DNA of 64,000 nucleotides, taken from sequence record OR620964.1; one strand, given 5' to 3'. The notes under the pieces were generated by a model. That model searched no databases. It saw only the letters and a program-made list of their open reading frames with translations, and had not been told where the DNA came from. Positions 1 to 64,000 of this stretch are shown here, piece by piece. Numbering within the stretch: the first letter of the stretch is position 1; the number at the start of each line of letters is the position of its first letter. Made by a program: the position numbers and the translations under genes.

Positions 1-615
1 TGCCGTCCTGCCATATGGCCTTTCTTCCAACTACACACTCATTACAAATGTGTAGTAAGCAGTCTTTCCAAGCTGTCTGGCGTCGATTACAGAATCCCCG
101 TTCCCGAACTAGAACAGGTCTAACTCTATATTCGCTCTTTATCGCCTACTCGCTAGAAGTTAGATAACACTCCGGTATAACTTTATAAGGTGGTTTTGAC
201 GAGTATCGATACCTGCGGCGGTTTAATATAACACCTTTACTTGCGCTTTGAGATAGATGCGGTAATAGAGAGAAGGCGCAAACCGCTAACATTTCTCTGA
301 ATCCCTTTTTATGCATCGTACCTCTCACATATGACTGAAAGCAAGAATACTTCCCACATACTCACTAAGCAACCAATGAGTATGAGGCAAGGTCTTTCCC
401 TTTGCTTGTCCCTCTATAGTTATGCAGTTAACATTACCTTTACTGGTAGGTACATTCTGCATTACTCGCGCCCTGAGCTAGGAATCGCCTACGGTAGGCA
501 GTACCCATGCGCGGAGTGCCGATGTTGTAACCCCACTAATTACATGACAAACAGAGTTGTACGGGGGATTCACTCCCTGTCAATCAATACGGCTATTCGG
601 GTGAACTAACATTAA
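1..615 (-). ncRNA. Candidate structured non-coding RNA (may continue beyond the left edge)
   Basis: No convincing ORF. Many complementary stems: 31-37/49-55, 187-192/232-237, 218-224/280-286, 339-344/402-407, 357-364/377-384, 449-453/501-505 and 487-492/494-499. It lies just downstream of a CTGTAAATA motif (630-638). Confidence 0.4.
146..328 (-). CDS. Doubtful 60-aa ORF, alternatively part of the structured RNA
   Basis: GTG start at 328, or ATG at 316 with a GAGAGG SD-like sequence. No recognisable motif; overlaps predicted RNA stems. Confidence 0.2.
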   Translation of the reverse strand: MRGTMHKKGFREMLAVCAFSLLPHLSQSASKGVILNRRRYRYSSKPPYKVIPECYLTSSE

Positions 616-629
616 CTCTTCTTAATTAG

Positions 630-638
630 TATTTACAG
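630..638 (-). promoter_or_regulatory. CTGTAAATA promoter-like motif, copy 1
   Basis: The same 9-mer recurs upstream of the ligase, the 209-aa gene, the helicase C-half, the clamp and the polymerase. Confidence 0.6.
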
Positions 639-663
639 TTTTGTCTCTATTCTTTATTTACAG

Positions 664-2433
664 TTATTCAGTGAAATCTTTACGCTGGACATTAGAATAA
701 TATGTCTCATACGGAGAGCCATACAATTCAGGGCCACGCTGCGCACGAACAGTAACCTTACCCGTGTGGATATCAACTGCGATAATCTCAACTGTAGGCT
801 GGATAGGCTTAATAGTCTTATAGATTGGCGTATTGAAGCGTGGGAAGTCAGTACGGAAAAGATCAATACTCTTATGTCCTTCTGAACTTAACGTAGGTAG
901 CTTGAAGCGAATCTCAGCAACCTTCTTACCACGAGCAATCTTAATATTCGCACGGGTCAGTGGCGCGCCAGCCCGTCGCATATATGCAAAGATACGTCGA
1001 GTAGCACCAACAACACGATCGTATGTGGCATCATCCATGTTCTCCGCACGGAATCGGACTGCATCTGTAGGCTGTGTTGTATCCAGCATCAGGCCAGTCA
1101 CAAAATATCCCTCAAGGATAAGACGGCGAATAGCATCTGCCACTGTCTTCTCATTGCCGCCATATGCTGGCACTTGGAAAGGAGGTGCATCAGTAAGAGG
1201 CTCTGGATACTGGGTCTTATCCAAATTTTTCTGTCCCATTTCAACAAGCTGAGAACCTTGCTTATACTTAGAATCCAACAGGCCAGTTGCTCTGATGATA
1301 ACAGCTTTACTCTTGCCTAAGTCTGCCAGCTCGTCGCTACTTAACGTAGTAAACAAACGATAGTCTACTGGATTACGATAGGTAGAGATAATGCTACGAA
1401 CTTCTGTCTGCAACGAGGCAATATCAGAGCCGAATACGATTCGACTTCTATTCGGTGTATTTAGACTGACAGGGAAGTACGCACCATATACTTGCGTCGC
1501 AACCTTCTTGCTTGAGGCAGGAGTTTTGACCTTTGTCGCATTCTCAAGTGCAGGCAGAGATACACCCACCAGCTTACCCTTGGCAATAGCTTTAGGATTA
1601 GATTCGATCTTTGTTGAAGACAGCACTTTATCCAGATCTGAGGTAGACAAGAACTTCTCTAATGGTACTGCTAAGTTCTGTGCCAGATAGTGCTTCTTGC
1701 GATATGAATAAATAACATCGCCTTTCTGCAACTGAATAGGCTGAGCCATACGACGCTGCACAACGCCTACAGGCGCGAAGGTGTTAGTCTTATCTGCCGC
1801 TACAATACCAAAAGGCTTAGGAGGAATAGACTGGCCGATGATATTCATCACACGCAAATGGCCGCGCACAATAAATTTAATACGAGGACTTTCTTTCTCA
1901 ATCAATTCGTAGCGATCACGATTGAGGTACGTAACACTGATAAGATCGCCTTTACTTAGTTCTAGGTCATACTCATCATTAGCATCATCGATAGTGATTT
2001 TCTTACCGTCATACTTGAACCATTGACGGGCAGCCGCAGAGATAGATTCAGTCACATGACTAAATGTTGCAGCAAGGTCTGACATATGCTGGCAGTAGAT
2101 ACGGGCAACACTTGTAAGCTCGGACGTATCAGGCAGCGCAATCTCAGCACGGTGATCTGGAAGTGCCACATGCAGAGTAGAGGAACTAGACATAAACACG
2201 GTAGTGTTTTCTGGCTTACCTGCAAATGTCAGACCGGTAATACGTTCTACGTCATTGGCACTAATACTAGGGAACGTTACGATTGACCCTGCAACAATCT
2301 CATGGATTTCGCCATTCTGCCACGCATATGCAGCACTCTCACTGCGTCCAGTAAATGCAGTTCCGTATTGTTTGACCGTTTTAGGATCAATGCCAAGCTC
2401 AAGAATCAGCTTGCTACTATTCTTAATAATCAT
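664..2433 (-). CDS. Hypothetical virion/internal head protein (589 aa) carrying the shared W-F-x-Y-x-G domain
   Basis: Long ORF. The segment WFKYDGKK...LSKGDLISV...Y aligns by eye with the proteins at 15378, 24039 and 31562. Confidence 0.6.
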   Translation of the reverse strand: MIIKNSSKLILELGIDPKTVKQYGTAFTGRSESAAYAWQNGEIHEIVAGSIVTFPSISANDVERITGLTFAGKPENTTVFMSSSSTLHVALPDHRAEIALPDTSELTSVARIYCQHMSDLAATFSHVTESISAAARQWFKYDGKKITIDDANDEYDLELSKGDLISVTYLNRDRYELIEKESPRIKFIVRGHLRVMNIIGQSIPPKPFGIVAADKTNTFAPVGVVQRRMAQPIQLQKGDVIYSYRKKHYLAQNLAVPLEKFLSTSDLDKVLSSTKIESNPKAIAKGKLVGVSLPALENATKVKTPASSKKVATQVYGAYFPVSLNTPNRSRIVFGSDIASLQTEVRSIISTYRNPVDYRLFTTLSSDELADLGKSKAVIIRATGLLDSKYKQGSQLVEMGQKNLDKTQYPEPLTDAPPFQVPAYGGNEKTVADAIRRLILEGYFVTGLMLDTTQPTDAVRFRAENMDDATYDRVVGATRRIFAYMRRAGAPLTRANIKIARGKKVAEIRFKLPTLSSEGHKSIDLFRTDFPRFNTPIYKTIKPIQPTVEIIAVDIHTGKVTVRAQRGPELYGSPYETYYSNVQRKDFTE

Positions 2434-2443
2434 TGGTTAGTCC

Positions 2444-2878
2444 CTAATAAGAGATTGGGCTATAGGATAGTTTCTGCAACATCCTCAGGTTGCCTAGCAG
2501 AAGACTATATGCTTGACTACCATACTGCGCTATCATAGCCACAGGTACGGTAGTACCGAAGTAGATTGCATTTTGCAGCAGGTCAGTTATCTCTGTTCCA
2601 ACGGATTTAAGATTGTCATTGACTATCCATGCCCAAGGTTCAGCCAAGAAACGACCTCCAACGTACTGTATACGATAGCCTACAGCAATCTGCTGATCTG
2701 CCTTGGGCAAGTAAGAGAAGATATCTGTTTTCAGACCCAGAGCCTTGCGCACAGAAAACAGTGTCATGGTTCTAAAACGTTGCTCGAACTGAGGAATATA
2801 CGCACTATCGTGGCAAATTTGTTTTAGAACCTTTTCCTGCCTGTCTCTAGATAGAGTGGCAAATAGGTTCAGTCGCAT
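2444..2878 (-). CDS. Hypothetical protein (144 aa)
   Basis: ORF tightly packed between neighbours on the coding strand. Confidence 0.6.
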   Translation of the reverse strand: MRLNLFATLSRDRQEKVLKQICHDSAYIPQFEQRFRTMTLFSVRKALGLKTDIFSYLPKADQQIAVGYRIQYVGGRFLAEPWAWIVNDNLKSVGTEITDLLQNAIYFGTTVPVAMIAQYGSQAYSLLLGNLRMLQKLSYSPISY

Positions 2879-3477
2879 ATATGATTTAATATCCCGCGAA
2901 CTACATCAGATACGGTCATGTCGTTTGTGTCTAACACTACGTCATAACCACCAGGTACGCTTTTATATCTGCCCAGCAATTCAGTAAAGGCAGATTCAGT
3001 TAGGCGCTGTTCGATATTATCCGTCTCAAGACTACGACGAGCACGACGAGCACAGGATGTCTCATAGCTACAGGTCAGTAGTGTTGTAAGACGGCGCGCA
3101 GGAGCCAACAACTTCCACGTAGATTCATAGACGCTTGCTGTTTCTTTATCAATAACCTGATACGCATACGTTGATGGGTATCCACGATCAGCAATAACGA
3201 TTGTGTTAGGCACAGTCATTGCTTTGGCAACAAGCTCCATTGTTGAAGCCCGTGCTGCCAGCAACATTAAAAGTTCTGACATACTGCCAATGTGATGGTC
3301 ACTATGCAAAACAATGTTACGTATATCCTCAGCTAGCGGCGTACTGCCAGGCTCTCGAATACGCACAACATTATATCCGCGCTTTTGAAGTATCTCAGTG
3401 AGTGAAGTACAGACAGTTGTTTTACCTGAACCGTCTGGTCCCTCAATGAGTAGATACATGGGAGTTGATTTAATCAT
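2869..3477 (-). CDS. tmk: Thymidylate kinase
   Basis: P-loop IEGPDGSGKTT, REPG motif, DRxxxSxxAYQ motif (ADRGYPSTYAYQ), 202 aa. Confidence 0.93.
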   Translation of the reverse strand: MIKSTPMYLLIEGPDGSGKTTVCTSLTEILQKRGYNVVRIREPGSTPLAEDIRNIVLHSDHHIGSMSELLMLLAARASTMELVAKAMTVPNTIVIADRGYPSTYAYQVIDKETASVYESTWKLLAPARRLTTLLTCSYETSCARRARRSLETDNIEQRLTESAFTELLGRYKSVPGGYDVVLDTNDMTVSDVVRGILNHICD

Positions 3478-3521
3478 GGGTTATCCTCACTGCATCACGA
3501 ATGACGCAGCATCTAATCCTG

Positions 3522-4013
3522 TTAGGCGAAACGGCCACCTCTCCAAGCGGCTTTAATAAGCATCTTAGCGATCGTTTCATTCTTCATTATTTTTCTACTG
3601 GCTCTGCGCATAACACGAGCACTGCCCAACCTATACACGACGATAAGACCACAACCCTGTTCTTCAATTCGGGCAATAATTCTATCTCCGTGCGATGCGT
3701 AGAGCGTTTCGTCAATCGCAAAATAAACACGCATAGCAAACGGCAGATACTTATGCCATTTTTTATCCGTATTGAAATCCTGCCAGCAGCTTTTGACCTC
3801 AGTGATAACTATATCAGACTTGGTATTTAAACACCAGACGTCTGCTCTAAGGTTACCGTGTTTGATTAGACCAAACTCTACGTGGCAGGAGTATCGTTTC
3901 TTGTTCCAGTACCCAACAATGCTTTCAGTAATGAAGTTAGTCTTATCGGGTCTGCTCATTGACACAAAATCTGCGACGGGCTTACACTTTACGCTGCCTC
4001 GTCCTCTAACCAT
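3522..4013 (-). CDS. MmcB-family DNA repair / PD-(D/E)xK endonuclease-like protein
   Basis: LRADVWCL...ITEVKSCWQDFNTDKKWHKYLPFAMRVYFA matches the MmcB pattern RAD...EVKSS..DF..D.KW..Y...C..FYFA. Confidence 0.8.
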   Translation of the reverse strand: MVRGRGSVKCKPVADFVSMSRPDKTNFITESIVGYWNKKRYSCHVEFGLIKHGNLRADVWCLNTKSDIVITEVKSCWQDFNTDKKWHKYLPFAMRVYFAIDETLYASHGDRIIARIEEQGCGLIVVYRLGSARVMRRASRKIMKNETIAKMLIKAAWRGGRFA

Positions 4014-4459
4014 TAACTATGTTTGGCCAGAAGTTTAAGGCCTTTCATCAGAATAGGCAGGAAGCCTTTGTCAATCTTGCTTACCGCTTTATCGACAGAG
4101 AACCATTTGCGGTCGCGCTGGTTAACTTCCATGTAGTCCTGTTTCAGCTTAGTTACATGCATCAAGTACCAAGTAACGTGCTGACGGCGACCTGTAGAAC
4201 CTTTCACGTATTCAGATTGACCAATCACCATACCAGGGCGTCCAATTGCTCCGGCTTCTTCATCTGCTTCTTTCAATGCAGACTCAATAAGAGATAGGTC
4301 AGGCTCAAGCCCACCTTTAGGCAATCCCCAATTGTTCGCATGTTTGGTTTTGATCATTAGTATCTCGATCTCACCTCCCTTAATACGATATGGAACAACG
4401 CCTGATTGAATACGTGCTGCTTTTTCTGCTTTGGCAGATAGTGAGATCATTATCTCCAT
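4013..4459 (-). CDS. NUDIX hydrolase
   Basis: Nudix box LPKGGLEPDLSLIESALKEADEEAG. N-terminus M-I-S-L-S-A. Confidence 0.92.
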   Translation of the reverse strand: MEIMISLSAKAEKAARIQSGVVPYRIKGGEIEILMIKTKHANNWGLPKGGLEPDLSLIESALKEADEEAGAIGRPGMVIGQSEYVKGSTGRRQHVTWYLMHVTKLKQDYMEVNQRDRKWFSVDKAVSKIDKGFLPILMKGLKLLAKHS

Positions 4460-4962
4460 TATAAGTAATCTCCACCACGAGGACGCGATTTATCATATCC
4501 CCATGCATTATCTTTCCAGTAGCCCATATCATTCAGGCAACGAACTGCATCAACAATCGATACCGAGGCTGCTACGTCCATAGACCAAGGAACATCTGAA
4601 TAAGGGATTAGGTAGGTGTATGCGACATTAGGAACATATGACATACGACTGCCTGAATTAGAATCAGCAACAGGACAGCCATCAGCATCGACAACAATGC
4701 AGTGGCCAGACAGACTTGATCCTAAAATAACAACGCGTAAATCTGGATGCTTACGGTAGTTACGCTGAATAAAGGAAGCAGCGTCATTAAAGCAAAGTGC
4801 CTTAGCTGCGGCACGACCACAGTTAGAGATAGAAGAAGCCTCTACTATAGAACGTGCACCAGTAAGGTTCATGGAAGCAGCAACTACCATCACAGCCAAG
4901 TCCTTAGGCGCTAGTTGTGTTGGATAGAATGTCGTGCCCCATGCTTCTTTCAAAGTTAACAT
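4459..4962 (-). CDS. Hypothetical protein (167 aa)
   Basis: ORF with GGAG SD; its stop overlaps the next start. Confidence 0.65.
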   Translation of the reverse strand: MLTLKEAWGTTFYPTQLAPKDLAVMVVAASMNLTGARSIVEASSISNCGRAAAKALCFNDAASFIQRNYRKHPDLRVVILGSSLSGHCIVVDADGCPVADSNSGSRMSYVPNVAYTYLIPYSDVPWSMDVAASVSIVDAVRCLNDMGYWKDNAWGYDKSRPRGGDYL

Positions 4963-4993
4963 GGTGTGTTCTCCGTTTGAATGTTACGCTGAT

Positions 4994-5004
4994 AAATTAG
5001 CGTC
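4994..5004 (-). promoter_or_regulatory. GACGCTAATTT late-promoter-like motif
   Basis: ACGCTAATTT also occurs at 18344-18353 and 48251-48260, upstream of both sheath genes. Confidence 0.45.
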
Positions 5005-5314
5005 ATTTGTTTGGACAGTCAAGCACTTGCTTCCGTTTGGCGTAGAATGATGGAGGTGCTGATCCAATGACAATACCAAGATTACACAGCTTGGCTTTGA
5101 CCCTGCTAACATTTAAGGACACACCACTGACATTAGTTAAAAAGCTAGATGCGAAATCACCACACAGGTGCAGCGTATGACCGTAATAAGGTTGATTCAG
5201 CTTTTTCTGTGTACGAGCAATAAGTGCCTGTATTGTTTTCGTATCTTCCTTAGTAACAGCTCTACCGCAGTACACATCAACATTCAACATTGTCATTAAT
5301 AAAGGCTTGCCCAT
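5003..5314 (-). CDS. Hypothetical protein (~100 aa)
   Basis: ORF in operon; exact start uncertain. Confidence 0.5.
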   Translation of the reverse strand: MGKPLLMTMLNVDVYCGRAVTKEDTKTIQALIARTQKKLNQPYYGHTLHLCGDFASSFLTNVSGVSLNVSRVKAKLCNLGIVIGSAPPSFYAKRKQVLDCPNK

Positions 5315-5930
5315 CTATTGCTCCAGCGTGGTTAACTACGTACTCGATATAGTACGGTGTCATGCCTAAGGCACGAGTATGATCGGAAATGCTGACACAT
5401 AGAGCATCAGCATTGAATACGAATTTACGCTCTAGATATAAGATATCAGGAACGTCTTGTCTATCCGTCACAACTTCATGGCCGTTAAGAATCCCGTTCT
5501 GGAAATCAAACAGTGCGATTCTACGCATATTGCCAACAGGCACCTGCATCGAGCGAAGTATATTCATGCCCTCGCATTCTTCGACAGTATACACCGATAC
5601 TCTTGTACTGAAATAAGAGGATAGGTGATTGCTAAGAGCATCACTAACCAATCCAATACGAGAAAGATCTTGGCTTACAATCTCAAGCCCAAAGCCATAG
5701 TATGGCATACTGAAATGCTCAAAATTGGCTATGGAACTATCGGCATCTAAGTGCATAGGCTGGTCGAAGAATACAAAAGCATTCTGTGCAACGAACTGCT
5801 GTATCTTTACAGCTCGCGATCCAGATTCTATCAAGTTGTCGAACTGGACAACAAACTCCATGTTACGTACCGCAGGCATACCTTCCTTTATATACGTAAC
5901 ACGTTGGGTAAATTGGTGTACAGTGCGCAT
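5277..5930 (-). CDS. Hypothetical protein (217 aa)
   Basis: ORF in operon. Confidence 0.65.
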   Translation of the reverse strand: MRTVHQFTQRVTYIKEGMPAVRNMEFVVQFDNLIESGSRAVKIQQFVAQNAFVFFDQPMHLDADSSIANFEHFSMPYYGFGLEIVSQDLSRIGLVSDALSNHLSSYFSTRVSVYTVEECEGMNILRSMQVPVGNMRRIALFDFQNGILNGHEVVTDRQDVPDILYLERKFVFNADALCVSISDHTRALGMTPYYIEYVVNHAGAIDGQAFINDNVEC

Positions 5931-5939
5931 ATCATGCCC

Positions 5940-6650
5940 TTACTTTCCAATATACTGGTTGGCGAAGAACGCCTCATTGTTAAAGAACTCTTCGAGCACT
6001 GTGTAGTCCAATGTGCCTACACCTACATGGCGCACAATACCTTGCTCAGGCGATAGACCTATATCCAGTATAGGATCGCAGCCAGGCACGATATCTTGGA
6101 TAATGAATATTGTCTGCCCTTTATACTCTTCCTTATCCGTAGATAACCAATGAGAGTGCATAGAACTATCAAGCTCAATGATATACACAAGAGCAAGGTG
6201 CTTGGCAGGTGTCTGCACTGTACTATGACCGAAGATATTCTCCAGTACATCTGCATGTGGGTTATCTAGAATAGTGATCTCAAGATCAGCAAAAGCCATA
6301 GGAAGAATATCAGTTAGCCAGGATTCAACGCTACAGCAAATGCAACTATATTTATCTTCCGCACTGGCTTTAATGAATGGAATCTTTCTGGCAAGAGGCT
6401 TTGAGAAAGTTAGTGTGAAGTGTTGGCTAGAAATAGTATACTTGCCCTCTTCTTCATGTTCTTCAACTTCATCATCATTGTCAAAATAGAAGATACTATT
6501 TGTGAGACACATCAGCGCCATGTTCATCCTCTCCAGGTTAGAAGCGTGATGCTCCTTAGTGCCGGATGAGGTGACACGCACATATGCATCTGTTAACTTA
6601 CCATTTACTATGTGCGTAATATTTACGTTCTGCGAAACAATGATATTCAT
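5940..6650 (-). CDS. Hypothetical protein (236 aa)
   Basis: ORF in operon downstream of the spike gene. Confidence 0.65.
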   Translation of the reverse strand: MNIIVSQNVNITHIVNGKLTDAYVRVTSSGTKEHHASNLERMNMALMCLTNSIFYFDNDDEVEEHEEEGKYTISSQHFTLTFSKPLARKIPFIKASAEDKYSCICCSVESWLTDILPMAFADLEITILDNPHADVLENIFGHSTVQTPAKHLALVYIIELDSSMHSHWLSTDKEEYKGQTIFIIQDIVPGCDPILDIGLSPEQGIVRHVGVGTLDYTVLEEFFNNEAFFANQYIGK

Positions 6651-6658
6651 GCCGTTTC

Positions 6659-7447
6659 CTAGTTAAGATTGATAGTCTGACCATTGACTGTGTACTCACC
6701 ACCAGCAGTGGTATCGATAGACCCTTTAACATCTAGTATATCTTTTCCATGTACAACAACTTTTCTATCGCCGTATACCTCAGTAGTCTGATTACCTCGG
6801 ACAGACGTATGCTGCGATCCTGCTTTAGCTCCTAAGAGACCAGGAAACTTAGCTCTGTTCTTTGGATCAGGCTTCAATGACTTGACCATATAGTTAGGGT
6901 CATTACGTATATAGTCAGGCACATCATTTTTAGTATCAGTCACAGCAATGGTCTGATTGCCTAGGATTGTCTGAAAGGCATCACCCATTATCACTACATG
7001 CCTATCACCAGGGTATATCACAATCGTCTCATTCGTTGAGCGGTCGTGAATATCCTGCTTACCGCTAGATAGATGATAGCCTATGCGATGAGGATAGTTG
7101 GTTTGGAATTCTGGTAGTTGGTCGGCCTGAGTCATTCGCACATTTGTGCTATACTCACCGGAATAAATGTCACCTGAGGGGAATTTAACACTGATTTTAG
7201 CATTTCGTTGAGGAATGTACTGAGTGCCAAATCGGGTCACCTCATTACCACCTTTATACCCCTCTAGGTGCTCTATAGTAGGCCGTAACCACGGTAGTTG
7301 CTCGTCCGGTATGTCATCCATGATTCCTGCGATACGTGCCCGAACCTGCATAATACGCTGTGGATCATTATTATCTGTTACTATGGCATCATATGACATC
7401 TGGGCATCGATGCCTTTCTTAGAGACATGCCCATTAAGTGGCATCAT
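6659..7447 (-). CDS. Baseplate central spike (T4 gp5 / P2 gpV / VgrG-like OB fold plus beta-helix)
   Basis: AIVTDNNDPQRIMQVRARI...LPWLRP is the typical gp5/gpV OB-fold start. The C-terminus has short V.G/T beta-repeats (VRGNQTTEVYGDRKVVVHG) and ends in INLN. Confidence 0.85.
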   Translation of the reverse strand: MMPLNGHVSKKGIDAQMSYDAIVTDNNDPQRIMQVRARIAGIMDDIPDEQLPWLRPTIEHLEGYKGGNEVTRFGTQYIPQRNAKISVKFPSGDIYSGEYSTNVRMTQADQLPEFQTNYPHRIGYHLSSGKQDIHDRSTNETIVIYPGDRHVVIMGDAFQTILGNQTIAVTDTKNDVPDYIRNDPNYMVKSLKPDPKNRAKFPGLLGAKAGSQHTSVRGNQTTEVYGDRKVVVHGKDILDVKGSIDTTAGGEYTVNGQTINLN

Positions 7448-9330
7448 GCGTTAGCCCTCGGTAGGTACATTTCCAATTTCTGCCCGTCTTTAGTTCCTGT
7501 CAGATTACTACCATCTACAGTACCATCGCCTAACGAACATAATAAGTTTCGAAGGTTCTCTTCTGCCTGACGGAGAAGCTGACTCAAGTTTGTACTTGGT
7601 CCCATGAGACTTCCGATAGAGAAGGCATCCATACATTTATCAGGCAGTGCATCATTAACGGACTTCTGTAGGTCATCAAGTTTATTACTGACACAGCGTT
7701 GATTAAGCTGAGGCCCATCTAAATAGGATGATGGTATATCACCACTAGAAATCAATCCATTTATATCACCAGTGAACGAACCTAACAGACCTTCCATGCT
7801 ATCAACACGAGAAGCCAATGCAGATAAAATAGTTGGACTCATATCAATAACAAGGTTAACACTAAGTTTCTCAAGCTGATTAAGTGCTTGGCACATTCCA
7901 CTTAGGAATCGGGCCATAGAGAACTCTTGCATCAGGCTGTTCAAATAGTCCACGCCTTCGCCGTACTTAGCCATTAGCTCAGGAAACTTGAACACATCAC
8001 TATCGAGTTGGAACTGGTCAAGCATTACGTTAAGTCTAAGGTCATGATTCTGTGATATAAAATCAATAACACTCGAACCATCAAGAGCTTGCTTGATATT
8101 TTCATTCAACTGGAATGGGCGCAGGATATTTGCAACGGAAGGTACAGGAACGTTGATTATGTTCTTACCACCACCAACGTTTGTTGTTCCAGCAACAGAT
8201 GTAAAGTTACGAGTAAGCAGAAATGCTTCGGCATAGATGTTGCCTATATAGCTTCTCGTCTTTCCAATAACTACCCAATTACCACTTGTCTTCTCGTCTG
8301 TATGAGAGGCGTTAACAGCAGTAGTGATTGTTGATTTAACTTCTACGCACTGGAATATTTCAATATTTGTTTCACCCATGATAAGCGCACGGGCTGTCTC
8401 AGTATACGCAAGAGACTGTCTCTTCCAGTTGTAGTAAGCAGGCAGATAGTTTTTATGCAGGTTAATATCAGTAGTATGCCGAGCATACGCCTGTCTCGTA
8501 CCGACAATACCATCACGCGTATCGGAGTTAACGTTGAGTGGATCTTTAGACATCACGCCTATGGATTTAAGCTCATTCGTTTTACCATCAGATGATGCCC
8601 ACAATAACTTCTCACCGTAGTTGGACACGCCGTTGAATACGCCACTAACAGACTTGGGTCTGAATTCATGCAGTTCGTACTCACCTGCACGTCTCTCCGT
8701 ATTAAAACAAAGTACGTGGTCGGGCTTACCCGTAAGCACTTTATTAATATCACGCACAAGCATACGCTTATCAGCAGTTAGTGCTATCTTGGGCAGTGCC
8801 TCATCTGATACCCACATATGCTGCTCTATTTCAGAACAGAATCGTTTTGGGCTTTGAGCCATACTAACCCACGTCATGTTATCTGTGGTCTTTACGTTGT
8901 TATCGAGCGTCAGGCCACATAGATTACATATCTTGGCAAGTGCATCAACCGATGTTCCTTGGATATGCAGACCCTTAGAGTCGTATACATAACGAGTTGC
9001 ATCAAAGATGGATAAGATACGCAGTAGCTTAGAGCCATCACCAGAATCCATTTCACGCACGGCACACACTTGGAAGTTTAGAGTTGTGATACTATCCTCA
9101 CTACTACCAAATGAGACTGTTACAATCGTACCATCTACTACTGCATGTGAGTCACGCAGCGCATTGTTCCTGTCCACTAACTCCATAACCAGTGCTGGAA
9201 TAGAGAACGTATTTTCAATCACATCCATTCTACGGATAAGATTAGGCGTAGGAGGAAGAGGCTTGCCATCAAGCTCAATGGCAAGAAATCCCTGTCCATG
9301 AACACCACCGCCAGTTTGTTCTTCGGCCAT
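7444..9330 (-). CDS. Baseplate hub protein (gp27/gpD-like) with C-terminal extension
   Basis: Immediately upstream of the spike; beta-rich N-terminal ~390 aa. The call rests mainly on synteny. Confidence 0.6.
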   Translation of the reverse strand: MAEEQTGGGVHGQGFLAIELDGKPLPPTPNLIRRMDVIENTFSIPALVMELVDRNNALRDSHAVVDGTIVTVSFGSSEDSITTLNFQVCAVREMDSGDGSKLLRILSIFDATRYVYDSKGLHIQGTSVDALAKICNLCGLTLDNNVKTTDNMTWVSMAQSPKRFCSEIEQHMWVSDEALPKIALTADKRMLVRDINKVLTGKPDHVLCFNTERRAGEYELHEFRPKSVSGVFNGVSNYGEKLLWASSDGKTNELKSIGVMSKDPLNVNSDTRDGIVGTRQAYARHTTDINLHKNYLPAYYNWKRQSLAYTETARALIMGETNIEIFQCVEVKSTITTAVNASHTDEKTSGNWVVIGKTRSYIGNIYAEAFLLTRNFTSVAGTTNVGGGKNIINVPVPSVANILRPFQLNENIKQALDGSSVIDFISQNHDLRLNVMLDQFQLDSDVFKFPELMAKYGEGVDYLNSLMQEFSMARFLSGMCQALNQLEKLSVNLVIDMSPTILSALASRVDSMEGLLGSFTGDINGLISSGDIPSSYLDGPQLNQRCVSNKLDDLQKSVNDALPDKCMDAFSIGSLMGPSTNLSQLLRQAEENLRNLLCSLGDGTVDGSNLTGTKDGQKLEMYLPRANA

Positions 9331-9332
9331 GA

Positions 9333-9698
9333 TTACTCCTCAGCATCAAGTTCCTGTGCGAGATCACGTAAACGCTTAGCCAGTATCTTAAGTTCAGATG
9401 CTTTAGGCTGCATGTTAAATCCACCACGAGCTGGCTTAATCTCAGCATCTTTCTTTGTATTGAACCACTTACGGAATGCAATAACTTTTTGCCCAGCCTC
9501 ATCTTCAACTAAGTCAACGGACAAGAAACCATGCTCACCTGTAGCAATACGGAAAACATCAGCGGCAGGGGCTGGTCGCTGTTTCTTCTCTGCTTTAGGC
9601 TCACGTACATCAGCTTTAGACTTCTTCTTTTTAACCACTTCTTTCTTATCGGACTTAGCTACCTTCTTGATCTTAATCCTGCCGTTGACTACTGCCAT
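9333..9698 (-). CDS. PC4/YdbC-like ssDNA-binding protein with Lys-rich N-terminal tail
   Basis: LSVDLVEDEAGQKVIAFRKWF...KPARGGFNM resembles the PC4 core (V....k..IdiRey......kPg.kGisL). Confidence 0.7.
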   Translation of the reverse strand: MAVVNGRIKIKKVAKSDKKEVVKKKKSKADVREPKAEKKQRPAPAADVFRIATGEHGFLSVDLVEDEAGQKVIAFRKWFNTKKDAEIKPARGGFNMQPKASELKILAKRLRDLAQELDAEE

Positions 9699-9988
9699 TA
9701 TATTGTCGTCCTTACCAGTTTCTTGTTTTTAGGCTGAGGTCGCTTGATAGGAATTCGAATTTTCATACCAGCGACTAATTCAGAAGAATGGGCGAGACTA
9801 TTGGCGATAAGAATATGTCGCCAATATGCGTTCGTCCCATAGGCATCAAAAGAAATGCGCTGTGGGTTTCCCTCAAGCGCAACACTTATTGTTCTCTCTT
9901 GGTAAGTAGATGAATCCACATCTTGATACACACTTTCAGTAAGAGGATCTATGCCCCATTGATCGACGTCTGCGATAGCTTGAACCAT
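9698..9988 (-). CDS. LysM-like baseplate wedge protein (T4 gp53 / P2 gpX-like)
   Basis: PQRISFDAYGTNAYWRHILIANSL....ELVAGMKIRIP. Start reassigned to the ATG at 9988. Confidence 0.75.
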   Translation of the reverse strand: MVQAIADVDQWGIDPLTESVYQDVDSSTYQERTISVALEGNPQRISFDAYGTNAYWRHILIANSLAHSSELVAGMKIRIPIKRPQPKNKKLVRTTI

Positions 9989-10692
9989 TTTTTCAAGTCC
10001 TGTCGTGTCACAGCAAAGTATGAAGATATACTGAGAATGAAATCCACACTGATTGGGTTTCCTGTACCATCTTCCCACACGTTATCAAAGTTAGATGTAA
10101 CCGACTCGACGACGCAAGGACTCATAGACATGAAATTACCGATATCAATTGTGAATGACTCACTATCATCAATATTCGTACCTACTGTCTCGTTAGCAAT
10201 AGCTGCGGCTGGTATGGGACCAGGTGCAACAAGAACGCCACTAAGCGCCATAGTTGGTGCGCACAACGATAGAAGATGCACAAGGTTCTGTACAACCTCT
10301 GTCTTTGTATCAGAGTAAGCATCAACAAGCACAGGCAGAGAAAGTGATAGATACCCAGGGCCCTGCCAGAACTTGGCTGAACCCTGTTTGGTAAGCGTAC
10401 TAACTCCGCCCCATGCAGCAGCGTTTGATAGCCTTCCTGCCGTTTGCTCACTGATTATACCTGCACTTGCAGCCATACCACCAACAGTAGTATCACCATA
10501 CGGTGCTGCCCAGCTAGACTGGATATCTATAGCGAAGTCAGGCGGTATAAATCCAGTAAACTCTATTGTACGCGCCTTGTTGTATATTCTAAACTTATAC
10601 ATAGCGTCCACGGATATAATATCAGACCTAGAACGCTGTGTACCAACAGGCACAGCCACCTGTCCATCAGAAGGCATCAGATAGTTAGCCAT
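9949..10692 (-). CDS. Baseplate/tail-tube initiator-like protein (247 aa)
   Basis: Lies between tape measure and LysM genes. The tube-like C-terminus (CVVESVTSNFD...PISVDFILSI) is typical of tube initiators. Confidence 0.6.
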   Translation of the reverse strand: MANYLMPSDGQVAVPVGTQRSRSDIISVDAMYKFRIYNKARTIEFTGFIPPDFAIDIQSSWAAPYGDTTVGGMAASAGIISEQTAGRLSNAAAWGGVSTLTKQGSAKFWQGPGYLSLSLPVLVDAYSDTKTEVVQNLVHLLSLCAPTMALSGVLVAPGPIPAAAIANETVGTNIDDSESFTIDIGNFMSMSPCVVESVTSNFDNVWEDGTGNPISVDFILSISSYFAVTRQDLKKWFKLSQTSINGA

Positions 10693-10703
10693 TCAATGTT
10701 TCC

Positions 10704-13313
10704 TTATACATAGCCTAAGTTAAGCATATTCATCAACGGGTCATCCAAGAACATAGGCATTGTATCAAGAGAAGGCATCGATGGTGCGCGACCTTGACTC
10801 GATTGAGAGGGACTAGAACTCTGCATAGAGCCTTTAGCCTTCTTGCTGTTACTTGCTGTCTTACCGGATGATGCCTCAGCAGGTGCTGGAGCCTGTATTA
10901 CCTCAGGCGCTTGATACTCTTGTCGTGGAACTTCCGCAGTAGGCTTAGGAACAGGTGCAATCTCATTCAGCTTGGCGTCGTATTCCTCTTTTGTTCCTTT
11001 CTGCACTACTGCACCCTTAGCAGTGAAGTCAGGCACATCTGTATTGGATTTAACTTTAGAGTAGTCAATAGTCCCACCTTTTGGTAGGTCAGGGAACTTC
11101 TCTGCTATGCGTTTATCCTGTGCGGTCATCTGCGTTGGCGCTACAGATTCTTTCTCAGTATTTACAGCCTTGGCCTGTTGTTTCTTGGCTTCTTCTGCCG
11201 CATGTACTTTCATCAATACATCTTTCTCATTCTTTGTTCTGGCTAGAACAGAGGCACGAGTATTGGCATCAGATGACTTAAAATCTTTATCCACATTAGC
11301 CGCTTTGGAATCTTGAACAGCCTGTACAATCTCAGGGTCAGTCATGCTATCAATATCTTTACCTGCAAGCGCACGACTGATAGCACCAGTGCCACCACCA
11401 TATTGCACGGAAGTGGAATACAGCATTTCCTGAACAGCCTTTCCTCGCTTGGTCAGGTCTGTGCCCAAGTCTTGTTGTGTCTTAGCAGCAAGAGGTGCGT
11501 AGTGTGTGCGTGTGATATAGTCTTGCTGTGCCTTATCTAAATCTTCACCTTTACGAGAAGCTACATCACGGTACTTAGCACTAAACTCAGCACTACCTGG
11601 AGTTAATCCCTTAAACTCGTCTGCGAATTTCTGACCTTCTTTAGACTGCATGAAATTCATCATGCTGCCATTATTTGTAGCAAGTTGGTGCTTACCGTAG
11701 GATACACCGCCGTAGTCACCTTGGCCAGAACTTACAGTAGATACACCACGTCCACCTGATTCGAATTGAGAACTAACAGCACCTAATCCACCCTGAGCAA
11801 TAGCCTTAGCAGCAATAGCATCAGACTGGGCAGATGTCATATTAGGAACAGCTTTAGGTAACTGATATGGCTGGCCGTAGTTTCCGTATCCACCGCCACC
11901 CTGATTCATTACAGGACCAGCACCAAACATCTTGAATGGATTGATACTTGGCATCCCTTGATTCTCTTTGAGAGAGTCTTGGGTCTGCTTATCGTACTCA
12001 TCCATCAACTTCTGTCTACGTACTTCTGATTCCTCAAGCGTTGCATCAGTCTCGTCTGTTATCTTAGACGCTACGTACTCACCTACAGAGTTACCGAAGT
12101 AGTCACCGAGCAATCCACCTAAAACTGAACCTAAGGCAGCACCAGCAGCAGTACCAAGGACAGGAACTACAGAACCAAGTGTGCCTCCTATGATACCACC
12201 AGCAGTTGCTCCGGTAGCAGCAGTCCCAGCAGAGCTAGCAGTCTTGATATACTCTTTCTTTTTCTCTTGATCAGTCAGAGTCGTATCATTGGCTATCTCA
12301 TTTGCATCATACCCAGCAGCGCCTACTTGAACAGCAGTACCAAGTAAGGGTAGTCTCTTAGCACCAGCGAGTAACATGCCTCCAGCTACAGCAAGACCGA
12401 CAGATGCATCTTTAGCATCTTTGCTTATCAAAGGTTGTTCTGTCTTGGCCTCTGGCTTGGCTTCTGTTTCAGGTTTTGCTCTGGCTACAGGCTGTTCAAC
12501 AGCAGAAGGAGTTTCAGGAACTGCACCATCTTCTGGCGCCAAATCCATCGATTCTTTCTTTGTATCATTGGCCAGCCACATTGCTCCGCCGAACGTAGCA
12601 AGAGCAGCAGCACCGCCTAATATAGCACCTAGCTTACCGCGTAACTTAGTACGTGTCTTAGCCTTAGACTTAGGACGAGCACGGTCCCGACGACGTTTAC
12701 CATTCCTATCCCTTCCATATCTATTGCGTTCCCTGTCTGGTAATCCGTCACCACCATCGTCGCCATCGCTTCCGTTACTCTTTGGTTCATTAATAGATGG
12801 TACTGGTGCAGAGTCATCACGCTTAATTTTATTATCTTCGTGGAATGCTCGGCGTTTCTCCCAATCCATCCACTCCTGCAATACCTTAGTTGTCTCACTG
12901 CTTACTTTATTGTTCGTGTGTAGCGCATCAACGATCTTATCACCTGACTCTTCATTTGAGGCAAATACGTTCTCTAACGCATTCTCAATGGCTTTTGAAT
13001 CGGGCTTAGCACTAACAGTATCTTGTTGTACGGCACGTACCTGTTCCTTAGCTTGGTTACGTGCTTCTCTTAACTCCCTGTTCTTCTTGCGAGAGCCTGG
13101 GCCTACATATTCTTCGTATTCCTCAAACTCATCAGGGCTATAACCAAAGTCTTGCACAAGAACATCCTTGATGCTTCGGTTATCTACTTTCTGCCTACGC
13201 TTCTTAGGCTTGGGAGCACCAACTGTATGCGTCTGTTGCTGATCAGCATGTTCCATCATCAGCTCAAGGGCAGACAGTTTCGTATCCTCAATGCCTTTTG
13301 GTGGAAAGGCCAT
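10704..13313 (-). CDS. Tape-measure-like tail protein with lysozyme-like (VgrG3-type muramidase) domain
   Basis: Gly/Ala-rich hydrophobic repeats (GAAAGAALGSVLGGLLG), the segment LGAVSSQFESGGRGVSTVSSGQGDYGGVSYGKHQL, and its position in the tail module. Confidence 0.75.
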   Translation of the reverse strand: MAFPPKGIEDTKLSALELMMEHADQQQTHTVGAPKPKKRRQKVDNRSIKDVLVQDFGYSPDEFEEYEEYVGPGSRKKNRELREARNQAKEQVRAVQQDTVSAKPDSKAIENALENVFASNEESGDKIVDALHTNNKVSSETTKVLQEWMDWEKRRAFHEDNKIKRDDSAPVPSINEPKSNGSDGDDGGDGLPDRERNRYGRDRNGKRRRDRARPKSKAKTRTKLRGKLGAILGGAAALATFGGAMWLANDTKKESMDLAPEDGAVPETPSAVEQPVARAKPETEAKPEAKTEQPLISKDAKDASVGLAVAGGMLLAGAKRLPLLGTAVQVGAAGYDANEIANDTTLTDQEKKKEYIKTASSAGTAATGATAGGIIGGTLGSVVPVLGTAAGAALGSVLGGLLGDYFGNSVGEYVASKITDETDATLEESEVRRQKLMDEYDKQTQDSLKENQGMPSINPFKMFGAGPVMNQGGGGYGNYGQPYQLPKAVPNMTSAQSDAIAAKAIAQGGLGAVSSQFESGGRGVSTVSSGQGDYGGVSYGKHQLATNNGSMMNFMQSKEGQKFADEFKGLTPGSAEFSAKYRDVASRKGEDLDKAQQDYITRTHYAPLAAKTQQDLGTDLTKRGKAVQEMLYSTSVQYGGGTGAISRALAGKDIDSMTDPEIVQAVQDSKAANVDKDFKSSDANTRASVLARTKNEKDVLMKVHAAEEAKKQQAKAVNTEKESVAPTQMTAQDKRIAEKFPDLPKGGTIDYSKVKSNTDVPDFTAKGAVVQKGTKEEYDAKLNEIAPVPKPTAEVPRQEYQAPEVIQAPAPAEASSGKTASNSKKAKGSMQSSSPSQSSQGRAPSMPSLDTMPMFLDDPLMNMLNLGYV

Positions 13314-14158
13314 TATCTTCTTCTCCCTCTAGGCGTCTTGATTGCATCACGTTTAGCTTTCGCTTCTGCCTCAGCCTGCTTGTCTTTTAGGAAGCAACTG
13401 TGCCAGTAAAGTAGCTTACGTAGTGGAACATCCTCAGGTATATAAATCTTATCTGCCTTAGTGATATCCAGAGTCATATTCATCATAGACTCCGCGCTGT
13501 ATACACGCAAGAAATTTAGAATCTCAATTGGTGCTTCGTGCGTATACTCCCTAAAACAGCGGTTGCATTTAAATACGGTAACAACACTACATACGGAATA
13601 GATAAAGTTAGAGGCATACATCAGGTCAGCGATAGACGTTCGTGCAAGTGTTTGAACAACAGGTAGATCACTATCAACCCACATAGCATGATAAGCCAGT
13701 TCGCCATATTCTTCTGCTAGTTCTTCTGCTTCAATCCAATGCTGGACAGTAGGGTGACGCACACCTTCAGGTAAGGTACGCCACTTCTCTGTCTTTATTC
13801 TCTGTCTTGCTGCTTCTGTACTGTTTAGCATATCGCAGTCAATACTTCTAAACTTCCTGCCTGAAGGTCGTTCCAGACTACGAGTACCTGAACAATCAAC
13901 ATAGAATGGCTTTGTGCATCGCCACTCATACAATCGAAAGCCCTCCAGCCAACTATCCTTATCCATCAATGCAATGAGATATCGAAAGTCTTCTAGGTAC
14001 ATTGAGAACAGGTCTACCGTAACGAATCTCTGTATCGTATTGACGAATAACTGCGGCTGTTTGTAGTGAGACGCATTATAGAGAGAAGCCATTGCATCAG
14101 CGGTGAATGGCTTTATTGAGGCATCTACTCTGCCAGATGGTAGTTGTATCTCAAGCAT
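13313..14158 (-). CDS. Baseplate hub assembly chaperone (T4 gp26/gp51-like), paralog 1
   Basis: N-terminal LPSGR...IKPF, internal WRCTKP and C-terminal CNRC. Confidence 0.6.
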   Translation of the reverse strand: MLEIQLPSGRVDASIKPFTADAMASLYNASHYKQPQLFVNTIQRFVTVDLFSMYLEDFRYLIALMDKDSWLEGFRLYEWRCTKPFYVDCSGTRSLERPSGRKFRSIDCDMLNSTEAARQRIKTEKWRTLPEGVRHPTVQHWIEAEELAEEYGELAYHAMWVDSDLPVVQTLARTSIADLMYASNFIYSVCSVVTVFKCNRCFREYTHEAPIEILNFLRVYSAESMMNMTLDITKADKIYIPEDVPLRKLLYWHSCFLKDKQAEAEAKAKRDAIKTPRGRRR

Positions 14159-14162
14159 TGGA

Positions 14163-14846
14163 TTATCCTACAAAGATACTAGGAGTCATCTGCCAATCAC
14201 GAATACTATGACGGCCACAGGAATGACAAGGTAGGGATATTTCTGTACTGATACCATGACGAGAGTCTGTTACCCAATCAGAAAGCCTCAGCCATAAACT
14301 CAGGTCACGCTCTTGCTCAAGTCGCGCCATATTCTGATTGAAGTTTGGCCCTAGGTGCGCAACGTTCCAGTTAAACATGCTCTCTGACGCTTGCTCATAA
14401 TCGCGCATACGGGCAAGGTCAAACTCTTCTGACTCCGCACTCAAGCTATAGATAAGTAATGAACTCTCATCCAATTCTGATATGTTACGTGCATCACAGG
14501 GGAATGCATTTATTGCAGGCCTGTCTTCCTGTAGATCCTGCTTAACGCCGTCTGAATATTCAAACATCGGCTTCTTACAATTCCAACGAACAAGTAAAGG
14601 ACTCACTGCTTTCATGGCGAGTCGTTGTTGTAGAATAAGTGCGTGTGCATCTTGAATAGTTAGTGCATCAATGGGCACTGATAGACATTCAGGCAATGCT
14701 TCCAGCAGAATAGGGCGCATATCTTTTGTTTCAATTGCTTTTGCTATCTGTCTAATCTGACGGCCCTCAAACAATCGCATTTCAAACTGTTCAGGTAATT
14801 CAGATTTCCAGCCCTTAGACGGCAGAGACAATACATTAATATCCAT
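14163..14846 (-). CDS. Baseplate hub assembly chaperone-like, paralog 2
   Basis: N-terminal LPSKG, internal WNCKKP and C-terminal CHSC; similar layout to the neighbouring gene. Confidence 0.55.
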   Translation of the reverse strand: MDINVLSLPSKGWKSELPEQFEMRLFEGRQIRQIAKAIETKDMRPILLEALPECLSVPIDALTIQDAHALILQQRLAMKAVSPLLVRWNCKKPMFEYSDGVKQDLQEDRPAINAFPCDARNISELDESSLLIYSLSAESEEFDLARMRDYEQASESMFNWNVAHLGPNFNQNMARLEQERDLSLWLRLSDWVTDSRHGISTEISLPCHSCGRHSIRDWQMTPSIFVG

Positions 14847-14858
14847 CAGTTAACCCCT

Positions 14859-15374
14859 TTATTGAAAAATAAGACGCTGTGCATCACATTGGAATTGTAC
14901 ACTTATCATCCCACGCCCACCTTGACCATTAAGAGACAAAGATTGTAAACCTAATGGCCAGCAGTTGCGTACTTCGGATGTTACTATCACATTTCCTTTT
15001 ACATCATACAAGGCTATTTGTAGGTTCTTCTTGTAGACAGATGGTAATCTGAATCCGCCAGTATATGGATTCTGAATAAGACCTGACCACGCTTGAAAAT
15101 ACCTTAATACAGCAGCCTTTTGGTCGATGCCAAACATCGCAGGAAACCCTTCCACAGAAGATCCTTGTGGAAAGTGGATACTGGTGGAGGCTATCTCTTT
15201 TGATTTCACTTGGAACACAGGGAACGGTATTTCTATTTCCTCACAGGCAGCAGAACTTAGGGATACACCGCCTATAGTGGGAAAGGATAGTATACGCCAT
15301 TTCTCTGTAGTGTAAGGATCTGCAAGGCCAGGCTGTGAGGTATCTTGCAGTTCACGTAATGTCACAGCAGCCAT
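14859..15374 (-). CDS. Tail tube-like protein (T4 gp19-like), copy 2
   Basis: 171 aa. The C-terminal pattern IALYDVKGNVI....VRNCWPLGL..LSL matches the gp19 family. Confidence 0.75.
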   Translation of the reverse strand: MAAVTLRELQDTSQPGLADPYTTEKWRILSFPTIGGVSLSSAACEEIEIPFPVFQVKSKEIASTSIHFPQGSSVEGFPAMFGIDQKAAVLRYFQAWSGLIQNPYTGGFRLPSVYKKNLQIALYDVKGNVIVTSEVRNCWPLGLQSLSLNGQGGRGMISVQFQCDAQRLIFQ

Positions 15375-15377
15375 AGA

Positions 15378-16046
15378 TTAATCCTCAACAATGATCAAGC
15401 ATGGTCGTACAACACCGTCCACTTTCATAAGAGCAGCACCTATCAGATAGCCAGCAGTCTTGACTGTATTAACTACGGCTTCTTCTAGATCTTTCTCCCA
15501 CTTCTCAGTCTTCTTCGGCCCGTACGGACTAAATGAATCTGTGGCATCATAGTAGTTATACGTATCTCCTGTAGGCATTGGAATGCGCCCGAGGAACATA
15601 AGCCTGTCAGCACCTTTAATCTTGGCCTTACGAATTGCTTGTGATAACGCAGTATTCTCTGACTTAGATCCGGGCACAGCAGTATAGGTGACAACCGTAG
15701 GTGACTTAGCATTGGATGAAGGTAGCTTCTCACGCGCAGGAGTAACAGATGACTTACCCTTTACCTTGATACCACTAACACTACCATTAAATGGTCTACT
15801 TCGACCAAGCAGAGAACGGGCAGTCGCTGCATCGATTTGAAATACAACTGACGGGTCATCACGATGAAGAACATAAAACATATTCTTCTTTACCGCTTTG
15901 ATTCCATACACATCTTTCGGGTCGATGTCGGCTTCGTGCGTCTTATTCTCTATAGCAACCTTACGCTTTCCTTCGAATCTATACCAATCACATTCGGCAA
16001 TCGAAACAACAGGTTTCTTCGCGCTAGTGCTAAGTAAAAGAAGCAT
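15378..16046 (-). CDS. Hypothetical virion protein with shared W-Y-x-F-x-G domain (222 aa)
   Basis: Start reassigned to ATG 16046 (GGGAGG SD). MLLLLSTSA N-terminus; WYRFEGKR...DPKDVYGI motif. Confidence 0.65.
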   Translation of the reverse strand: MLLLLSTSAKKPVVSIAECDWYRFEGKRKVAIENKTHEADIDPKDVYGIKAVKKNMFYVLHRDDPSVVFQIDAATARSLLGRSRPFNGSVSGIKVKGKSSVTPAREKLPSSNAKSPTVVTYTAVPGSKSENTALSQAIRKAKIKGADRLMFLGRIPMPTGDTYNYYDATDSFSPYGPKKTEKWEKDLEEAVVNTVKTAGYLIGAALMKVDGVVRPCLIIVED

Positions 16047-16090
16047 AAATTCCTCCCAGAAACGAGAAATGGGGCACAAGGCCCCATCCG

Positions 16091-16603
16091 TTACGATACT
16101 TTCAGCGCGTAGTCGAAGGACCATTCAATTGTAACTGGTACTGCTTGTGCTGCACCACTGAACGTCAGGTCAGGAACCTGCTTAGGCCATACGCCATAGA
16201 TGTCATACTCTGCGGCAATGCTACCATCCTGCTTAAAGATACGGAAGATTGCTTTAACAGCGTAATCAGCTTTAACAGCACCCAATTGAGTTTCAGTTGC
16301 ACGAATCAAATCATGCCACTCTTCAATTGGTTTGTAGATTGCCATTTCAGCATTCTCATTGTACTCAGTAGAGAGTGAGTGAGTGAAGATCTTTCGGCCG
16401 GCATAGTTAAGCTGGTGGCCAAACGCTTCTTTCAACACTTCTTCTACAGTGGAGCCGGGCTTAACACCTGTCTTACACATGATACGCAATGACCGTGCGT
16501 AATCACTACCACCAATCGGTGGATTTGGAATTAAGAATTCGAAGTTATCATCCAACAGCGGGTCTGCGGTGGATGCGAATTCATCCAGAGTTACCTTTGA
16601 CAT
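16091..16603 (-). CDS. Tail tube protein (T4 gp19-like), copy 1
   Basis: Directly after the sheath; IFKQDGSIAAEYDIYGVWPKQV...FSG...TIEWSFD. Confidence 0.85.
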   Translation of the reverse strand: MSKVTLDEFASTADPLLDDNFEFLIPNPPIGGSDYARSLRIMCKTGVKPGSTVEEVLKEAFGHQLNYAGRKIFTHSLSTEYNENAEMAIYKPIEEWHDLIRATETQLGAVKADYAVKAIFRIFKQDGSIAAEYDIYGVWPKQVPDLTFSGAAQAVPVTIEWSFDYALKVS

Positions 16604-16615
16604 TATTGTGTCTCC

Positions 16616-18301
16616 TTAGACAGCGCCTTTGTTAACCAAATCCAGTGCGTATTGAATATCACCGACAGGTGGTACGATAGCGTTGATGTGAATACGCTTG
16701 GTATAACGGGTAGGGTCAAGGTAGACGTCAATGATGAGGTCACCACGAGCTTCATCCATTGCAGTGTTGTTTGTGTAGTTACAGACAACATCATACCAAT
16801 CCAGACCACGACCTAACTTAATAGGCTGTAGGATACTAACCATACCTGTCTTCTGACGCTCTTTCAGGATATCGTCATTTGGTTCGAATACAGAAACCAA
16901 ACTATTCGCACGAACAGATGCATGAAGCATAGCAAGCATACGACGAATACCGATATCATTAAGAGGACTCTTGGTAGTCATTGTGGTATCAGCACCCCAC
17001 ACATAAATACCTTCACCGTTGAATACAGCAATCGGGTTAATCTGATTCTCTACAAGCATATCACGGTCATTCTGTTTGAACCGATGACGGACGTTGGTTG
17101 CGAAGTCAAGATTACCACGATTCAGACCACCTGGTGCAAGCCATGATGCTACTTGGTCAGCAGTCAGCATACAGTATGCCATACAGACAGACGCAGGCAC
17201 ATAGAAATCACGGGCATTATCACTATCACGCGCAAGCACATCACTATTAGTCAGTGCTGTCCAAGAACTAATGACAGAGAACTCAGCGCCTTTAAACTCT
17301 TTGTTGCCACGACGGTACTGAATAGCATTATCACGACTCTGGTACTGAACAGGAATACCTGATGTAGCGATACAGTCCATACGTGATGCTGCTAACTGAT
17401 CAATAGTGTTTGCAATCACAGGATGCTCTAATCCACCAGAGCACAGAATGCCTGCTTGAACATCTTCCCAATCGCGATAGTTATTCCAGCCTTCAAGAAC
17501 AGCAGACAGGGAACTATTAGCAATCAGTGCATCACTATGGTTGATATCAATAACTTGACCATCAGATCCGCCAGTGAACTGACCGTTAATAGCAGTCGGG
17601 TCAGACAAATCAGCAGGGCCACCGCCAATAGCGTTGATAACAACAAAGTTAGGATCTTCCAGCAGCTTATAGTTATCTTCATTGAGCTTGAATCGAACCA
17701 AGTTAGACTGATTGTTAATCACGTCTTCAATGAAGAACTGGTTACCTGCTTCATCAACATAATACTTGGTTGTTACAGGCCAAGTCTCAGCAGGAGTTAA
17801 GTTTCCTGAATGGTATATTTTGATGATTGCTTTAATACCTAACGGGTCTTTCGTGTCAGGTTCAAACGTTGCGTACAGGTCATTAGCACCTGCATAAGGC
17901 GAAGCAGAATAGAGCAGTCCAATATCACGGTCATTAAACGCAATGATTTCTGGATCAGTCAGTCCGCCATCACCAAGTGGGCGACATGTAGCAAAGTTTT
18001 CGTACATGGTGAGGAACACACCAGCGTACTTAACTGATAAGGCAACGCGTGTGATGTTAAGACGAATAGCCTTACGCATCAACAGTTTGGCAATCTGTAC
18101 ACTATTAGAATAGCGACCAGTAGCAGGCCCAAACTTAGCATCAATCTCATCAGTGGAAGTTACTGTAGTGTCTACACCTACGGGGCCTCGCGGGAAAGGA
18201 AGAACAAGTGTACAAACTCCGTTAGTTGCCAACGTAGTCTGATTCGACCTGTCATTCTCCTGAGAGTATACACCCGGTGATGGGTGATTAGGTTGTAGCA
18301 T
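16616..18301 (-). CDS. Tail sheath protein 1
   Basis: SPGVYSQE start, PRGPV, GGSDG, WLAPGGLNRG, QINPI, VWG..T, IRRM, PTRYTKRI: T4 gp18-family motifs. Confidence 0.93.
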   Translation of the reverse strand: MLQPNHPSPGVYSQENDRSNQTTLATNGVCTLVLPFPRGPVGVDTTVTSTDEIDAKFGPATGRYSNSVQIAKLLMRKAIRLNITRVALSVKYAGVFLTMYENFATCRPLGDGGLTDPEIIAFNDRDIGLLYSASPYAGANDLYATFEPDTKDPLGIKAIIKIYHSGNLTPAETWPVTTKYYVDEAGNQFFIEDVINNQSNLVRFKLNEDNYKLLEDPNFVVINAIGGGPADLSDPTAINGQFTGGSDGQVIDINHSDALIANSSLSAVLEGWNNYRDWEDVQAGILCSGGLEHPVIANTIDQLAASRMDCIATSGIPVQYQSRDNAIQYRRGNKEFKGAEFSVISSWTALTNSDVLARDSDNARDFYVPASVCMAYCMLTADQVASWLAPGGLNRGNLDFATNVRHRFKQNDRDMLVENQINPIAVFNGEGIYVWGADTTMTTKSPLNDIGIRRMLAMLHASVRANSLVSVFEPNDDILKERQKTGMVSILQPIKLGRGLDWYDVVCNYTNNTAMDEARGDLIIDVYLDPTRYTKRIHINAIVPPVGDIQYALDLVNKGAV

Positions 18302-18343
18302 TTGATTTCTCCAATATGGATAACTGCTTCTTGTGACTGTTTG

Positions 18344-18353
18344 AAATTAGCGT
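18344..18353 (-). promoter_or_regulatory. ACGCTAATTT late-promoter-like motif upstream of sheath 1
   Basis: Intergenic, 43 nt upstream of the start; recurs elsewhere. Confidence 0.45.
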
Positions 18354-18362
18354 GTTGTGCCC

Positions 18363-18707
18363 TTAATATTGAAAGACATTCACTCTTTGTTCAACATCTG
18401 ACACAAGAACAACAGGATCTAGCTTGCCGGTTAAGACAAACTGGCCTTCGATTATCATCTGCGCTCCACCAATCTGCATTATAATTGGCTCCGCTGTATC
18501 CACGTATAACAAGCCAAGTGTAGCAGGAAGAGATACACCTTTTGGCCCAACTACAACAGTTGTTGATTGTGTGATAGCCTGCTCTGAAATACCGACAGAT
18601 TGAGACTGTCTACGTATCACATTATTCTGCATTGCTGTAACTTCACGAACGCGTGTATCTACTACCATTGTTCGAGATAACGTACGGTACTTTTCGCGAG
18701 TATACAT
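18363..18707 (-). CDS. Hypothetical structural protein (114 aa)
   Basis: ORF between the neck/terminator-like gene and the sheath. Confidence 0.6.
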   Translation of the reverse strand: MYTREKYRTLSRTMVVDTRVREVTAMQNNVIRRQSQSVGISEQAITQSTTVVVGPKGVSLPATLGLLYVDTAEPIIMQIGGAQMIIEGQFVLTGKLDPVVLVSDVEQRVNVFQY

Positions 18708-19369
18708 TAATCCTCCTCAGGCGTATAATCATCCTTTCCTATATCAATTTCAACGTCAGCCGTTATCTCACCATAGTTGTTTATCTTGGCTTGTTCTGCA
18801 TTAAAACCAATCTTAGTCTGGATAGTAAAGTTAAAGGTCATTTCCATACTGCCCGGAGTTGAACCATCATCTAAATCTTCGATGTAAGGCAGAGGAACAC
18901 TCTCACCGTCTAACAGCACACGGACAGTCCACTTACTTGTGGGCATTTGTATCTCAAAGCCAAGTAGCTCTGTGACACCGCTGATAACCAATTGTTGCGC
19001 AAACAATAATGACTGGTCGAAGTGCATAAACTTAACTACGCACTCACACTGTAACGTAACAGGGAAGTAATAGTTAGTTGTTACAATAGCATTGGTAGGG
19101 TCACGTCCTATTGCCCAGCCACTGCCGAATCGCGCAACGTTCTTTGGATTCTGTAGAAGCTCTCTATTGAACGCAAGTGTTGTTATCTTAAACCAACCAT
19201 ACGGGTAGTTAGTATTCTGGTTGAAGTTAGCCCTAATACCTTGCTTAGGGTTATTGTGGATTGATAGTATGAATCTATTCAGGCCAAAGCCACGTCGAAA
19301 CTGGCGTTGTATACCAAGTATCGTAGCTTTAAGACTGGTACTGTTCTTCATAACGCCAGCAATAGACAT
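18707..19369 (-). CDS. Putative neck / tail-terminator protein (220 aa)
   Basis: Position between head and sheath genes; beta-rich. Function inferred from synteny. Confidence 0.5.
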   Translation of the reverse strand: MSIAGVMKNSTSLKATILGIQRQFRRGFGLNRFILSIHNNPKQGIRANFNQNTNYPYGWFKITTLAFNRELLQNPKNVARFGSGWAIGRDPTNAIVTTNYYFPVTLQCECVVKFMHFDQSLLFAQQLVISGVTELLGFEIQMPTSKWTVRVLLDGESVPLPYIEDLDDGSTPGSMEMTFNFTIQTKIGFNAEQAKINNYGEITADVEIDIGKDDYTPEED

Positions 19370-19388
19370 GAAATTTTCCTATAGAATC

Positions 19389-19416
19389 AAAAAAGGGCAG
19401 CCCGGAGGCCACCCTT
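19389..19416 (-). terminator. Rho-independent terminator
   Basis: AAGGGTGGCC-TCCG-GGCTGCCCTT followed by a U-tract; 27 nt identical to 62009-62035. Confidence 0.85.
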
Positions 19417-19444
19417 AGGTAGTTCACCCGAAACCGGGTCATCT

Positions 19445-19897
19445 TTACTTGCGGCGTAACTTAAGACAGGAAGAATTTGATGGGATGTATTCCTCATCTT
19501 CCTCTTCGTTTGTCTCGTCTTCATCTTCATCTTCATCATCGATTGATGGATCAAGGTCGAAGACGATATCTGAATCATCTTCCATATTATCATCCATGTT
19601 ATTGGACAGGCTATGGAATTCATCATCACCGTATAAGTCAGATTGTTTATTTTCTTCGTCCACTGTTACCAAGGAGGCGGACAGTGCGGCTATTGATTCA
19701 GATAGAGAGTCTTGGCTGGAGCTAACAGAGTTAACCATGCATTCGGCGACAAAGTTATTCGCCAGAGTCTCTTCGAGAAAGGCTTCACTGTCTGGTGCAA
19801 CGGCTGCCTGAGCAAGAAGACGAGCAGCATCTACATACTGCCCTTCTCGCATAGCAATCATAGCTAGCGCCGCCAAGGAACTACAAACTTTACTCAT
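19445..19897 (-). CDS. Small acidic head-associated/scaffold-like protein (150 aa)
   Basis: Follows the capsid gene; D/E-rich C-half with several S-x-S motifs. Confidence 0.65.
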   Translation of the reverse strand: MSKVCSSLAALAMIAMREGQYVDAARLLAQAAVAPDSEAFLEETLANNFVAECMVNSVSSSQDSLSESIAALSASLVTVDEENKQSDLYGDDEFHSLSNNMDDNMEDDSDIVFDLDPSIDDEDEDEDETNEEEDEEYIPSNSSCLKLRRK

Positions 19898-19957
19898 AGT
19901 AGATTCCTCTGGCGATTAAGAGGACTACGTTATGCAGCCCTCAACGTTATGCTTAGA

Positions 19958-21061
19958 TTACCCGCGCTGCGCTTTGGCAACTGAACGAACGTTAGCCAGG
20001 GTGAAGCTGAAGGTGCTAGACAGCAACCAACCGCGGTCAGTGTTACCAGCGTTTGCGCCAGAAGTTGGAGTAGACTGGGTGCCGCCACGAGTAGTATACA
20101 TTGCGTGGTAGTCCTGATCTGCAACAACGTACAGTTCGCCATTTTGCAACACACGATGCTCTGGTGCGCGGAAGCCATCAGTAATCAGCTCCATGCCCAA
20201 CAGCGTACCCAACTTACCAGTGATCAGCAAGTCATACTTAGACACAGGGTCTAATGCAGAAGTGAACTGGTCATTACCAACGATGTCGTTCCAGTAGTCA
20301 GCAGCCAGAACAGCAGTTGTTACTGGCAGTGGCCATGCTGATACGTGAGTTTTCAGAGAAGACAACAGGCGTGGAGTCAAGTCACCGTAGATATAGGTAA
20401 CAGGGTTAGCCAAGCCAGCAGTCGCATCACACGCTTTCTTCCACAGACGGTCTTCTGCAACCATGATAGAAGTCAGGCCATCTTGTTGCGCACGGTCAAG
20501 CAGGTCGCCGTTGATTTGATCCAGATCCATTTTGCTTACGCGGATATTGGATTTCAATTCAAACTCATCTGGAGTAAACACACGGCCGCGCAGCAAGCGA
20601 TAACCCAAATCAGTTGGGCCAGTCGCAATCATTGCTTCTGCTTGGTGGGTTTTCAATTCGATACGAGCGATTTCGCCTGAACGAATGGTTGAGCCTTTAC
20701 AAACACGACGCAGCAAGCCTTGACGCTCTGCACGGTCTTCGATAGAACCAACAATTGAAGCACCCAGAGAAGCCCACTTAGCGTTAGTGGAATCTGCCAG
20801 AGCTTCTTGAATCAGTTGCTCGTTAGCAGCACGGCGTTGTTCTGGAGTCAGGCCAACTTGTGATTCAGACACTTGAACCAGATTACCTTGAGAAGCTTGG
20901 CCCATCAATTTACTGATTTGTTGCAGCAGGTCTTTGCTATCATAGGCGTTGATCTCGCCGGTAGACTTAGACAACATGGTCTGGCCATTAAGACGCAGAT
21001 CTTCAATCGGTGCGCCGTCACGCAGAACAACTTTAGCGCCACGCATAGTAGTATTTTGCAT
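19958..21061 (-). CDS. Major capsid protein (HK97 fold)
   Basis: 367 aa in the head module. Features include LLRRVCKG, EFELKSNIRV, EDRLW, KLGTLLGMELITD and the terminal FSFTLANVRSVAK. Confidence 0.82.
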   Translation of the reverse strand: MQNTTMRGAKVVLRDGAPIEDLRLNGQTMLSKSTGEINAYDSKDLLQQISKLMGQASQGNLVQVSESQVGLTPEQRRAANEQLIQEALADSTNAKWASLGASIVGSIEDRAERQGLLRRVCKGSTIRSGEIARIELKTHQAEAMIATGPTDLGYRLLRGRVFTPDEFELKSNIRVSKMDLDQINGDLLDRAQQDGLTSIMVAEDRLWKKACDATAGLANPVTYIYGDLTPRLLSSLKTHVSAWPLPVTTAVLAADYWNDIVGNDQFTSALDPVSKYDLLITGKLGTLLGMELITDGFRAPEHRVLQNGELYVVADQDYHAMYTTRGGTQSTPTSGANAGNTDRGWLLSSTFSFTLANVRSVAKAQRG

Positions 21062-21120
21062 TTGAAACTCCTGATATTCTTTAATTGGTTGTCGTATCGT
21101 TTTTAACTACAATGCGTAGC

Positions 21121-21831
21121 TTAGTTACCGTTAGTAGAAGCCATTTCCACAGTCAGGTAACCGCGTTCGGACGAAGGTGCATGTTTGATGATAAGGCCAG
21201 TCAGCTTAGTACCGCTACCGCCGATAGTCAGTTTACCACCAGCAGCCAGACTTGGGTTCAGTACAGTATCGTCTGACCAGTCAGCAGCAGCATCAATCAG
21301 GTTAGTAGAGATAGTACCCAGTTTGATGTAACCAACAGAACCTTGGATGTTAGCAGCCAAGCCGCCAATCGGTGCATCGCCAGTGATAGAACGGCTTTCA
21401 GTCAGAGTAAGCTCGTAAGCATACTGAATGAATACTTTCTTACCCAGGTCGTCTGCATGGAGACGCAATTCAGCACCCTGAACAGCAACTTTACCAGCAG
21501 CAGTAGGAGCAGTACCAGACGCTTCTTGTGCAGCTTTAACGCCAGCAACTTTAACCAGCAGTTGACCAGGAGTTGGAACGCGGTTCAGAACATACAGGCC
21601 AGTAGAATCAACGATAGTCTCTTCAACAGCAGTCTGGAACGCAGGTGGCATAGAACGCATCAGCGCGAAGCCAGCAAAGTTTTCGTTAGCAGCGCCAGTA
21701 GAGATACGCAGGTAAGTACGGCCATTCTCACGATGCCATACAAGAGCAGTACCTTCTTCATGAACAACTTCACCCGGCAGCAGGTCAGCGTACTGGGTCA
21801 TTACGATATCGGTCGCATTAGTAAACAACAT
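21121..21831 (-). CDS. Putative head decoration / capsid-stabilising protein (236 aa)
   Basis: Between scaffold and capsid genes, with strong SD and small-residue-rich composition. Confidence 0.55.
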   Translation of the reverse strand: MLFTNATDIVMTQYADLLPGEVVHEEGTALVWHRENGRTYLRISTGAANENFAGFALMRSMPPAFQTAVEETIVDSTGLYVLNRVPTPGQLLVKVAGVKAAQEASGTAPTAAGKVAVQGAELRLHADDLGKKVFIQYAYELTLTESRSITGDAPIGGLAANIQGSVGYIKLGTISTNLIDAAADWSDDTVLNPSLAAGGKLTIGGSGTKLTGLIIKHAPSSERGYLTVEMASTNGN

Positions 21832-21871
21832 GGTGTCTTCTCCAAATATTTTGTGGTTTCACAGATGTAAA

Positions 21872-23953
21872 TTAGTAACCGCGAAGCAATGCATTGGCAC
21901 GAGCTTCGAAATCGCTATTCTGTGATGAGCTTTGTGATGTTACAGAGACAGGAGCCTGTTGGACATTCAAGTGCTGCAATGCAGGATTGATAGTCGTAGA
22001 TTGTTCCTGTTCCATGTTGGTTTCAGCAACTTCTTCTGCTTTGACCAAGCCGGCGGCATTCGAGATTGATTCTGCAATTTCATTCTGCGCTACTTCTGAC
22101 ATATTCATCAGAACAGCAGCCTGAGATACAGACGCTTTCAGGAATTCTGGGCTATTAGTAATGAACGCACGTTCAACCAGAGCACGAGGTTCTTTAATAC
22201 CAGCACTGCGCAATTGAGAGCACAGGCTTTCAACTACAGGGTTAGTCTTACCAGTCCAGAAGTTCTTGGTAAGGCCGAGCATTGCAGAGCTTAACGCTGC
22301 AACAAAACGCTCTTTATACTGTTCGTTAGACTGGGTGATAGTCTGGTTAACAGTAGCAGTGGCTGCTTCGACGCGAGTATCGGCTTCAACTTGCATCAAT
22401 TTTTCAACTGGCATTTCAATCTTATGCGCATCGAAACCAAAGTTAGAGCAGGTTTCAATCACACCGCTGGTACGCAGGCTTGCGCTTACAGCACGAACGA
22501 AATGTTCAGTTTCAAAGTTCTGACGAGCGTTAGCTTCGCCGATAGCATTGGACACAGAGTGGAATGTCGCAACAGCCAGCGGAGCACCGTCATAGAACAT
22601 GTGAACAGAATTTACCAGACCGTGAGAGGTACGAGACAGAGAAACGAGTGACGGATCAAGCGCTTCATGCTGTACTTTGGCAGAAGAGATAGAGTCAAAG
22701 ATGCGGCTAACAACCTTGTTGTTTGACATAGCTTCCAGTGTATCGGCATCAATGTCTTCGTCGTTAGCTTCGTCTTCTAATTCATCTTCTTCAATGAACA
22801 GGTCGTCTTCATCATCTTCGTCTTCATCGGAGCTTGATTCAGAATCGATGTCTTCATCTTCTTCTTCATCATCGTAGTCGAAGTCATCTTCTTCCAGATC
22901 TTCGTCATCTTCCATGTCTTCGTCTTCTTCATCATCGCCGGACAATGAGAGCAAACGTTTTACAGGAGTGCTGCCTGATTCAGAATCGAAGTCTTCTTCG
23001 TCTTCTTCGTCTTCGTCAAAGTCGTCCTCTTCTTCATCAAGGTCTTCTTCGTCGGAGTCATCGAAGTCGTCTTCTTCTAATTCTTCTTCATCGTCTTCGT
23101 CTGAGCTTGATTCAGAATCGAAATCTTCTTCGTCTTCGTCTTCTGCATCTTCGTCGATGTCAAGGTCAGTGCCTTCTTCATCGTCTTCATCGGAGCTTGA
23201 TTCAGAATCGATCAGTGGCGCCGAGCAATGAGCGCAGAATACAGGCTCTTCATCGGAACTCACAGTGACTGGGTGCGAACAGCCAGCAGAGCAACTATAC
23301 ATATGTGCTTCTACTTGCTCGTCTGCAACAACGGCAGATACAGAAGAAATATCTGTTACAGCAGAGGCGCTAACAACAGCAGCACCAGTGTATGGGTCAA
23401 ACTTAACTTCATCACCAAAGCTATTGAAAGAACCAGTAGCAGAGGAAACAGAGTTAATGCCTTCGCCAGACATTGCAGCTACAAACGATGCTTGTGCTTC
23501 TTCGGCAGTAGCGCCTACAACAACCAGACCGGTACGAGATACTGAATGTTGCTCAGACAGCTCGGTGCTCAGGTAATCGCGAACGCGTTCGTCAGTGATT
23601 TCTTCCAGATTACTTGAGCATGACGGGCAGTGGCTCAGGCTTTCTGTAGAATCGCTAACGATGTGTTTGCCACAGCCATCCAAACAAATGGTATACTGTG
23701 CGCGAACATCTTCACTGGATGATTCAGATGCGAATTCGATTTGTTGAACCAGCTCAGGGTTTTCAGACAGCAGCTCACCGCTACCATCAGGGTTGTACAG
23801 GTCAGTGCCTGACGTAGAAGCAAAGGCAACACCGCTTTTAGACATATAGAACATTACGTTCTCGCCTGTAGCCGCATTACGAAAGTTCTCAACCGCTTGA
23901 GCATGATTGTCACCGACGCAAAAAATCCCAGCAAGACTGGAAACTTTCTTCAT
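21872..23953 (-). CDS. Prohead core/scaffolding protein with two Cys-cluster repeats and a very acidic linker
   Basis: Duplicated N-terminal unit with CxxxC...CxxC, a ~155-aa D/E tract punctuated by DSES(S/G)S, and its position between protease and capsid genes. Confidence 0.7.
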   Translation of the reverse strand: MKKVSSLAGIFCVGDNHAQAVENFRNAATGENVMFYMSKSGVAFASTSGTDLYNPDGSGELLSENPELVQQIEFASESSSEDVRAQYTICLDGCGKHIVSDSTESLSHCPSCSSNLEEITDERVRDYLSTELSEQHSVSRTGLVVVGATAEEAQASFVAAMSGEGINSVSSATGSFNSFGDEVKFDPYTGAAVVSASAVTDISSVSAVVADEQVEAHMYSCSAGCSHPVTVSSDEEPVFCAHCSAPLIDSESSSDEDDEEGTDLDIDEDAEDEDEEDFDSESSSDEDDEEELEEDDFDDSDEEDLDEEEDDFDEDEEDEEDFDSESGSTPVKRLLSLSGDDEEDEDMEDDEDLEEDDFDYDDEEEDEDIDSESSSDEDEDDEDDLFIEEDELEDEANDEDIDADTLEAMSNNKVVSRIFDSISSAKVQHEALDPSLVSLSRTSHGLVNSVHMFYDGAPLAVATFHSVSNAIGEANARQNFETEHFVRAVSASLRTSGVIETCSNFGFDAHKIEMPVEKLMQVEADTRVEAATATVNQTITQSNEQYKERFVAALSSAMLGLTKNFWTGKTNPVVESLCSQLRSAGIKEPRALVERAFITNSPEFLKASVSQAAVLMNMSEVAQNEIAESISNAAGLVKAEEVAETNMEQEQSTTINPALQHLNVQQAPVSVTSQSSSQNSDFEARANALLRGY
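22741..23210 (-). repeat. Acidic low-complexity tract with four [IF]DSES[SG]S units
   Basis: The DNA unit tgattcagaatcga recurs near 22835, 22977, 23108 and 23198 among gaa/gac/gat codon runs. Confidence 0.85.
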
Positions 23954-24038
23954 GGTAAAACCCTCATGGATTAAGTCGTTGTTTTCGACTCTGAAAAATT
24001 AATAAATTCAGAAATTTTAAGATAAAATCCAATAAATA

Positions 24039-25124
24039 TTAAATCTTTCTCTTTTCAATATCCGACTGTGTTACATACTTGTTTTCGAAGTATTTAGCTA
24101 CTATTTCTATCCCATTTAACGTATATACCTTACGCAAGGAATTACCCCATACCATAAGCTCTGCAAGCGTTGCAAAGTGCTCAGATGGTACGGTTGATAT
24201 CCGCCCAGGAATCTTAGAATCAGGGTGAAGTGCCCGTCCTCTAATGTCTTGATTAAAGCGTAATCTATCAAGATTTCTCAGCATCGTATGGTCTACGAAA
24301 TGAGCCACTTCATGGGTTATTGCTTGTCCTACGGCTCTTGAGTTATATCCACCAAACTCCTGAATCATCTGTTCTGGTGAGATAGAAATAGCACCATATC
24401 TAATGCCGTTAATGGTGTACGTAGCTAGATGTGTTCCCTCAGATGGATCTTTAGTAAGTCCAAAGAAGAGACGTTTAAATGGAAGCTGTACATTTAGGCC
24501 AATGGCAGGCATTATGTTTTCCATCACATCAGTAAGCATATAATCAGGAGCGTCGTACCCGCGTAGGTTCTTAAACTTAGGTACGCTTAATAGCTCAGAG
24601 ATTGGCTTTATCTCAAGGCGAACTGTACCACACGTAGGCAGAGGTTGTGGCTCATAGTTATTTGCAGAGCCACCAGCATATAACGGACGTGTATACTCTA
24701 TCGAAGCTAGAGAACCAAATATATTATTCTCTCGCATCTGGTATTCTGCCGCGTCCTCCATCTGACGTCGTTCTTTCTTTGCCTTGACTGACTCTACTGG
24801 TGTAGGTTCAGGCGCATGAGGATTGGCAGGGTTAGGATTCTCTGGTGCCGGAGTACCTTGAGCGCTATCTCCGACAGGACTCATTGAGATATTACGGAAT
24901 AGCGCACTAGGATCAGCAGTAAAACTACGACTTGATTCTCTGATTGCATCGTACATGCCGATATCAATTGTACCGGCAGCAGGATAATCAGGTGATACAA
25001 TATAGGCCATGCCTTCATTCGCTTTGTATAGACCTACTACATCACGAGGCTTGACTGTAAAACCGTTAGATGAGAGTTGTGTTGCTCCCAAATAACGGTA
25101 AAATCTATAGTCAGTTAATTCCAC
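24039..25124 (-). CDS. Zincin-like metallopeptidase-motif protein with shared N-terminal domain
   Basis: ITHEVAHFVDH (HExxH) plus downstream SEHFATLAE. N-terminal FYRYLG...VKPRDVVGL domain. Confidence 0.6.
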   Translation of the reverse strand: MELTDYRFYRYLGATQLSSNGFTVKPRDVVGLYKANEGMAYIVSPDYPAAGTIDIGMYDAIRESSRSFTADPSALFRNISMSPVGDSAQGTPAPENPNPANPHAPEPTPVESVKAKKERRQMEDAAEYQMRENNIFGSLASIEYTRPLYAGGSANNYEPQPLPTCGTVRLEIKPISELLSVPKFKNLRGYDAPDYMLTDVMENIMPAIGLNVQLPFKRLFFGLTKDPSEGTHLATYTINGIRYGAISISPEQMIQEFGGYNSRAVGQAITHEVAHFVDHTMLRNLDRLRFNQDIRGRALHPDSKIPGRISTVPSEHFATLAELMVWGNSLRKVYTLNGIEIVAKYFENKYVTQSDIEKRKI

Positions 25125-25898
25125 TTAGCGAACCTGCATCAAGTGCTCTGCGTAAGATGCAGCACATGCAAAAGCTGGGTCATCTACAGAACTACATTCG
25201 AAGCCAGTAAGCCCGATACAGTCACGGTATACAAGACGCCCAGAACGAGCATCCATATACGTAGGCTTATTGAATACCGTATGCTCACAGAAGTTACGAG
25301 CGCGTGGTGTCACAAGACGCTTACAGATAGAGCAGTAGTATGCCTTGTACGTTGTGCCCTTACTGTATGTATTCAACTCACCATTAAGAATCCGGGCGCA
25401 TCGCTCTGGGTTCCGTGTACGGTCAAAGCCAAGTAATAAAAATAACTTAACATGGTCGCCGTGGAATCCAGTAAGAGGACTCAGATGGTTATCAAAGATA
25501 ATACCAGCAGCCTTGGTGATATCCTTATTGGCATGCTCGATATGAGTTGGTTTTCCCTTGTACGTCTGGAAAGCTAACTTGCCCTGATCTGGATTGAACG
25601 TAAGCCACTCTTGCTTAGAGAAAGCATCACCATTAGTATTAGGCAGTTCACTGATATTGACAGGTACGGGCACTACAACATAGTCACGGATATCTTTAGA
25701 CGTACCATATATCTCAGCAGCCTTAGGAAGCCAGACGTTGATATCAAGGTCAAACGAATTGGCAGCACCTACTCGATCTCCCGATACACGAATAGTCTTA
25801 GCTGTTTTCGATACGTTCTCGGCATGCATATCAATAGGGCACATACCAACTAAACTTCTGTCCGATACATCAAACGATTCGGATAGTTGAGGTTTCAT
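25125..25898 (-). CDS. Prohead maturation protease (257 aa)
   Basis: Start reassigned to ATG 25898 (AGGAGG SD). NTNGDAF, GKPTHIEH, YSKG, CSIC and FECSSVDDPAF fit a caudoviral prohead protease with a Zn-ribbon insert. Confidence 0.72.
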   Translation of the reverse strand: MKPQLSESFDVSDRSLVGMCPIDMHAENVSKTAKTIRVSGDRVGAANSFDLDINVWLPKAAEIYGTSKDIRDYVVVPVPVNISELPNTNGDAFSKQEWLTFNPDQGKLAFQTYKGKPTHIEHANKDITKAAGIIFDNHLSPLTGFHGDHVKLFLLLGFDRTRNPERCARILNGELNTYSKGTTYKAYYCSICKRLVTPRARNFCEHTVFNKPTYMDARSGRLVYRDCIGLTGFECSSVDDPAFACAASYAEHLMQVR

Positions 25899-26122
25899 GA
25901 TCCCTCCTGTGGGAACACTAAGCAAGCAGGGACTCGATATAGCCAAGGGAATCGTGGCGTATCCAAGCGATAGTATTCACGGCCAGATTCGTGAACAAAG
26001 AACTCTGCAATAATCCCCTGCGTATCAATCACACCGTCAATTATCACATTGACGTATGTACCAACTGCAAGAAACCTTGGCTGACCATCAGTAGTCGCAA
26101 GGTTGATCTTATCTTCTGTCAT
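25895..26122 (-). CDS. Hypothetical protein (75 aa)
   Basis: TAATG coupling at 26122 and ATGA coupling at 25895-25898. Confidence 0.55.
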   Translation of the reverse strand: MTEDKINLATTDGQPRFLAVGTYVNVIIDGVIDTQGIIAEFFVHESGREYYRLDTPRFPWLYRVPACLVFPQEGS

Positions 26123-26550
26123 TAGCAACCTCCTCCTTGATCGGTCTCTCGCCAATCCAGTAGTTGAATATTCTTTTCAGTCAATAGGAATACACAGCAT
26201 TCATCATACTGTCCCATTGTATCCTCAGACGTCCGTATCCAATAACACAGATGACCATCACGAATAACAGCGCTATCAACAGTACCAGCGAAGTGCTTAC
26301 CTCTGACATTAACGATAACATTAACTCCAGGGTAGAACACATCAAAACTTTTGGTGCTATAGATAGGCTCTACTACATCTTCCGGTGATACAATCAGTTG
26401 GCCGTTTATTGTGCTAATCGCATATAGGAATTTATCTTCCATGATGAGGATACTTGCTACAGTGCCACGTAGCACACAGGTGCTTTCCCCTGATACATAC
26501 TTGAACCGAAGAATATCACCGATATTATAATCAAAACTAAATTGTGCCAT
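26122..26550 (-). CDS. Hypothetical protein (142 aa), two SH3-like beta repeats
   Basis: Internal repeat FDYNIGD..F...G.V.S vs FYPGVNV.V...F.GTVDS. Confidence 0.6.
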   Translation of the reverse strand: MAQFSFDYNIGDILRFKYVSGESTCVLRGTVASILIMEDKFLYAISTINGQLIVSPEDVVEPIYSTKSFDVFYPGVNVIVNVRGKHFAGTVDSAVIRDGHLCYWIRTSEDTMGQYDECCVFLLTEKNIQLLDWRETDQGGGC

Positions 26551-26552
26551 AG

Positions 26553-27590
26553 TTAACCTCTAAGCGCGGAACGGGCCCATGACTTAGCTAGGTCTAAGGA
26601 CAGTCGGGTAGGATTCTGTAGCTTGATCTCACCTTTATGTACAGCGGTAAAGGGTTCATTCTTGTTATCACCGCGACCTGAGCGGAAGGCAGCTTCGTTG
26701 AATCCATCAAACAACGTTGTTACCCATCCACATGCTTTGTCTCCATGCGCACCACATGACTTATCCCAATAGATAACACCACATGGCTTGCCTGACTTGC
26801 ATACGATATGTTTAACTGACTCCGATTCATCTACCACATTCTTTCTTTTATCAACACGGAATGTAATACGATCAGCAGACTCAGATTTAGGTTTAACCAT
26901 CCGTTTAATCGAATCGACATCTATCGTAGACCAGAAAGAGCCAAACAGCTTAGCCATCTTTCTAGGGGTATCAATATCAATAGCATTGATTTTCGCTATT
27001 GTCGATGATGGGTCATCCATAATACGATTGACAAAGTAAGCACCTAATACTATGGGCAGGACGGAGCTTGTCATAGCCGCAGCACTTACTAACCCAACGC
27101 CAGCAAGTGCCATTGCTGACATACCAATAGCAACATGCATGAGTGTCTTGTACGTCTCTTTCTCGGAGCTACCAGATACCTCACTGAAAATACGTGATGC
27201 TATGGTAGGGTTTACTGTACGTTTAGCCACACTCTCAATATCAGCAGCAGTTAAAGGCTTGCCGAGCTTCTTCTTGGCAGCCAGTTCCAGTGCATTATCG
27301 AGCTTTATTTTATCCGCCTTGGATAGACTACGCTCTAATCTATCACGAATGGCTTCTTCTGAGGAATCCATGCTAGGCTTGCGAGGAGTCTTGAGTCTCC
27401 GCTGGACTTTGTTGCTCATTTGAATCCCCTTGGTGCTGTTCTTGTTTGGAGTCTGAGGCTTGCGGTCGGGACGCTTCGCTTTCGCTGTCACCTTCAACTT
27501 CGACCTCGGATGTTTCTGTAGGTATTGCTCCTGATCTGCTTTGGTTAATTCGTTCCACCAGACCGGAGTTTGCGATAGACTGATTAACAT
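26553..27590 (-). CDS. Hypothetical protein with MLISLSQ N-terminus and central hydrophobic segment
   Basis: AAGGGG SD 5 nt upstream of ATG 27590; the GTG at 27596 is an alternative start. The 5' end overlaps the GT2 gene. Confidence 0.65.
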   Translation of the reverse strand: MLISLSQTPVWWNELTKADQEQYLQKHPRSKLKVTAKAKRPDRKPQTPNKNSTKGIQMSNKVQRRLKTPRKPSMDSSEEAIRDRLERSLSKADKIKLDNALELAAKKKLGKPLTAADIESVAKRTVNPTIASRIFSEVSGSSEKETYKTLMHVAIGMSAMALAGVGLVSAAAMTSSVLPIVLGAYFVNRIMDDPSSTIAKINAIDIDTPRKMAKLFGSFWSTIDVDSIKRMVKPKSESADRITFRVDKRKNVVDESESVKHIVCKSGKPCGVIYWDKSCGAHGDKACGWVTTLFDGFNEAAFRSGRGDNKNEPFTAVHKGEIKLQNPTRLSLDLAKSWARSALRG

Positions 27591-28623
27591 CTTCACCCCT
27601 TAAGGTGCTGCGGTTGGCGAGATAGTGTAGCGCCTCTGTTAAGAGATTCAGCTCTATACAGGCCAGATACGCTACGTCATAGCACAGGTCTAAATTAGAT
27701 TGGGCTGTGTCGAATAGTAGGCTTTCTGCGTTAGGAGCAGCGATACCTTGAATGGCCATTGAGAGTGCGCTTACGTTATCACCTAGGCGATAGAAAGCAT
27801 CACTGAATGTGCCGTATGATTCGATTCTATCTGGGCGTTGTGCAATACTCATATAACCAGAGGCTATTACCTGTGGCATATCTTGTACTACGTAGGCAGC
27901 ACGTAATAGTTCTGTATGAGCAAGAGAGATATAATCTTTCCACTCAGCAAAACCGGTAAGCCTGTTTACCTCTCGCACAGCATCATCATACAGGTCAGAT
28001 GTTCCGCCGTGTATGACTCGATAGCAGAGTTCACGCGCATAGTAAAAAGATGATCGTGAATCCCGTGGATCGTCTCGCACATCTAGTGCCAGCTCATACA
28101 AATAGTTACGCTCTTTATCTAAGTCTGGATAATGATTAGTAGCAAAAGGTGCTGTCAGTGTGACGCGATTATGGGAATCTGGATTGCGGGACATTAATAC
28201 TTCATGCGCACGATACTTCCAATCATATAGCTTCTTACGATAGGCTTTCTTTTGATAGTACGTTGAATTACCATTATGCATCGTAATAGATACAGAATCA
28301 GCCTGAGCGATATTAGGCATTGCCCGTAAGGCATCTACCCAATTGTCATCATCAAAGCGTTCATCGATATCCAACCATACTATTAAGGCATTGTCAGGAA
28401 AAGGCGTAGCGGCAAGATTTCTGGATGCGCCCAGATTTCTCTCATCTGCATAATCAAACATTAGATGAAAGTTAGGATGGTCAAACTTCCCTAGTATTTG
28501 GACAGTACCATCTTGACTCCCTGTATCAACAACACAGATTCCATCTGCCTTAGATACGTGATTTAACCATGCTTCCATGTTCTTTTCTTCATTGCGACAA
28601 ATAGCCGCTACGCAAATTTTCAT
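27373..28623 (-). CDS. Family 2 glycosyltransferase with TPR-like C-terminal helices
   Basis: ICRNEEKN, VVDTGSQDGT, GASRNLA, WLDIDE (DxD), AHE and TPR-like FYYARE/RPDRIESY. Confidence 0.88.
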   Translation of the reverse strand: MKICVAAICRNEEKNMEAWLNHVSKADGICVVDTGSQDGTVQILGKFDHPNFHLMFDYADERNLGASRNLAATPFPDNALIVWLDIDERFDDDNWVDALRAMPNIAQADSVSITMHNGNSTYYQKKAYRKKLYDWKYRAHEVLMSRNPDSHNRVTLTAPFATNHYPDLDKERNYLYELALDVRDDPRDSRSSFYYARELCYRVIHGGTSDLYDDAVREVNRLTGFAEWKDYISLAHTELLRAAYVVQDMPQVIASGYMSIAQRPDRIESYGTFSDAFYRLGDNVSALSMAIQGIAAPNAESLLFDTAQSNLDLCYDVAYLACIELNLLTEALHYLANRSTLRGEDVNQSIANSGLVERINQSRSGAIPTETSEVEVEGDSESEASRPQASDSKQEQHQGDSNEQQSPAETQDSSQA

Positions 28624-28635
28624 TATCCAATCCTA

Positions 28636-29541
28636 TTATGAAAGTAAAATATTACCGCTATCCCACCAGCGAGACCCGAATACATCAGACACACGCAGAT
28701 TGACAGTATAGTAGGTACTTAAATCGACTTGATATGATACGTGGTAACCGTATTGGAAACCTACGTATTTTGTTTTTGTATACAGACGTACTTCCAATTC
28801 GATTTCACCCTGCGTTCCTTTAGGTGAGTATGGAATATTTGAATCGCCTGCAAATCCATCACCTAACGCCGTATCGAAATACGTATCGATGTTTGCCTTA
28901 TCCATAAGATTGGCAACAGTAGGCGTTACAGATTGGAAATTGTTATAGGAATTATAACTAGCTTGTGTTTGTGCAACTAGCTGTCTTACCTTACGAATAC
29001 GGGTAACACCTTTATCGTCAACGATTGCTCGATATTGGTTATAGTACCAACGGTATTCAGTATATACAGGAGCCACAAGAGAAGCAGCAAACATCTTGTT
29101 GGCAGTAAATCTATGTAACGTTCTATCGCTACGCATTCGATAGATTTTGAACAAGAATGTATACCAAGGAATAACGTTAACGTACACAGTGCTTTGGTAT
29201 GATTGTTGTGTTCCGTTCGTCAGTACATAGTTAAAACAATCAGGTCCAATGTATCCAGAACGAGGTTCATATATAAACTCATCGCCAGTTCTGGACAGTG
29301 ATATGGTTCCTCGTGACGCATCCGACGTAATAATCGGAAGGCATCGCCACCCACGCTGAGAAGGTACTTTATCCAGCACTCCATCAGTCGGGCTAATGCC
29401 TTCCTCGTCTCGGGCACCTTGAAGTAAGATTGATCTAAGTGAGTATCGCGTTGTCTCACTATTACGTGCATCAAAAGTTATTTCAGGTGCCACAGGAACG
29501 AAGTTACGCCAATAGTCAAATAGACATGGCTTAGCTTGCAT
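28636..29541 (-). CDS. Virion protein with Ig-like (Big_9/cadherin-like) repeat
   Basis: GDEFIYEPRSGYIGPDCFNYVLTNG matches the YxP..G[FY].G.D.F.Y signature. Confidence 0.65.
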   Translation of the reverse strand: MQAKPCLFDYWRNFVPVAPEITFDARNSETTRYSLRSILLQGARDEEGISPTDGVLDKVPSQRGWRCLPIITSDASRGTISLSRTGDEFIYEPRSGYIGPDCFNYVLTNGTQQSYQSTVYVNVIPWYTFLFKIYRMRSDRTLHRFTANKMFAASLVAPVYTEYRWYYNQYRAIVDDKGVTRIRKVRQLVAQTQASYNSYNNFQSVTPTVANLMDKANIDTYFDTALGDGFAGDSNIPYSPKGTQGEIELEVRLYTKTKYVGFQYGYHVSYQVDLSTYYTVNLRVSDVFGSRWWDSGNILLS

Positions 29542-29543
29542 AG

Positions 29544-31490
29544 TTACTCCAGCTTGTATTTGCGACGGAACTCATCTGGCGTATAGATAGGGATACCCTT
29601 ATCCATAGCTTTCTGCATCTTAGCACTGCCTGACCCAGGGTCTTTAGCAATCAAGATAGTTGTATCAGATTTCATACTATCGGAGCTGGTACCTCCCAAA
29701 CGGACAATAGTCTGTGCAAGCTCTTTATCACGGATGCCAGTAAATGCGACATTGAACCCACGCATACGCGCTGAGGTAACAACAACTTTCTCAGGAGCAC
29801 GTAGCTTAATTCCAATTGTCTGTGCTAGACGATAGCCATTGATACAGGCAGAAGCCAGATCAGGTGCTTTTGTTTTAACACCTTCTATGCTAGCGATCAA
29901 CATAGTCAGGTCAGCAGTAGCATCACGTTTAACCACTTGCATAAGGTTAGGTATCTGGTCAACAATCTTATCGAAAGTTGTATCAGCACCACGCATAAAG
30001 TAAGGCGAAACAGCTTTAAGCCATTTGTTTAAGTCAGTGCCCTTCTTATACGTTTGAATATCTTTAGCCAGCTTACGTCCACGGCTATCACCAAGAACAT
30101 CACGCAGGATAGTAGCAGAAGTAGCGAACACGGCCTCTGGTGTTTTGATTCCACTAGCAATCAACAGATTACAGGAAGAGGAACCCATGTTATCTATCTC
30201 TAACTTAGAGAAGAAACTAGCTAACATCCGAGAGTCAGATACCGAGGTCTTATTCTTGGCAACAAACTCAACACCTTTGAGTGTGTATGGAACGTCAGGC
30301 AACTTAGGCTTCTTAGCAGGTTTCAGTATCTCCATGATATATGGAATCACTTTACCGCTTCGAATAAGTTTAACAACTGCTCCGGGACCTAGGGGTCGTA
30401 ATCCATGTGGCGGCTCTTTATTCTTCTTAGGCTTAAGGTATCCATGCTGTACGTAATACCCATTATGCCCATTGGCTCTCTGCACTGTCACACCACCAGC
30501 CATCTGAGTAGGCTCAAAGATAGCAACTGGCTGCAATAGACCGTACTTTGTTTCTTGGTAGATGATGTCCTTTACTTTGACAACAACAGCATCAGCATCA
30601 GAATTCATTTTAAATTTGAATGCATGTTTTGGGTTAGATGCAGTTGCCTTAGGCGTAGGCACATCATTCGTTACAACGATTCCATCGAGTTCGTATACAG
30701 ACTTACCTATACGCTTTTCCAGCAAAGCAACTAACTGATCTTGGTCTAAATCAGAGAATGGGCCGAAGTGGCGCACAACATCAAAGCCATACTTTGTAAG
30801 TAACTTTAGCTGTAGGCTCTGTTTCTTATCAGCGTAGTATCCACCAATAATACCAAAGCAAACAAAGCGAACATGTTTAAACTCACTCTTTGTCTCAAAG
30901 TTACGCACAAGTCCAGAGGCTGCGTTACGTGCTGCCTTAAATCTACCGCCAGCAGTCGTATGCATCTTAGCCATAAACGTCTTTTCGTTTATTAAGGCTT
31001 CGGATCGAATAACCATCTGACCTTTTTGTGGAATCTTCTGTGGTATACGCATAGCAGGGATATGATGGGATACATCCTTTCCCTTAGTAGCATCACCGCG
31101 AGTATACGCAGCAACAGGTACGCCGCCCTCATACACAATCTCGATACTTAGGCCATCTAACTTATCACTGATAATCTTATCTTCACCATCAGCCAGTGCC
31201 TTATCAATCTGCGTAGAACCTAATTGATATTGATTAAGACTTGCCATAGGCACAGGTAGCTTCACATCATCGTCTGTCTTGGCTCCAATCTTCTTGGCCA
31301 ACTTAGATTTTGGCCACTTCTCATTTATGTATGAGCGAATGGCATCATATACAGAATCTGAAACAAGGTCATCCTCATCAGAAAAGAAAGCGTTATCTAA
31401 CGCAGCAACCAGCTTTACGGCCTGGCCCAACGTCAGCGTATCCATTACCTTACGTGGGTTCTTGTTTAACCGAGCTAACGATATATTCAT
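29544..31490 (-). CDS. ligA: NAD-dependent DNA ligase
   Basis: Domain Ia SDSVYD, motif I KLDG, YTRGD, ARNAASG, ELDGIV, AFKF, OB fold (RSGKVIP), HhH and C-terminal BRCT (FTG...GG...AKMQKA...GIPI). Confidence 0.95.
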   Translation of the reverse strand: MNISLARLNKNPRKVMDTLTLGQAVKLVAALDNAFFSDEDDLVSDSVYDAIRSYINEKWPKSKLAKKIGAKTDDDVKLPVPMASLNQYQLGSTQIDKALADGEDKIISDKLDGLSIEIVYEGGVPVAAYTRGDATKGKDVSHHIPAMRIPQKIPQKGQMVIRSEALINEKTFMAKMHTTAGGRFKAARNAASGLVRNFETKSEFKHVRFVCFGIIGGYYADKKQSLQLKLLTKYGFDVVRHFGPFSDLDQDQLVALLEKRIGKSVYELDGIVVTNDVPTPKATASNPKHAFKFKMNSDADAVVVKVKDIIYQETKYGLLQPVAIFEPTQMAGGVTVQRANGHNGYYVQHGYLKPKKNKEPPHGLRPLGPGAVVKLIRSGKVIPYIMEILKPAKKPKLPDVPYTLKGVEFVAKNKTSVSDSRMLASFFSKLEIDNMGSSSCNLLIASGIKTPEAVFATSATILRDVLGDSRGRKLAKDIQTYKKGTDLNKWLKAVSPYFMRGADTTFDKIVDQIPNLMQVVKRDATADLTMLIASIEGVKTKAPDLASACINGYRLAQTIGIKLRAPEKVVVTSARMRGFNVAFTGIRDKELAQTIVRLGGTSSDSMKSDTTILIAKDPGSGSAKMQKAMDKGIPIYTPDEFRRKYKLE

Positions 31491-31550
31491 CGCAGAATCC
31501 TAATCAAAGTAAAAGAGCTGGCTGCAATTAACAACCAGCTCTAACTATCT

Positions 31551-31559
31551 TATTTACAG
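31551..31559 (-). promoter_or_regulatory. CTGTAAATA motif, copy 2 (upstream of ligase)
   Basis: Intergenic exact match. Confidence 0.6.
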
Positions 31560-31561
31560 TC

Positions 31562-33460
31562 TTAGCTTGAGATAGGGTCTTTATTTACCTCATACTCTTC
31601 TGCCATATCGTATACCTGATTGAACATAGCAGGCTTCATATCTTTAATATGCTCCGCAATGTCGAACAGGCTCTGCTTACGCGCCCTATTGATGCGAATC
31701 TGCCGTACTTCATCTGGACTATTGGTAATGTCATATACAGTATATACAACAATATTATCACTAGCCTTATGGGAAGAAGCACGAAGAATAACCCAATCAC
31801 GTTTAAGTTTAGCATCTGCCTTGAATCGAATAACATCACCCTCTTCTGGCTCAGCGGCTTTAGAGCTTGGTGTATTCTTATTCTGCTCTGCATAGGCTTT
31901 GGCTGCTTTCATAGCCTCATCTTCTGCGGCAGCTACATCTGGGTCTTCTGCTATGACAGGATCAGTTTCATCCACTACTTCTGAGGTATCATCTTCTTCG
32001 TCCGTAGTGTCTTCATCATCGGCTGTGTCATCCTCCGAATCAACCTCTTCATCCTCCGAATCAACCTCTTCATCCTCAGCGTCTACTTCTTCATCCTCCG
32101 AATCAACCTCTTCATCCTCAGCGTCTACTTCTTCTTCATCGGCATCAACCTCTTCGGCATCAACCTCTTCGGCATCAACCTCTTCGGCATCAGCAGTATC
32201 GTCTGCCTCTTCATCAGGTGCAGCCTCAACGGATGGTAATGCTTTAGCAGCTTTCTTGCCTTTAGCTTTGGCACGAACATTCTTCTTGGCTGCAACAGCT
32301 TCATCATCTTCTGGTTCTTCTACATCATCCAGATTGAATAATGGATCTGTCTCTTCCTCAGCATCATCAGACAAACCGAATAAGGAACCAATAGTACCTT
32401 CAATATTAAGAGTATCCGCAGCGAATGCGCTATTCTCAAACAGGTCACCCAGCTCAATTTCTTCTGGTGTTTCTACATGCTCATTATCCAACTCGATTTC
32501 TTCTTCGTCCAAGTCTTCTGATAACTCTTCTTCGGCGAAAGCATCTTCTATAATCTTGCGTCGCTTAACTGTGAGTGTAGGTTCTTCTTCTACTTTATAC
32601 ACAGTTGGTGTGCGCTCACCTCTTTCTATCTGACCTGCAATATCATCTAGCTCTGCCTGACGTGCTGCGATACGCTCACGGTCTGCCCTACGTAGATCCT
32701 TAGCCTGTTGTTTCTTTTCAAGCTGTTTGGCACGTTCAGCCAGTCGCAATGCTTCACGTTCTTCTGCGGCAGACCGCTTAACCGCACGACGAATACCTTT
32801 CTTATAGTCAAGTATCTGCTCTACAGAAATATTACCGTTCGGCCAATCCTGAATTGGAAGTAATCGTGTCTCAGAAACAACACGGTCATAATCCTCTACA
32901 GGTAGCTTTAAATACAAGCCATCTTGATTTATGAGAACGCCGCCTTTAGACTCACGCAGAAAACGCATACCAACAAGTTCATTCTTAGGCAATGTGATCT
33001 GCCCTTTAGAATGACGAATCTTGTAGTTTGGCACTTCTGTCATTCGCCACTGGTAGTTTGAGAAGTCAGCGCCGTTAACAGACTCTCGTGGTATCTTGGT
33101 TGGAGCAAAACGAGCCGCATCAAACGTCTTACGTGCTAATTGTCGTTCAATAGAACGAATGCCACTTGCCTTGGCTCTACCTGTACGCGCATTCAAATCA
33201 GGTGTCTTACGGAGTTTTTTACTGCGCTCTATAAGAAACTGACCGGTCTTCATATCAATAGGAAAATCAACATGAAGCATATCAGGGAAAATTAAAGTGT
33301 AGCGAGTACCATTCTTTAGGGGTTTGAGTCCATAGGTATCACCTTGTTTAATCATTCGCTTGTGTGAACGCTGTGCAACTTCCTTTCCGCGCGGGCCATC
33401 GTAGGTGAACCACGCAAAGAGAGAACTCGCATCTTCAAATGAAGCTGATAGTGAGTGCAT
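31562..33460 (-). CDS. Large acidic virion/internal protein (632 aa) with two copies of the shared domain
   Basis: MHSLSA start, WFTYDG...IKQGDTYGL domain, coiled coil, long D/E repeat tract and compact C-terminal domain. Confidence 0.7.
   Translation of the reverse strand: MHSLSASFEDASSLFAWFTYDGPRGKEVAQRSHKRMIKQGDTYGLKPLKNGTRYTLIFPDMLHVDFPIDMKTGQFLIERSKKLRKTPDLNARTGRAKASGIRSIERQLARKTFDAARFAPTKIPRESVNGADFSNYQWRMTEVPNYKIRHSKGQITLPKNELVGMRFLRESKGGVLINQDGLYLKLPVEDYDRVVSETRLLPIQDWPNGNISVEQILDYKKGIRRAVKRSAAEEREALRLAERAKQLEKKQQAKDLRRADRERIAARQAELDDIAGQIERGERTPTVYKVEEEPTLTVKRRKIIEDAFAEEELSEDLDEEEIELDNEHVETPEEIELGDLFENSAFAADTLNIEGTIGSLFGLSDDAEEETDPLFNLDDVEEPEDDEAVAAKKNVRAKAKGKKAAKALPSVEAAPDEEADDTADAEEVDAEEVDAEEVDADEEEVDAEDEEVDSEDEEVDAEDEEVDSEDEEVDSEDDTADDEDTTDEEDDTSEVVDETDPVIAEDPDVAAAEDEAMKAAKAYAEQNKNTPSSKAAEPEEGDVIRFKADAKLKRDWVILRASSHKASDNIVVYTVYDITNSPDEVRQIRINRARKQSLFDIAEHIKDMKPAMFNQVYDMAEEYEVNKDPISS
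32029..32190 (-). repeat. Intragenic tandem repeats (21-nt EDEEVD[SA] and 15-nt EEVDA units)
   Basis: tcatcctccgaatcaacctct-type units repeated about 5 times and ggcatcaacctcttc about 3 times. Confidence 0.85.
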
Positions 33461-33522
33461 ATGATTGTTACTCTGCTGGTTACGGATAGTGAAAATTATG
33501 ATCGGATGAAGAAAGCGGGGAA

Positions 33523-36500
33523 TTAACCCCCGCTGATATATCCTCTTACATCACAGCCTGCGTCACCACATGAGGATTCACATGGAACAACAAGCGCCCA
33601 AGTCCAGTAACCATCAGGTTGCTGAATACCATACACTCGTTCAGGAGCATGTCCCCAAACCTCTACAGCATTGGTCAGTGCATCAAGTTCGGTCTCGAAG
33701 TATCCGTTCTTAAGCTGGTCAGGCTGCCCCTCATCTACTGGTATAGTCTCAAAACTGAACACAGTAGATGCAGGGAACACAGCTTTCTTAGGCTCTGTGA
33801 TTTCCTCATATTCTATGCTGTCGAATACTGCCCTATCTCGCCCATTAATTCCATCATACAACAAATTAATAGGAGACATAAACACCGTAGTACCAGATCG
33901 CTTAGGCATAGAGGCAACTTGTATCACATTGCGTTGAACATCTGTAGCCTCACTGGATTCCATTTGCCTTTTATTCTGGATTCCCCATACTGGCACAAGA
34001 GATTCATGCAGTATCGGTTCCAGCGCCTGTGTATTATTAGGTATCATACTGTGCTGATACGTTACAGTTCTTCCAGCATCACGTTGTCCCATCGCTATAT
34101 GATAGTATTGGTACTCATAATACTCGCGGGCAACAGGAGGTTTTATGTTTGTCTGGGGTAGAACCCTTCGAACAACACGAACGCCCATACCTAGACTATA
34201 CGGATACACAGAAGGAACTGCATGTGCTTCTGTATTTACTTTTGCAGCGTACGGCAATACCATTGTGCGCGGGTCAGACGCTCCCACTAGGTAGGACGGA
34301 CTGCTCTCAGACCAACTAGAACCGAACACGTCATGTTTATTTGTAGAACCATCCTCAATCCAAGAAAATGCTGCTGGTATGATACTATGTGGCGTAAGCG
34401 TTACTCTATGCGCCAGTCGTATATCATTCCTTACCTGTATAACGTTAGACGCCGCTCTGTTTTCAGCGCGAATATCATTCGGGATATGTGATAAAGTTCC
34501 CTGCAAAGAAAGCTGAACCTCATTTAACACTCCTGATACCGCAGTAGATGATATGGAATTAGGTATAAGTTCACCCTGGGCCATTGAGTCTACAGACGTT
34601 ACTCTGTGTGCAGGTGCTGCATTAATCTCACTTGAAGGTTTTATCCAATGAACAACATTAATACCGGGTGCGGTTAAAAATTCATGACATATATCAGTTT
34701 TGATCTCAAATTCAGTCCGTGTAGTATCATGCGTATGATTATCTAATACATGGAAGAACTCTGTATCCGTTTCACCATACTTGTGTGTATCTAAGATATG
34801 CACGAATGGTGTATCGAAGACACGAGGTATTTCAGACGTAACACCCTTGTATGACATATCAATATCCGCATGCCTATCAAGTACAACATCTTGGAATATA
34901 GTACCAAACGTTGTCTCTTTTAGCTCCTGCGTAATATACGATGCATTTATTTCTTGAATTGATACACGAGGTTTTGTTACAGCATCTATCGCAGTCTTGA
35001 ACACAGAAGTTATTCGCTGTACGGTATTCAACAAGATTTGAGTAACGCCTACCACAGGTCGATAACTATACGTCGGATCGACTGTCATGTTATATAGCCA
35101 TTCAATCTTCGCATCTCCGAGATACAAAGTATGAGGCTGATCCTGCGATGGATATCCTCCCATAACAAGAATAAGAGAAGCACACTCCACCACATTAAGT
35201 TCTGTGGTAGTGTTGTACACACCCCGTGAATCTAACTCAACGTTTAGTGGTATTCCATTTTTCTCAAGGATGATACCAGCAGGCACGTGAATATTAGTCC
35301 AGAAATTCTCAGGGACAGAGTCAAACGTAATATCGGCTGTCTCCGTATAAACGTAGCGCTCGCCTCTGACCGACATAGGCTGATCATCAAGCCAATGGTC
35401 ATGTGACCATACCTGCCATTCGTAGTCGAATAGTACAGAGTTAAATCTAACAACGTTCTTTTTACTCTCACTCGGGGTATATCGCAAACGGGTGCTAGCG
35501 CCTATAGCAAGAGAAAGTGTTTGTCCTCCCTGTATCCACTCAGCCTCGCCCTCGGTTATAACCAGATCTAGAGTGACTTGTCCTGTGTTCACAAACACAT
35601 CAGACATTACTTCCGATCCAACAGGCATGTATGCCCAGTTTCTGGATTGTTTCAGTTTAGCTTCTGTTATGGTATAGAGGCCAAATCTATCCGTGTAGTC
35701 CCCAACAGTCACAGTAATAGGTGTTGATATAGTATCATGATGTAGAGAGAAAGCAAGTGTATCATTGTTCCGTATATACACAGGCATTTCTGTTTCAGTG
35801 CCATTTACGAGTATCTTAACTCTCTCGTAATCCACTCCACCATCAAGAGTGACTGATACAGGTACTAAGACATTTATACCCGTAATAGTCAGTGTTTCTG
35901 TATCATACCAGTAGTCTTCAGGTAAGTTAAATGCGTTACGGAAATGGAATGCATCAGGCAGAGAATCAGGTTGAACTTCTACTAATCCAGAGCTTCTACC
36001 CAGGGACACAGGGAATGGTGTTTGAGTCATGTACTCATGTGTAGCTGTTACGGTAACTTCATCACCATTTCGTGCGTATCGACCAGGCGTACCATTAACC
36101 TTAGCTGACCACTCAATACCCTCGGGCAGTGTGATTGGAAGTGATAGTTCAGTATCTTCCAACACAGCGGTAAAAGTAAATGTAACGCTTGTTCCTAATT
36201 CGTGGTCGAACGTAGGGAGTACAGCGTCATAATTACGGGTACTTATATGCTTTACTTTCAACGCAGGTCGAGCAATAAAAAAGAACTTACGCTGGGCAGG
36301 ATCATTTCCATAAGGCTGTGTTGTTAGTCCTAGGAATGATTTAAATGCACCAGTAGTTGCCGGAGTAGAGGGTGAAGTAAAATCGAATACTGTGTTGCGC
36401 CCATTAGATTCATACCCAGATGATACCAATCCACCTAAGTTAGACCAAGATGCAGTTGTGTTATATACCAAAAGGTCATCAGCAACTAAAGGTCTTGCAG

Positions 36501-37551
36501 GCGCGTGTTGTATGTTATCTCTGATATTGAACTGATATATCTTATCACCGTTATTGGCTGATTTATCGACACCAGTTACAACAACAGAGGCTGGGGTAAA
36601 TTGGTACCAAAATACGTCAGGTGCGTTTGATACAGAACTACCTATCAGCTTGCCTTCCAGGGTCAGCATCACATCAAATGAATCTGAGGCTGATACATAG
36701 AAATGATCTTGACGTATTTCAGTAAGATCAAAGCGTCCAGAATAGAATCTAGCTTTACCGTAGGTATCAAACAGAATAAAGGAATCTTCTTGATTTATAC
36801 CTACTCCTTTTTTCCTGTAAACTACGTGATTCAGCTTATCTGTATAGCTTAGGGTCTGCACTAGCACCATCTTACTATTGTATTGCTCAATCTTACCACT
36901 TCTATGAAACAGGATGACTTCGCGCCTATGACTATAGGGACTATATCGTACCACAGCAGAAGCTAGGTCAACACTATTTATCTGGCCGTATTTTTTAACA
37001 TCGGCCAAATTGTTTGAGACAGATAACCAATACAGAATCTTCTTATCGCGATCATATGTCACCATAATAGGCAAGTCAGACTCAAAGGGAACTGACTCAA
37101 GTGTTTCCAGTTTCACAGTAGAGGCATTTGCTAATGCATTTGATGTAGGGATAGACACACCTCCACCTAACACAAGGCCGCCGTAAGCGGGATCAACAGT
37201 GGCGCCTAGAGGCAACGCATCAAAGCCCTGTGTCAACAGTCTGTAGTCAATTTCTCTGCTTTGACTGCATATCAAGTTTCTAGAAGCAGTCTGAGATAAT
37301 GCCCAGTCTCCGTGGAAATCATAATACACGAGAACTGATTTTGCTATCTTTTGATCAGTAGGGCCATTAGCGTTAATGCCAACAACATACATGCCGAACT
37401 CATCAGGGGCTACGGTCTTCTCTAGGTCACCTGTGTCAAACTCACCTCCGACTATACGAAACAGCACAGCGCCCGTAACATCAGAAATAGTAAGACTCTG
37501 AGACCAGGAAATAGGACCATCAGCAACTATAGTTTGAATTAAATTTGCCAT
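33523..37551 (-). CDS. Large tail/fibre-associated structural protein (1342 aa)
   Basis: Beta-rich with internal repeats (PDAFHF/TETLTITGINV); lies in the fibre cluster; Cys-rich C-terminus. Confidence 0.6.
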   Translation of the reverse strand: MANLIQTIVADGPISWSQSLTISDVTGAVLFRIVGGEFDTGDLEKTVAPDEFGMYVVGINANGPTDQKIAKSVLVYYDFHGDWALSQTASRNLICSQSREIDYRLLTQGFDALPLGATVDPAYGGLVLGGGVSIPTSNALANASTVKLETLESVPFESDLPIMVTYDRDKKILYWLSVSNNLADVKKYGQINSVDLASAVVRYSPYSHRREVILFHRSGKIEQYNSKMVLVQTLSYTDKLNHVVYRKKGVGINQEDSFILFDTYGKARFYSGRFDLTEIRQDHFYVSASDSFDVMLTLEGKLIGSSVSNAPDVFWYQFTPASVVVTGVDKSANNGDKIYQFNIRDNIQHAPARPLVADDLLVYNTTASWSNLGGLVSSGYESNGRNTVFDFTSPSTPATTGAFKSFLGLTTQPYGNDPAQRKFFFIARPALKVKHISTRNYDAVLPTFDHELGTSVTFTFTAVLEDTELSLPITLPEGIEWSAKVNGTPGRYARNGDEVTVTATHEYMTQTPFPVSLGRSSGLVEVQPDSLPDAFHFRNAFNLPEDYWYDTETLTITGINVLVPVSVTLDGGVDYERVKILVNGTETEMPVYIRNNDTLAFSLHHDTISTPITVTVGDYTDRFGLYTITEAKLKQSRNWAYMPVGSEVMSDVFVNTGQVTLDLVITEGEAEWIQGGQTLSLAIGASTRLRYTPSESKKNVVRFNSVLFDYEWQVWSHDHWLDDQPMSVRGERYVYTETADITFDSVPENFWTNIHVPAGIILEKNGIPLNVELDSRGVYNTTTELNVVECASLILVMGGYPSQDQPHTLYLGDAKIEWLYNMTVDPTYSYRPVVGVTQILLNTVQRITSVFKTAIDAVTKPRVSIQEINASYITQELKETTFGTIFQDVVLDRHADIDMSYKGVTSEIPRVFDTPFVHILDTHKYGETDTEFFHVLDNHTHDTTRTEFEIKTDICHEFLTAPGINVVHWIKPSSEINAAPAHRVTSVDSMAQGELIPNSISSTAVSGVLNEVQLSLQGTLSHIPNDIRAENRAASNVIQVRNDIRLAHRVTLTPHSIIPAAFSWIEDGSTNKHDVFGSSWSESSPSYLVGASDPRTMVLPYAAKVNTEAHAVPSVYPYSLGMGVRVVRRVLPQTNIKPPVAREYYEYQYYHIAMGQRDAGRTVTYQHSMIPNNTQALEPILHESLVPVWGIQNKRQMESSEATDVQRNVIQVASMPKRSGTTVFMSPINLLYDGINGRDRAVFDSIEYEEITEPKKAVFPASTVFSFETIPVDEGQPDQLKNGYFETELDALTNAVEVWGHAPERVYGIQQPDGYWTWALVVPCESSCGDAGCDVRGYISGG

Positions 37552-37569
37552 TTGGTCACCTCACGAGAC

Positions 37570-37603
37570 AAAAACGAAAATGGGGAACCCGAAGGCCCCC
37601 CAG
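37570..37603 (-). terminator. Rho-independent terminator
   Basis: TGGGGGGCC-TTCG-GGGTTCCCCA followed by TTTTCGTTTTT, after the stop at 37611. Confidence 0.8.
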
Positions 37604-37610
37604 TGAGTGA

Positions 37611-38741
37611 TCAAACGCCGCCACCAGCAGCCAACAGGAATAAACGCATACCAGTGTTGTTAGGACTGTTTGCAGACAGAGCCATATACTTACGTTTCTT
37701 AGGCTGAGGTGGAACTTGATCGTCCACTTCGTCATATACCTGAACGTCGATTTCAACACCATTTGATACAACGTCAGCCGATGCATAACCGATCATATCG
37801 ATTTCATACGGATAGCTGTAGCGATGTGTATTGAAGCCCTGAGGCAGACGGAAGTCAAACTTATTGTCTTCTGAGAATGCAACCTGCTGTACTGGATTCA
37901 TAACAGCAAAGGCATCTGCCGAGTGCTGTACGGCAGATAGTGGTGGAGTTGGTGTATTAACATCAGCCTCACGTACAGTAAAGCGCATGATGCCAGTTGG
38001 AACCAACGTAGAGTTATCCGCTGAACCGCCACCATTAACTGAGTATACACAGAACAGAGGTGCTTTGCCCTCGAGCACGACAGAGCCATCACGGTTGATA
38101 GCACGTTGCACACAAACCCACGCAGAGCGACAGCCCAAGTTATCCTGACCTTCCACAGAGATATGCAGAGCAAACCCATGATTAGAGATAGCCAGACGAT
38201 ATGTGAATGGTGTCGCTTTATTATCCGCACGAATAAGAGCATCAGCCTGAGTAGCTGTGTACGACATTGTACCAGCATAGTTTGGAGTTACTGCACCTGA
38301 GATATCAATACCGCGATGATAGAAGTAGTTTTCATTAGCTGGATTATTATCTTTGTCTTGAGATACAGAAGTACCTGTATATCGTGCTCCAACAGAACCA
38401 GCAGTAGTAGGTACTTGTACACTACCAGCTGTGGTAGAGCCTGTCTTAGCTACTTCACCAAGATCGCTAATCTGGTCTGGGGTAGCAATGTTAAGACGGG
38501 TAGACAACGGTGCAAGGACACCTGCGATGCGCCAGCGCTGCGATCCGGCAATACCTGCGGCAGCATCTACAGTATTAGTCGCCTCAATAACAAAGCTAGC
38601 AAGCGCCGTAGTAGGCATGGAGGAAGTCGCAGTGCCGTTAGCACCAATCAATGTAAAGCCGTTAGCAACCATTGTGGTGACAATATCTTTCCACATTGCT
38701 TGGTTATCAACGAAACCAGTTTTTTCAACAAAAATGCCCAT
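37611..38741 (-). CDS. Virion structural protein, paralog A (376 aa)
   Basis: Shares HG.AL.I..EG.D, PLFC.YS, INP.QQV, DM.GY.SADV and N.GMR motifs with the next gene. Confidence 0.7.
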   Translation of the reverse strand: MGIFVEKTGFVDNQAMWKDIVTTMVANGFTLIGANGTATSSMPTTALASFVIEATNTVDAAAGIAGSQRWRIAGVLAPLSTRLNIATPDQISDLGEVAKTGSTTAGSVQVPTTAGSVGARYTGTSVSQDKDNNPANENYFYHRGIDISGAVTPNYAGTMSYTATQADALIRADNKATPFTYRLAISNHGFALHISVEGQDNLGCRSAWVCVQRAINRDGSVVLEGKAPLFCVYSVNGGGSADNSTLVPTGIMRFTVREADVNTPTPPLSAVQHSADAFAVMNPVQQVAFSEDNKFDFRLPQGFNTHRYSYPYEIDMIGYASADVVSNGVEIDVQVYDEVDDQVPPQPKKRKYMALSANSPNNTGMRLFLLAAGGGV

Positions 38742-38755
38742 GAAGATAATCCTTA

Positions 38756-39727
38756 TTACGCTGGAAGGCCAATTGGGAACAGAACGCGCATACCGCGGTT
38801 GTCTTTACCGTTTGCATTCATACCACGATACATATATGCAGTGCCAGTTGGGGATAATTCTATCTCAGAAGCGGCAGATAGAACATCCGCGGAGGTGTAC
38901 CCAAGCATATCTAGCATGGTGAAGTATACATAGCGATGCGAGTTGATCATTTGAGGGAACAGAACGCAAGCCTTATTCCCAACAGCAATCATTACTTGCT
39001 GCAAGGGGTTTATGATAGGCATTCCATCCGGTGTTCCCTGTGATGCCGAGATTGGAAGGGACGCACTATTGATACCTTCTTCGATAACTGTATACCGCAG
39101 CACAGAAGAAGCAATAGAAACATCTGGATCTCCGTTCTGGCCACCAGCACAAGAATATATACAGAACAGTGGACTTTTCTCACCAGCGGTAGTTTCACCA
39201 ATGGTGATTCCGCGCTGTGCAACAAACCAACTGAATGCAGTGCCAGTATTATCATAACCCTCAGCGTGAATCTGCAATGCTATACCATGGTCAGTAGTCA
39301 CCAAGTCGTATCCTAGTGGATACGCGGCCAAGGCAGCAGTTGGATTGATTTTCCAATCTTTAACAATATCAATAAAGTTATTGGCTAGCAATCCTCCTAC
39401 AGACAGACGACCTACCTGCTCTGTAGCAGAGCGGGAAGCTGCCTCAAACTGAGAAGTTACTTGCAGCTTTGGAAGAATACCTATACTAATCGTCTTCAAC
39501 ACGTTGTCTGCTCGAATAATAACAGTCCAAGGTTGTGTTGTTACTTGGCTATCAACACTTGCACCTGCATCCAGTGCCCAATGCTTGGAGCCAGGTGTAA
39601 CAGTTTGGCCGGAGGCAGCTTCTCCATCCTGACCAGTAAGTGTAAAGCCTGCTGTAATCATTTTTTCTACAAGATCACGAGACAATGCTTCTGGCCCGAT
39701 AAAATTGCGCCCTTTAATATATTGCAT
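38756..39727 (-). CDS. Virion structural protein, paralog B (323 aa)
   Basis: Same motifs as paralog A. Confidence 0.7.
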   Translation of the reverse strand: MQYIKGRNFIGPEALSRDLVEKMITAGFTLTGQDGEAASGQTVTPGSKHWALDAGASVDSQVTTQPWTVIIRADNVLKTISIGILPKLQVTSQFEAASRSATEQVGRLSVGGLLANNFIDIVKDWKINPTAALAAYPLGYDLVTTDHGIALQIHAEGYDNTGTAFSWFVAQRGITIGETTAGEKSPLFCIYSCAGGQNGDPDVSIASSVLRYTVIEEGINSASLPISASQGTPDGMPIINPLQQVMIAVGNKACVLFPQMINSHRYVYFTMLDMLGYTSADVLSAASEIELSPTGTAYMYRGMNANGKDNRGMRVLFPIGLPA

Positions 39728-39730
39728 GTA

Positions 39731-40504
39731 TCACTCCATTACCAAATAGGTTACTGTGAGTTTAGGCTTGGCCGCCGTTACGCCGATGTTACGTATGACC
39801 CAATACTGATATCTCGTACCATCAGTATTAGAAACAAAGGCGTACCGACGATGTTTGACGAATTTATCATCCTCTTCCGTAACTCCCTCGTCTGACATGA
39901 AATTAGTAGAAGATCGGAATCTGTATGGATTTTTGTCGTTCCTTTCCGCAGATGTGTGACATTCTATTTGAATATCATATGCGTTCAAGGTAACTTCAAG
40001 CAGCATACTGGTTCGCGCCATCTCAAGGTCAAACTGCAAATCCATACCAGGATTGAGGTAGGAAAGAGCTTCGTATTCTTTTGTAATGCGGGTACCTTTA
40101 TCCGCACTACCACTCAAGTCTACCCAAATAAGAGTATTATTAGGACCTGAGATTAAACTATAACCGGCACCAGGACTTTCAGGAATACGATTACTAGCGC
40201 CTAGTGTCACGACAGTAATCCCTTCCGCGTTTGTTGCAGAGACAAGAGGATTCTCGAAAGTGTAACGGCCTCCCCCACCGAGGGAAGCCTCCTTCCATGT
40301 GGTCAAGTCCGCGGCAACTTGATATAGCTTACCGGGACTTGTACACCATACGAGCATACCCTCAAGCCGTGCACCTCTTGGTATTGCATCCCGCGCTACA
40401 TCATCTGCGACACAACGCATACCACCACGAATATACTTATCTTCGAGTAGGAATGGAAGTGAGGTAGTTGCGGGCTGCAAGAAAGAGTTCATAATCACAG
40501 CCAT
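39731..40504 (-). CDS. Tail-fibre-associated protein (257 aa)
   Basis: Start reassigned to ATG 40504 (AAGGAG SD). IRGGMRCV....RDAI....R.EGMLVW....KLYQ pattern seen in phage fibre proteins. Confidence 0.55.
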   Translation of the reverse strand: MAVIMNSFLQPATTSLPFLLEDKYIRGGMRCVADDVARDAIPRGARLEGMLVWCTSPGKLYQVAADLTTWKEASLGGGGRYTFENPLVSATNAEGITVVTLGASNRIPESPGAGYSLISGPNNTLIWVDLSGSADKGTRITKEYEALSYLNPGMDLQFDLEMARTSMLLEVTLNAYDIQIECHTSAERNDKNPYRFRSSTNFMSDEGVTEEDDKFVKHRRYAFVSNTDGTRYQYWVIRNIGVTAAKPKLTVTYLVME

Positions 40505-40517
40505 CAGATACTCCTTA

Positions 40518-43500
40518 TTACGGGCGACCAGACGTTGGGTCAGAAGAACCGTATATGATACTATATACGTATCGGTTAACACCGAACGGGAAGTCATTAC
40601 GCCAAATGACATAATCAATTCCGTTTATGGTAACCTCAGCGCATCCTACAAAGTTAAAGTCGTCAAACTCCTGAGCACCATCCCATGAGCCTGCAAATCC
40701 ATAACTACCAGTTGTATAGTCACGGAAGTAACCATATCCCAACCGCTTAGGCCAAGCAACATAGAAGAACTTGCCGTTAGCATCAGTTGAAGCATTAGCA
40801 GGACAGGTAACGAATTGCTCACCTGTAGTAGTCAGAATAGTAGTCATTGACTCCATGAAGGCTGCGTTATATCCAGACAGACCCATTACTTTAGTCAGTG
40901 TACCAAAGCGTGGAGTGTATTCACCAGCACTATCTTCTTTCTTCACGGTTACATCTTTTGTTGCAGTTACCTGAACACCATTAAGAGTATACGTAGCTGT
41001 TATTGTAACGACAGCATCAGCAGTAACACTATTGGTAGTCAGTAATCCGCCAGGTATAGTTGCGGTAACAGTACCAGACTTAACAGCAACAGTCCACACA
41101 GCAGACGTTGTAACATCAGGAGTTGTGGCATCGCTCAGGCTAGCAGTAGCACGATAGCTTGTATTAACACCACCGATAACAGATGCAGGGCCTACGATAG
41201 TCAGAGACTCTGGCAGGATCTGATTTGCCAGAACTTTAACACTCAACTCAGGCGTATACTGAACACCACCAACAGTACATGTACCAACCATAATAAACGT
41301 CTGGTCAGATGATACAGAACCAGCAGTAGCAACATCACCAGAGAAGGTCACATAGTTGATTGCTGTCTTAGCACTGAGCACAGGCGTTGCTGTCATATCT
41401 GCCTGGTCAGAGAACTTAAATAGCACGGTGTACGTGCCAGACTGACCGGAGGATAGCTCAGTTGGACCAACAAGCGTAATAGATGTTGGGTGCAGACCTG
41501 TATCTGCAATTACAATTGATTTGGTTGTAGAGTAAGGCTGACCTAAGTACATAACGTTAGCAACAGACAATGTGATAGTCTGATTACCTGTGACATTCTT
41601 GGCAGTCAGTTTCGTGTTGTACGTCTCGGTAGCTTCCAGTGTTGCATAAGCTCCACCGACAGGCAATGACCAAGTTCCCACGTTTGCTGTAGGATTAACA
41701 AGTAGGCCAGACATCATTTCGATGCGAACACGATAAGTATTAACAGTAAGCTCATCAACAGTCGCAGGGCCTTCGATGATAGCACGGACAGCTTCATCTA
41801 CCAGTCCATTGACAACGAATGTTGTAGAAGAGGTCTTAACAACAGAATCAACAGTCGCAACAGTACCAAACGTGATATTCAGATTGCCGTAGTAGTTAGA
41901 CAGCGCTTTCACAGTACGCAGTCTCCAGCCAAGAGAACCGGATGGAGGAACTAAGGTAAACCATTCTGCATACAGCACACCAAGAGTTATCGTGATCTCA
42001 CTCGCAGTAGCAAGACGTGTACTACCGTCAGTGAACGTCAAGGTTGATACGATAGGCAGTTCTTTGTTCGCAGGATCACCGTACACAAAGCCAGGTGCGG
42101 CAGATGATACAGAATCCAGAACTATGGTAATAACATTCTTGATGGTAACAGACTTATCAGCAGTCAGGCCCTGAGAAACAGCACGAATCAAAGTAATCTG
42201 ATCTTGTGTTACTGTACCGGCTGTCAAACGACCTGTAGTAGCTATCGTCGCGAATGCTTGGCCTTGAATAACAGACCACACTACTCCAGTAGCAGCAACT
42301 CGACTACCATCAGACATAACGTACTGAGCGGCATAGAGTGAACTGGCTTCTTCATTTACGAAATCAGCACCGATAATCTCAAGAGACAGCGGAACTATAG
42401 CAGAACCAACCAGAGTAACAACCAAGTTAGCTGTTTTGGTGATACTGTTTTCCGTATACGAAGCAACAAGCGTTACGTTTGCTGACGGGATATTTACTTC
42501 ACCAACAGTCAGACGGCCATCTGCAAATGTAGCATACTGACTGGCTGCCATTAGCTTGAATTCATCAGGAGTAATAACACGCGTTGATGTATCGCTGTAG
42601 GTAGCGAGAACTGTGTAATCACTATGCGTATTCTGTTCAACAGAGTTAGCACCGATGATTTGAATCCGGGTCAGGTTAACAACAGGAATCACATTCAGAA
42701 TCATGATATCCAGTGTTGCTAACTTGGTGATGCCATCGAGTGTATAACTGGCGCTCAACGTAACAGCAGTATCTACCTCAATAGAACCTGCGTTAACGGT
42801 CTTGTTCACGATGCTAACAACTTGCGGCTTGTCGGCAGTGAACGTCAGAGGGTTAACATTACGGGTTGTGCCGTCGCTCATGGTAGCAATAAATACATAG
42901 TTTGCACTGGTATTCTCTTGCAACGCCGTAGAGCCTTGAATAGCCAAACTGGTTAAGACAGGAGCTTGGACTGCATGAACAATTGTGATTGCCTTACGGC
43001 CACTGATTGTCTGCCCGTTCTGCGTATAGTTGGCTTGCAGTTCAACGGCACGGTCAGCAACTTCTTCTTTCTTGGCAGTTACTCGATTACCTGAGATAAC
43101 TGTATACTGCGTTGGAGCTGCAAGGAAAGAATCAGGAGTAATCATTTCTGTATTACCGTTCGACCAAGTAATACGGAACGTATACGACTCAGACAATTCA
43201 CTTGCAATTGAAGAAGCACCAATGATCTCAAGCAACGTCATGACCTGTGCTTTAACTGTCACGTCTTTCGTTGCAGTATACGTCTGGCCATTAGTTATAT
43301 ACGTGGCTGTCAGGCGAACAACAGTATCCACGCCGGACGTACCAGCAGTTGCCTGTAGACCATTGAGAGACAACAGTTGGTCATTGGCAGAAGTGAAGTT
43401 ATTTGGTGTTACAGCTTGACTTGCGCCAGACTGATAACGAGCAACAATGCTGTAGGTTGTACGCTGTGTTGCATACAGTACAGCATCACCAACGATAGAC

Positions 43501-44510
43501 AAGGATACCATTGGGTCATCAGGAATAAATCTATTACGAATATGTAGATCGTAAGATGCGTATACCCAATTCCCATAAACAGGATCTTTCAGCTTCGCAT
43601 ACACCTTAACTACTAAATCCGTTGCTAAGTCAGGCGCATGTAATAGACCGGTCTCGCTGATAGTTACACCTACAGCGTTCTCTTCAATAGACCATATTGC
43701 ACCAACAGGATTCTGCACTACACGATCTTCAAACTCAGCAGTGCTGACCATCTGAATTTCAGTATTATCACTAATGAATGATGCATCACCAGGCAGACTA
43801 ATACGCAGATTAAGAAGATGAGGTGAGTTCCAATCAACGTTATTAGCAGAAGGTTTTACCCAACGGCCTATGTACTTGTTAACATCGGCAGGATCACGAT
43901 CAACAATGGCCAGCACCATTCCATCAGCAGGAGCAGTAGACGTACCGACTTCAACAAACGCTTTATCGTTCAGGCGAATGATGGTACGTGGGTAGTCATC
44001 ATGGTCATGCGCAGTAGGGTACCGAGCATTTGACATACGTGGGTCGGAGCTGGAGACAACAACTACGTTCGCTGGATCAGTAGGATCATCTTTCAGTATA
44101 ACAGAACCTAAGCGAGACGTATTGGCAGTAGGAATAACTACATCGCCAGTTTCAATCCCAAGGTCAGAAGCATTCTCAACGACAAAGCGATAAATCTGCT
44201 TTGACTTAAACAGATTATCGTAGTCTGTTATGGTAGCCCAAGAGCTTCGGTGATTACCGTCAGTGATATGGCTAGTACGCAAGAGCACGAACTGGTACTG
44301 CGGGCTACCTGAGTTGGCATCAATCCAGATAACGTTGTAAGGCGTATCGGAGAAAGAAGGCTCAGTCAGACTAACGATAACACGATATACTTCCGTTTGG
44401 TCATTTGCATTAGGACGAAACAGAAACGTGATTGGATTACGTGGAGTCAATCCTCGTGTACGTGCTAGGCCAATGTATTGCTTGGCAAAGCTATCAATGG
44501 TTATTGCCAT
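40518..44510 (-). CDS. Ig-like repeat fibre protein (1330 aa)
   Basis: About nine ~95-aa repeats (L.I.G...V....T..Y.......DG........W/F..........G.L......D..V.L.A.Y). The N-terminal domain is shared with two downstream-coordinate genes and the C-terminal domain with 45799-46503. Confidence 0.8.
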   Translation of the reverse strand: MAITIDSFAKQYIGLARTRGLTPRNPITFLFRPNANDQTEVYRVIVSLTEPSFSDTPYNVIWIDANSGSPQYQFVLLRTSHITDGNHRSSWATITDYDNLFKSKQIYRFVVENASDLGIETGDVVIPTANTSRLGSVILKDDPTDPANVVVVSSSDPRMSNARYPTAHDHDDYPRTIIRLNDKAFVEVGTSTAPADGMVLAIVDRDPADVNKYIGRWVKPSANNVDWNSPHLLNLRISLPGDASFISDNTEIQMVSTAEFEDRVVQNPVGAIWSIEENAVGVTISETGLLHAPDLATDLVVKVYAKLKDPVYGNWVYASYDLHIRNRFIPDDPMVSLSIVGDAVLYATQRTTYSIVARYQSGASQAVTPNNFTSANDQLLSLNGLQATAGTSGVDTVVRLTATYITNGQTYTATKDVTVKAQVMTLLEIIGASSIASELSESYTFRITWSNGNTEMITPDSFLAAPTQYTVISGNRVTAKKEEVADRAVELQANYTQNGQTISGRKAITIVHAVQAPVLTSLAIQGSTALQENTSANYVFIATMSDGTTRNVNPLTFTADKPQVVSIVNKTVNAGSIEVDTAVTLSASYTLDGITKLATLDIMILNVIPVVNLTRIQIIGANSVEQNTHSDYTVLATYSDTSTRVITPDEFKLMAASQYATFADGRLTVGEVNIPSANVTLVASYTENSITKTANLVVTLVGSAIVPLSLEIIGADFVNEEASSLYAAQYVMSDGSRVAATGVVWSVIQGQAFATIATTGRLTAGTVTQDQITLIRAVSQGLTADKSVTIKNVITIVLDSVSSAAPGFVYGDPANKELPIVSTLTFTDGSTRLATASEITITLGVLYAEWFTLVPPSGSLGWRLRTVKALSNYYGNLNITFGTVATVDSVVKTSSTTFVVNGLVDEAVRAIIEGPATVDELTVNTYRVRIEMMSGLLVNPTANVGTWSLPVGGAYATLEATETYNTKLTAKNVTGNQTITLSVANVMYLGQPYSTTKSIVIADTGLHPTSITLVGPTELSSGQSGTYTVLFKFSDQADMTATPVLSAKTAINYVTFSGDVATAGSVSSDQTFIMVGTCTVGGVQYTPELSVKVLANQILPESLTIVGPASVIGGVNTSYRATASLSDATTPDVTTSAVWTVAVKSGTVTATIPGGLLTTNSVTADAVVTITATYTLNGVQVTATKDVTVKKEDSAGEYTPRFGTLTKVMGLSGYNAAFMESMTTILTTTGEQFVTCPANASTDANGKFFYVAWPKRLGYGYFRDYTTGSYGFAGSWDGAQEFDDFNFVGCAEVTINGIDYVIWRNDFPFGVNRYVYSIIYGSSDPTSGRP

Positions 44511-45145
44511 TATTGATCCTCCAGCAGATCAGAAGCTGCGATTTTCCCGTAAGAAGCATTGATATCGCTATCCGCCACAAACGTTGTACCATTGGCACCA
44601 ACAGGAGCATCCATCAATACACTACCACTTGCCGTACGAACACGAACAAGAGGTTTCTCTGGATGCATTTCTGCATGAGGTGTAGGGATACGAGCATCTG
44701 TGTTACGTGGGTCTGTAGTAGACACAAATGTAGGTCTACCAACAGATGCAGGCTCTGTTGTGAGTTTAGCAATACCATGGGAGTCAGTAGTTGCCTTATC
44801 CAGACCGCTACCTGCTTCCGTATCAGATGGATCGTAATACTGTGGTGCCCAGACAGCGTTGATATTTGTTACCTGCTGCCACGTATGATGGAATTTTGTT
44901 GAAGGTGCTTTGGATACACGCTGCATCAACTTAAGGTAGAAGTCACTGCGCTTATCCATACACAGCCAGATGACATTCATTGGCAGCACATAATCAAAAG
45001 GCTCAGTAGCACAAATGATTTGCGTACAACTAATGTTTAGCACTGGATTGATCTGGCGAACAGTCTGCGCTGTATCTACATTGGACATAAATCCAGTCAC
45101 GTCTAACAGCGCCTGACTGAATGCATTGAGCGTTACTGGTGTCAT
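44510..45145 (-). CDS. Fibre-attachment-like protein, paralog of the N-terminal domain of the 1330-aa protein
   Basis: EPFDYVLPMNVIW, DPRNTDARIPTPH. Confidence 0.6.
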   Translation of the reverse strand: MTPVTLNAFSQALLDVTGFMSNVDTAQTVRQINPVLNISCTQIICATEPFDYVLPMNVIWLCMDKRSDFYLKLMQRVSKAPSTKFHHTWQQVTNINAVWAPQYYDPSDTEAGSGLDKATTDSHGIAKLTTEPASVGRPTFVSTTDPRNTDARIPTPHAEMHPEKPLVRVRTASGSVLMDAPVGANGTTFVADSDINASYGKIAASDLLEDQ

Positions 45146-45768
45146 GACAATTCATCCTCTTTCAGTTTACGCCATTGGACAGTGTTATCTTTTAACACCA
45201 GTATCTGATTCAGCAAAGGCTTAGACTGGTCTTGAATAGGAACGAACTCAGCACCTGTTGTACCATTAATGCTTATCATCGATGCAGGCTTCTCTGGATG
45301 CGTATGATCCAGTGGCGGTCTATTATCGGTAAGTGATGCGTCACCTTCAATAATAACACGCGCAGTTGCTTCTGGATAAGATAGATATCCAATACCATGC
45401 GTCAGGCTTGTTGCTAATGGCGGCAGTTCTGTATTAATAACTACCAGATCAGCTGGGTCATATTGTTGATCAGCCGTAGCATCAGCATAGAAATAAAGCT
45501 CAGTCCAAACATCTTGATAAGGGTCAGATGAATGCTTAACTGTACGCTTAAACGCACGTTTGAATGTCATGCTCTCTGGATCATAATCAATCCATATTGC
45601 ATTGATAGGTAGAACAACATAACGAGGACGCGTATATGCACAGTAAAACAAAAGCCCCAATGAAGAAGTAGCGCTAGGCATACGGAACATTATGGGGTTC
45701 TTGTTCTGACTATGAATATTCGTTATCACCTCTACGTTATTAACGAACTGTTCAAGTTTCAGTTCCAT
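45142..45768 (-). CDS. Fibre-attachment-like protein, second paralog
   Basis: VLPINAIWID, DASLTDNRPPLDHTHPEKP. Confidence 0.6.
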   Translation of the reverse strand: MELKLEQFVNNVEVITNIHSQNKNPIMFRMPSATSSLGLLFYCAYTRPRYVVLPINAIWIDYDPESMTFKRAFKRTVKHSSDPYQDVWTELYFYADATADQQYDPADLVVINTELPPLATSLTHGIGYLSYPEATARVIIEGDASLTDNRPPLDHTHPEKPASMISINGTTGAEFVPIQDQSKPLLNQILVLKDNTVQWRKLKEDELS

Positions 45769-45798
45769 TGTACTCTCCGTCTACGGAATGTATTGAAG

Positions 45799-46503
45799 TT
45801 ACACTTCACCAGATTTAGGCGTAGTAGATCCATAAAGAATACTGAACACGTAATTATTCACACCGAAAGGAAAATCATTTCGATAGATAACGTGTGGTAC
45901 TCCTGCAATATCTATTTCACAAGGCCCGCTGTACGTGAAGTCATCGAAGTCCTCTGCACCATCCCACGAACCAGCAAACCCATAACTACCACTTGTATAA
46001 TCTCGGAAGTATCCGTAACCTAATCTCTTAGGCCACATAACGTAAAAGTACATGCGATTTTGGTCAGTCGAGGTATTGGCTGGACATGTAACGAACTGCT
46101 CACCTGTATCAGTAAGCGAAGTAGTCAGGGAGGAAAAGAATGCTGCATCATATCCAGCAGCGGACAGGACTTTTTCATGTATGCCAAATCTTGGGCTTAT
46201 CTCATTTAGAGAAAGTCTAGACACACGCATCAAGGCAGAAGAGAATATACGAGTAACACCATCACCATTAAACAGCGTGGCTCTGATATCGCTCTCACCT
46301 GAGGGCAGCGAAACATCAAGTTGATTGTATTGCTCAATAGTACCAGAGAACTGAGCTACTACCGTGTTGTCTGCCTTCTCTATCTTTAAGATAGCATTAG
46401 CTGGTATGGTTTCGGTTATCTGCACTACACAGCGTATAACTTCTGAGGGCTGTATCAATCTATACTTGACATCACCATTAACGCTTAATCCTATCACTAG
46501 CAA
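45799..46503 (-). CDS. Fibre-tip-like protein sharing the C-terminal domain of the 1330-aa protein
   Basis: The last 131 aa align without gaps; 89/131 identical by hand count. Confidence 0.7.
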   Translation of the reverse strand: MLVIGLSVNGDVKYRLIQPSEVIRCVVQITETIPANAILKIEKADNTVVAQFSGTIEQYNQLDVSLPSGESDIRATLFNGDGVTRIFSSALMRVSRLSLNEISPRFGIHEKVLSAAGYDAAFFSSLTTSLTDTGEQFVTCPANTSTDQNRMYFYVMWPKRLGYGYFRDYTSGSYGFAGSWDGAEDFDDFTYSGPCEIDIAGVPHVIYRNDFPFGVNNYVFSILYGSTTPKSGEV

Positions 46504-46551
46504 CCTCCAAAGCGATAGGCAGGGACACCAAATAGATGCCCCTTACCAGTA

Positions 46552-48225
46552 TTAGGCCAACGTTGTTGAAGTCGAGCCTTTCGGATTGATATTAAAGCGA
46601 TAGATAATGCGCTTGGTCGTTCTGGTAGGATCAAGAATAATATCCATGACCAAATCACCGTTTGCGATTGTCTGAGGCGTGTTGTTAACGTCATTACACA
46701 CAACAACATAACCTTGTGAACCAGAATTACCACCACGCAAACCACGAGCCAGCTTAATCTCTTCGAGGAATTTCTCTACCATAGCTTTAAGCTGTTGGCG
46801 TAGGATATCATCGTTTGGATCAAACAAGCCAATCTTAGCAGAGCGATGGCAGACTTCCAGCACATAGCTTACCATACGCTGAATAGGAACCATCTGGAAT
46901 GCGCTATCTGTATTCAGTAACGTACTAGCTTCCCAAATAGCATAACCACCGCCAAGAACAGCAGGAAGTTTCCTGATATAGTTAATCTGCTCACGGGTGA
47001 ATGCGTCACGATCTTCTTGGTCATACTTAAATCGTAGGCCAAGAATATTCAACTTAGCACTCGCTGTAATACCAGCAGGAGCAAACCACTGACCGCGATT
47101 ATTATCTGTCAGGCAGTATGCAGCAGCAACTTGACCAACGCATGGAACCCACAAGTAACGCCCTGTATCTTTGTCAAAGATTTTAATGTCTGACGTATAT
47201 AGAGAAACGTTTCGGGTATTCAAGTTCAGGATTTGGCGACGGTACTGAATAGCTTTCGTCACAGACTGATATGCAGTAGGAAAAGATCCAATTACATGAC
47301 AGTTGATATGCTTATCCGCAGTAGCTTTCATGGAGCGGTGCAGGATATGATCATCAAGCCCACTAGACACAAGAAGCGTTACACGCACTTCTTCTGGATC
47401 ACCGAAGTAATCCTCAAAGCCTTTGGCAATATCATCAGATGTGAGTTTATCACCATCATCGCCGCCTTTCATGAATACAAAGTCTGTAGTCAGGAATTCA
47501 ATATCATGAACAAAGTATTCGTTCTGGATAAAGCGGAAGTTAGAATCATCTTCCTCAAGGCACGTAGTAATTCGATACTGCTTATCAAAATCATCCTTGT
47601 AATCAAAGAGAGTACATGTATGAGTTTGTGCAGGTGAGCTACCATTCTCAAAGTTCTGGAACTCGTCTACGTAGAACTGTTTAGGGTTATACGAACGACG
47701 GTCATCAAATGCATTAAGCCCAAGTGGAACTGACGGTCTTACTTGCAGACTCATCTGGTCGTTCCATTTACCTGGGTTCTCAAGAATGAAATAACCAATA
47801 ATGTTATCATTCAGAGGATCAGTAGGTAGGAACCCTAATTGATCTGGACTATTAACACCTACTACATCGCCATTATCATCCACATAGTTGCTCAAGCGGA
47901 TAACTGGCTGTACAGCAGCAGGGTCATCAACAGTCAATACAGCTACAGCGTACTTGGCATTCTTAGCCAAGCGCACATACATCATGCTATTAGTTTGTTC
48001 AGAGATTGGTTCTGCAATGTACAAGCCCAACCCATATCGCGGATCGCGTTTGCCGAAGATATTGGTCAAATCATCAGGGCTTCGTACAGGCACACGTTTG
48101 TTGATTGAACCCTTGGCCGCCATACCAACCATTCCCACAACGGATGCTGCCAGCGAAGCAGCTCCCGGTGAAAGATCAGTTACAGAGGTATAGACACCCG
48201 CAGACTTGTGCGTGGTATTAATCAT
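46552..48225 (-). CDS. Tail sheath protein 2 (557 aa)
   Basis: Start reassigned to ATG 48225 (AAGGAG SD). SAGVYTS, KGSIN, GGDDG, WFAPAG, QINYI, IQRM, PTRTTKRI. Confidence 0.9.
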   Translation of the reverse strand: MINTTHKSAGVYTSVTDLSPGAASLAASVVGMVGMAAKGSINKRVPVRSPDDLTNIFGKRDPRYGLGLYIAEPISEQTNSMMYVRLAKNAKYAVAVLTVDDPAAVQPVIRLSNYVDDNGDVVGVNSPDQLGFLPTDPLNDNIIGYFILENPGKWNDQMSLQVRPSVPLGLNAFDDRRSYNPKQFYVDEFQNFENGSSPAQTHTCTLFDYKDDFDKQYRITTCLEEDDSNFRFIQNEYFVHDIEFLTTDFVFMKGGDDGDKLTSDDIAKGFEDYFGDPEEVRVTLLVSSGLDDHILHRSMKATADKHINCHVIGSFPTAYQSVTKAIQYRRQILNLNTRNVSLYTSDIKIFDKDTGRYLWVPCVGQVAAAYCLTDNNRGQWFAPAGITASAKLNILGLRFKYDQEDRDAFTREQINYIRKLPAVLGGGYAIWEASTLLNTDSAFQMVPIQRMVSYVLEVCHRSAKIGLFDPNDDILRQQLKAMVEKFLEEIKLARGLRGGNSGSQGYVVVCNDVNNTPQTIANGDLVMDIILDPTRTTKRIIYRFNINPKGSTSTTLA

Positions 48226-48250
48226 GTGAGTCTCCTTGGTTAGACAGTTA

Positions 48251-48261
48251 AAATTAGCGTC
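48251..48261 (-). promoter_or_regulatory. GACGCTAATTT late-promoter-like motif upstream of sheath 2
   Basis: Lies between a terminator and the start codon; recurs elsewhere. Confidence 0.45.
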
Positions 48262-48278
48262 GTTCGAGCCTAAGACGC

Positions 48279-48305
48279 AAAATGGGCAGCCGAAGCCACC
48301 CATTT
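48279..48305 (-). terminator. Rho-independent terminator with C(UUCG)G loop
   Basis: AAATGGGTGGC-TTCG-GCTGCCCATTT followed by T. Confidence 0.85.
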
Positions 48306-48307
48306 AA

Positions 48308-48781
48308 TTACACCCTTCTATATGTATCCAAGAATGCTTGTTTCTCAATCCTATAAATATCGCCATTTGGTTCAAATGTAATTGAGCACAAATAGTCTCC
48401 AGAGTTTAGGATCATGGGTTCTCCCCAAGAAGCAATAAACTGTAGAGAAGGTCCTTTATACCCAAAGGCATAGCAGGTACCAGTGGCAGAATACTTCTGG
48501 TCATGCGCGTCGGGCGAAGGTCCAGAGTATCGTTTTTTAAATTTGTCGATATCTATGACGTACTTCTCTCCACCAGGATTAGTGACAATCATGTCCGTAG
48601 ATTTTGTCACATTTTGTGTCTCTACTTTGCCTCCAATTTCTGTGACAACAGTTTCTCCACCAGAAGACTGACGAGCAAGTACATGGCCATACTTTTTGTA
48701 TTTATGAGCAATGTCCTTCTTCCAGTACTTGGCGATATCAGACTGCGTTAGAGCTTTACTCATAGACAGTTTTATTTTCAT
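48308..48781 (-). CDS. PGDYG-like protein (157 aa)
   Basis: DMIVTNPGGEKYVI...FKKRY and ASWGEPMILNSGDYL resemble the PGDYG family. Confidence 0.6.
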   Translation of the reverse strand: MKIKLSMSKALTQSDIAKYWKKDIAHKYKKYGHVLARQSSGGETVVTEIGGKVETQNVTKSTDMIVTNPGGEKYVIDIDKFKKRYSGPSPDAHDQKYSATGTCYAFGYKGPSLQFIASWGEPMILNSGDYLCSITFEPNGDIYRIEKQAFLDTYRRV

Positions 48782-49833
48782 GCAGGTACATCTTCCTCTT
48801 GTTTTAGTGGAAGCAGGATTGTGGGATAGTGCGCATCAAACTCACTCTTTGGAATCTGGAACCCGGCTGCATTTTCATGACCGTTGCCGCCTTTATCCAT
48901 ACTCAATTTCTTAGCACTGTAGGAGTAATTAGGTCTTGATCGGGCAGACACAAAAACAGTATCAGCACGATCATCATGACCACAACTAACCATAAGAGCT
49001 AATGAATACTCTGGGTAGTGATCAAATACATACTGGCCAACTTCTGATCGTATAGCACGTTCGGCAGATACAACAACGTGTGGAACTTGAATAAAGTCAT
49101 TACCTTTAGAGAATATAGCACTCGTCTCAAGCAATTCTTTTATTGTAGCATCACGCTTAACGATTCGTGCACGGCCTTCTTGCACCAATTGCTCTACATT
49201 ACCTTTACGTATAATGTTTCTGCATTTTGATACAGTGCTAGGCAATTCGGTATACAGTACACCAGTCTTCTCAACATCAGAGAAAACTTCAGGTGCATAT
49301 CCCTCATAGAACTCGAAAGCACGAACGTTACTCCGCACCCAGATATCACGATCGGATACTAACTGGCTAATCTCAATAAGATGACCGAGGAACATAGCTA
49401 CACGTTCACCACCAGATGAGAACTTGGTCAACTGCTTCATGTAGGCAAGCAACGTACCACTGCCCGCGGCATTGAAGTGCATGTTAGAGCTGGGTTGGAC
49501 ACCAACAGCAGTACACGCTTCATCATAGATAGAATGCTGGCGAACGTTATGGTGGTCTAGCACAACCAGATTAGACTTATACTTCTTCGTGAACAATGCA
49601 AGTTGCTGCTCCGTAAGAGAGAAGTCTACAATGATCATCGAATCGTATTGCCACATATCCGGACGTAGCTCCAAAGAAAGACCAGCAGCATCTACGATAG
49701 GACCATCATTAGGTACATAGTTTAATGCCATGAAATGCACTTCATCCATCGGATGTGCAAGGGCTGTAACGGCTGCGGCCATTGACCCATCTGCACAGCT
49801 ACCGTGGTATAGGACAATTATTTTCACGACCAT
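48778..49833 (-). CDS. DHH/DHHA1-family phosphoesterase
   Basis: YHGSCADG, IVDFS, LDHH, DRDIW, SARS and GGNGHENAAGF. Confidence 0.88.
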   Translation of the reverse strand: MVVKIIVLYHGSCADGSMAAAVTALAHPMDEVHFMALNYVPNDGPIVDAAGLSLELRPDMWQYDSMIIVDFSLTEQQLALFTKKYKSNLVVLDHHNVRQHSIYDEACTAVGVQPSSNMHFNAAGSGTLLAYMKQLTKFSSGGERVAMFLGHLIEISQLVSDRDIWVRSNVRAFEFYEGYAPEVFSDVEKTGVLYTELPSTVSKCRNIIRKGNVEQLVQEGRARIVKRDATIKELLETSAIFSKGNDFIQVPHVVVSAERAIRSEVGQYVFDHYPEYSLALMVSCGHDDRADTVFVSARSRPNYSYSAKKLSMDKGGNGHENAAGFQIPKSEFDAHYPTILLPLKQEEDVPA

Positions 49834-50663
49834 TCCTTAGTTTGCTGTTCAATTAATTCTAAGAGACTAGCGACATGTTTCTCCAAAGTTGCTCGATATG
49901 ACTTTAAGGCAACTTCGTATGAATACAAGTCAGCTACCTCGATTAGTCCCCAGACAGGAAGGCTTTGGTAATTCTCAATCTGGTTACGCAAGATATCACG
50001 ACGCATACGTGCTGCATTGAGTCGCTCAATCAAATTAACTTCTCCATACGGTTTATGGAAAACTTTCTGATAAATTCTTTCCAATAGTCGTAGGTTCAAG
50101 GAATCATATGCAGCCTTAGCTTCGATGAATAGATTAGCGCGTGATGTATTGCCACACTTGTCTGGATGAGTAGCTCTGGCAATTACTAGGTATACCTTCT
50201 TACACTTAGCGGCTATCGTCTTGTGTAGAAGTTCTTCCTGTAACTCTTCTGGTGTTAGTTCTTCCTGATCATACGCCAGTTCTGAAACATCATCATCCTC
50301 ATCTTCACTAGCAACATCTTTGCGTTCCATTGCTTTCTTAAGCTCTTTAGCCTCTTCCTGTTCTTCAAAGTCATCGGAAGCGGCCAAGGCTGCTTGGTGT
50401 TCAATTAGTTTTCGTTTTAACTCACTCAGTTGTGTAGTCAAGTCCATGGTATCACGGGATAAATCCGCTACCATTTCAGTTACGCGTATCTCAGTGAAGT
50501 GAAGTTCTGCCTCAAGACGCTCTACATCCTGTACGATATCAATATAAACATCTGCATCAAATTCATCGGCAGTATGTTCACCGTCAGCGTCAAACAAATC
50601 ATCAGACTCATCCAATACGCTAACATTACTGCCTGTTGGTATAATGGCGAGTTCTGTTTTCAT
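49824..50663 (-). CDS. J-domain (DnaJ-like) co-chaperone with acidic coiled-coil N-terminus
   Basis: KKVYLVIARATHPDK...FIEAKAAYD contains the HPD motif. Confidence 0.85.
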   Translation of the reverse strand: MKTELAIIPTGSNVSVLDESDDLFDADGEHTADEFDADVYIDIVQDVERLEAELHFTEIRVTEMVADLSRDTMDLTTQLSELKRKLIEHQAALAASDDFEEQEEAKELKKAMERKDVASEDEDDDVSELAYDQEELTPEELQEELLHKTIAAKCKKVYLVIARATHPDKCGNTSRANLFIEAKAAYDSLNLRLLERIYQKVFHKPYGEVNLIERLNAARMRRDILRNQIENYQSLPVWGLIEVADLYSYEVALKSYRATLEKHVASLLELIEQQTKEWS

Positions 50664-50857
50664 GAAGGCTTAGTTAACTCCGAGATAGGTTTGGAAAGCA
50701 GCTCACGAATGCGGGCCGGAACATTTGGGTTCTTCTTAAGATTCTTATTAAGCCACTGCAAGTTAGAACCAGATGCACCAACTTCGCTTCGGAATTCGGG
50801 CAAGTCCAATTTGTTTTTATGCGAGTTAAGAAGGGCATTCAATTCGATCAGCATCAT
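50660..50857 (-). CDS. Hypothetical protein (65 aa)
   Basis: Translationally coupled to its neighbours. Confidence 0.55.
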   Translation of the reverse strand: MMLIELNALLNSHKNKLDLPEFRSEVGASGSNLQWLNKNLKKNPNVPARIRELLSKPISELTKPS

Positions 50858-50858
50858 G

Positions 50859-51488
50859 TTAGTTTATTTCCATTAGGTCAAGAATATTCTTAACAACTGT
50901 CTCAGGCCCGATAGACACTGCAATGTTAAGAGGTAAGTGAAGACGTTTAATAAACAACTCAGTTGGGTCTACAGATCCACCTGTGACAACAACACGAGGT
51001 ATATCTCGGAACATTTCCAGTAAGTCACGCAGGCGCTCCATCTTATACTGGGTGCTATCCATAATCACGTTAGTGATAACCAGCATTGAAGGTCGCTGTT
51101 GCTTCAACTTCTCATAGTCGAATCGATCGCCATACAGCGTTACCCATCGTGGCTTGCGTACCTTAGTACCTGCGGCCAATACTGCATTTCTAAATACGTG
51201 GAGCGCTGCGGCTTTGGCCCGCGCATCAGAAGGGAAACTACTTAGAACAGCTATCGGACATCCGTGAAGTGGGTCTTCAAGCAATTCTATAAAATTCTCA
51301 AGTTGAGGAACAACGGCAGTAGTCTTTGTTTTGAAGAATTTATTATTCGTTTTATAAGGCTGCACTGCGTGTTCTAGTTCAAACTCATTCATACCATGAT
51401 ATATTGTATGAGGGTCAGCACCAAGTGCGCGGAGTCTTGCACATACTTCTGGTGGAAAATCAAAGTCAAGCATTGCGCTCTCCTGCAA
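50859..51488 (-). CDS. Hypothetical protein, possibly a degenerate DnaC/IstB-like P-loop fold
   Basis: The alpha/beta order resembles an AAA loader, but no Walker A motif is visible. Confidence 0.4.
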   Translation of the reverse strand: MQESAMLDFDFPPEVCARLRALGADPHTIYHGMNEFELEHAVQPYKTNNKFFKTKTTAVVPQLENFIELLEDPLHGCPIAVLSSFPSDARAKAAALHVFRNAVLAAGTKVRKPRWVTLYGDRFDYEKLKQQRPSMLVITNVIMDSTQYKMERLRDLLEMFRDIPRVVVTGGSVDPTELFIKRLHLPLNIAVSIGPETVVKNILDLMEIN

Positions 51489-51525
51489 GAGAAACGAGGG
51501 TAAGTGACTACCCTCTGATATCTAC

Positions 51526-51534
51526 TATTTACAG
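51526..51534 (-). promoter_or_regulatory. CTGTAAATA motif, copy 3
   Basis: Intergenic, 38 nt upstream of the start. Confidence 0.6.
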
Positions 51535-51536
51535 TT

Positions 51537-51962
51537 TTACATCAGTGGTTGTCGTGGATCTACGAACGAGATCCCATAACGTAGTGCCCATCCACTCGGT
51601 GCTGTGTCTGATTCCAGAATACGGAAGTCACGCATAATAAAGATACCTTGATATGCATTACCTTCTGCGTCCACACCAAGGCTTTCATTGTACGTGATGT
51701 ATGAGGGCATTAACTTGATAGCATCAGCAATACTATCTACCCACACAGGGAATACATTTACGTTGTCTGGTACGTCCCACAATAGACCGTATTTAGGGAA
51801 GTGCGCAACCATACTATCTGTATCTTTCATGATCCATGCCAAGTGGCGATAGCCTAAGGCTAGTCCAACCTGCGATGCAATAGCCCTATTATTCAACAGG
51901 GTCTGTAATTGGTCTATACGCATTTCAATTCCTCTTGCTTCACAGTGCCTATATTTAGGCAA
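51537..51962 (-). CDS. Hypothetical protein (~130-141 aa)
   Basis: ORF in operon; start uncertain. Confidence 0.6.
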   Translation of the reverse strand: MPKYRHCEARGIEMRIDQLQTLLNNRAIASQVGLALGYRHLAWIMKDTDSMVAHFPKYGLLWDVPDNVNVFPVWVDSIADAIKLMPSYITYNESLGVDAEGNAYQGIFIMRDFRILESDTAPSGWALRYGISFVDPRQPLM

Positions 51963-52219
51963 ATGCGTGTTTCGTTAAGTGATTGCGGTTCGTATGCAAT
52001 ATCCCGAACAAGCAGTGTATCTGCTATTCCGTGTTCTTCAACCAAGTGCTCAACCAGACGAACAGTTCCGGTAAGTGGGTGAAGATAGTTAGATAGCGTG
52101 ATATCCATTTTATGCCATGATACAGGAACGGAAGTCTCTCCGTTAACAACCTGTAGTTTTAAATTAGCGCGTGACGCTTCATTCATAAGCATAGTCGGGT
52201 CGATTGTAATCATTTGCAT
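51914..52219 (-). CDS. Hypothetical protein (101 aa)
   Basis: GGAGAG SD upstream. Confidence 0.6.
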   Translation of the reverse strand: MQMITIDPTMLMNEASRANLKLQVVNGETSVPVSWHKMDITLSNYLHPLTGTVRLVEHLVEEHGIADTLLVRDIAYEPQSLNETRICLNIGTVKQEELKCV

Positions 52220-52236
52220 TTATACTCTCCAAAGGC

Positions 52237-52270
52237 AAAAGGGCCGAGACCTTTTAGGTTCAGCCCATTT
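52237..52270 (-). terminator. Rho-independent terminator
   Basis: GGGCTGAACCT-AAA-AGGTCTCGGCCC followed by TTTT. Confidence 0.7.
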
Positions 52271-52273
52271 CGA

Positions 52274-52744
52274 TTATTGTTTTGCCAGTACCACAAGGGA
52301 TTTAATATGAGAGATAACCATAGTACGGGTATCCTCATTCATATCGGATAAATCAGGTACATCTTTAGTGCTTGATTGCAGTGCTGCGAATACAAGTCGA
52401 ACAAGGCGCGACTCCTCAGCTACAGGCAGTGTTTCTTCTACCTTAGTCTCAGTAGAAGCAAAACACAGAAGATGAACGAAACCTTTGTTAGGCGTTATCC
52501 ATACAGGTGTTTTCATTTGACCTACAGCTACTCCGTGCGGAAACTCATGCTTGAGATCAGAAAGGTCAAGAGACATTTGGTAGCTACCCATACTGCGGTC
52601 AAAGTGGAACACAACAGCAAGTTCAATACCACCATTTTCATAATGTGTATCCGATAGCGTAACACTATATTTAGGATCTTCGCAGAGCTTTAGCGCAAAC
52701 ATCTGTAGGAACTGTGTATCAGGTGTAGGGGAATGACTTTTCAT
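52274..52744 (-). CDS. Hypothetical protein (156 aa)
   Basis: GAGGA SD upstream. Confidence 0.65.
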   Translation of the reverse strand: MKSHSPTPDTQFLQMFALKLCEDPKYSVTLSDTHYENGGIELAVVFHFDRSMGSYQMSLDLSDLKHEFPHGVAVGQMKTPVWITPNKGFVHLLCFASTETKVEETLPVAEESRLVRLVFAALQSSTKDVPDLSDMNEDTRTMVISHIKSLVVLAKQ

Positions 52745-52854
52745 TAAAATTTCCTCAGGTAATTAACCAGCATATCAATATGCTTGCTAGTCATATGTCG
52801 CTGGCCTACGGTGAGTTGACTTATAGGAATCAAGCCTGGATAGATACCCTGCAT
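52744..52854 (-). CDS. Small 36-aa ORF missing from the ORF track (MQGIYPGLIPISQLTVGQRHMTSKHIDMLVNYLRKF)
   Basis: Fills the intergenic gap and ends in a TAATG overlap with the next gene; weak SD. Confidence 0.4.
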   Translation of the reverse strand: MQGIYPGLIPISQLTVGQRHMTSKHIDMLVNYLRKF

Positions 52855-52860
52855 TACCAA

Positions 52861-53229
52861 TTACGTTGTCTGTGTGTTGCGCTTAGATGCCTCACTTGAT
52901 TCAAGAACAACGCCCAGGAACTTCCAGCGCATTGGAGCAGCAGGGTGCACAAGATCAACAGGTTCGATGCGGTCCCACGTCACTAAACGTATCGTATTAC
53001 CCAGTGTCTCCATTAAGTCCCTAGGAACATCAGCCTCATATTCCGTATAGGTTGCACTGACAGTGCTCGTGGCAGCACCTTTTACGAACGCCGTCACTAC
53101 TATATCAAGACGAGCCGCACTCGGACCAACAATAGCACGAGGAACAATAGTGAATCCTGCGTGTCTTAAAGCAGAGCACATGATATGTTCAAAGTCATTA
53201 TGACCTACGGCACTATTAATCACGTCCAT
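52861..53229 (-). CDS. Hypothetical protein (122 aa)
   Basis: TAATG coupling to the helicase C-half. Confidence 0.6.
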   Translation of the reverse strand: MDVINSAVGHNDFEHIMCSALRHAGFTIVPRAIVGPSAARLDIVVTAFVKGAATSTVSATYTEYEADVPRDLMETLGNTIRLVTWDRIEPVDLVHPAAPMRWKFLGVVLESSEASKRNTQTT

Positions 53230-54239
53230 TAAAATTTCCTCAGACCAAGAGCGCGTGGTTGGCCTTTCTTAACTGTTGATGGTTCGAAGTAGTCTGGCAT
53301 TTCATTACCATACAACTCTTCCTTATCTACTATGCCCATCCAATTACGTAGCTTCTTAGGTGTACGTTTCGCTTTGGCATATCCCAGCTTCCAGCACATC
53401 TTAAGCACAGACCGAGCAAAGCCCATTGATTTTTCCATGTTAGGATCAATGAACATACGAATAACAGGAGTTCTCTTATTCTCCATAGGAGTTAAGATAC
53501 GGCAGGACTCTTGCTTCCAGTTAGGCTCGTTATTCATAGGCATGATGTAGTATAACGTATCCCACTTAGGTACGTTAAGTCCACGTTGCATCAGTCTGCG
53601 CATACCGATGACACAACGAATATCACCAGCACGGGCAGCATCCACAATAGGCTTACGTCGCTTGGCTTCTTTCGCACCACCAAGGAATACAGCAGCAATC
53701 TCTTCTGTATAGTGCTCATTAATTCTACTGCATAGATCACGCGCCTGCTCGGTAAACATAATAGGTATTGCAATGCTACGTCCAGCATCAAGATCTTTTA
53801 TAATCCACTCGAAGATCTTGTCATTACGTTGTTTATGGTTGGCAAGAAACTTACAGAATCGCATCCAACCAGCTTTACCAGTATACTGATTGCGCGAGTG
53901 TACTTTAGTGCTGGTCTTATGGATAGTTATCTTGGGCACAAGTTCTTTCACAAAGGCTTTTGCGACAACTGGACCCATAATACTCTCCACAATCCATTGG
54001 CGTCCATCTTTCCTGACTGGAGTCGCTGTCAGACCGTAACGAAACTTCATTCTCATGTTAGCAAGCGTTCTACTGAAACAGGCAGCATTTGCGCTGTGGC
54101 AATTGTGAACTAGAACGCCTTCATCAGAATCTTTTGGATACACATAGAAGTTATGATTATGCTCAATTCCTATGTCAAATACTTCTGTATCCTCACATTC
54201 AAAAACATCTACTTTTGAGACTTTCATTATAATTTCCAT
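53229..54239 (-). CDS. Split-intein C-fragment fused to SF2 (UvsW-like) helicase C-extein
   Basis: N-terminal 46 aa ending VFDIGIEHNHNF...VLVHN, then C-H completing DE-CH. Helicase motifs III (TATP), V (MQRGLNVP) and a VI-like QESCRI follow. Confidence 0.92.
   Translation of the reverse strand: MEIIMKVSKVDVFECEDTEVFDIGIEHNHNFYVYPKDSDEGVLVHNCHSANAACFSRTLANMRMKFRYGLTATPVRKDGRQWIVESIMGPVVAKAFVKELVPKITIHKTSTKVHSRNQYTGKAGWMRFCKFLANHKQRNDKIFEWIIKDLDAGRSIAIPIMFTEQARDLCSRINEHYTEEIAAVFLGGAKEAKRRKPIVDAARAGDIRCVIGMRRLMQRGLNVPKWDTLYYIMPMNNEPNWKQESCRILTPMENKRTPVIRMFIDPNMEKSMGFARSVLKMCWKLGYAKAKRTPKKLRNWMGIVDKEELYGNEMPDYFEPSTVKKGQPRALGLRKF
54102..54239 (-). mobile_element. Split intein, IntC (46 aa)
   Basis: Block F (VFDIGIEHNHNFY) and block G (LVHN|C), with +1 Cys at 54099-54101. 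Confidence 0.92.
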
Positions 54240-54271
54240 TAGCCGAATGAGACTGTATCAAAACTGATAGG

Positions 54272-54280
54272 TATTTACAG
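54272..54280 (-). promoter_or_regulatory. CTGTAAATA motif, copy 4 (upstream of IntC-helicase)
   Basis: Exact match 33 nt upstream of the start, in the 42-nt divergent gap. Confidence 0.65.
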
Positions 54281-54281
54281 A

Positions 54282-55340
54282 ATGGATAACAGAACAAAAC
54301 CGTTTAAAGATGACTTAAAATCGCATGGTAGAACTTACGGATTCAAAGTGATTGAATATGGACGCACTAAAGTATCTAAAGATACATCAATCAAGTGCAA
54401 GTGCGGAGCTATTGAGGTGAGGGCAGCGCAAGCCATTCTCAAATCATTTGCCGGATGTACTACATGCCGTAAAGAAAGAATGCATCAAGCTCAATCTGAT
54501 ATTAAGAAAGGCAAGCAGCCACACAATACAAAAACAGAGGCAGAATACAAAGCGCAACTAGCAGAGCGCAATCCTACGATGAAATTAGTAGGTGCGTATG
54601 TGAACACTCACACAAAGACTCGGCATATGTGTACTATATGCAAACATGAACAGGAGTACAGGCCACTAAACATATTGAGGCTAGGATGCAGAAATTGCGC
54701 AGGGTTAGTTCCAAAATCAGCAGACTCGTATAACCAAGAGCTACTGAAAAAGAATATACCTTTCGTAATAACAAAATATTTAGGGTCGAGAACGATAACG
54801 GAACATACTTGCACTCGCTGCCTTGAGTTTAAAACAATGTGCTCTCCTACGAATGCCCTAAAAGAAGGTAAACTACGCTGCATTTCTTGCGATGAAAGTA
54901 TGATGTACTCCATTGAGATAGCAGGGAGGGAGTTCAAAGTTAGAGGATACGAGCGCTATGCACTTCCACATATCGTAAATAGATTTGGAATTAAGAATGT
55001 TATCTGCGATTCAGATAGACGAGTCCCAGTAATAGATCTAGGTAAGGGTAAGAAACATCGTCCAGACTTCTACATTCCTAATGCCAATCTTTTGATTGAA
55101 GTTAAATCCTTAACTACAGCAGGTTTAGGGGGTATTTATTTCAATCACACTCCAGATGCGCTATTTAGAAATATCAAGCGCAAGAAAAAGAAAGCAGTAG
55201 CACAAGGATATACCTACATGCTACTGCTTATATCCAATACTGGACTACAGATAAAACTACCTAAAGATTGGGAGTCTTACAGCAGATCAGAATTGAAGTC
55301 TTTAGTTAAATCTAAATCGTCATCCTCCGTTAGCAACTGA
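54282..55340 (+). mobile_element. Free-standing putative homing endonuclease (zinc-ribbon repeats plus PD-(D/E)xK nuclease), inverted within the fractured helicase gene
   Basis: Three Cys-cluster repeats (CKC..CTTC, CTIC..CRNC, CTRC..CISC) and a C-terminal HRPDFYIPNANLLIEVKS. It is the only credible plus-strand gene. Confidence 0.82.
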
Positions 55341-55594
55341 GCTTCAACATAGTCTCCACGAGTATTTGACCAGAACAAGTGAGTAGGTGTGCAAACAATT
55401 TCTTTGTCACCTACTGTAACACGACACATCTTCCTTACAGTCTTTTTCGTTCGAGATTCAATAGGTCTGAATTCCTGCTCACCTGTATCCAGATTTTTAG
55501 ACAAAACAGAGAATGGCATAGCATTACCTTCAACAATATCTGCGATATCAATCAAACCCTGTTCCGTCATAACCCGATGTCCGCGAGTGAAACA
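55277..55594 (-). mobile_element. Split intein, IntN (105 aa)
   Basis: Cys1 at codon 245 (55592-55594), block A (CFTRGHRVMTEQG), block B (IVCTPTHLFW, TxxH) and an acidic tail. Confidence 0.92.
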
Positions 55595-56326
55595 TTCATC
55601 GACAAATATAGTACCAAAGTTTTCATTCAACATCTGCATACGCTTACGCGCAACTTTTGTATCTTGAATCAAAGACTGGTACGTAACAAGAATGATTTGA
55701 AAGTCTTTATAGTCCTGGTCTTTCTTTGGAAAACCAAATAGCTTCTTACCATGCTCTTCCTCAAGGTCAGGGAGATTGGTCATCTGCTCTATTGTCTCAT
55801 AGAAGCCATCAAGAAAGTCTTTCTGGTCAGCCATGATAATTGTTTTATAGCCAGTAGATATACCACCAGCTATACCCATCACGGTTTTTCCACTACGTGG
55901 AGGAGCTTGTAGCAATCCACACAACTCATCCAGCAATTCTTTTGATGGAGCTACTTGGTAATCACGTAAGGACGCAGTAAACTCAACGTCATAATCAAAT
56001 GGTGTTCTATTCGTTAAATTCTTAAACTTAACTTTCTTTGGATTCAATCCTGTTGTGGATTGGAAGCGATGCATTTCACCATAAGGTATAGTCACATGCT
56101 TCTTATCATTAATAGTTGTGTATGAGGCTAGGGCTGTTACGCCAATCAAGCCTCCTTTATCGCAAGAACGACATTCTCCGCTTGGACGCTCTGGCCTGAA
56201 CTCGCAATTACGACACACGGCATCATCAAACTCATGCCGAGTCAGGCGCTTAATTATTTTTCCAGCATCTACAATTTTAATTGGAATATGCAGACGACTA
56301 TCGACAATTACCGTAGGTTTGGCCAC
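55277..56326 (-). CDS. SF2 (UvsW-like) helicase N-extein fused to split-intein N-fragment
   Basis: Q motif LRDYQ, Walker A APPRSGKT, TYQSL and IFVDE, followed by intein block A CFTRGHRVMT; ends at a stop after 105 intein residues. Confidence 0.93.
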   Translation of the reverse strand: MAKPTVIVDSRLHIPIKIVDAGKIIKRLTRHEFDDAVCRNCEFRPERPSGECRSCDKGGLIGVTALASYTTINDKKHVTIPYGEMHRFQSTTGLNPKKVKFKNLTNRTPFDYDVEFTASLRDYQVAPSKELLDELCGLLQAPPRSGKTVMGIAGGISTGYKTIIMADQKDFLDGFYETIEQMTNLPDLEEEHGKKLFGFPKKDQDYKDFQIILVTYQSLIQDTKVARKRMQMLNENFGTIFVDECFTRGHRVMTEQGLIDIADIVEGNAMPFSVLSKNLDTGEQEFRPIESRTKKTVRKMCRVTVGDKEIVCTPTHLFWSNTRGDYVEAQLLTEDDDLDLTKDFNSDLL

Positions 56327-56328
56327 TT

Positions 56329-56883
56329 TTACTTCCTTTGATTCGGCAACCCATATTCGCGTCGTTCGATAAGGGCCAAGATTTCTGTAAGTGATTTGAA
56401 TGCGAAGCCTGCTTTATCGATATCTTTTAAGTAAAAATCAATCTCTTCTTTTAAGAGAGTTAGATTATCACTGTATCGATAATACTCGGCCATTATATTG
56501 CGTACCATACGCTCACGCTCTTTCGCAGCACCAAGGGCTTTGAGATCTCGCGAATACGTAACCGTTGCATAGTCTTGAAAACGCTCTAACATATCAGCCA
56601 ATGCTTTAATTGCTGAGTTTGTTTGCACGTATATCTCGGTCATGCGGCTACGATAGGCTTGGTCTTCTATCACTGAATTAGCGAGTTTGTTCAATGCGTT
56701 GGGATGGTCTATGTTAAGTGTACGAATTTTACGCATACGAAACATCTGCTGGCATTCCGTTCTATACTCATCAACCGTTAGCTGAAACAATGGATTGGTT
56801 TTATACAGTTTACGGATGCGCTTATACCGTTCATCTGACTTAACTTTCTTCGTTAAGCGAGAAATATCATCGAGCGCCATCAA
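56329..56883 (-). CDS. Helical protein, possibly UvsY-like recombination mediator
   Basis: Coiled-coil protein next to a UvsW-like helicase. The C-terminal IDFYLKDIDKAGFAFKSL loosely recalls UvsY. Confidence 0.4.
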   Translation of the reverse strand: MMALDDISRLTKKVKSDERYKRIRKLYKTNPLFQLTVDEYRTECQQMFRMRKIRTLNIDHPNALNKLANSVIEDQAYRSRMTEIYVQTNSAIKALADMLERFQDYATVTYSRDLKALGAAKERERMVRNIMAEYYRYSDNLTLLKEEIDFYLKDIDKAGFAFKSLTEILALIERREYGLPNQRK

Positions 56884-57317
56884 TCACCTCTATCTGTTAC
56901 TAACAATGCGCTCTGTGCATGTTTGGCAGGCTTGGCAAAGAACGCACCGTGATTATCTTGATACACAAGTAGGCCGCCGGAAGGTTGCTCTGTTGGGCAA
57001 GTAAACTCGTGAAGCATATCCTGCGGTGGCATATAAGCAACACATAGTCCATTGTATTTACACCATCTACTCGATACATCTAGCATAGAGCCAACAACTG
57101 TTTCAGCCAGTCTTAGATATGATTGGCGGAAGTTATGGCTGTGCTCAATTGGGGAAACACTATCAACAATAACCTCTGCGGAGTAGACAGACTTACTGAG
57201 AATAATGAATCTTCGGCGACCTTTAGGTGCCTCTATCTCATACAGAATATCAAGCATGAGAGAAGTGAGGGAGCCTTGCAGCATCCCCCGTTTAACTTCT
57301 AGCGCGAGCATTGCCAT
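56880..57317 (-). CDS. Hypothetical protein (145 aa)
   Basis: Translationally coupled ORF. Confidence 0.6.
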   Translation of the reverse strand: MAMLALEVKRGMLQGSLTSLMLDILYEIEAPKGRRRFIILSKSVYSAEVIVDSVSPIEHSHNFRQSYLRLAETVVGSMLDVSSRWCKYNGLCVAYMPPQDMLHEFTCPTEQPSGGLLVYQDNHGAFFAKPAKHAQSALLVTDRGD

Positions 57318-58495
57318 TATGCAGGAATATACCCAAAGTATAACAGGCTGTGTGTATCCTGTTTGTAGTTAAGCGTGAATGCTTTCAGCTCTTTGATGTT
57401 AGGCCCGTGGAATCCCATGGCATGTCGTTCCTCTTTACCTATATTACGCAGGATGTCTCGCATCACACGCATATCTAGAGAAGTTTCAAATTCTTTCTCT
57501 ACAGGCTTGGCTAGTGTTAGACTATCCTGAGCGCTACCGGAGTCAGAAGAGAACTTGATACGCATTTCTTTCTTACGTAACTTAACCGTGGCCTTGGTGT
57601 TGCCTTTCTTCTCAACGAGCGTTGCAATGTTTGCAAACGGAGCACCGATATCACCTTTGACAACAACGCCAATCAGAGGTTTACCTAACTGGCTGAGTAA
57701 CGTATCAATATAGCGATAGTCCTCATCATTCGACTGAATAGGAGGCAAGGTAACAACAAACGAATCTGCTTCTGCCGCGAATGATACTGCGTCTGCATGG
57801 AAGGATACTTGTTCTTCACCACAGAACTTGGTTATCAAGTCAAACATTTCACCAGTAAGAGAGAATCTAAACTTATTGGTCTTGTTTGTCAGTGGCGCAA
57901 CATATTGTGCAGACGTCCAGTTACCTGGGCTTGAGATACGCAACTCATCACCGCGACAATCAACACGGCACATTACAGGAGCATTGGTCAGTGGATCTTT
58001 TAAGCGAGTCAGGCGAATACCTTGAATCAACTTATCAATCACTTCACGCGTCATTGCATGACCACCTTCTGTGTGATGGCGCAGCCCTTCACTAACCATA
58101 GGAATCTGTTCTGAGGACAATGCACGTACTTTAAAATCAGACTTGTACTTACCCTGACGCGCAACAATCTGACCTTCTTTCCCTGTGAACAGCAGGTCAA
58201 CATCACCTCGCTTGTTCAATAGACCAATAAGTTGCGTAGGGTCAATATTGAACACGGTATCTTTATCGCACTTGCCAGCAGGTACATGGTGCGCTACAAA
58301 AGTATCTGGTGTACGGCCAATAATAAATACATCACCTTGATATCCAACAAGCAGATGAATATGAGTCAGCTTATCATCGGAATCACTGAACCGAGTAACG
58401 CTATCCACACGCTTGAGGATATTGATTACCTCAACACTGTTTAATTCAAAATTCACATCAACATTAACTGTCTTTGGTAGGCGACATTTCTTCAT
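57317..58495 (-). CDS. DNA sliding clamp (DnaN/beta-like)
   Basis: 392 aa with threefold beta-alpha repeat periodicity and C-terminal SLDMRVMRDILRNI; lies next to the polymerase. Confidence 0.7.
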   Translation of the reverse strand: MKKCRLPKTVNVDVNFELNSVEVINILKRVDSVTRFSDSDDKLTHIHLLVGYQGDVFIIGRTPDTFVAHHVPAGKCDKDTVFNIDPTQLIGLLNKRGDVDLLFTGKEGQIVARQGKYKSDFKVRALSSEQIPMVSEGLRHHTEGGHAMTREVIDKLIQGIRLTRLKDPLTNAPVMCRVDCRGDELRISSPGNWTSAQYVAPLTNKTNKFRFSLTGEMFDLITKFCGEEQVSFHADAVSFAAEADSFVVTLPPIQSNDEDYRYIDTLLSQLGKPLIGVVVKGDIGAPFANIATLVEKKGNTKATVKLRKKEMRIKFSSDSGSAQDSLTLAKPVEKEFETSLDMRVMRDILRNIGKEERHAMGFHGPNIKELKAFTLNYKQDTHSLLYFGYIPA

Positions 58496-58754
58496 TTTTA
58501 TTCTCTACTATGAATTGTACTGTGTCTTTTATATTTACAGCTATAATACGTTGCTTTGATTCATGCAACATACCGTTTAGCAGTCCAAGAATATCTGCAA
58601 CAGGGCAGCCAGCCGAAGTCTGGAATACATCGATATCATCAGGTATATCACCGAAGTCGAGTAACCAGAATGTCCGTAGCACAGACGTTAAAAACGCAGG
58701 ACGTTCAACTGACTGACGATTCAGAAACTCACATATCTGTTCGGCAGTAATCAT
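58464..58754 (-). CDS. Hypothetical protein (96 aa)
   Basis: TAATG coupling to the polymerase stop. Confidence 0.5.
   Translation of the reverse strand: MITAEQICEFLNRQSVERPAFLTSVLRTFWLLDFGDIPDDIDVFQTSAGCPVADILGLLNGMLHESKQRIIAVNIKDTVQFIVENKNEEMSPTKDS
58532..58540 (-). promoter_or_regulatory. CTGTAAATA motif, copy 5 (upstream of clamp)
   Basis: 37 nt upstream of the clamp start, inside the 96-aa ORF. Confidence 0.55.
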
Positions 58755-61700
58755 TAGTTAAGGAACCTCGTCATTGCTTTCTTCAACAACTTATTGCTAA
58801 TCTTAATTGTCTTCTTAGCTTTAGCATCAGGCCCTGACACTTTAGCTTTCTCGGCTTCTTTAAGAGCTTCGGCAGCAACATAGGCTTCAAACGTTTTAGT
58901 ATTGGCAGGTAACTCTTTCAGCCACTGTTTAACGTCTTTGTTATCCTTATTCGTCAGAGGATTTACCTTACCCATCTTAGGAATCTTGATATCATTAGCC
59001 CACAGTTGTTTCTTCATCCAATCACCCATCAGGTGATATTGATTTTCCATGATGTCTTTCGTTACGGCATCAACATCAAGGTCTTTTTCGTTTAGATCAT
59101 CACGCTTAATTTCCAGACCTTTACGTATAAGTTTCTCAAGTCCCTTATACGAGAAGTCCCATCCCTTAACGTCTCGCTCAGTCGCACCAATCTCAAAGTC
59201 AATCTCAGGTACTGAGGTAAACTCATAGTTATGGCGCTCTTTCATTACCTGTGTAACGGCAGAAGTCATGGAGCGCTCTATCATATCGAGTGCCAGGAAT
59301 ATCCACTTATAATCACAGTCAACGGTTAAGGAGTCATGTACCGATACGTTAAGTTCGAAGTCTGGGTACTGACCATTTGCTTCCCAGTATTCAAACTTCA
59401 TTCGGTCAAGAATACGTATAGCACTCATCATCAAGTCAGAACCAAAGCCCTGTACTGGACTGTTTACCGCACGGCGGTCACAGGCAGCATGAACCATATT
59501 CGATTCTCTGTGTGATTTCGGAATCATGAATCCCCACAGATGACGACGACGACCTAGAGGCGATTCAACAAAGAAGTTCTCATGTGCAAACTTCTTAATC
59601 TTATCAAACCATTTGTACCCGATTGGGAATCTATCAAGGAACTGTCCCTTAATCTTACCAATCTCTTTTACATCACGTCCAGTTGATTTAGCGAGACCGT
59701 TATCACCCTGCTGATAGATCAAGCCGAAGATAACTGTCTTAACTGCGTTACGAATGGGCTTGGTTACTTCTGTGATTGGAATGCCAAAGAAGTATGCTGC
59801 GTTTATTTTATGTACGTCACCTTCAACGTCAATAAGATGATGAATCCAAGGGTCAGGTACTGTGCGGAAACGTCTACGCAGTCTAGCGCCCTGTTCAAAT
59901 ACATCGGCAACGCCTTGGTCACCTGATATAATAGACCAGCCCCTAACTTCATGTGCTGAGTAGTCGACCTTTATGAGCAAGCGATTCTTACGCGATATCA
60001 AAATACGCTTAATCAACTTACCCATTTCAGAACGGCTGGGAATTTGCTGTAAGTTTGGATCAGATGCGGAAGTACGTCCTGTCACGATCCTCAAATAGTT
60101 ATACTGAGGTCTTAGACAACGGTCGTGTTTAAAGTCTTCCGACTCTCCCCATAGCTTAAGCAAGGACTTCACGTAGGCGTTACGTAACTTGTATGCTTTA
60201 CCTAACTTAGTATACAGGTTAACAAGAGGGTTATCCTTATATGCCTCTTGGAAGTCTTTATCCAGTTTACCATTCTTCTTACCATTGGATCGGGCTGCTG
60301 CATCACTCTCTTTCAGAGGTTTGAGCTTCATGATATCAAAGAATAGTATCTGCTTGTGTTCTGACTTAGACATATCAAACTTATTAGCATCGACTCGTCC
60401 CATAAGACCGAATGCTGGTATTTGATCATCCTTACATATCTTGGCGTTGGCTTCACGTACCTCAGGACTAGATAGAAATTTCTTCTCTACCTGCTGTATC
60501 TCTTGGTTAATTGGACTGTTCGGCAAGTTGAGTTTAAACAGATAATCGATATCTGCCATCGCACCAGACACTTCCATGATACTAAATGCATGTATCTGGT
60601 CACTTACCTGCTGGCTTACCATAGACTCATACTTCTCGTACTTGATATCTTTTGCACGGCGACGCTGTGCCATGCAGATATGATATGGTACGATTACGTC
60701 AACCGCAGCATATTCCTGTACGTTCTCATCAAGGTCTACCTCAGAAATGGTCTTACGCATTTCTTTACCGAACGCAAGGTCGAGATACACCGTACAGCCG
60801 TACTGCATCGTCAAGTTGGCTAAGTTATAGTAACCACTACCAGTAACAAGTTGCAACGACTTAGCATTCTCATCATTGATAAACTCGCCAGCTTGAATAT
60901 CCCATATATCAGCACGGAAGGAACGAACACCGCAGTTAGACTTGATGACGTTTAAGTCAAACTTACCGTTTGTGAATATCTGGTACTTGTTTGAATTGTA
61001 TTCGAAGAAGTCACGAAAAAGCTCAGTTACCTTTCTTACTTCCTTTGGACTGAAAGGGCTATCTCTGTGATAGATAGGAACAACATATGCAATCTCGCCA
61101 TCCATTGAAACTTGAATCGTCTGCAACTTGTTCTTAATGCGATTCAAGTTCTCTGTTTCGGTATCGATACAGGGATGCTTGGCTTTCTTCATCTTCTTTA
61201 TTAACTTTTCTACATCACTTACTTTTGTCAGGTACTTTAATGTCCAGTTACGTTTCTTACCGCACGTTATCTTAGGAATCTTATAAGGCATCCCTTTCTG
61301 GAACCAAGGTAACATCCAACGGCTCATGTAACCTAACGTATAGCTAGTGCCGCTGATATTACGTGGGTTAAGCACCTGATTGAAACTAATATTAGGTACG
61401 TGGATGAATTCGTGTGTCTTCTTCTTGTGCTTCACCTTAGTAGGTATCGTTACACCATACCAAGAACTTATCACACCAGATGCTTGCTCAACACGCTCCA
61501 CTTGTGCTTGGTTGATTGCACGTAATGGTTGATTACCGAACGTGATAACATAGTCCGGCTTGAAATCACAAATAACTTCACGCATACGATCGGCGAATGC
61601 GTTGTTCGCGTCCTCCTTGTACTGATCAGACTTCTCATACGTCTTGAACATATTGTAGGATATGACCAAGAAGTGCCAATCATCCAGAGTAGTCTTTAAT

Positions 61701-61933
61701 GGGAATACATCTTCCAAATACTGGACTTGGTTTAAAAACACTTCGCCCGTAGTTCCACTGAATATCTTACCTGCCTCTAAATCCTCTGTAGGCATGTGGT
61801 CAATGACTAACAGAGCTTTGCCTGCTTTCGGGTTCTTGCTATTATGCTTTAGAACGCGAACAAAGTCATAGCACTGGACATCTTCGAAATTAGCTGGTGG
61901 ATCATACGGAAGTGTTAGGTGAGATAGCTTCAC
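58754..61933 (-). CDS. polA: Family A DNA polymerase with N-terminal UDG-like domain and 3'-5' exonuclease
   Basis: ExoI CIDTETE, ExoII NGKFD, ExoIII YAAVD, TGRTSASDPNLQQIP, motif A DYSAHEVR, motif B RNAVKTVIFGLIY and motif C VHDS. Confidence 0.95.
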   Translation of the reverse strand: MKLSHLTLPYDPPANFEDVQCYDFVRVLKHNSKNPKAGKALLVIDHMPTEDLEAGKIFSGTTGEVFLNQVQYLEDVFPLKTTLDDWHFLVISYNMFKTYEKSDQYKEDANNAFADRMREVICDFKPDYVITFGNQPLRAINQAQVERVEQASGVISSWYGVTIPTKVKHKKKTHEFIHVPNISFNQVLNPRNISGTSYTLGYMSRWMLPWFQKGMPYKIPKITCGKKRNWTLKYLTKVSDVEKLIKKMKKAKHPCIDTETENLNRIKNKLQTIQVSMDGEIAYVVPIYHRDSPFSPKEVRKVTELFRDFFEYNSNKYQIFTNGKFDLNVIKSNCGVRSFRADIWDIQAGEFINDENAKSLQLVTGSGYYNLANLTMQYGCTVYLDLAFGKEMRKTISEVDLDENVQEYAAVDVIVPYHICMAQRRRAKDIKYEKYESMVSQQVSDQIHAFSIMEVSGAMADIDYLFKLNLPNSPINQEIQQVEKKFLSSPEVREANAKICKDDQIPAFGLMGRVDANKFDMSKSEHKQILFFDIMKLKPLKESDAAARSNGKKNGKLDKDFQEAYKDNPLVNLYTKLGKAYKLRNAYVKSLLKLWGESEDFKHDRCLRPQYNYLRIVTGRTSASDPNLQQIPSRSEMGKLIKRILISRKNRLLIKVDYSAHEVRGWSIISGDQGVADVFEQGARLRRRFRTVPDPWIHHLIDVEGDVHKINAAYFFGIPITEVTKPIRNAVKTVIFGLIYQQGDNGLAKSTGRDVKEIGKIKGQFLDRFPIGYKWFDKIKKFAHENFFVESPLGRRRHLWGFMIPKSHRESNMVHAACDRRAVNSPVQGFGSDLMMSAIRILDRMKFEYWEANGQYPDFELNVSVHDSLTVDCDYKWIFLALDMIERSMTSAVTQVMKERHNYEFTSVPEIDFEIGATERDVKGWDFSYKGLEKLIRKGLEIKRDDLNEKDLDVDAVTKDIMENQYHLMGDWMKKQLWANDIKIPKMGKVNPLTNKDNKDVKQWLKELPANTKTFEAYVAAEALKEAEKAKVSGPDAKAKKTIKISNKLLKKAMTRFLN

Positions 61934-61967
61934 TTACTCGCCCCTAGGCTATGTTATAATCTATTTG

Positions 61968-61976
61968 TATTTACAG
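61968..61976 (-). promoter_or_regulatory. CTGTAAATA motif, copy 6 (upstream of polymerase)
   Basis: 35 nt upstream of the GTG start and just downstream of a terminator. Confidence 0.65.
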
Positions 61977-62008
61977 TTTCTGGTGCAGTAATGTGGCTAG
62001 CAGAAATG

Positions 62009-62035
62009 AAAAAGGGCAGCCCGGAGGCCACCCTT
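62009..62035 (-). terminator. Rho-independent terminator identical to 19390-19416
   Basis: AAGGGTGGCC-TCCG-GGCTGCCCTT followed by a U-tract. Confidence 0.85.
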
Positions 62036-62043
62036 TGTTTTCG

Positions 62044-63186
62044 TTACTTGCGACCTTTCGGTTTGATGCCATGGATATGTGCGCGCATCCCGCCGAAGTC
62101 ATTAACAGAGAAATCTTTGTCCTCTTCTTCCCCAGCAGAGACTGCCCACTTACCAGTGTCACCTGTGTAGTATGGGCCATCAAAGGTAATGAACACATGC
62201 GTGGATCCGACATGGCCGTCCATTTCCCACGGCTCACCTGGCTCTGACGTAAACGGTATTCCGTTATTGGAAATACCATACGTCAGAGCGTCTAAGCCAA
62301 GCACTTGCATCAGTCTCTTGGTGAAAGTAACGCGCTGGGAATTGTTCATGCGACGTAGTTCAGTAATTTTATAGGTCTTAGGCATGTCAACAGCTTTGAC
62401 TGCATTGAGGACTTTAGCCTTACCGATAACTGCTTTAACTTCTTTTGCTAGAGCTACCGCAGTTGGTTTACGCATGGGGCTACCAAACGCAAACTTGCCT
62501 GCTTTCGTTCTGGCGCTGACTACCCAGTCCGAAGAAGATGAATACTCATTGAAGTAGAATGGGGGATCGATATAGACAGCCGTGTACTTGCTGTTTGGAT
62601 TCGCAGATTCGAAATTCCAAACAGCAGACTGGCCATTGGCGTTTTCCACAGGCGTGCCAACAAACGTCATGCCAGTTGCGTCGGAGAGCTGTGCAGCAAT
62701 GCTGTCGATCTGAGCTTTGCTTGCGAGGCCAATAAACTTAGGCGTGATGCTGGTAATCGTAACCTTTGGCAGAGGCGTCTGTTCATCTGTACGAGTGACG
62801 GGCGCGGCTTTGACAGGAGCTTTGGTCTTAGCAGTAGGTGCAGATGCAATGCTTTGCGACATAGCTTTAGGTACTTTAATTCGACGTAGAGAATTAATCA
62901 CCTGTACGATAGTTTTAGATGCAGCTAGATCGGCATATGCACTAACAATAGACGTGCCTGTCTTACTCTTAGCAAAAGTCATCACGACATCTTCTTTATT
63001 GCTACTCAAGAAATCAAACAGTGGATTAATCTTGGCTTCTGTGTTCAGCTCTTTTGCTTTGTGGAGAACTTCCAGCGTTGCAAGAATCTTAGCACCCTTT
63101 GTACCGAAGAATGCTTTTGCATTTGCCGTCTGTAACTTAGTTGCAGATTCGGAGGAAATTGTTTCTTTGAATTTTAAAATAGACAT
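62044..63186 (-). CDS. Hypothetical probable virion/internal protein (380 aa)
   Basis: High-expression-like codon usage, ISSESA near the N-terminus and two similar C-terminal modules (PFYFNEYSSSSDWVVSA / GPYYTGDTGKWAVSA). Confidence 0.65.
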   Translation of the reverse strand: MSILKFKETISSESATKLQTANAKAFFGTKGAKILATLEVLHKAKELNTEAKINPLFDFLSSNKEDVVMTFAKSKTGTSIVSAYADLAASKTIVQVINSLRRIKVPKAMSQSIASAPTAKTKAPVKAAPVTRTDEQTPLPKVTITSITPKFIGLASKAQIDSIAAQLSDATGMTFVGTPVENANGQSAVWNFESANPNSKYTAVYIDPPFYFNEYSSSSDWVVSARTKAGKFAFGSPMRKPTAVALAKEVKAVIGKAKVLNAVKAVDMPKTYKITELRRMNNSQRVTFTKRLMQVLGLDALTYGISNNGIPFTSEPGEPWEMDGHVGSTHVFITFDGPYYTGDTGKWAVSAGEEEDKDFSVNDFGGMRAHIHGIKPKGRK

Positions 63187-63201
63187 TTATTGTACTCCAC
63201 C

Positions 63202-63807
63202 TTAGCGGTTCTGTTTCTTCACTTGGTTCCAGTCACGCTGCTTGCGACTGACATTTGTTGTATTTTGTTCTTGGCTTGACTGTAATACTACTTCATCTTC
63301 GTCTACATCCAAGGCAGAACCAGGTTCTCCCATAGCGCCAAGATCAGTACCGATATCACTATCGTTAGGGCCTAGCTCTACAGTTGAGGAGAATGGTTTC
63401 AGAGTAGACACTTGTTGCTGTGCATATACAGGCTCCGGTGCAATATTTAACTCAGGCTCGGGCTCTACTGCATGGATCGCCGCACACTCCTGAAAGACGT
63501 GAGCACGAACTAAACTACATGTTAAAAGTTCGCCCTTATCTTTAAGAATCTCAGCAGCTTTTTCTTCATCCCATCCAGACCAGACAATGCTAAGTCCTTT
63601 ATGTCCCCAGCTCATGCCTTTAGGCAGTTTACCGCGACCAGAGAATGGAAGACCATTAGTGGGAACCGCAGGCTCATAGGCATCAGTAGTTTCCCACAGA
63701 CGCTTTGCTTCAAAGCACTTCGGTCCCCACACACCGTCACACTTACCGTCATAGTAGCCCAATAGGGTCATTATGACTTGTTGCTGCTGGTAGAATTTGT
63801 TCAGCAT
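63202..63807 (-). CDS. Protein with N-terminal peptidoglycan-binding-like domain
   Basis: QVIMTLLGYYDGKCDGVWGPKCFEA matches the PG_binding_1 pattern Q..L..LGY..G..DG..G..T..A. Confidence 0.65.
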   Translation of the reverse strand: MLNKFYQQQQVIMTLLGYYDGKCDGVWGPKCFEAKRLWETTDAYEPAVPTNGLPFSGRGKLPKGMSWGHKGLSIVWSGWDEEKAAEILKDKGELLTCSLVRAHVFQECAAIHAVEPEPELNIAPEPVYAQQQVSTLKPFSSTVELGPNDSDIGTDLGAMGEPGSALDVDEDEVVLQSSQEQNTTNVSRKQRDWNQVKKQNR

Positions 63808-63820
63808 ATAGGTTTTCCTC

Positions 63821-63846
63821 AGATAAGGGACCGAAGTCCCTTATCT
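63821..63846 (-). terminator. Hairpin/terminator with C(UUCG)G loop
   Basis: AGATAAGGGAC-TTCG-GTCCCTTATCT is a perfect 11-bp stem directly after the upstream gene's stop; no clear U-tract. Confidence 0.7.
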
Positions 63847-63857
63847 TGTTTACACTA

Positions 63858-63998
63858 TTATACGTCTTTCGACTTGGATTGAGAAACTTTGATCTTCTCT
63901 AAGCCTTTAACTACAGACTTCAGGTTGGTAACAGCATAACCTGCTTTGATGATCTTGTTGATAAGTGTCTTAGCCTTAGGCACAGATGACGTAAAGGT
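63858..63998 (-). CDS. 3' end of a gene truncated by the window edge (Lys-rich C-terminus)
   Basis: Open frame TFTSSVPKAKTLINKIIKAGYAVTNLKSVVKGLEKIKVSQSKSKDV ending in TAA TAG. Confidence 0.6.
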   Translation of the reverse strand, partial: TFTSSVPKAKTLINKIIKAGYAVTNLKSVVKGLEKIKVSQSKSKDV

Positions 63999-64000
63999 AA

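Follow-up and report, generated by a model that had tools for sequence, protein, structure and literature searches.

The DNA analysed here, referred to as the window, is a 64,000-nucleotide stretch that corresponds to bases 1-64000 of Yersinia phage fHe-Yen9-02 (OR620964.1; genome 248,678 bp, ~248.7 kb). At its left edge lies a non-coding stretch of ~0.93 kb, which is split by the record start of OR620964.1 and is visible as a gap at both record ends. The neighbours of this locus are gp004c, with a KMPT-N domain, and PAAR/baseplate genes, and its GC content (0.437) is equal to that of the flanks. An independent metagenome run supplied a DNA contig of 6747 nt that spans window base 1 and preserves the 271-nt spacing of the repeats described below.

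A preliminary description, made from the sequence alone, had proposed that this part of the window holds one structured non-coding RNA region of ~600 nt on the minus strand, and had advised inspection of the sequence to its left. There, the element was found to continue past the left edge into the record end (unit A). The structured nature of the region was borne out but its single fold was not: the window contains two of three tandem paralogous units. In our assessment it is likely that window 1-663 and the last ~265 nt of the record constitute a single minus-strand ncRNA locus of ~0.93 kb, made up of three tandem and anciently duplicated domains. Downstream of two copies of the motif CTGTAAATA, these diverged units of ~270-300 nt each follow in the order C, B (both in the window) and A (at the record end), with 64% identity between units A and B over 221 nt at a period of 271 nt. 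The features are listed here, with L002 as the numbering used for the record-end segment.

655..663, minus strand: CTGTAAATA copy 1, promoter-like motif directly after the gp004c stop codon
630..638, minus strand: CTGTAAATA copy 2, promoter-like motif, the copy named in the preliminary description
340..593, minus strand: unit C, the most diverged copy (5' domain ~518-593, 3' core 340-466)
~518-593, minus strand: unit C 5' domain, read by eye, with P1 GCCG/CGGC at 590-593/518-521 and joining strand UAAUUAGUGGGGUUAC at ~524-543
387..405, minus strand: hairpin X of unit C, loop GAAAGA at 393-398
358..385, minus strand: hairpin Y of unit C, including stem 357-364/377-384
287..339, minus strand: variable linker between units C and B, with indels in an environmental variant
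12..286, minus strand: unit B, complete (5' domain 213-286, variable middle 130-212, 3' core 12-129)
213..286, minus strand: unit B 5' domain, with P1 GCGGUUU 286-280 / AAACCGC 224-218, P2 UGCGC 280-276 / GCGCA 246-242, joining strand AGUAAAGGUGUUAUAUU 241-225 and CCGCAG 218-213
89..129, minus strand: bulged hairpin of unit B, with P3 129-122/96-89, AGA bulge 121-119, upper helix 118-111/104-97 and hexaloop 110-105
57..80, minus strand: hairpin X of unit B, conserved loop UUGGAAAGAC
31..55, minus strand: hairpin Y of unit B, stem 31-37/49-55
1..11, minus strand: linker to unit A, leading into the record end
record 248417-248668 (L002 ~5739-5990), outside the window, minus strand: unit A, matched by covariance model R1 (see below)

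The promoter motif that had been noticed upstream of the region is indeed present at 630-638, with the second copy at 655-663. CTGTAAATA occurs 8 times in the window, always on the minus strand, against an expectation of 0.67, and 24 times in the whole genome, each copy being oriented with the local gene direction. The genes for DNA polymerase and DNA ligase are also preceded by copies, and in nearly all relatives the motif is found 3-80 nt past the gp004c homologue. The motif ahead of the tandem-domain RNA belongs to the same promoter-like class as the copies before the DNA polymerase and ligase genes, and the RNA is probably transcribed from the two promoter-like copies. Among RNA-labelled runs, the only ones covering the locus were wastewater libraries kept as contigs, possibly DNA, in which five of seven short contigs lie within 1-644; we take this as a hint only.

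All stems named in the preliminary description could be located. Those at 339-344/402-407, 449-453/501-505 and 457-460/498-501 are present, as are 31-37/49-55 and 357-364/377-384, which correspond to hairpin Y of units B and C, respectively. The segments 487-492/494-499 are complementary, but as written they leave a 1-nt loop, so that only the outer part of this stem can form. Two crossing stems, suggested as a pseudoknot, are likewise both present (187-192/232-237 and 218-224/280-286), and the second of these corresponds to P1 of unit B, a conserved long-range helix. The extension of this helix covaries across phages, as GCGGAU/AUCCGC, GCGGAA/UUCCGC, GCGGUU/AACCGC and GCGGG/CCCGC.

The units share a common anatomy. 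Their 5' domain consists of helix P1 (GCGGnn/nnCCGC) stacked on P2 and a conserved 3' joining strand, UUAAAnAGUGnnnUAAC, followed by CCGCAG..GAU; the 17 nt of the joining strand are predicted to be unpaired in the proposed 5' fold. The 3' core comprises the 8-bp P3, an AGA bulge, an 8-bp upper helix starting with CCU and an AGUnGG hexaloop, and then hairpin X, with loop GGAAAGA, and hairpin Y, which is a long terminal hairpin. We take the hexaloop hairpin (e.g. CUCAGUUGGGAGA) to resemble a D-arm in sequence, with a different pairing register. Units B and A contain the 5' domain, as do 13 units of relatives; unit C, judged by eye only, has the variant GCCG/CGGC and a recognisable joining strand. 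The 3' core was recognised in units B and A at 62-84 bits (E 1e-15 to 1e-17), and in unit C at 15 bits (E 1e-3 in a local search).

DNA similarity searches of bases 1-700 against 50,697 phage records (megablast and blastn) returned the record itself only. Because the rapid evolution of this RNA defeats comparison at the DNA level, relatives were reached via the neighbouring protein. A covariance model (R1) was built from seven of these relatives, Erwinia/Dickeya jumbo phages, and included no Yersinia-phage sequence. This relatives-only model matched window 12-129 on the minus strand (62.3 bits, E 5.6e-15), in agreement with the orientation proposed earlier, and matched unit A at L002 5739-5859, also on the minus strand (64 bits, E 1.9e-15). 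In the 64-kb window, R1 gave no match with E up to 1 besides unit B, and in whole-genome model scans of five phages only this locus was matched. With model R2, unit B reached 83.6 bits, and unit C, with filters off, was aligned over its full length at 340-466(-) (15.1 bits, E 0.0011 in a 700-nt search), the alignment keeping P3, the AGA bulge, the GAAAGA-loop hairpin and hairpin Y. The model match of unit C is weak, and it is the weakest of the three units.

All carriers of the RNA family belong to a single clade of Enterobacterales jumbo phages: Alexandravirus, Sasquatchvirus, Yoloswagvirus, Rivsvirus, Salmondvirus, fHe-Yen9-02 and metagenomic relatives. The locus is invariably flanked by the gp004c homologue on one side and the PAAR/baseplate genes on the other. 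In the relatives, the PAAR gene and the gp004c homologue are separated by a gene-poor gap of 1.27-2.4 kb; nearly all of these gaps open with CTGTAAATA, and the 0.6-1.46 kb adjoining the gp004c homologue contain no annotated ORF. Alexandravirus units reached E values of only about 0.05-0.5 against the unit model, and they are tied to the Yersinia units by synteny, by motifs in common and by phage Y3 as an intermediate. Because the units cluster by type across phages and not by phage, with modest support, their sequences suggest that the duplication is old. The exact two-motif pattern had no match in IMG/VR, and a Yersinia-type pattern matched four times in JGI metagenomes, with none of the four fitting R2. 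In 596 Gb of bacterial genomes the motif pattern gave 14 single matches, which is chance level, with agreement to R2 limited to the pattern part; no host counterpart was found there.

Covariation among homologs, which had been suggested as a check, was found and is strong in the modelled helices, across 18 units from 9 phages. With the proviso that model-fitted alignments lean to the model's structure and that relatedness among sequences inflates shuffle tests, 93.7% of cells in the 3' core were paired, compared with 70.5% after shuffling and ~40% with slid partners; double changes occurred in 23 of 32 pairs, and none of 500 shuffles reached the observed values. Changes on both sides were seen in all seven modelled pairs of P3, in four of eight pairs of the upper helix, and in 10 of the 15 pairs of helix 4 (the 13-pair stem of hairpin Y plus 2 flanking pairs). 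In the ~1-kb Alexandravirus RNA, 93 of 242 pairs carried double changes versus 47 +/- 4 in shuffled alignments. P2 could not be aligned in common columns by MAFFT, and the 5' domain was therefore judged by pairing with its own versus foreign partners. Own partners gave 6.7 bp and cross-unit partners 3.45 bp, a difference reached in none of 5000 permutations. The same type of comparison did not support kissing of the joining strand with the loop of hairpin Y (4.69 bp own versus 4.45 bp foreign; 907 of 5000 permutations as good).

The folding energy of the single sequence was not significant for the minus strand (MFE z-score -1.6, with 2 of 20 shuffles folding as well), and the z-scores of the plus strand and of a coding control were -0.6 and +1.0. 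The evidence for more than chance structure is homology and covariation, and neither the number of hairpins nor thermodynamics. It is this evidence, the match to the relatives' model together with strong covariation, that upholds the structured non-coding RNA of the preliminary description. Compensatory changes that contain G-U pairs, and that do so on the minus strand only, indicate that the element acts as RNA. Taken together, the fHe-Yen9-02 locus is non-coding, homologous across relatives, under selection for its structure and tandem in architecture.

A coding origin of this region was also considered, in which the hairpins are incidental and the annotated genes 001c (146-316), 002c (325-462) and 003c (478-573), or a 92-aa plus-strand ORF (331-609), are real. 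These genes are annotated as hypothetical proteins in OR620964.1, and GAGAGG lies four bases ahead of the 001c ATG. Against this, the ORFs of 1-663 have no Pfam/PHROG match, and none has a syntenic homologue in 22 related loci, whereas the gp004c C-terminus, used as control, matches in 22 of 22; conservation of the small ORFs as proteins, which would have spoken against the RNA, is thus not the case. The repeats have no common reading frame, ORF 342c of unit A and ORF 001c of unit B spanning parts that do not correspond, and AD1, Y3 and Alexandra lack an annotated ORF in the equivalent 1.3-1.5 kb. An environmental variant with 95-99% similarity has lost 1-2 nt at positions 303, 325 and 335 and differs at 331 and 333; the plus-strand 92-aa ORF thereby loses its ATG, and 002c is frameshifted, with its end displaced. 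Substitutions are compensatory in stems and show no codon periodicity. We consider it extremely unlikely that these small genes account for the locus.

It is also very improbable that the locus is a replication origin with a primer transcript, or a DNA-level element such as a pac site or an R-loop pre-primer like ColE1 RNA II or the T4 oriF/oriG transcripts. ColE1 RNA II is itself a structured RNA of ~550 nt, the promoter motif class is common to the DNA polymerase and ligase genes, and the depositors set the record start here. However, cumulative GC skew has its extremes at ~106 kb and 210 kb, away from the locus, which has no iterons, no AT-rich unwinding element and the GC content of its flanks. 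Among relatives, whose records start at unrelated points, the locus is found ~80 kb in. The metagenomic DNA contig runs continuously through base 1, so there is no physical genome end at this position, and the minus-strand-only compensatory changes with G-U pairs again indicate RNA.

We then compared the RNA with known families. The Rfam scan recommended earlier was run with Rfam 15 at E up to 10 over window 1-3000 and L002 4000-6000, and gave chance matches only (13-20 bits, to snoRNA/viral UTR models) and no known family; a scan of five related loci (38.8 kb) at E up to 1 gave a single chance match to mir-70. Rfam 15 thus assigned the element to none of GOLLD, ROOL, OLE, raiA, HEARO, riboswitches, T-box and RNase P, nor to 5S, tmRNA, 6S, Y RNA or the pistol, twister, hatchet and hammerhead ribozymes. 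ARAGORN found no tRNA or tmRNA in the window or in the 248,678-bp genome. Short strings that resembled RNase P RNA, 5S rRNA, the tRNA D-arm, the pistol ribozyme and ToxI had no Rfam match behind any of them. Ro TROVE (PF05731) and RtcB (PF01139) were absent from five phage genomes, with positive controls, which argues against a Y RNA; reverse transcriptase (PF00078) was absent from five phage genomes as well, which argues against retron msr/msd, a DGR template or a DRT ncRNA. A ToxI-like type III antitoxin was rejected, given a period of 271 nt at 64% identity versus repeats of 34-45 nt, and given gp004c and PAAR/baseplate genes as neighbours, where such an antitoxin would adjoin a ToxN-family endoribonuclease gene.

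How might this RNA work? It would be transcribed from the two tandem CTGTAAATA motifs directly after gp004c and would be produced together with the replication genes. Each domain would then fold into a 5' module, in which P1 stacks on a second helix and the UUAAAnAGUGnnnUAAC strand is left unpaired on one side, and a 3' module of AGA-bulged AGUnGG hairpin, GGAAAGA-loop hairpin and long terminal hairpin. The function that we tentatively favour as the likeliest is that of a trans-acting scaffold or decoy RNA, which would show two to three bulged hairpins and unpaired strands to a phage or host protein. In having a repeated hairpin with fixed bulge and loop on variable stems, the RNA is reminiscent of the CsrB/CsrC protein sponges and of MS2/PP7/TAR-like phage operator hairpins, to which coat or repressor proteins bind. 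Such a fixed bulge and loop on variable stems is expected where a protein reads loop and bulge and the stem merely pairs. Unlike CsrB, the RNA has 2-3 copies of the hairpin, each within a ~270-nt domain with further conserved elements, and no dense array of GGA loops.

Instead of being a free RNA, the element could be a leader, since there is no minus-strand terminator between it and three small ORFs (341c, 340c and 339c; in Alexandraviruses, a small hydrophobic peptide); the first such terminator lies at L002 5082-5061. In a cis-acting structured 5' leader of this kind, signal sensing or protein binding by the three domains would control the translation or stability of these ORFs. In all non-Alexandravirus relatives the last unit stops 8-15 nt ahead of a Shine-Dalgarno and start codon, and this unit permits an alternative pairing of UUGG + CAAC/CAGC with downstream GUUG/GCUG..CCAA that competes with hairpin X, as in an expression platform. 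Tandem glycine riboswitches and tandem T-boxes similarly place homologous structured domains in tandem upstream of ORFs, but the domains found here are several times larger, match no Rfam family, lack a terminator/anti-terminator and precede a downstream gene that is not conserved. Indeed, the downstream ORF differs between phages, with Yersinia 341c matching Yoloswag gp109 and not gp111. Three domains over ~900 nt are also far above any known leader size for peptides of 30-140 aa, the Shine-Dalgarno is free in predicted folds, and no riboswitch, T-box or leader appeared in the Rfam scans. We regard the leader as a less probable reading than the scaffold or decoy, and one that carries an appreciable minority chance.

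Another possibility is that the units are modules from which unit-length RNAs are released, either by self-processing, with the 5' domain as a new ribozyme fold, or by a nuclease, as for tandem-repeat antitoxin RNAs. The head-to-tail arrangement of autonomous units with variable, indel-tolerant linkers would fit such processing, as would a 5' domain whose helix-closed pocket contains an unpaired, highly conserved strand and which, to our eye, resembles pseudoknotted small ribozymes such as pistol. On the other hand, no Rfam ribozyme family was matched at E up to 10, the units are ~270 nt long and non-identical versus the 34-45-nt repeats of type III antitoxins, and a conserved candidate cleavage dinucleotide was not identified. 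Processing therefore appears improbable to us.

GOLLD and ROOL are large ornate ncRNAs that are often borne by phages or prophages (Weinberg et al. 2017, PMC5737381), and their single-copy folds were reported to form homo-oligomers (cryo-EM preprint 10.1101/2024.12.08.627333). The RNA described here is, like these RNAs, a large (0.6-1 kb), multi-helix, covariation-backed phage ncRNA whose adjacent genes give no explanation. It differs from them in that it matches neither Rfam model (E up to 10), has two to three non-identical paralogous domains per transcript, and occurs in phages of Enterobacterales hosts with no nearby tRNA genes (ARAGORN, 0 tRNA genome-wide). A more speculative and rather unlikely extension is that the ~270-nt units are autonomous compact folds, of which three non-identical ones pack into a single large RNA architecture with a new replication-phase activity, either catalysis or the capture of a defence or RNA-processing host factor. 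If true, such a packed architecture would be the intramolecular counterpart of the homo-oligomeric GOLLD/ROOL assemblies.

A structured-RNA screen of IMG/VR yielded 10,006 unnamed candidates, and the main text of that study makes no mention of Erwinia, Dickeya, jumbo phages or tandem units (PMC10690425). As this screen used IMG/VR and like evidence, fragments of the tandem-domain RNA may be among its candidates. OR620964.1 and related records leave these 1-1.5 kb unannotated or filled with spurious mini-ORFs, and in OR620964.1 the element is in addition split by the record start. The tandem-domain RNA matches no catalogued RNA family, and we propose it as a new family of Alexandravirus-like jumbo phages.

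Large covariation-backed structured ncRNAs are rare in bacteria and phages. To our knowledge, the classes that have been studied in depth (OLE, GOLLD, ROOL, raiA, HEARO) all proved unusual in structure or role. The present family is tractable: its lytic phages, which infect Yersinia, Erwinia and Dickeya, can be cultivated, and the RNA is large enough for cryo-EM. Its predicted design is unusual, one transcript uniting two to three non-identical domains that arose by ancient duplication, and, as far as its motifs indicate, the RNA appears to be expressed from the promoter class of the replication genes.

The 248,678-bp genome of fHe-Yen9-02, a jumbo phage of Y. enterocolitica O:9, is deposited as a record (OR620964.1) that is linear on paper and whose start splits a gene-poor stretch; window bases 1-700 match this start identically. 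In minus-strand order, gp004c (664-2433, 589 aa) is followed by window positions 663-1, by the last ~1 kb of the record, and then by the PAAR and baseplate genes. In an unrelated DNA run, a contig of 6,747 nt spans window 1-2790 together with 3,957 nt further left; both record ends are thus contiguous in phage DNA and base 1 is no physical end. The preliminary description had proposed a structured minus-strand RNA in the hairpin-dense positions 1-615 and had advised looking to the left of the window; the gene-poor stretch indeed runs on into the record end, where a further unit (A) lies. Record end and window start carry a diverged direct repeat (64% identity over 221 nt, period 271 nt), of which the rest of the genome holds no additional copy and whose 271-nt spacing is kept in the contig. 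The blocks common to both copies are, on the minus strand, AGACCU..UCGGGAACGGGGA, GACAGCUUGGAAAGAC and AACCGCCGCAG. Since the mini-ORFs of the two copies span non-equivalent parts, the repeat is not a duplicated gene.

Features of the RNA locus and copies of the motif CTGTAAATA in the window
630, 655, 11159, 31551, 51526, 54272, 58532 and 61968, minus strand: copies of CTGTAAATA from the motif count
about 340-593, minus strand: unit C, with core 340-466 and a 5' domain with the compensated variant GCCG/CGGC
287-339, minus strand: variable linker between units C and B
12-286, minus strand: unit B, with 5' domain 213-286 and core 12-129
record 248417-248668, minus strand: unit A, outside the window

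All stems of the preliminary description were found in the window sequence at the positions given there, and several acquired a new identity: 31-37/49-55 is hairpin Y of unit B, 357-364/377-384 is hairpin Y of unit C, and pairing 218-224/280-286 is helix P1 of unit B. Stem 487-492/494-499 is complementary, but cannot form fully as it would leave a 1-nt loop. Hairpin density alone was not significant against shuffled sequences (MFE z-score -1.6 for the minus strand, -0.6 for the plus strand and +1.0 for a coding stretch of equal length), and the case must therefore rest on comparative evidence.

DNA-level searches with the window start found no relatives. The gp004c protein (phrog_32352; KMPT-N domain, PF20294, at residues 137-200, E 1.7e-15) matched 56 further phage records at about 50% identity (48 of Erwinia and 8 of Dickeya; genera Alexandravirus, Sasquatchvirus, Yoloswagvirus, Rivsvirus and Salmondvirus), and a gp004c profile search of IMG/VR gave 23 loci, metagenomic ones among them. 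This ~50% identity is kept across the clade, and the RNA always lies directly downstream of gp004c. Every inspected relative had a gap of 1.27-2.4 kb between the gp004c homologue and the PAAR gene, of which the 0.6-1.46 kb beside the gp004c homologue was without annotation; in AD1, Y3 and Alexandra this held for the entire gap, and in the others the remainder contained non-conserved mini-ORFs only. Each gap had internal repeats of 260-380 nt with a core in common with the Yersinia units, and in nearly all relatives CTGTAAATA opened the gap, ≤80 nt from the stop codon of the gp004c homologue. In the Alexandraviruses and Y3 (e.g. locus L029), the first 30 nt after this homologue place the motif within an invariant 8-bp hairpin (AUCUGUAA / UUGCAGAU), followed by UAGUAAUAU. 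Elsewhere in the window, hypothetical protein 007c (3522-4013, minus strand) matched the MmcB-like DNA repair family (PF06319, E 8e-17).

A covariance model of the 3' core (R1), built from seven units of relatives and no Yersinia-phage sequence, was run on 198 kb of sequence, among it the entire window of 64 kb, and matched window 12-129 (minus strand; 62.3 bits, E 5.6e-15) and 5739-5859 (minus strand; 64 bits, E 1.9e-15) of the record-end sequence L002, with no further match at E up to 1 inside the window. With a second-round model (R2), the cores of units B and A scored 82-84 bits, and whole-genome scans of five phages gave matches at the RNA locus only. When filters were disabled and 700 nt were searched, unit C aligned to R2 over its full length, a weak but coherent match of 15 bits and E about 1e-3. 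Alexandravirus units matched R2 at E 0.05-0.5 only, and are tied to the family via synteny, motifs in common and phage Y3 as an intermediate. The bulged-hairpin pattern of the core was absent from IMG/VR outside the jumbo-phage clade; in 596 Gb of bacterial genomes it gave few, chance-like matches and no host RNA as a possible mimicry target. The sole bacterial match over the whole of R2, on a Bacteroidetes MAG contig (L064 1532-1627, minus strand; 26 bits, E 4e-4), had been pre-selected by pattern and is thus probably chance.

The compensatory changes that the preliminary description had suggested looking for were found in the relatives. When 18 units were placed on the model, 93.7% of cells held standard pairs, versus 70.5% with shuffled partners and about 40% when partners were shifted by 1-3 columns; both sides had changed in 23/32 pairs, and 0/500 shuffles matched any observed measure. 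A second alignment, of the ~1-kb RNA from 11 Alexandravirus and Sasquatchvirus phages (MAFFT, RNAalifold), gave 242 predicted pairs, 93 with compensatory changes versus 47 +/- 4 after shuffling, and 96% pairing versus 33-42% when slid. In the 5' domain, a unit's own 5' and 3' strands formed 6.7 further pairs versus 3.45 +/- 1.4 for foreign strands, and 0/5000 permutations reached the own-partner value. Model-fitted alignments are biased to the model and common ancestry inflates shuffle tests; on the basis of the slid-partner and foreign-partner controls, we argue that the covariation signal is real.

About 20 units, taken from 9 phages and compared, follow a common plan. In the 5' domain, long-range helix P1 (GCGG and 0-3 more pairs, with CCGC) surrounds a directly stacked P2 (5-8 bp, variable tip); P2 differs in nearly every unit while its pairing is always kept. 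A conserved unpaired strand, UUAAAnAGUGnnnUAAC, lies between P2 and P1 on the 3' side only, and CCGCAG..GAU follows P1. The P1 extension covaries (GCGGAU/AUCCGC, GCGGAA/UUCCGC, GCGGUU/AACCGC, GCGGG/CCCGC, GCGGU/ACCGC, and GCAGGG/CCCUGC in some Alexandraviruses). After a variable middle, the 3' core consists of the 8-bp helix P3, an AGA bulge of 3 nt, and an upper helix of 8 bp, opened by invariant C-C-U paired to G-G-G and capped by an AGUnGG hexaloop, then hairpin X (loop GGAAAGA or a variant) and the long-stemmed hairpin Y, whose loop types, e.g. GCUUUCACC and GCCCUUAACA, are common to different genera. Close environmental variants from biofilm and wastewater runs differ at window 96, 181, 191, 253 and 254; 191 T>C turns A-U into G-U in stem 187-192/232-237, and pairing survives. 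At the end of the last unit (L002 5739-5800; likewise in L022, L023, L038 and L041) stands a conserved GGyUGACACCA, and the following ribosome-binding site lies 8-15 nt further on. The hairpin X strands UUGG and CAAC/CAGC are able to pair with this tail instead, with one compensatory change (CAAC/GUUG vs CAGC/GCUG), and this alternative pairing may be a structural switch.

Conservation of the small ORFs as proteins, which would have spoken against an RNA, was not found: 001c-003c and a 92-aa plus-strand ORF had no Pfam or PHROG match and no syntenic homologue in 22 related loci, where the control has one. In an environmental variant, linker indels remove the start codon of one ORF and frameshift another. 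Annotated genes 342c (L002 5763-5906, record 248441-248584), 001c (146-316), 002c (325-462) and 003c (478-573) are probably spurious calls overlapping RNA units, and 341c (L002 5553-5732) looks like a real gene, as its ribosome-binding site is good and it shares a weak PHROG match with Yoloswag gp109. The Rfam scan proposed earlier, run at permissive thresholds on fHe-Yen9-02 and five relatives, returned no known family, and ARAGORN gave no tRNA or tmRNA gene for either the window or the whole 248.7-kb genome. In five phage genomes searched, Ro and RtcB were absent, which excluded a Y RNA, as was reverse transcriptase, which excluded retrons and DGRs.

The promoter-like motif CTGTAAATA noted before at 630-638 is present, with a second copy upstream at 655-663. 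It occurs 24 times in the genome versus about 2 expected, always on the locally coding strand (minus up to about 108 kb, plus at about 104-209 kb, with gene direction), usually preceded by A/T-rich bases and often just past a terminator hairpin. It seems to be a promoter class, specific to the phage, of replication-type genes; since other window copies precede two DNA polymerase genes, an NAD-dependent DNA ligase gene and other non-structural genes, it resembles an early or middle rather than a late promoter. No minus-strand terminator was found between the motifs and L002 5082-5061, and three small ORFs downstream of the RNA are probably part of the primary transcript too; they are different genes in different phages. 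Small parts of the stretch are contained in four wastewater libraries labelled RNA-Seq; in the three examined, 5/7 short contigs lay within 1-644, although these may be DNA and cannot rank expression. Our estimates of function are conditional on the structured RNA being real, with the remainder assigned to no named reading. For this RNA, a cis-acting leader is an unlikely but serious alternative. Cumulative G-C skew is lowest near 106 kb and highest near 210 kb, which weakens the reading as a replication primer or origin transcript, the least probable of those we named.

No description of this tandem-domain RNA was found in papers on these phages, and fragments of it may be among the unnamed motifs of a 2023 IMG/VR structured-RNA screen (PMC10690425). 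Its nearest known counterparts are GOLLD and ROOL, large ornate phage-associated RNAs (PMC5737381; 10.1101/2024.12.08.627333), which it resembles in size and covariation, whereas it differs in its concatenated paralogous domains and has neither a sequence nor a structure model in common with them. Units group by type and not by phage with modest support, and to the same degree it appears that two to three non-identical copies have been kept since before the genera diverged; that they are processed or self-cleaving units is improbable, if slightly less so than the origin reading. Also conserved are a bulge and loop that stay fixed while their stems covary freely, and an unpaired strand in a helix-closed pocket. 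Together with the retained non-identical copies, they are consistent with an RNA offering defined surfaces to a protein or to itself, and we tentatively favor a role in trans as scaffold or decoy, directed at a protein of the phage or the host.

Follow-up and report, generated by a model that had tools for sequence, protein, structure and literature searches.

The tripeptide S-x-S is under selection in head proteins and a number of enzymes of Yersinia phage fHe-Yen9-02 and of related phages. It is concentrated in the head-assembly module, is located at the boundaries of domains and extensions, often closing a hydrophobic N-terminal leader of 5–15 residues, and is interchangeable with A-x-A in related phages. 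It is most likely a signal, previously undescribed, for cutting and packaging by the head-maturation protease. In its fuller form (hydrophobic-S-x-S-small; [S/A]-x-[S/A] group-wide) the motif is, on balance, probably recognized by the phage's own prohead serine protease.

The analyzed window comprises nt 1–64000 of the phage sequence (accession no. OR620964.1); features on the minus strand are marked (−). fHe-Yen9-02 is a jumbo myovirus with a 249-kb genome, belonging to the Lu11/PaBG/Dickeya/Erwinia ("Lupandier") group. It differs from the giant phages phiKZ, SPN3US and 201phi2-1 in that it is no chimallivirus and encodes a 367-aa HK97-type capsid protein together with a separate scaffold-like protein. 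An earlier note on this DNA had described the motif; its observation was confirmed, and its interpretation supported, in part.

Frequency and conservation of S-x-S

The earlier note had proposed an accumulation of S-x-S near protein N-termini. Among the 305 ORFs of the whole genome, plain S-x-S was found within residues 2–15 of 30 proteins, compared to 24.1 expected (p=0.14), so in this form the claim does not rise above chance. An excess was observed for the motif preceded by a hydrophobic residue, [LIVMF]-S-x-S, in the first 15 residues (16 versus 7.05 expected genome-wide, p=0.003). Four otherwise unrelated proteins carry ISLS at residues 5–8; since the Ser codons differ between the leader genes, selection acts at the protein level. 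The sequence I-S-T-S-D-W-H of SbcD is a catalytic motif and a clear N-terminal false positive.

Sixteen of the 17 strings originally quoted are present in the annotated proteins of the genes named. The exception, MLISLSQ of the 26553 gene, requires an unannotated start (ATG 27590) that creates a 218-nt overlap with the glycosyltransferase gene, and this extension is not conserved in relatives. MISLSA exists, but as residues 4–9 of the annotated NUDIX protein (MEIMISLSA) and not as its start. Comparison with six relatives revealed that ISLSA, LSTSA, HSLSA, LSESF, VSESQ, ASESSS, DSESSS (279), SVSSS and ESISA are kept, that DSESSS (249 and 370), DSESGS and ISSVSA are partially conserved, and that SLSES and RSESA are not conserved. 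The supposed ligase variant MNISLAR lacks the second Ser in every phage. Several of the listed instances are due to chance or to mis-started genes.

In 42 alignments with the six relatives, conserved Ser-Ser pairs at spacings 1–8 numbered 11, 26, 10, 10, 11, 9, 6 and 10, which is a 2.5-fold excess at i,i+2 only (Poisson p~8e-6); conserved pairs of other residues showed no peak at spacing 2 in the same alignments. In an unbiased scan of 400 conserved gap-1 pairs, S-x-S ranked first both overall (26 versus 10.1, p=2e-5) and in the head module (14 versus 3.7, p=4e-5), and the Glu-P1 motifs of T4/phiKZ type ([LIV]xE, [SAG]xE) were at expectation. The middle residue of the conserved sites is variable. 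Six of the 26 lie in the first 20 residues, a region that makes up 5.3% of all residues (p=0.002). Outside the head module the excess is modest (12 pairs at spacing 2, compared to 4–9 at other spacings). These patterns support a linear motif, S-x-S, that selection maintains chiefly in the head-assembly module.

Chance, or Ser-rich composition combined with post-hoc picking of strings, could account for the unenriched plain N-terminal motif, the unconserved strings and the modest excess outside the head module. It is nevertheless the least probable of the explanations considered, given the restriction of the conserved-pair excess to one spacing, the first rank among 400 pairs, the scaffold excess over its own composition, the positional match of S-x-S with A-x-A, and the conservation of leaders in at least eight unrelated proteins (see below).

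Head-assembly proteins and A-x-A replacements

The acidic scaffold-like protein (693 aa, labelled "ATPase"; 21872–23953, −) contains 29 S-x-S motifs, compared to 12.6 expected (p<0.0005), and the 150-aa acidic protein (gene 19445–19897) contains 7, compared to 2.8 (p=0.008). Eleven sites of the scaffold-like protein occupy conserved positions although their middle residue varies; its four DSES[SG]S strings are present, but are copies of one internal repeat. In the 150-aa protein, S57-V58-S59 (19721–19729, −) is kept as S-[VF]-S in 7/7 relatives. Scaffold orthologues contain 21–28 S-x-S motifs versus 7–12 expected, 2.3–3-fold above their own composition in seven genomes, and in each of the 7 no other non-acidic gap-1 pair ranks above S-x-S.

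In the Pseudomonas relatives PaBG and Lu11, this rank is held by A-x-A (27 versus 13.8 and 31 versus 16.2, respectively); neither pair is enriched in the more distant scaffold orthologue of RSL1. A-x-A is aligned with S-x-S sites in 5/15 (PaBG) and 5/16 (Lu11) cases, against a background of 3–4% (p=2e-4 and 8e-5), with replacements such as SES↔ALA, SCS↔ACA and SAS↔AQA/AIA. This match suggests that the signal is small-x-small and argues against modification of Ser. O-glycosylation by the head-module glycosyltransferase (27373–28623), or phosphorylation, would agree with the presence of a beta-1,4-glycosyltransferase gene in the head module of all relatives and with the resemblance of SESSS beside acidic runs to a phospho-acceptor cluster. 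However, Ala at the same positions in PaBG and Lu11 is unmodifiable, and Ala or Cys takes the second position in variants of the protease family, which makes this reading highly improbable. The suggested parallel to T4 and phiKZ with "Ser rather than Glu" holds insofar as Glu motifs are unenriched, but the determinant is small-x-small.

The major capsid protein (367 aa, HK97 fold; 19958–21061, −; phrog_2522) gave an AF2 model with pLDDT 88, for which Foldseek identified HK97, D3 and encapsulin shells (E~1e-9, ~270–310 columns). Its predicted propeptide, residues 1–67 (20861–21061, −), ends with V64-S65-E66-S67 before Q68. S-x-S is found at this site in 7/7 relatives (x = E, V, H or Q), but not in PaBG and Lu11; 71/116 homologues have it in this linker, versus 34.6 expected. 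The site borders an N-terminal extension of ~67 residues that is lacking in the capsid protein of phage G (282 aa, PDB 6wkk), whose alignment starts at query residue ~72–73. The predicted propeptide amounts to 18% of the protein (67/367), and in PaBG maturation reduces the mass of the capsid protein by ~20% (PMC7412058). Another site (site 1), L30-S31-K32-S33-T34 (20960–20974, −), had been missed previously: L-S-x-S-T-G-E is conserved in 7/7 relatives and PaBG (S-S-A in Lu11), and 77/116 metagenomic homologues have S-x-S in these columns (x = S, E, Q, A, K, T or H), with 19 of the remaining 39 having it shifted nearby. In the AF2 model the N-terminal region appears folded (pLDDT ~80–85), which is compatible with, but no proof of, a pro-domain.

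According to the published PaBG virion analysis, based on gel bands and MALDI only, several virion proteins run as multiple bands (PMC7412058). The 14 listed bands include gp80, gp81 and gp83, encoded next to the scaffold orthologue gp82, but not gp82 itself; gp83 starts with MLIKINLLE-AVA-AK.

The candidate enzyme is the prohead (head maturation) serine protease (257 aa, N-terminus MKPQL-SES-F; 25125–25898, −; phrog_18299, "head maturation protease"). Judged from its AF2 model (pLDDT 87), the product has the HK97/assemblin prohead-protease fold: a search of BFVD gave 92 matches with E<=1e-3, many of them named prohead serine protease, COG3740 or XkdF. The best PDB matches, KSHV and EBV assemblin and T4 gp21, were all non-significant. 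H122 and S179, spaced by 57 residues, are invariant in the family, and a CCCH site is nearly so. The protease leader, residues 1–8 (25875–25898, −), ends with S6-E7-S8 before F9; S-x-S-F-D is conserved in 7/7 close relatives (x = E, H or K). The family consensus (49–113 homologues) is S-x-S-F, with variants S-x-A-F, A-x-A-F and S-x-C-F, and throughout the family the motif follows a leader of variable length and precedes the conserved body. Residues 1–9 are modelled with pLDDT <50.

Cleavage at the motif might instead be performed by the KMPT-N/HExxH zinc metallopeptidase (361 aa, no leader, KMPT-N at residues 6–65; 24039–25124, −) or another phage peptidase. The HExxH motif is conserved in relatives, in every close relative the gene follows that of the protease immediately downstream, the KMPT-N domain is also found in three motif-bearing proteins, and SprT-like metallopeptidases occur in this phage subgroup (Iyer et al., PMC7824862). 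We consider this improbable, since in >100 members of the serine protease family the motif stands at the N-terminus of the enzyme itself, as autoprocessing predicts, and assemblin/HK97-fold prohead proteases are established maturation enzymes. Moreover, PaBG and Lu11 keep small-x-small, but a syntenic orthologue of the KMPT-N metallopeptidase was not detected next to the scaffold gene of either phage.

Short leaders and the KMPT-N domain

Conserved hydrophobic-S-x-S-A leaders were identified in the NUDIX and PGDYG proteins, four KMPT-N-type or other proteins, the protease and the helicase. The NUDIX hydrolase (gene 4013–4459) has the leader MEIMI-SLS (4436–4459, −), conserved as [IV]-S-L-S-A in 6/7 relatives and absent from JA33; the NUDIX domain begins at residue 20. 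The leader MKIKL-SMS of the PGDYG protein (gene 48308–48781; 48758–48781, −) is retained as MKIKL-SLS in the P0235 homologue (54% identical), and the whole ~10-residue leader is absent from four more distant homologues. The 380-aa protein has S12-E13-S14-A15 in its N-terminal part (63142–63186, −), with S-V-S-A-T-K in the JA33 orthologue in place of S-E-S-A-T-K, and its paralogue outside the window (123815–124624) starts with MKTV-SIS-A.

Leaders are also conserved outside the window in the 91153 and 76951 proteins and in the 2458-aa helicase (gene 63858–71234), only the 3′ end of which lies within it (63858–64000, −). Yoloswag, SNUABM_3 and JA33 keep [IF]-S-T-S at the helicase N-terminus, which reads MLI-STS-K in fHe-Yen9-02. 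In PaBG, the homologous protein (35% identity over 1130 aa) has N-S-L-S-A-A at residues 8–13 and was published as virion band 1 (221 kDa).

Not all carriers described as unrelated are so: the 15378, 632-aa and 589-aa proteins have the Pfam KMPT-N domain in common, two of the supposedly unrelated ones being paralogues with a family-wide S-x-S-A upstream of it. The 222-aa protein (gene 15378–16046) has the leader MLLLL-STS (16023–16046, −), conserved as M-L-h-h-h-S-x-S-A in 7/7 relatives (x = T, A, E or V). The 632-aa protein (gene 31562–33460; KMPT-N at residues 15–80) starts with MH-SLS-A (33443–33460, −), conserved as [HL]-S-x-S-A-[ST] in 6/6 relatives (x = L, V or E) and replaced by I-S-L-A-A-A in Lu11. 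The 589-aa protein (gene 664–2433) has an internal S130-I131-S132-A133 (2035–2046, −) just upstream of KMPT-N (137–200), conserved as S-x-S-A in 7/7 relatives (x = I, E or M). In the family of the 15378 protein, S-x-S occurs within 20 residues upstream of KMPT-N in 34/47 cluster representatives ([SA]x[SA] in 41/47), also for internal domain copies. S-x-S-A could thus belong to the structure of the KMPT-N module, and these three carriers therefore do not count as independent.

This raises the alternative that S-x-S(-A) is conserved for docking or for a structural role and stays uncleaved, maturation cleavage taking place at other positions or sparing these sites. A short extended strand, one face of which is lined by the small side chains of residues i and i+2, would bind scaffold, portal or capsid, or the element would be an integral N-terminal strand of KMPT-N. 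The association with KMPT-N in diverse homologues agrees with this, as does the S/A interchange, which suits any small-residue requirement. A conserved S-x-S (site 227) is also found in a 628-aa protein adjoining baseplate genes, probably on the tail side, which a head protease should not reach. We regard this alternative as rather unlikely, because the motif turns up in settings as unrelated as the boundary of the capsid extension, the N-terminus of the protease and the leaders of the NUDIX, PGDYG and helicase proteins, and 20–30 copies per scaffold match the protease-site pattern of T4 gp22 and of phiKZ/SPN3US propeptides and not a single dock. The mass loss of the PaBG capsid protein, the missing scaffold band and the modelled disorder of the protease N-terminus also speak against it.

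Comparison with known systems and proposed role

The proposed processing resembles that by T4 gp21, a head-module protease that degrades the scaffold at many sites, trims itself, shortens the capsid protein by ~65 N-terminal residues (~67 predicted here) and takes N-terminal leaders of ~10 residues off unrelated head-packaged proteins. T4 gp21 cuts after Glu in (L/I)-x-E, whereas h-x-E is unenriched here and the conserved positions are Ser/Ala. In contrast to gp21, the fHe-Yen9-02 protease has a CCCH zinc site; no sequence similarity between the two was detected (hhalign probability 0.2), and their structures match weakly (E 0.07, TM 0.44).

The phiKZ gp175, SPN3US gp245 and 201phi2-1 proteases (S/A/G-x-E, A-x-E) require a small P3 and leave P2 free, as is proposed for the fHe-Yen9-02 enzyme. 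In phiKZ/SPN3US-type phages processing affects a large set of head and ejection proteins, in every case at an N-terminal propeptide, and multiple motif copies occur within propeptides, whereas here P1 would be Ser or Ala instead of Glu and the leaders are mostly very short (5–15 residues). Val at P4 and Ser at P1′ are also preferred in SPN3US (PMC10052503).

The best-supported fold relatives are the HK97 gp4-type proteases (MEROPS S78, COG3740, XkdF; BFVD E 1e-7 to 1e-4), with the 57-residue spacing of His and Ser as a further point of agreement; the fHe-Yen9-02 protease differs from them by an extra zinc-ribbon insert, and Pfam S78 matched none of 49 family members. The HK97 protease is targeted through its C-terminal tail, and we know of no S-x-S rule for this phage. 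Cleavage at (V/L/I)-x-A / S is the specificity of herpesvirus assemblin, and an A-x-A rule that of type I signal peptidase. Both enzymes prefer a small P1 (signal peptidase also a small P3), and the PaBG/Lu11 motif is literally A-x-A. The KSHV/EBV assemblin folds are, however, non-significant matches although among the best in PDB, and the carriers of the motif are cytoplasmic, with hydrophobic stretches of 4–5 residues, far too short for a signal peptide.

We infer that cleavage occurs at the motif, after the second Ser. The prohead protease would cut the acidic scaffold-like protein at ~10–30 sites into pieces small enough to exit the shell, remove the ~67-residue N-terminal propeptide of the capsid protein and trim its own N-terminus. 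Further substrates would be proteins that join the head core during assembly and lose a short hydrophobic N-terminal leader or a longer pro-domain: the NUDIX hydrolase, the PGDYG protein, the KMPT-N-domain proteins and the 380-aa protein and, outside the window, the giant helicase and a basic 143-aa protein. Plausibly, the leader also serves to direct these proteins to the core, in the manner of the T4 capsid-targeting sequence (CTS; reference cited in PMC10052503).

S-x-S in the proteins of fHe-Yen9-02 and its relatives

The window is 100% identical to nt 1–64000 of the genome of Yersinia phage fHe-Yen9-02 (accession no. OR620964.1; 248,678 bp), window and record coordinates being the same, and nearly all of its genes are located on the minus strand. 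Synteny is seen with the genomes of Erwinia phages Yoloswag, the Alexandra-like pEa_SNUABM_3/30 and Y3, and of Dickeya phages AD1 and JA33; Pseudomonas phages PaBG and Lu11 are more distant relatives. The fHe-Yen9-02-like phages, PaBG and Lu11 form the "Lupandier group" (PMC7412058). No paper describing the biology of fHe-Yen9-02 was found in a literature search, and the Dickeya jumbo-phage paper, inspected for proteomics, contains none.

An earlier note on this DNA had proposed that a recurring S-x-S motif marks cleavage sites of a prohead protease and leaders that target proteins to the capsid. Of the 17 strings it listed, 16 are present in annotated proteins. The remaining one, MLISLSQ, is absent from the annotation: it needs an unannotated ATG at 27590 and a 218-nt overlap with the glycosyltransferase gene, and the upstream extension that carries it (MLISLSQTPVWWNELTK...) is not conserved in relatives. 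The long ORF in question (26553–27596, minus strand) extends the annotated gene by 225 nt on its 5' side and runs, in a different reading frame, into the end of the glycosyltransferase gene. Comparison with relatives also led to rejection of MNISLAR, RSESA and SLSES, and the four DSES[SG]S strings of the 693-aa acidic, scaffold-like protein (21872–23953, minus strand) are copies of one internal acidic repeat.

The frequency of the motif was examined in a genome-wide set of 305 ORFs predicted with our own gene caller (within the window, 62 calls had a stop in common with an annotated gene, and 58 of these had the same start). Plain S-x-S within residues 2–15 was detected in 30 proteins, compared to 24.1 expected (p=0.14). 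In this simplest form the claim is no more than chance, but sharper versions exceed it. Near the N-terminus of the same ORFs, [LIVMF]-S-x-S was found 16 times (7.05 expected; p=0.003), and ISLS occupies residues 5–8 of four proteins that otherwise share nothing. The Ser codons of these ISLS leaders are a mixture of TCN and AGY, which indicates constraint at the protein level and rules out a DNA-level cause. Further genome-wide N-terminal matches (72929, 73824, 75851, 101673 and SbcD) were dropped as unconserved or catalytic. The scaffold-like protein contains 29 copies of S-x-S (12.6 expected from its own composition) and the 150-aa acidic protein seven (2.8 expected).

Conservation was assessed in alignments of 42 window proteins and their orthologues in six relatives, a Ser-Ser pair being classed as conserved when present in all genomes or all but one. 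The numbers of conserved pairs at spacings 1 to 8 were 11, 26, 10, 10, 11, 9, 6 and 10, i.e. there is an excess for Ser at i,i+2 alone (p~8e-6), and it is absent for every other residue. Among the 400 possible residue pairs separated by one residue, SxS ranked first both overall (26 vs. 10.1 expected) and in the head module (14 vs. 3.7 expected). Conserved LxE, IxE, VxE, SxE, AxE and GxE were at expectation overall and in the head module of these 42 alignments, in line with the suggestion of the earlier note that Ser stands in place of a Glu-type motif. The middle residue is variable at most of the conserved sites. The scaffold-like protein holds 11 of the 26, and its orthologues contain 21–28 copies of S-x-S each, compared to 7–12 expected. 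The first 20 residues of the proteins (5.3% of residues) hold six of the 26 (p=0.002); for other residues, N-terminal conserved pairs with this spacing number four for Leu and one at most for the rest.

A head-protease model leaves unexplained the conserved S-x-S at residue 227 of the protein encoded by 7444–9330 (minus strand), a gene located among baseplate and lysozyme genes. This site is kept in all close relatives, with L, M, S, T or V in the middle, and occurs also in Lu11 (SVS) and PaBG (SSA).

In the scaffold orthologues of PaBG and Lu11, A-x-A, not S-x-S, is enriched (27 vs. 13.8 and 31 vs. 16.2, respectively). Where S-x-S is conserved in the enterobacterial branch, the aligned residues are [SA]-x-[SA] in 5 of 15 cases in PaBG (p=2e-4) and 5 of 16 in Lu11 (p=8e-5), against a background of 3–4%, and several further small-x-small sites of these two phages are one column off S-x-S positions. 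Lu11 has I-S-L-A-A-A on the orthologue of the 632-aa protein and L-S-S-A at the first capsid site, and the N-terminal variants found in the protease family are S-x-S-F, S-x-A-F, A-x-A-F and S-x-C-F. Replacement by A-x-A, together with the Ala and Cys variants of the protease family, therefore identifies small-x-small as the determinant, which in turn makes glycosylation or phosphorylation less likely as the common function. GC content alone is insufficient to explain the switch from Ser to Ala (Lu11, 50.5%; SNUABM_3, 50.4%). No motif enrichment was found in the scaffold orthologue of the more distant phage RSL1. The change from S-x-S to A-x-A between branches would be a compact example of substrate-motif drift inside one protease family.

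Capsid protein, scaffold-like protein and protease of the head module

The genes of the head module are arranged in the order protease, metallopeptidase, scaffold-like protein, 236-aa virion protein and capsid protein, which is kept in the genomes of Yoloswag, the Alexandra-like phages, Salmond, Lu11 and RSL1. The capsid protein (367 aa; 19958–21061, minus strand) has the HK97 fold. The capsid protein of phage G (282 aa; PDB 6wkk) can be aligned with it only from residue ~72 onward, and residues 1–~70 therefore constitute an N-terminal extension. All seven close genomes, as well as PaBG, retain the first S-x-S site of the fHe-Yen9-02 protein (L30-S-K-S-T34). Of 116 metagenomic homologues, 77 have this site in the same columns, seven different residues being found in the middle position, and in half of the remainder it is shifted by a few residues. 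The second site (V64-S-E-S67), located in a variable linker, is kept in seven of seven genomes, its middle residue being E, V, H or Q, and S-x-S occurs there in 71 of the 116 homologues, compared to 34.6 expected. The Glu residue at the boundary of the extension is not conserved, relatives having S-V-S, S-H-S or S-Q-S. Loss of 67 residues would correspond to 18% of the capsid protein. In PaBG, maturation reportedly reduces the mass of the capsid protein by ~20%, and each of five virion proteins was seen in several gel bands (PMC7412058).

The position of the scaffold-like protein, its extreme acidity and its many motif copies fit a scaffold that is degraded on maturation. The PaBG orthologue, gp82, is missing from the 14 Coomassie-stained virion bands, in which gp80, gp81 and gp83 are present. 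The fHe-Yen9-02 protein is annotated as "ATPase" (GenBank, PHROG 20988), and no match to a Pfam ATPase family was found. It contains two C-x3-C...C-x2-C knuckle pairs in the N-terminal third and an Asp/Glu-rich repeat region of ~170 residues.

The candidate prohead serine protease (257 aa; 25125–25898, minus strand) was identified solely by a fold search against predicted viral structures. Its AF2 model (pLDDT 87; residues 1–9 disordered) gave 92 matches in BFVD at E≤1e-3, many of them named prohead serine protease, COG3740 or XkdF; the top PDB fold matches, all non-significant, were the KSHV and EBV assemblin proteases and T4 gp21. On the basis of this model, an assemblin-like prohead-protease fold is predicted. 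Searches with the single sequence and with a profile found nothing among PDB sequences, Pfam gave no match for 49 members of the family, and hhalign comparison with T4 gp21 yielded a probability of 0.2. Residues H122 and S179, presumed from sequence to be catalytic, are 57 residues apart and invariant in 49 homologues. A nearly invariant, zinc-ribbon-like C-x2-C...C-x-H (CCCH) insert follows the presumed catalytic Ser (residues 189–206); we know of no such insert in T4 gp21 or HK97 gp4.

The gene directly downstream (24039–25124, minus strand) encodes a protein of 361 aa that starts with a KMPT-N domain, contains a conserved HExxH motif and is kept in the close relatives. It is probably a zincin-type metallopeptidase and would be a second peptidase in the head module.

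N-terminal leaders and KMPT-N proteins

Conserved leaders were found in the 222-aa protein (15378–16046; M-L-h-h-h-S-x-S-A, where h is a hydrophobic residue; kept in 7/7 genomes), the 632-aa protein (31562–33460; [HL]-S-x-S-A, 6/6), the NUDIX protein (gene at 4013; [IV]-S-L-S-A, 6/7) and the protease itself (S-x-S-F-D, 7/7), and S-x-S-A-T-K is present at the N-terminus of the 380-aa protein (62044; 2/2). Outside the window, leaders are kept in 4/4 cases in the helicase ([IF]-S-T-S), a basic 143-aa protein (91153; [IV]-S-L-S) and a 425-aa protein (76951; [IL]-S-[TA]-S). The carriers had been described as unrelated. This holds for most of them, which are similar only in the leader; the exceptions are the 222-aa and 632-aa proteins, which share KMPT-N with each other and with the 589-aa protein. 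The leader of the PGDYG protein is present in a single close homologue and missing in distant ones, and is therefore an add-on to the domain.

The largest virion band of PaBG is a 221-kDa helicase. This protein is a homologue of the 2458-aa helicase of fHe-Yen9-02 and starts ...N-S-L-S-A-A. The PaBG virion protein gp83, whose gene is beside the scaffold gene, begins MLIKINLLE-AVA-AK. The presence of these two proteins in virions lends indirect support to a possible role of such N-termini in encapsidation. Sec/Tat signal peptides, which have a positive n-region and a hydrophobic core of 10–15 residues before a small-x-small site, were considered as an explanation (A-x-A rule) and rejected, the leaders having 5–15 residues in total and only 3–5 hydrophobic ones.

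Three small proteins of the record begin with M-x-I-x-I-S-L-S: a GNAT-like protein of 131 aa (83213–83608), the basic 143-aa protein (pI 10.9; 91153–91584) and an acidic protein of 93 aa (115484–115765). The leader of the basic protein is kept in three relatives, and the protein resembles a T4-style internal protein. The NAD-dependent ligase of JA33 (31955–33925 of the JA33 locus) has an additional N-terminal MTDFK-SIS-AS ahead of the conserved ISLKRL, the ligases of other phages starting with M-x-ISL. Either a leader specific to that lineage or a start called too far upstream could account for the difference. A DNA motif, CCCTTT(T)...TTTCTGGAG, is present just before the start codons at 16046 (minus strand) in the window and at 73768, 91584 (minus strand) and 115484 (plus strand) in the full genome. 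It was also seen upstream of orthologues in relatives, where it reads PFF[IV]SG in extended ORFs, and may represent a late promoter plus ribosome-binding site.

Four KMPT-N (PF20294) paralogues are encoded on the minus strand of one 33-kb stretch (664–2433, 15378–16046, 24039–25124 and 31562–33460). A literature text search for KMPT-N by name gave no match. S-x-S lies at most 20 residues upstream of the domain in 34 of 47 cluster representatives ([SA]x[SA] in 41), whether the domain is N-terminal or internal. Such an arrangement would fit a cut exposing KMPT-N as a new N-terminus. Since S-x-S accompanies KMPT-N family-wide, the element could also belong to the KMPT-N module itself. One of the paralogues sits between the two copies of a duplicated tail-tube gene (14859–15374 and 16091–16603, minus strand). 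The tail-sheath gene is likewise duplicated (16616–18301 and 46552–48225, minus strand), and two additional genes are labelled tail sheath (37611–38741 and 38756–39727, minus strand). Tail-tube and tail-sheath duplication was noted for PaBG too (PMC7412058).

A candidate prohead-protease motif and its significance

The most economical reading of these patterns is that the fHe-Yen9-02 prohead protease would have small-x-small as its substrate motif. In this phage the motif takes the form S-x-S, in most cases with a hydrophobic residue before it and Ala or a different small residue after it. The short leaders would be propeptides, and may serve as capsid-targeting tags as well. Cleavage and its exact position, targeting, and the enzyme involved, be it the serine protease or the HExxH peptidase encoded next to it, are all inferred; as a whole, the proposal that S-x-S is a substrate motif is a well-supported hypothesis.

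To our knowledge, prohead-protease motifs are known only for a few lineages (T4 and phiKZ/SPN3US), all with Glu at P1. The proposed way of working resembles these systems, and in the T4 gp21/CTS system, too, unrelated proteins share a short N-terminal leader ending in the protease motif. However, the fHe-Yen9-02 motif lacks their defining feature, the Glu at P1 of T4 gp21, phiKZ gp175 and SPN3US; the SPN3US protease recognizes A-x-E, with Val at P4 and Ser at P1' (PMC10052503). No paper pairing a prohead protease with S-X-S or A-X-A was found in a literature search.

It is possible, if somewhat short of an even chance, that the Lu11/PaBG/Dickeya/Erwinia/Yersinia jumbo lineage and many metagenomic relatives use an undescribed small-x-small prohead protease (S-x-S in the enterobacterial, A-x-A in the Pseudomonas branch), with a hydrophobic leader of 5–15 residues as a portable capsid-targeting/propeptide tag that lists the injected proteome. 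The latter would then include the ~270-kDa helicase, the NUDIX hydrolase, the PGDYG protein, the GNAT-like protein, basic internal proteins and a family of KMPT-N-headed proteins. The leader would also be usable as a short tag to load foreign proteins into capsids of the Lu11/PaBG group, which is large and poorly studied. With a Ser/Ala rule, genomes and metagenomes could be used to predict mature virion proteins and injected enzymes. The rule would also point to early injected effectors, such as the helicase, NUDIX and KMPT-N proteins, with a possible part in host takeover or in countering host defences.

Follow-up and report, generated by a model that had tools for sequence, protein, structure and literature searches.

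The window analysed here, a 64,000-nucleotide stretch of sequence record OR620964.1, derives from the jumbo Yersinia phage fHe-Yen9-02 and carries a DNA-repair helicase that is split over two half-genes. Both lie on the minus strand, where a sequence-only reading of the same DNA had placed them: gene 1 (55277-56326; 349 aa, GTG start) is annotated in GenBank OR620964.1, to which the window is 100% identical, as CDS fHeYen902_061c, 'DNA helicase', and gene 2 (53229-54239; 336 aa, ATG start) as CDS fHeYen902_059c, 'hypothetical protein'. The half-genes are embedded in a long series of same-strand genes, presumably a single transcription unit, and no internal stop or frameshift was found in either half.

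Helicase residues 1-244 (the N-extein; 55595..56326, minus strand) end in ...GTIFVDE and comprise an N-terminal region with CxxC...CxxC, Walker A (APPRSGKT) and motif II through its D-E. Pfam ResIII matches gene 1 at residues 119-245 (1.3e-8), and the N-extein is 70% identical to residues 1-244 of Yoloswag gp164 (E=3e-129). The C-extein (residues 245-534; 53229..54101, minus strand) begins with the +1 Cys (CHSANAACFSR), supplies the rest of motif II (DE-CH) and holds motif III (GLTATP) and a Helicase_C domain; it is 78% identical to gp164 residues 240-534 (E=2e-180). The SF2 helicase ortholog of syntenic jumbo phages of Erwinia and Dickeya is encoded by one gene, of 533-536 aa. Alignment to these uninterrupted orthologs, a check that the sequence-only reading had proposed, places the break exactly between residues 244 and 245. 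The 534-aa product with an intact DECH motif that it had predicted (244+290) matches the intein-less orthologs and is identical in length to Yoloswag gp164. Its description of the helicase as UvsW-like found no support: family and structure searches gave signals only for helicases of XPB/Rad25 type, and these were weak. The C-extein matches PHROG 16 DNA helicase at 4e-24 and RAD25/XPB at 2e-4, and an XPB/Rad25-like SF2 repair helicase is weakly suggested.

Gene 1 continues past IFVDE into a 105-aa N-terminal intein fragment (IntN; 55280..55594, minus strand; CFTRGHRV...CTPTHLFWS...DLL) and, as previously described, terminates directly thereafter, at a TAA stop (55277-55279). IntN contains block A (CFTRGHRV, starting with Cys1), the TxxH block B (CTPTHLFWS), block N4 (YVEAQLLTEDDDL) and a variable tail; residues C1, T69, P70 and H72 are invariant across 10 loci. 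Gene 2 opens with the C-terminal fragment (IntC; 54102..54239, minus strand), in which block F (VFDIGIEHNHNFYV) resembles that of Spl DnaX and Npu DnaE IntC, and block G (GVLVHN) ends in His-Asn. The HN and the subsequent +1 Cys are invariant in every locus. Block F, the terminal HN and the following C-H-S were thus correctly recognised from the sequence, but the 46-aa length, counted from the annotated ATG at 54239, is more likely 42 aa, as the start conserved among the nine loci compared is the second ATG at 54227 (MKVSKV...).

Intein profile models, which the sequence-only reading had also recommended, recognise both fragments above their cut-offs. NCBIfam TIGR01443 (intein_Cterm) scores 24.8 bits against a cut-off of 15.6 for residues 19-47, and TIGR01445 (intein_Nterm) scores 24.6 bits against 24.5 for residues 245-318, a single-sequence margin of only 0.1 bit, which weighs against the selfish-cassette reading set out below. 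Pfam intein and HINT models fell below their gathering scores with the intein of this phage. IntN matches the PDB entry of the NrdJ-1 intein at 3e-4 as a single sequence and at 7e-8 as a family profile, and the profile further matches a bacterial intein-like HINT domain (4e-7) and the Spl DnaX mini-intein (8e-5). In all eight of the DE-C loci scored, the 28 aa preceding block B carry a charge of +1 to +6 and IntC one of -3 to -8; as the overall net charge in this phage is -6 for IntN and -8 for IntC, electrostatic attraction, if any, would be local only. The class-1 catalytic set is complete (Cys1, TPTH, terminal HN, +1 Cys). Together, the extein matches to Yoloswag, the NCBIfam scores and the profile match to NrdJ-1 lie well outside chance. 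The sequence itself, the orthologs, the conservation and the signs of selection give good support to the reading that the SF2 helicase is interrupted in motif II (DE-CH) by a naturally split class-1 intein, whose splicing would restore a 534-aa protein, and the intein most likely joins the helicase halves post-translationally.

[quoted passage not shown] Three four-Cys zinc-ribbon (treble-clef-like) modules (about 54396-54890; C39/C41/C59/C62, C117/C120/C136/C139 and C177/C180/C200/C203) are followed by a C-terminal PD-(D/E)xK nuclease domain (54903-55337; E224, P261-D262 and E273-x-K275), and the E...PD...ExK residues are invariant among nuclease homologs. The gene matches PHROG 559 (1e-15) and Pfam DUF7487 (7e-6; 26.5 bits, 0.5 bit short of the 27-bit gathering score), and its homolog in Dickeya phage JA11 is above threshold for DUF7487 (66 bits) as well as for the treble-clef model DUF4379. 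AF2 modelling was confident, with a pLDDT of 86.8 for the whole protein and 91.2 for the nuclease domain (pTM 0.84), which is modelled with the canonical alpha-beta-beta-beta-alpha-beta core. In structural searches of BFVD, the strong matches were viral proteins carrying homing or restriction endonuclease annotations, the best a PaBG putative homing endonuclease (3e-21); Foldseek matches to solved structures were weak (best E=0.012, TM about 0.3). The position of this antisense gene between the halves points to a mobile cassette of three genes, as in the 'fractured gene' layout (PMC2677866), and the nuclease probably confers mobility on the whole insert.

The genes of the insert are tightly packed. 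In a 64-nt convergent overlap (55277..55340), the final 21 codons of gene 1, stop included, run antisense to the final 21 of the nuclease gene, and a 42-nt divergent spacer (54240..54281) separates the plus-strand nuclease start from the minus-strand C-half start. The spacer presumably carries the translation signals of both genes, and possibly also their transcription signals; it measures 17-66 nt in all related loci. Ahead of the C-half, the motif TAATGGAAATTAT(A/T)ATGAAAGT is conserved in the related loci, and in most of them a GGAG-type Shine-Dalgarno sequence precedes the nuclease start. Searches around the spacer and the overlap found neither a sigma-70-like promoter nor an intrinsic terminator.

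The module of IntN, antisense nuclease and IntC recurs at the same DE-C site in nine independent uncultured phage contigs, and a homologous three-part cassette occupies a different site of the same helicase gene in Dickeya phages JA11 and JA33 (the latter by tblastn). The convergent overlap is present in every related locus, at 32-69 nt, including the second site in JA11. Inteins are 44-72% identical across loci, with the JA11 cassette at 36-39%, and the exteins of phages that share the arrangement are only about 50-65% identical. The insertion site is new among fractured genes, as had been suggested from the sequence, but the allele itself is not unique, given the nine contigs, the JA11/JA33 cassette and a related contiguous intein at the same motif-II position of an SNF2 helicase. 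Empty sites are seen as well: 20 of 22 IMG/VR relatives have an uninterrupted single helicase ORF, the two exceptions being the JA11 locus and L039, a contig that matches only part of the query (residues 148-248) and in which the ORF was read starting within the gene. Empty alleles read DECH (13 loci), DEVH (5) or DEIH (3), so that the +1 Cys is native to many of them. The nuclease ORF always accompanies the intein halves and is absent where the intein is absent.

Within genera, the distribution of the cassette is patchy. JA11 and JA33 carry it and JA29 and JA13 do not; the flanks of JA11 and JA29 are 90-93% identical and their alignment stops at the cassette edges. Similarly, two Alexandravirus-like contigs (L008 and L012) carry the cassette, in contrast with the cultured phage pEa_SNUABM_22. 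When the L008 flanks are joined, they agree with the empty pEa_SNUABM_22 site at 60 of 60 nt, which marks a precise insertion, but the two are only about 82% identical overall, such that this insertion is not demonstrably recent. Between L008 and L012, dN/dS is 0.02 for IntN, 0.07 for IntC, 0.11 for the nuclease and 0.05 for the C-extein, values that depend mainly on this one close pair because synonymous sites are saturated in most pairs. In every pair pN is far below pS, and all parts of the cassette and the helicase are under purifying selection. Furthermore, the cassette in fHe-Yen9-02 has a GC content of 39.0% against a window mean of 44.1%, at the 0.16th percentile of same-size windows; together with the nuclease gene, the only long non-overlapping plus-strand ORF in the window, this constitutes a foreign signature.

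These features are together likely to reflect a selfish cassette of split intein and homing nuclease inserted in motif II of the helicase. The cassette would span 54102-55594 (1.49 kb) as an in-frame insertion at the DE-CH junction of motif II (Walker B), cutting the helicase gene in two, in the order IntN, antisense free-standing nuclease gene and IntC. Its two precursors are encoded by separate ORFs (N-extein-IntN, 39.7 kDa; IntC-C-extein, about 38.5-39 kDa), and the basic stretch of IntN ahead of block B may pair with the acidic IntC to form one HINT fold. Cys1 would then undergo an N-S acyl shift, the resulting thioester would be attacked by the +1 Cys, and the terminal Asn would cyclise, releasing two free intein fragments and a 61.3-kDa, 534-aa helicase with DECH intact. 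The ligated junction peptide would read MQMLNENFGTIFVDE-CHSANAACFSR. The antisense ORF is the candidate homing endonuclease, with three zinc-ribbon modules to read DNA and a PD-(D/E)xK domain to cleave it. During mixed infection its target would be the DE-CH site of related phages in which the site is uninterrupted, and recombinational repair of the cut would copy the entire cassette into it; the DNA of its own phage would be immune because the insert destroys the target. Given the antisense orientation and the convergent overlap, the tail and stop of IntN would be supplied by the cassette itself, and the nuclease gene would be opposed by transcription of the helicase strand.

A related but unlikely reading accepts splicing and holds that the antisense ORF is no longer, or never was, a homing endonuclease. 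Present inheritance of the cassette would then be purely vertical, and the ORF could encode a DNA-binding nuclease that has been domesticated or put to another use. The weak PDB fold matches lend it some weight, as does a literature search that found no mention of DUF7487. The family, at 1,997 representative clusters (E<=1e-3), is large and architecturally varied, so its members may serve several roles, and the L008 insertion relative to pEa_SNUABM_22 is not datable as recent. Nevertheless, the ORF is intact in all loci, with invariant catalytic residues and a dN/dS of 0.11; it travels with the intein halves even at the second site and is missing where they are missing; the cassette is patchily distributed within genera; and its structural relatives from viruses bear homing endonuclease annotations. 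It is improbable to a greater degree that the halves assemble non-covalently, with the intein pieces acting as a high-affinity dimerisation module in a two-chain helicase that lacks a peptide bond between its parts. For such assembly there is a precedent: NrdA of Aeromonas phage Aeh1, broken up by a mobile endonuclease gene, comes together through interaction domains and not by splicing (PMC3045599; cited in PMC2677866). However, the residues that serve splicing chemistry only and have no part in binding (Cys1, T and H in TxxH, the penultimate His and terminal Asn, and the +1 Cys) are invariant across loci with inteins of 44-72% identity and also in the JA11 cassette, and the break falls inside the four-residue motif DE-CH, where about 150 aa of retained intein would occupy the ATPase site.

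That the helicase is a decaying pseudogene, broken by a mobile nuclease gene, with the intein-like pieces as functionless remnants, is very improbable and close to refuted. The gene is interrupted and its C-half is annotated merely as a 'hypothetical protein', but the extein halves are full length, colinear with orthologs, free of frameshifts and internal stops, and under strong purifying selection (C-extein dN/dS 0.05), and the arrangement persists among phages whose exteins have diverged to about 50-65% identity. One deposited genome is on its own no safeguard against error, and the true gene might be one ORF with a contiguous intein and a nested endonuclease domain, an outcome that the sequence-only reading had listed as a refutation; such an assembly or sequencing artefact is the most far-fetched of the readings. 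The nuclease ORF lies on the opposite strand, so a frameshift could not fuse it into the intein, and the layout of stop, overlap, spacer and restart is repeated in 10 further independent assemblies from different samples, which makes a different true structure at 54100-55600 very unlikely.

The selfish-cassette reading places the locus close to known systems. The sequence-only reading had called natural split inteins rare, which is overstated: a split intein with an intervening endonuclease gene is an established phage phenomenon, which includes PolB of the cultured jumbo phage MIJ3 (PMC6892783). Published fractured genes come from marine phage metagenomes (gp41-1, gp41-8, NrdJ-1, NrdA-2 and IMPDH-1), with IntN of 88-105 aa and IntC of 33-54 aa (PMC2677866), and both fragments of this phage fall within these ranges. 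The charge polarity, a positive N strand with a negative C fragment, is like that of gp41-1, and the closest solved relative of this IntN is the NrdJ-1 intein. The published loci consist of three ORFs on one strand, in which a GIY-YIG or Vsr-like (EDxHD) endonuclease overlaps the start of the IntC gene with its 3' end, and their hosts are gp41, IMPDH, DnaE, NrdA/J, ligase and terminase (PMC2677866). The present nuclease gene instead lies antisense, with its 3' end overlapping that of the IntN gene, and its product is of another family, in which treble-clef modules are combined with a canonical PD-ExK site (DUF7487). The break is in motif II of an SF2 helicase, and this case occurs in cultured phages as well.

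The intein shares the HINT fold, the Cys1 nucleophile and the block B TxxH with NrdJ-1 (PDB 8UBS/9OMB) and gp41-1 (6RIZ/6QAZ), and the IntN alignment to NrdJ-1 covers about 90 residues. The similarity is remote and reliable only with the family profile, and the +1 residue here is Cys. NrdJ-1 and gp41-1 have Ser at this position. Cyanobacterial DnaE inteins (Npu/Ssp) are likewise naturally split class-1 inteins with Cys1 and a +1 Cys, and block F is like that of Npu DnaE IntC, but the DnaE halves are cellular genes at distant loci with no endonuclease between them. In MIJ3, a replication or repair gene of a cultured jumbo phage is similarly fractured by a split intein and an endonuclease ORF (PMC6892783), but that host is PolB, the nuclease is HNH, and block G reads GNNILVHNS, with a different +1 residue. 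A groundwater contig (L040) carries a contiguous intein, 30% identical to this one, at the equivalent DE-x position of SF2 motif II, and shares CTPTHLFW in block B and the GVLVHN ending. It differs in being unsplit, in its +1 Ser, in its SNF2-family host and in its nested nuclease, a DUF559/Vsr-type ORF that lies out of frame on the same strand.

The nuclease resembles I-Bth0305I of the EDxHD (Vsr-like) homing endonuclease family, which occurs in fractured genes (PMC3239194; PDB 3R3P), in joining an N-terminal DNA-binding region to a C-terminal restriction-endonuclease-type fold, and Vsr is among its best, though weak, Foldseek matches. EDxHD enzymes pair NUMOD modules with an E/D/H/D site that lacks the (D/E)xK lysine, whereas this protein has zinc-ribbon modules and an invariant E...PD...ExK. 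The nuclease profile did not match 3R3P even at E<=10, and 3R3P was not among the 50 best Foldseek matches listed in either search. The locus is a variant of a known phage phenomenon and not a system of a new kind. It belongs with the 'fractured genes' (Dassa 2009), from which it departs in its host and insertion site, both new, in the family of its nuclease and in the antisense layout.

The window is identical to positions 1–64000 of Yersinia phage fHe-Yen9-02 (OR620964.1), a 248.7-kb jumbo phage of sewage origin with Y. enterocolitica O:9 as its host. Its minus strand carries two ORFs exactly as the sequence-only reading had described them: an N-half at 55277–56326 (349 aa, GTG start; CDS 061c, 'DNA helicase') and a C-half at 53229–54239 (336 aa; CDS 059c, 'hypothetical protein'). 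The helicase neighbours are common to phages Yoloswag, pEa_SNUABM_22 (Erwinia) and JA29 (Dickeya), in the order DNA polymerase, four small ORFs, helicase, small ORFs and phosphoesterase, and all three phages encode the helicase in a single unbroken gene (534, 533 and 536 aa, in that order). The N-half aligns with Yoloswag residues 1–244 (70% identity, 3e-129) up to ...GTIFVDE, and the C-half, from its own residue 47 (CHSANAACF...), aligns with Yoloswag residues 245–534 (78% identity, 2e-180). The break lies between ortholog residues 244 and 245, inside helicase motif II, and the exteins are colinear with the intein-less homologs. Because the halves align to these two ranges, the rebuilt length of 244 + 290 = 534 aa equals that of Yoloswag gp164.

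Motif II of the intein-less relatives reads DECH at 13 loci, DEVH at 5 and DEIH at 3, so that many empty alleles already carry the +1 Cys as a native residue; pEa_SNUABM_22 has the DECH form and Yoloswag the DEVH form. The helicase contains ResIII and Helicase_C domains. Its family signal is limited to weak XPB/Rad25-type matches (2e-4), and the intact ortholog matches NF045503 (XPB/Rad25) at 2e-16, far under that model's cut-off. The label 'UvsW-like', proposed by the sequence-only reading, was dropped, as these XPB/Rad25 matches are the best signals and T4 UvsW was absent from the PDB and NCBIfam search results for the helicase. The first ~110 helicase residues match no known domain and form an extension common to all orthologs; within the N-extein (window 55595–56326), residues ~38–56 hold a conserved CxxC...CxxC motif (CRNCEF...ECRSC). 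Two CDSs annotated 'DNA polymerase', at 50859–51473 (204 aa) and 58754–61933 (1,059 aa), lie ~7 kb apart and flank the helicase region.

The 105 extra residues of the N-half (IntN) open with Cys1 directly after ...FVDE (CFTRGHRV, block A), and this Cys1 is invariant in 10 loci. The block B TxxH motif is CTPTH, of which T69, P70 and H72 are invariant across loci, with TEDH as the counterpart in Dickeya phage JA11. IntN stops after an N4-like block (YVEAQLLTEDDDL plus a tail), and the C-half restarts at a new start codon 15–19 aa ahead of block F. As annotated, the C-half has 46 extra residues (IntC) that include block F, VFDIGIEHNHNFYV, and end in GVLVHN, followed by the +1 Cys. In single-sequence NCBIfam searches, intein_Nterm TIGR01445 scored 24.6 bits against a cut-off of 24.5, a margin of 0.1 bit, and intein_Cterm TIGR01443 scored 24.8 bits against 15.6; Pfam PT-HINT and Intein_splicing stayed under their gathering scores with a single sequence. 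Among solved structures, IntN is best matched by the NrdJ-1 and gp41-1 inteins, both of them split inteins of metagenomic fractured genes. When ten IntN sequences were combined into a family profile, the NrdJ-1 match reached 7e-8, and two other HINT domains were matched, 2LWY at 4e-7 and Spl DnaX at 8e-5.

The sequence features of a class-1 intein are all present: nucleophile, block B, blocks F and G with HN, homology and in-frame insertion. On these features the two inserted segments together make up a class-1, naturally split intein, which is predicted to splice in trans. The passing NCBIfam models, together with the 244 + 290 = 534 aa alignment to intein-less orthologs, bear out the proposal that split-intein fragments lie at the break between the helicase halves. 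The proposed IntC length of 46 aa holds only when counted from the annotated ATG at 54239 (MEIIMKV...). Comparison of spacers points to the second ATG, at 54227 (MKVSKV...), as the conserved start of the C-half, which across loci takes the form ATGAAAGT (MKV...) with a conserved TAATGGAAATTAT motif ahead of it. The upstream ATG is directly followed by TAA in one uncultured locus (L014) and is missing from another (L011). The annotated start is probably four codons too far upstream, and IntC, counted from 54227, probably spans 42 rather than 46 aa. Separately, a 'hypothetical protein' of Ruminococcus phage NatCom_29429 (PV036441.1, 54839–55078) contains a stretch resembling IntN (E=8e-5, with 32% identity across 85 aa), which may be a further intein of the same clade in an unrelated phage.

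The gap between the halves, where the earlier reading mentioned no gene, holds an antisense ORF at 54282–55340 on the plus strand (352 aa; CDS 060, 'hypothetical protein'), which runs for its final 64 nt into the 3′ end of the N-half gene. In its product, three four-cysteine modules precede a C-terminal domain in which E224, P261-D262 and E273-x-K275 are invariant. It matches PHROG 559 at 1e-15 and scores 26.5 bits against Pfam DUF7487, for which the gathering threshold is 27 bits. The JA11 homolog (29% identity, E=4e-25) passes for both DUF7487 (66.1 bits) and the treble-clef zinc-finger family DUF4379 (54 bits).

AlphaFold modelled the whole nuclease with a pLDDT of 86.8, and the nuclease domain with a pLDDT of 91.2 and a pTM of 0.84. 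The domain model consists of a helix at residues 17–28 (E17), strands at 44–47, 50–52, 56–58 and 63–69 (D55, E66, K68), a second helix at 84–100 and a last strand at 104–110. As modelled, the domain has a PD-(D/E)xK fold, with an alpha-beta-beta-beta-alpha-beta core and the invariant residues canonically placed. Foldseek matches to viral models were very strong; the top match was a 'putative homing endonuclease' of PaBG (3e-21), and further matches included treble-clef zinc-finger proteins, restriction endonucleases and Csr/MutH/HJR-family nucleases. Foldseek matches to the PDB, with the whole protein and with the domain, were weak (domain E 0.012–0.3) and serve as consistency evidence only; nearly all have the same fold, among them Vsr, cap-snatching endonucleases, PvuRts1I/AbaSI and the R2 endonuclease. 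PDB sequence searches with the nuclease, as single sequence and as profile, returned no nuclease, their only match being the zinc ribbon of mitoribosomal mS66.

EDxHD homing endonucleases such as I-Bth0305I combine an E-D-x-H-D catalytic motif with NUMOD DNA-binding motifs (PMC3239194). Membership of this Vsr-like group was considered and rejected: the nuclease lacks the His/Asp motif, has no NUMOD or Vsr-family Pfam match at E<=1, and as a profile does not match I-Bth0305I (3R3P). Counted in representative clusters, the nuclease-domain family numbers 1,997 at E<=1e-3 and 485 at <=1e-10; among the best 150 representatives listed, the domain is C-terminal and the N-terminal regions vary widely in length. 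In the open-access literature, no mention of DUF7487 and no description of a treble-clef homing endonuclease of this type were found. With no published characterisation found there, this large family is probably a new type of homing endonuclease with a modular zinc-ribbon DNA-reading region. In one uncultured contig that carries the module, a second, shorter DUF7487 ORF (L006:5050–5877, minus strand; 275 aa) lies directly upstream of the helicase N-half. This free-standing member of the nuclease family is intergenic and not part of an intein.

Relatives of the module were gathered by a search with the IntN region, which gave seven uncultured N-halves, all broken at ...DE/CFT... (the slash marks the splice junction), and by a search with the nuclease, which gave more loci. 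The uncultured contigs (L006–L015) have a common layout: an N-half, an antisense ORF of 338–352 aa that overlaps the N-half 3′ end by 32–55 nt, a spacer of 29–66 nt, and a C-half starting with an IntC of 42–49 aa that ends in ...HN/CH; contigs L009, L010 and L013 stop short of a complete C-half. The nuclease gene is antisense, with its 3′ end overlapping that of the IntN gene, in 11 of the 11 loci examined. A charge pattern recurs among the eight DE/C loci scored, in which the 28 residues ahead of block B carry +1 to +6 and IntC −3 to −8; IntN of fHe-Yen9-02 is net acidic overall.

A homologous cassette is found in the Dickeya phages JA11 and JA33 (identities to fHe-Yen9-02 of 36% for IntN, 39% for IntC and 29% for the nuclease), again with an antisense, overlapping nuclease gene, and in JA11 it is inserted ~30 codons further downstream, after GLTATPKRKD just past motif III. 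The JA11 nuclease ORF (L004:5033–6160 = MH389777.1 129462–130589; 375 aa, DUF7487 plus treble-clef) is unannotated and sits between two CDSs annotated 'putative DNA repair helicase', and by tblastn JA33 has a homologous stretch there, likewise unannotated. The helicase gene of JA29 is intact, and tblastn found no intein match in JA13. On one of the uncultured contigs, of 39 kb and from Logan SRR27204706 (L015:3948–8382), the same helicase contains two inteins and has an N-half of 784 aa. Its first intein is a contiguous LAGLIDADG-type element in the P-loop (APPRSGK/CVTGDT...VSHN/TPTML; Pfam Intein_splicing 2e-21), and its second is the split intein with antisense nuclease at DE/C. With inteins in motif II, after motif III and in the P-loop, this helicase family is a hotspot for inteins, which occupy at least three sites in it. 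Every one of these sites is in an ATPase motif, a pattern that fits the known intein preference for such motifs (PMC4760082).

The searches did not reveal any contiguous form of this intein in its own host helicase. The search of IMG/VR with the IntN profile gave no matches, a metagenome scan returned only an intein in an SNF2-type helicase and one fragment (L041), and a protein search with the IntC end added only one further relative. Contiguous forms may have been missed in the protein homolog search, because it is blind to proteins more than 1.75x the query length. The SNF2 intein (L040:2850–5360; ENA ERZ1292632, Hainich groundwater) is contiguous, 30% identical to IntN, and lies at the equivalent motif-II position (VADE/CFAAG...GVLVHN/SQRIKN). 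Inside it, on the same strand and in another frame, ORF 3451–4137 encodes a DUF559/Vsr-type nuclease, and the host frame is open throughout. This nested ORF could be an intermediate of endonuclease invasion, or it could result from an assembly frameshift. Six-frame HMM scans of the window revealed neither a second intein nor a nuclease paralog, and both elements are single-copy in the fHe-Yen9-02 genome.

IntN, the antisense nuclease gene and IntC form a 1.49-kb cassette (54102–55594). The joined flanks of the uncultured locus L008 are identical at 60 of 60 nt to the empty site of pEa_SNUABM_22, the phages being ~82% identical overall, and the alignment breaks at the cassette edges. Similarly, JA11 and JA29 share 90–93% identity on both sides and diverge at the cassette edges, with ~33 nt of divergent extein around the junction. 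The helicase ORF is uninterrupted in 20 of 22 IMG/VR relatives; the two others are the JA11 locus and L039, the latter a partial match (query residues 148–248) with its ORF read from mid-gene. The cassette has a GC content of 39.0% versus 44.1% for the window, with only 0.16% of same-size window positions lower, and the nuclease ORF is the only long non-overlapping plus-strand ORF in the 64 kb. Precise insertion, an identical empty site and patchy distribution lead us to infer that the cassette is mobile and its nuclease a putative homing endonuclease.

The catalytic residues of both intein and nuclease are invariant across loci, and pN is far below pS in all pairs. For the closest pair, L008/L012, dN/dS values were 0.02 (IntN), 0.07 (IntC), 0.11 (nuclease) and 0.05 (C-extein); the selection estimate comes mainly from this one close pair, as distant pairs are saturated at synonymous sites and their dN/dS values were left unused. 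Along L008:3850–4120 (equivalent to window ~54100–54380), ~250 nt are 96–100% identical to L012, against 70–83% in the rest of the module, and this tract takes in IntC, the spacer and the initial ~100 nt of the nuclease gene. Correspondingly, pS between the two loci is 0.13 in IntC versus 0.58–0.77 elsewhere in the module. The tract may be a recent conversion tract or may reflect nucleotide-level constraint on divergent expression signals.

It is proposed that two precursors, of 39.7 and ~39 kDa, are made, presumably from a long minus-strand operon. IntN and IntC would then associate and undergo class-1 trans-splicing, yielding a 61.3-kDa helicase with DECH restored and a ligated junction peptide formed from MQMLNENFGTIFVDE and CHSANAACFSR. 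The antisense nuclease is predicted to cut empty DE-CH alleles of co-infecting relatives, and break repair would copy the 1.49-kb cassette into the cut allele, supplying the IntN tail and stop (via the antisense overlap) and the IntC start region. Transcription of the helicase strand opposes the nuclease gene and may limit its expression. A scan of 53000–56600 for sigma-70 promoters and intrinsic terminators found none in the 42-nt spacer or the overlap, and promoter-like sites were fewer than in shuffles; the promoter scan is uninformative because a jumbo phage may use its own promoters.

A broader reading, held tentatively and at somewhat less than even confidence, is that these loci form a distinct split-intein mobile lineage, driven by a homing nuclease that joins a treble-clef array to a PD-(D/E)xK domain (a family of ~2,000 clusters, experimentally uncharacterised), with a functional antisense layout and hopping among SF2 motifs. 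Under such a scheme, the obligatory antisense, convergently overlapping layout would throttle nuclease expression through transcriptional collision with the helicase operon, and the overlap would tie the nuclease gene to the tail and stop of IntN. Its insertion sites would include DE/CH (motif II), RKD/G (just after motif III) and, for the contiguous relative, SNF2 motif II. If this distinct-lineage reading is true, it offers the first tractable system for watching fractured-gene homing and the birth of split inteins, because fHe-Yen9-02, JA11/JA33 and cassette-free relatives are cultured.

These observations extend a known phenomenon and leave current understanding in place. An SF2 helicase broken inside its Walker B/DExH motif joins the hosts of naturally split inteins, and the annotations of CDS 059c, 060 and 061c, and likewise of JA11, should be corrected to one helicase plus a mobile element. 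The ten related, diverged IntN/IntC pairs with a native +1 Cys are candidate orthogonal protein-ligation tools. Furthermore, the homing model and the model in which endonuclease invasion creates split inteins are directly testable, since cultured JA11/JA33 can be set against cassette-free JA29/JA13.

No description of this helicase intein allele was found in open-access papers mentioning fHe-Yen9-02 or JA11 or in open-access intein surveys. The host and site, an SF2 helicase broken in motif II, are new; the sequence-only reading overstated the rarity and the novelty. Fractured genes are known, and a similar split-intein case has been reported in PolB of jumbo phage MIJ3 (PMC6892783). The helicase locus has the fractured-gene arrangement of Dassa et al. 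2009, its IntN and IntC lengths fall inside published split-intein ranges, and its basic IntN stretch and acidic IntC have the polarity of gp41-1 (PMC2677866). In all 26 loci published by Dassa et al., the three coding regions lie on one strand, and in 15 the endonuclease 3′ end overlaps the IntC gene start (PMC2677866), whereas the nuclease gene of the helicase locus is antisense and overlaps the IntN 3′ end. The nuclease also belongs to a family other than the GIY-YIG, EDxHD and HNH families of known fractured genes. In contrast with metagenomic fractured genes, the helicase cassette occurs in phages that are in culture and whose close relatives include cassette-free ones.
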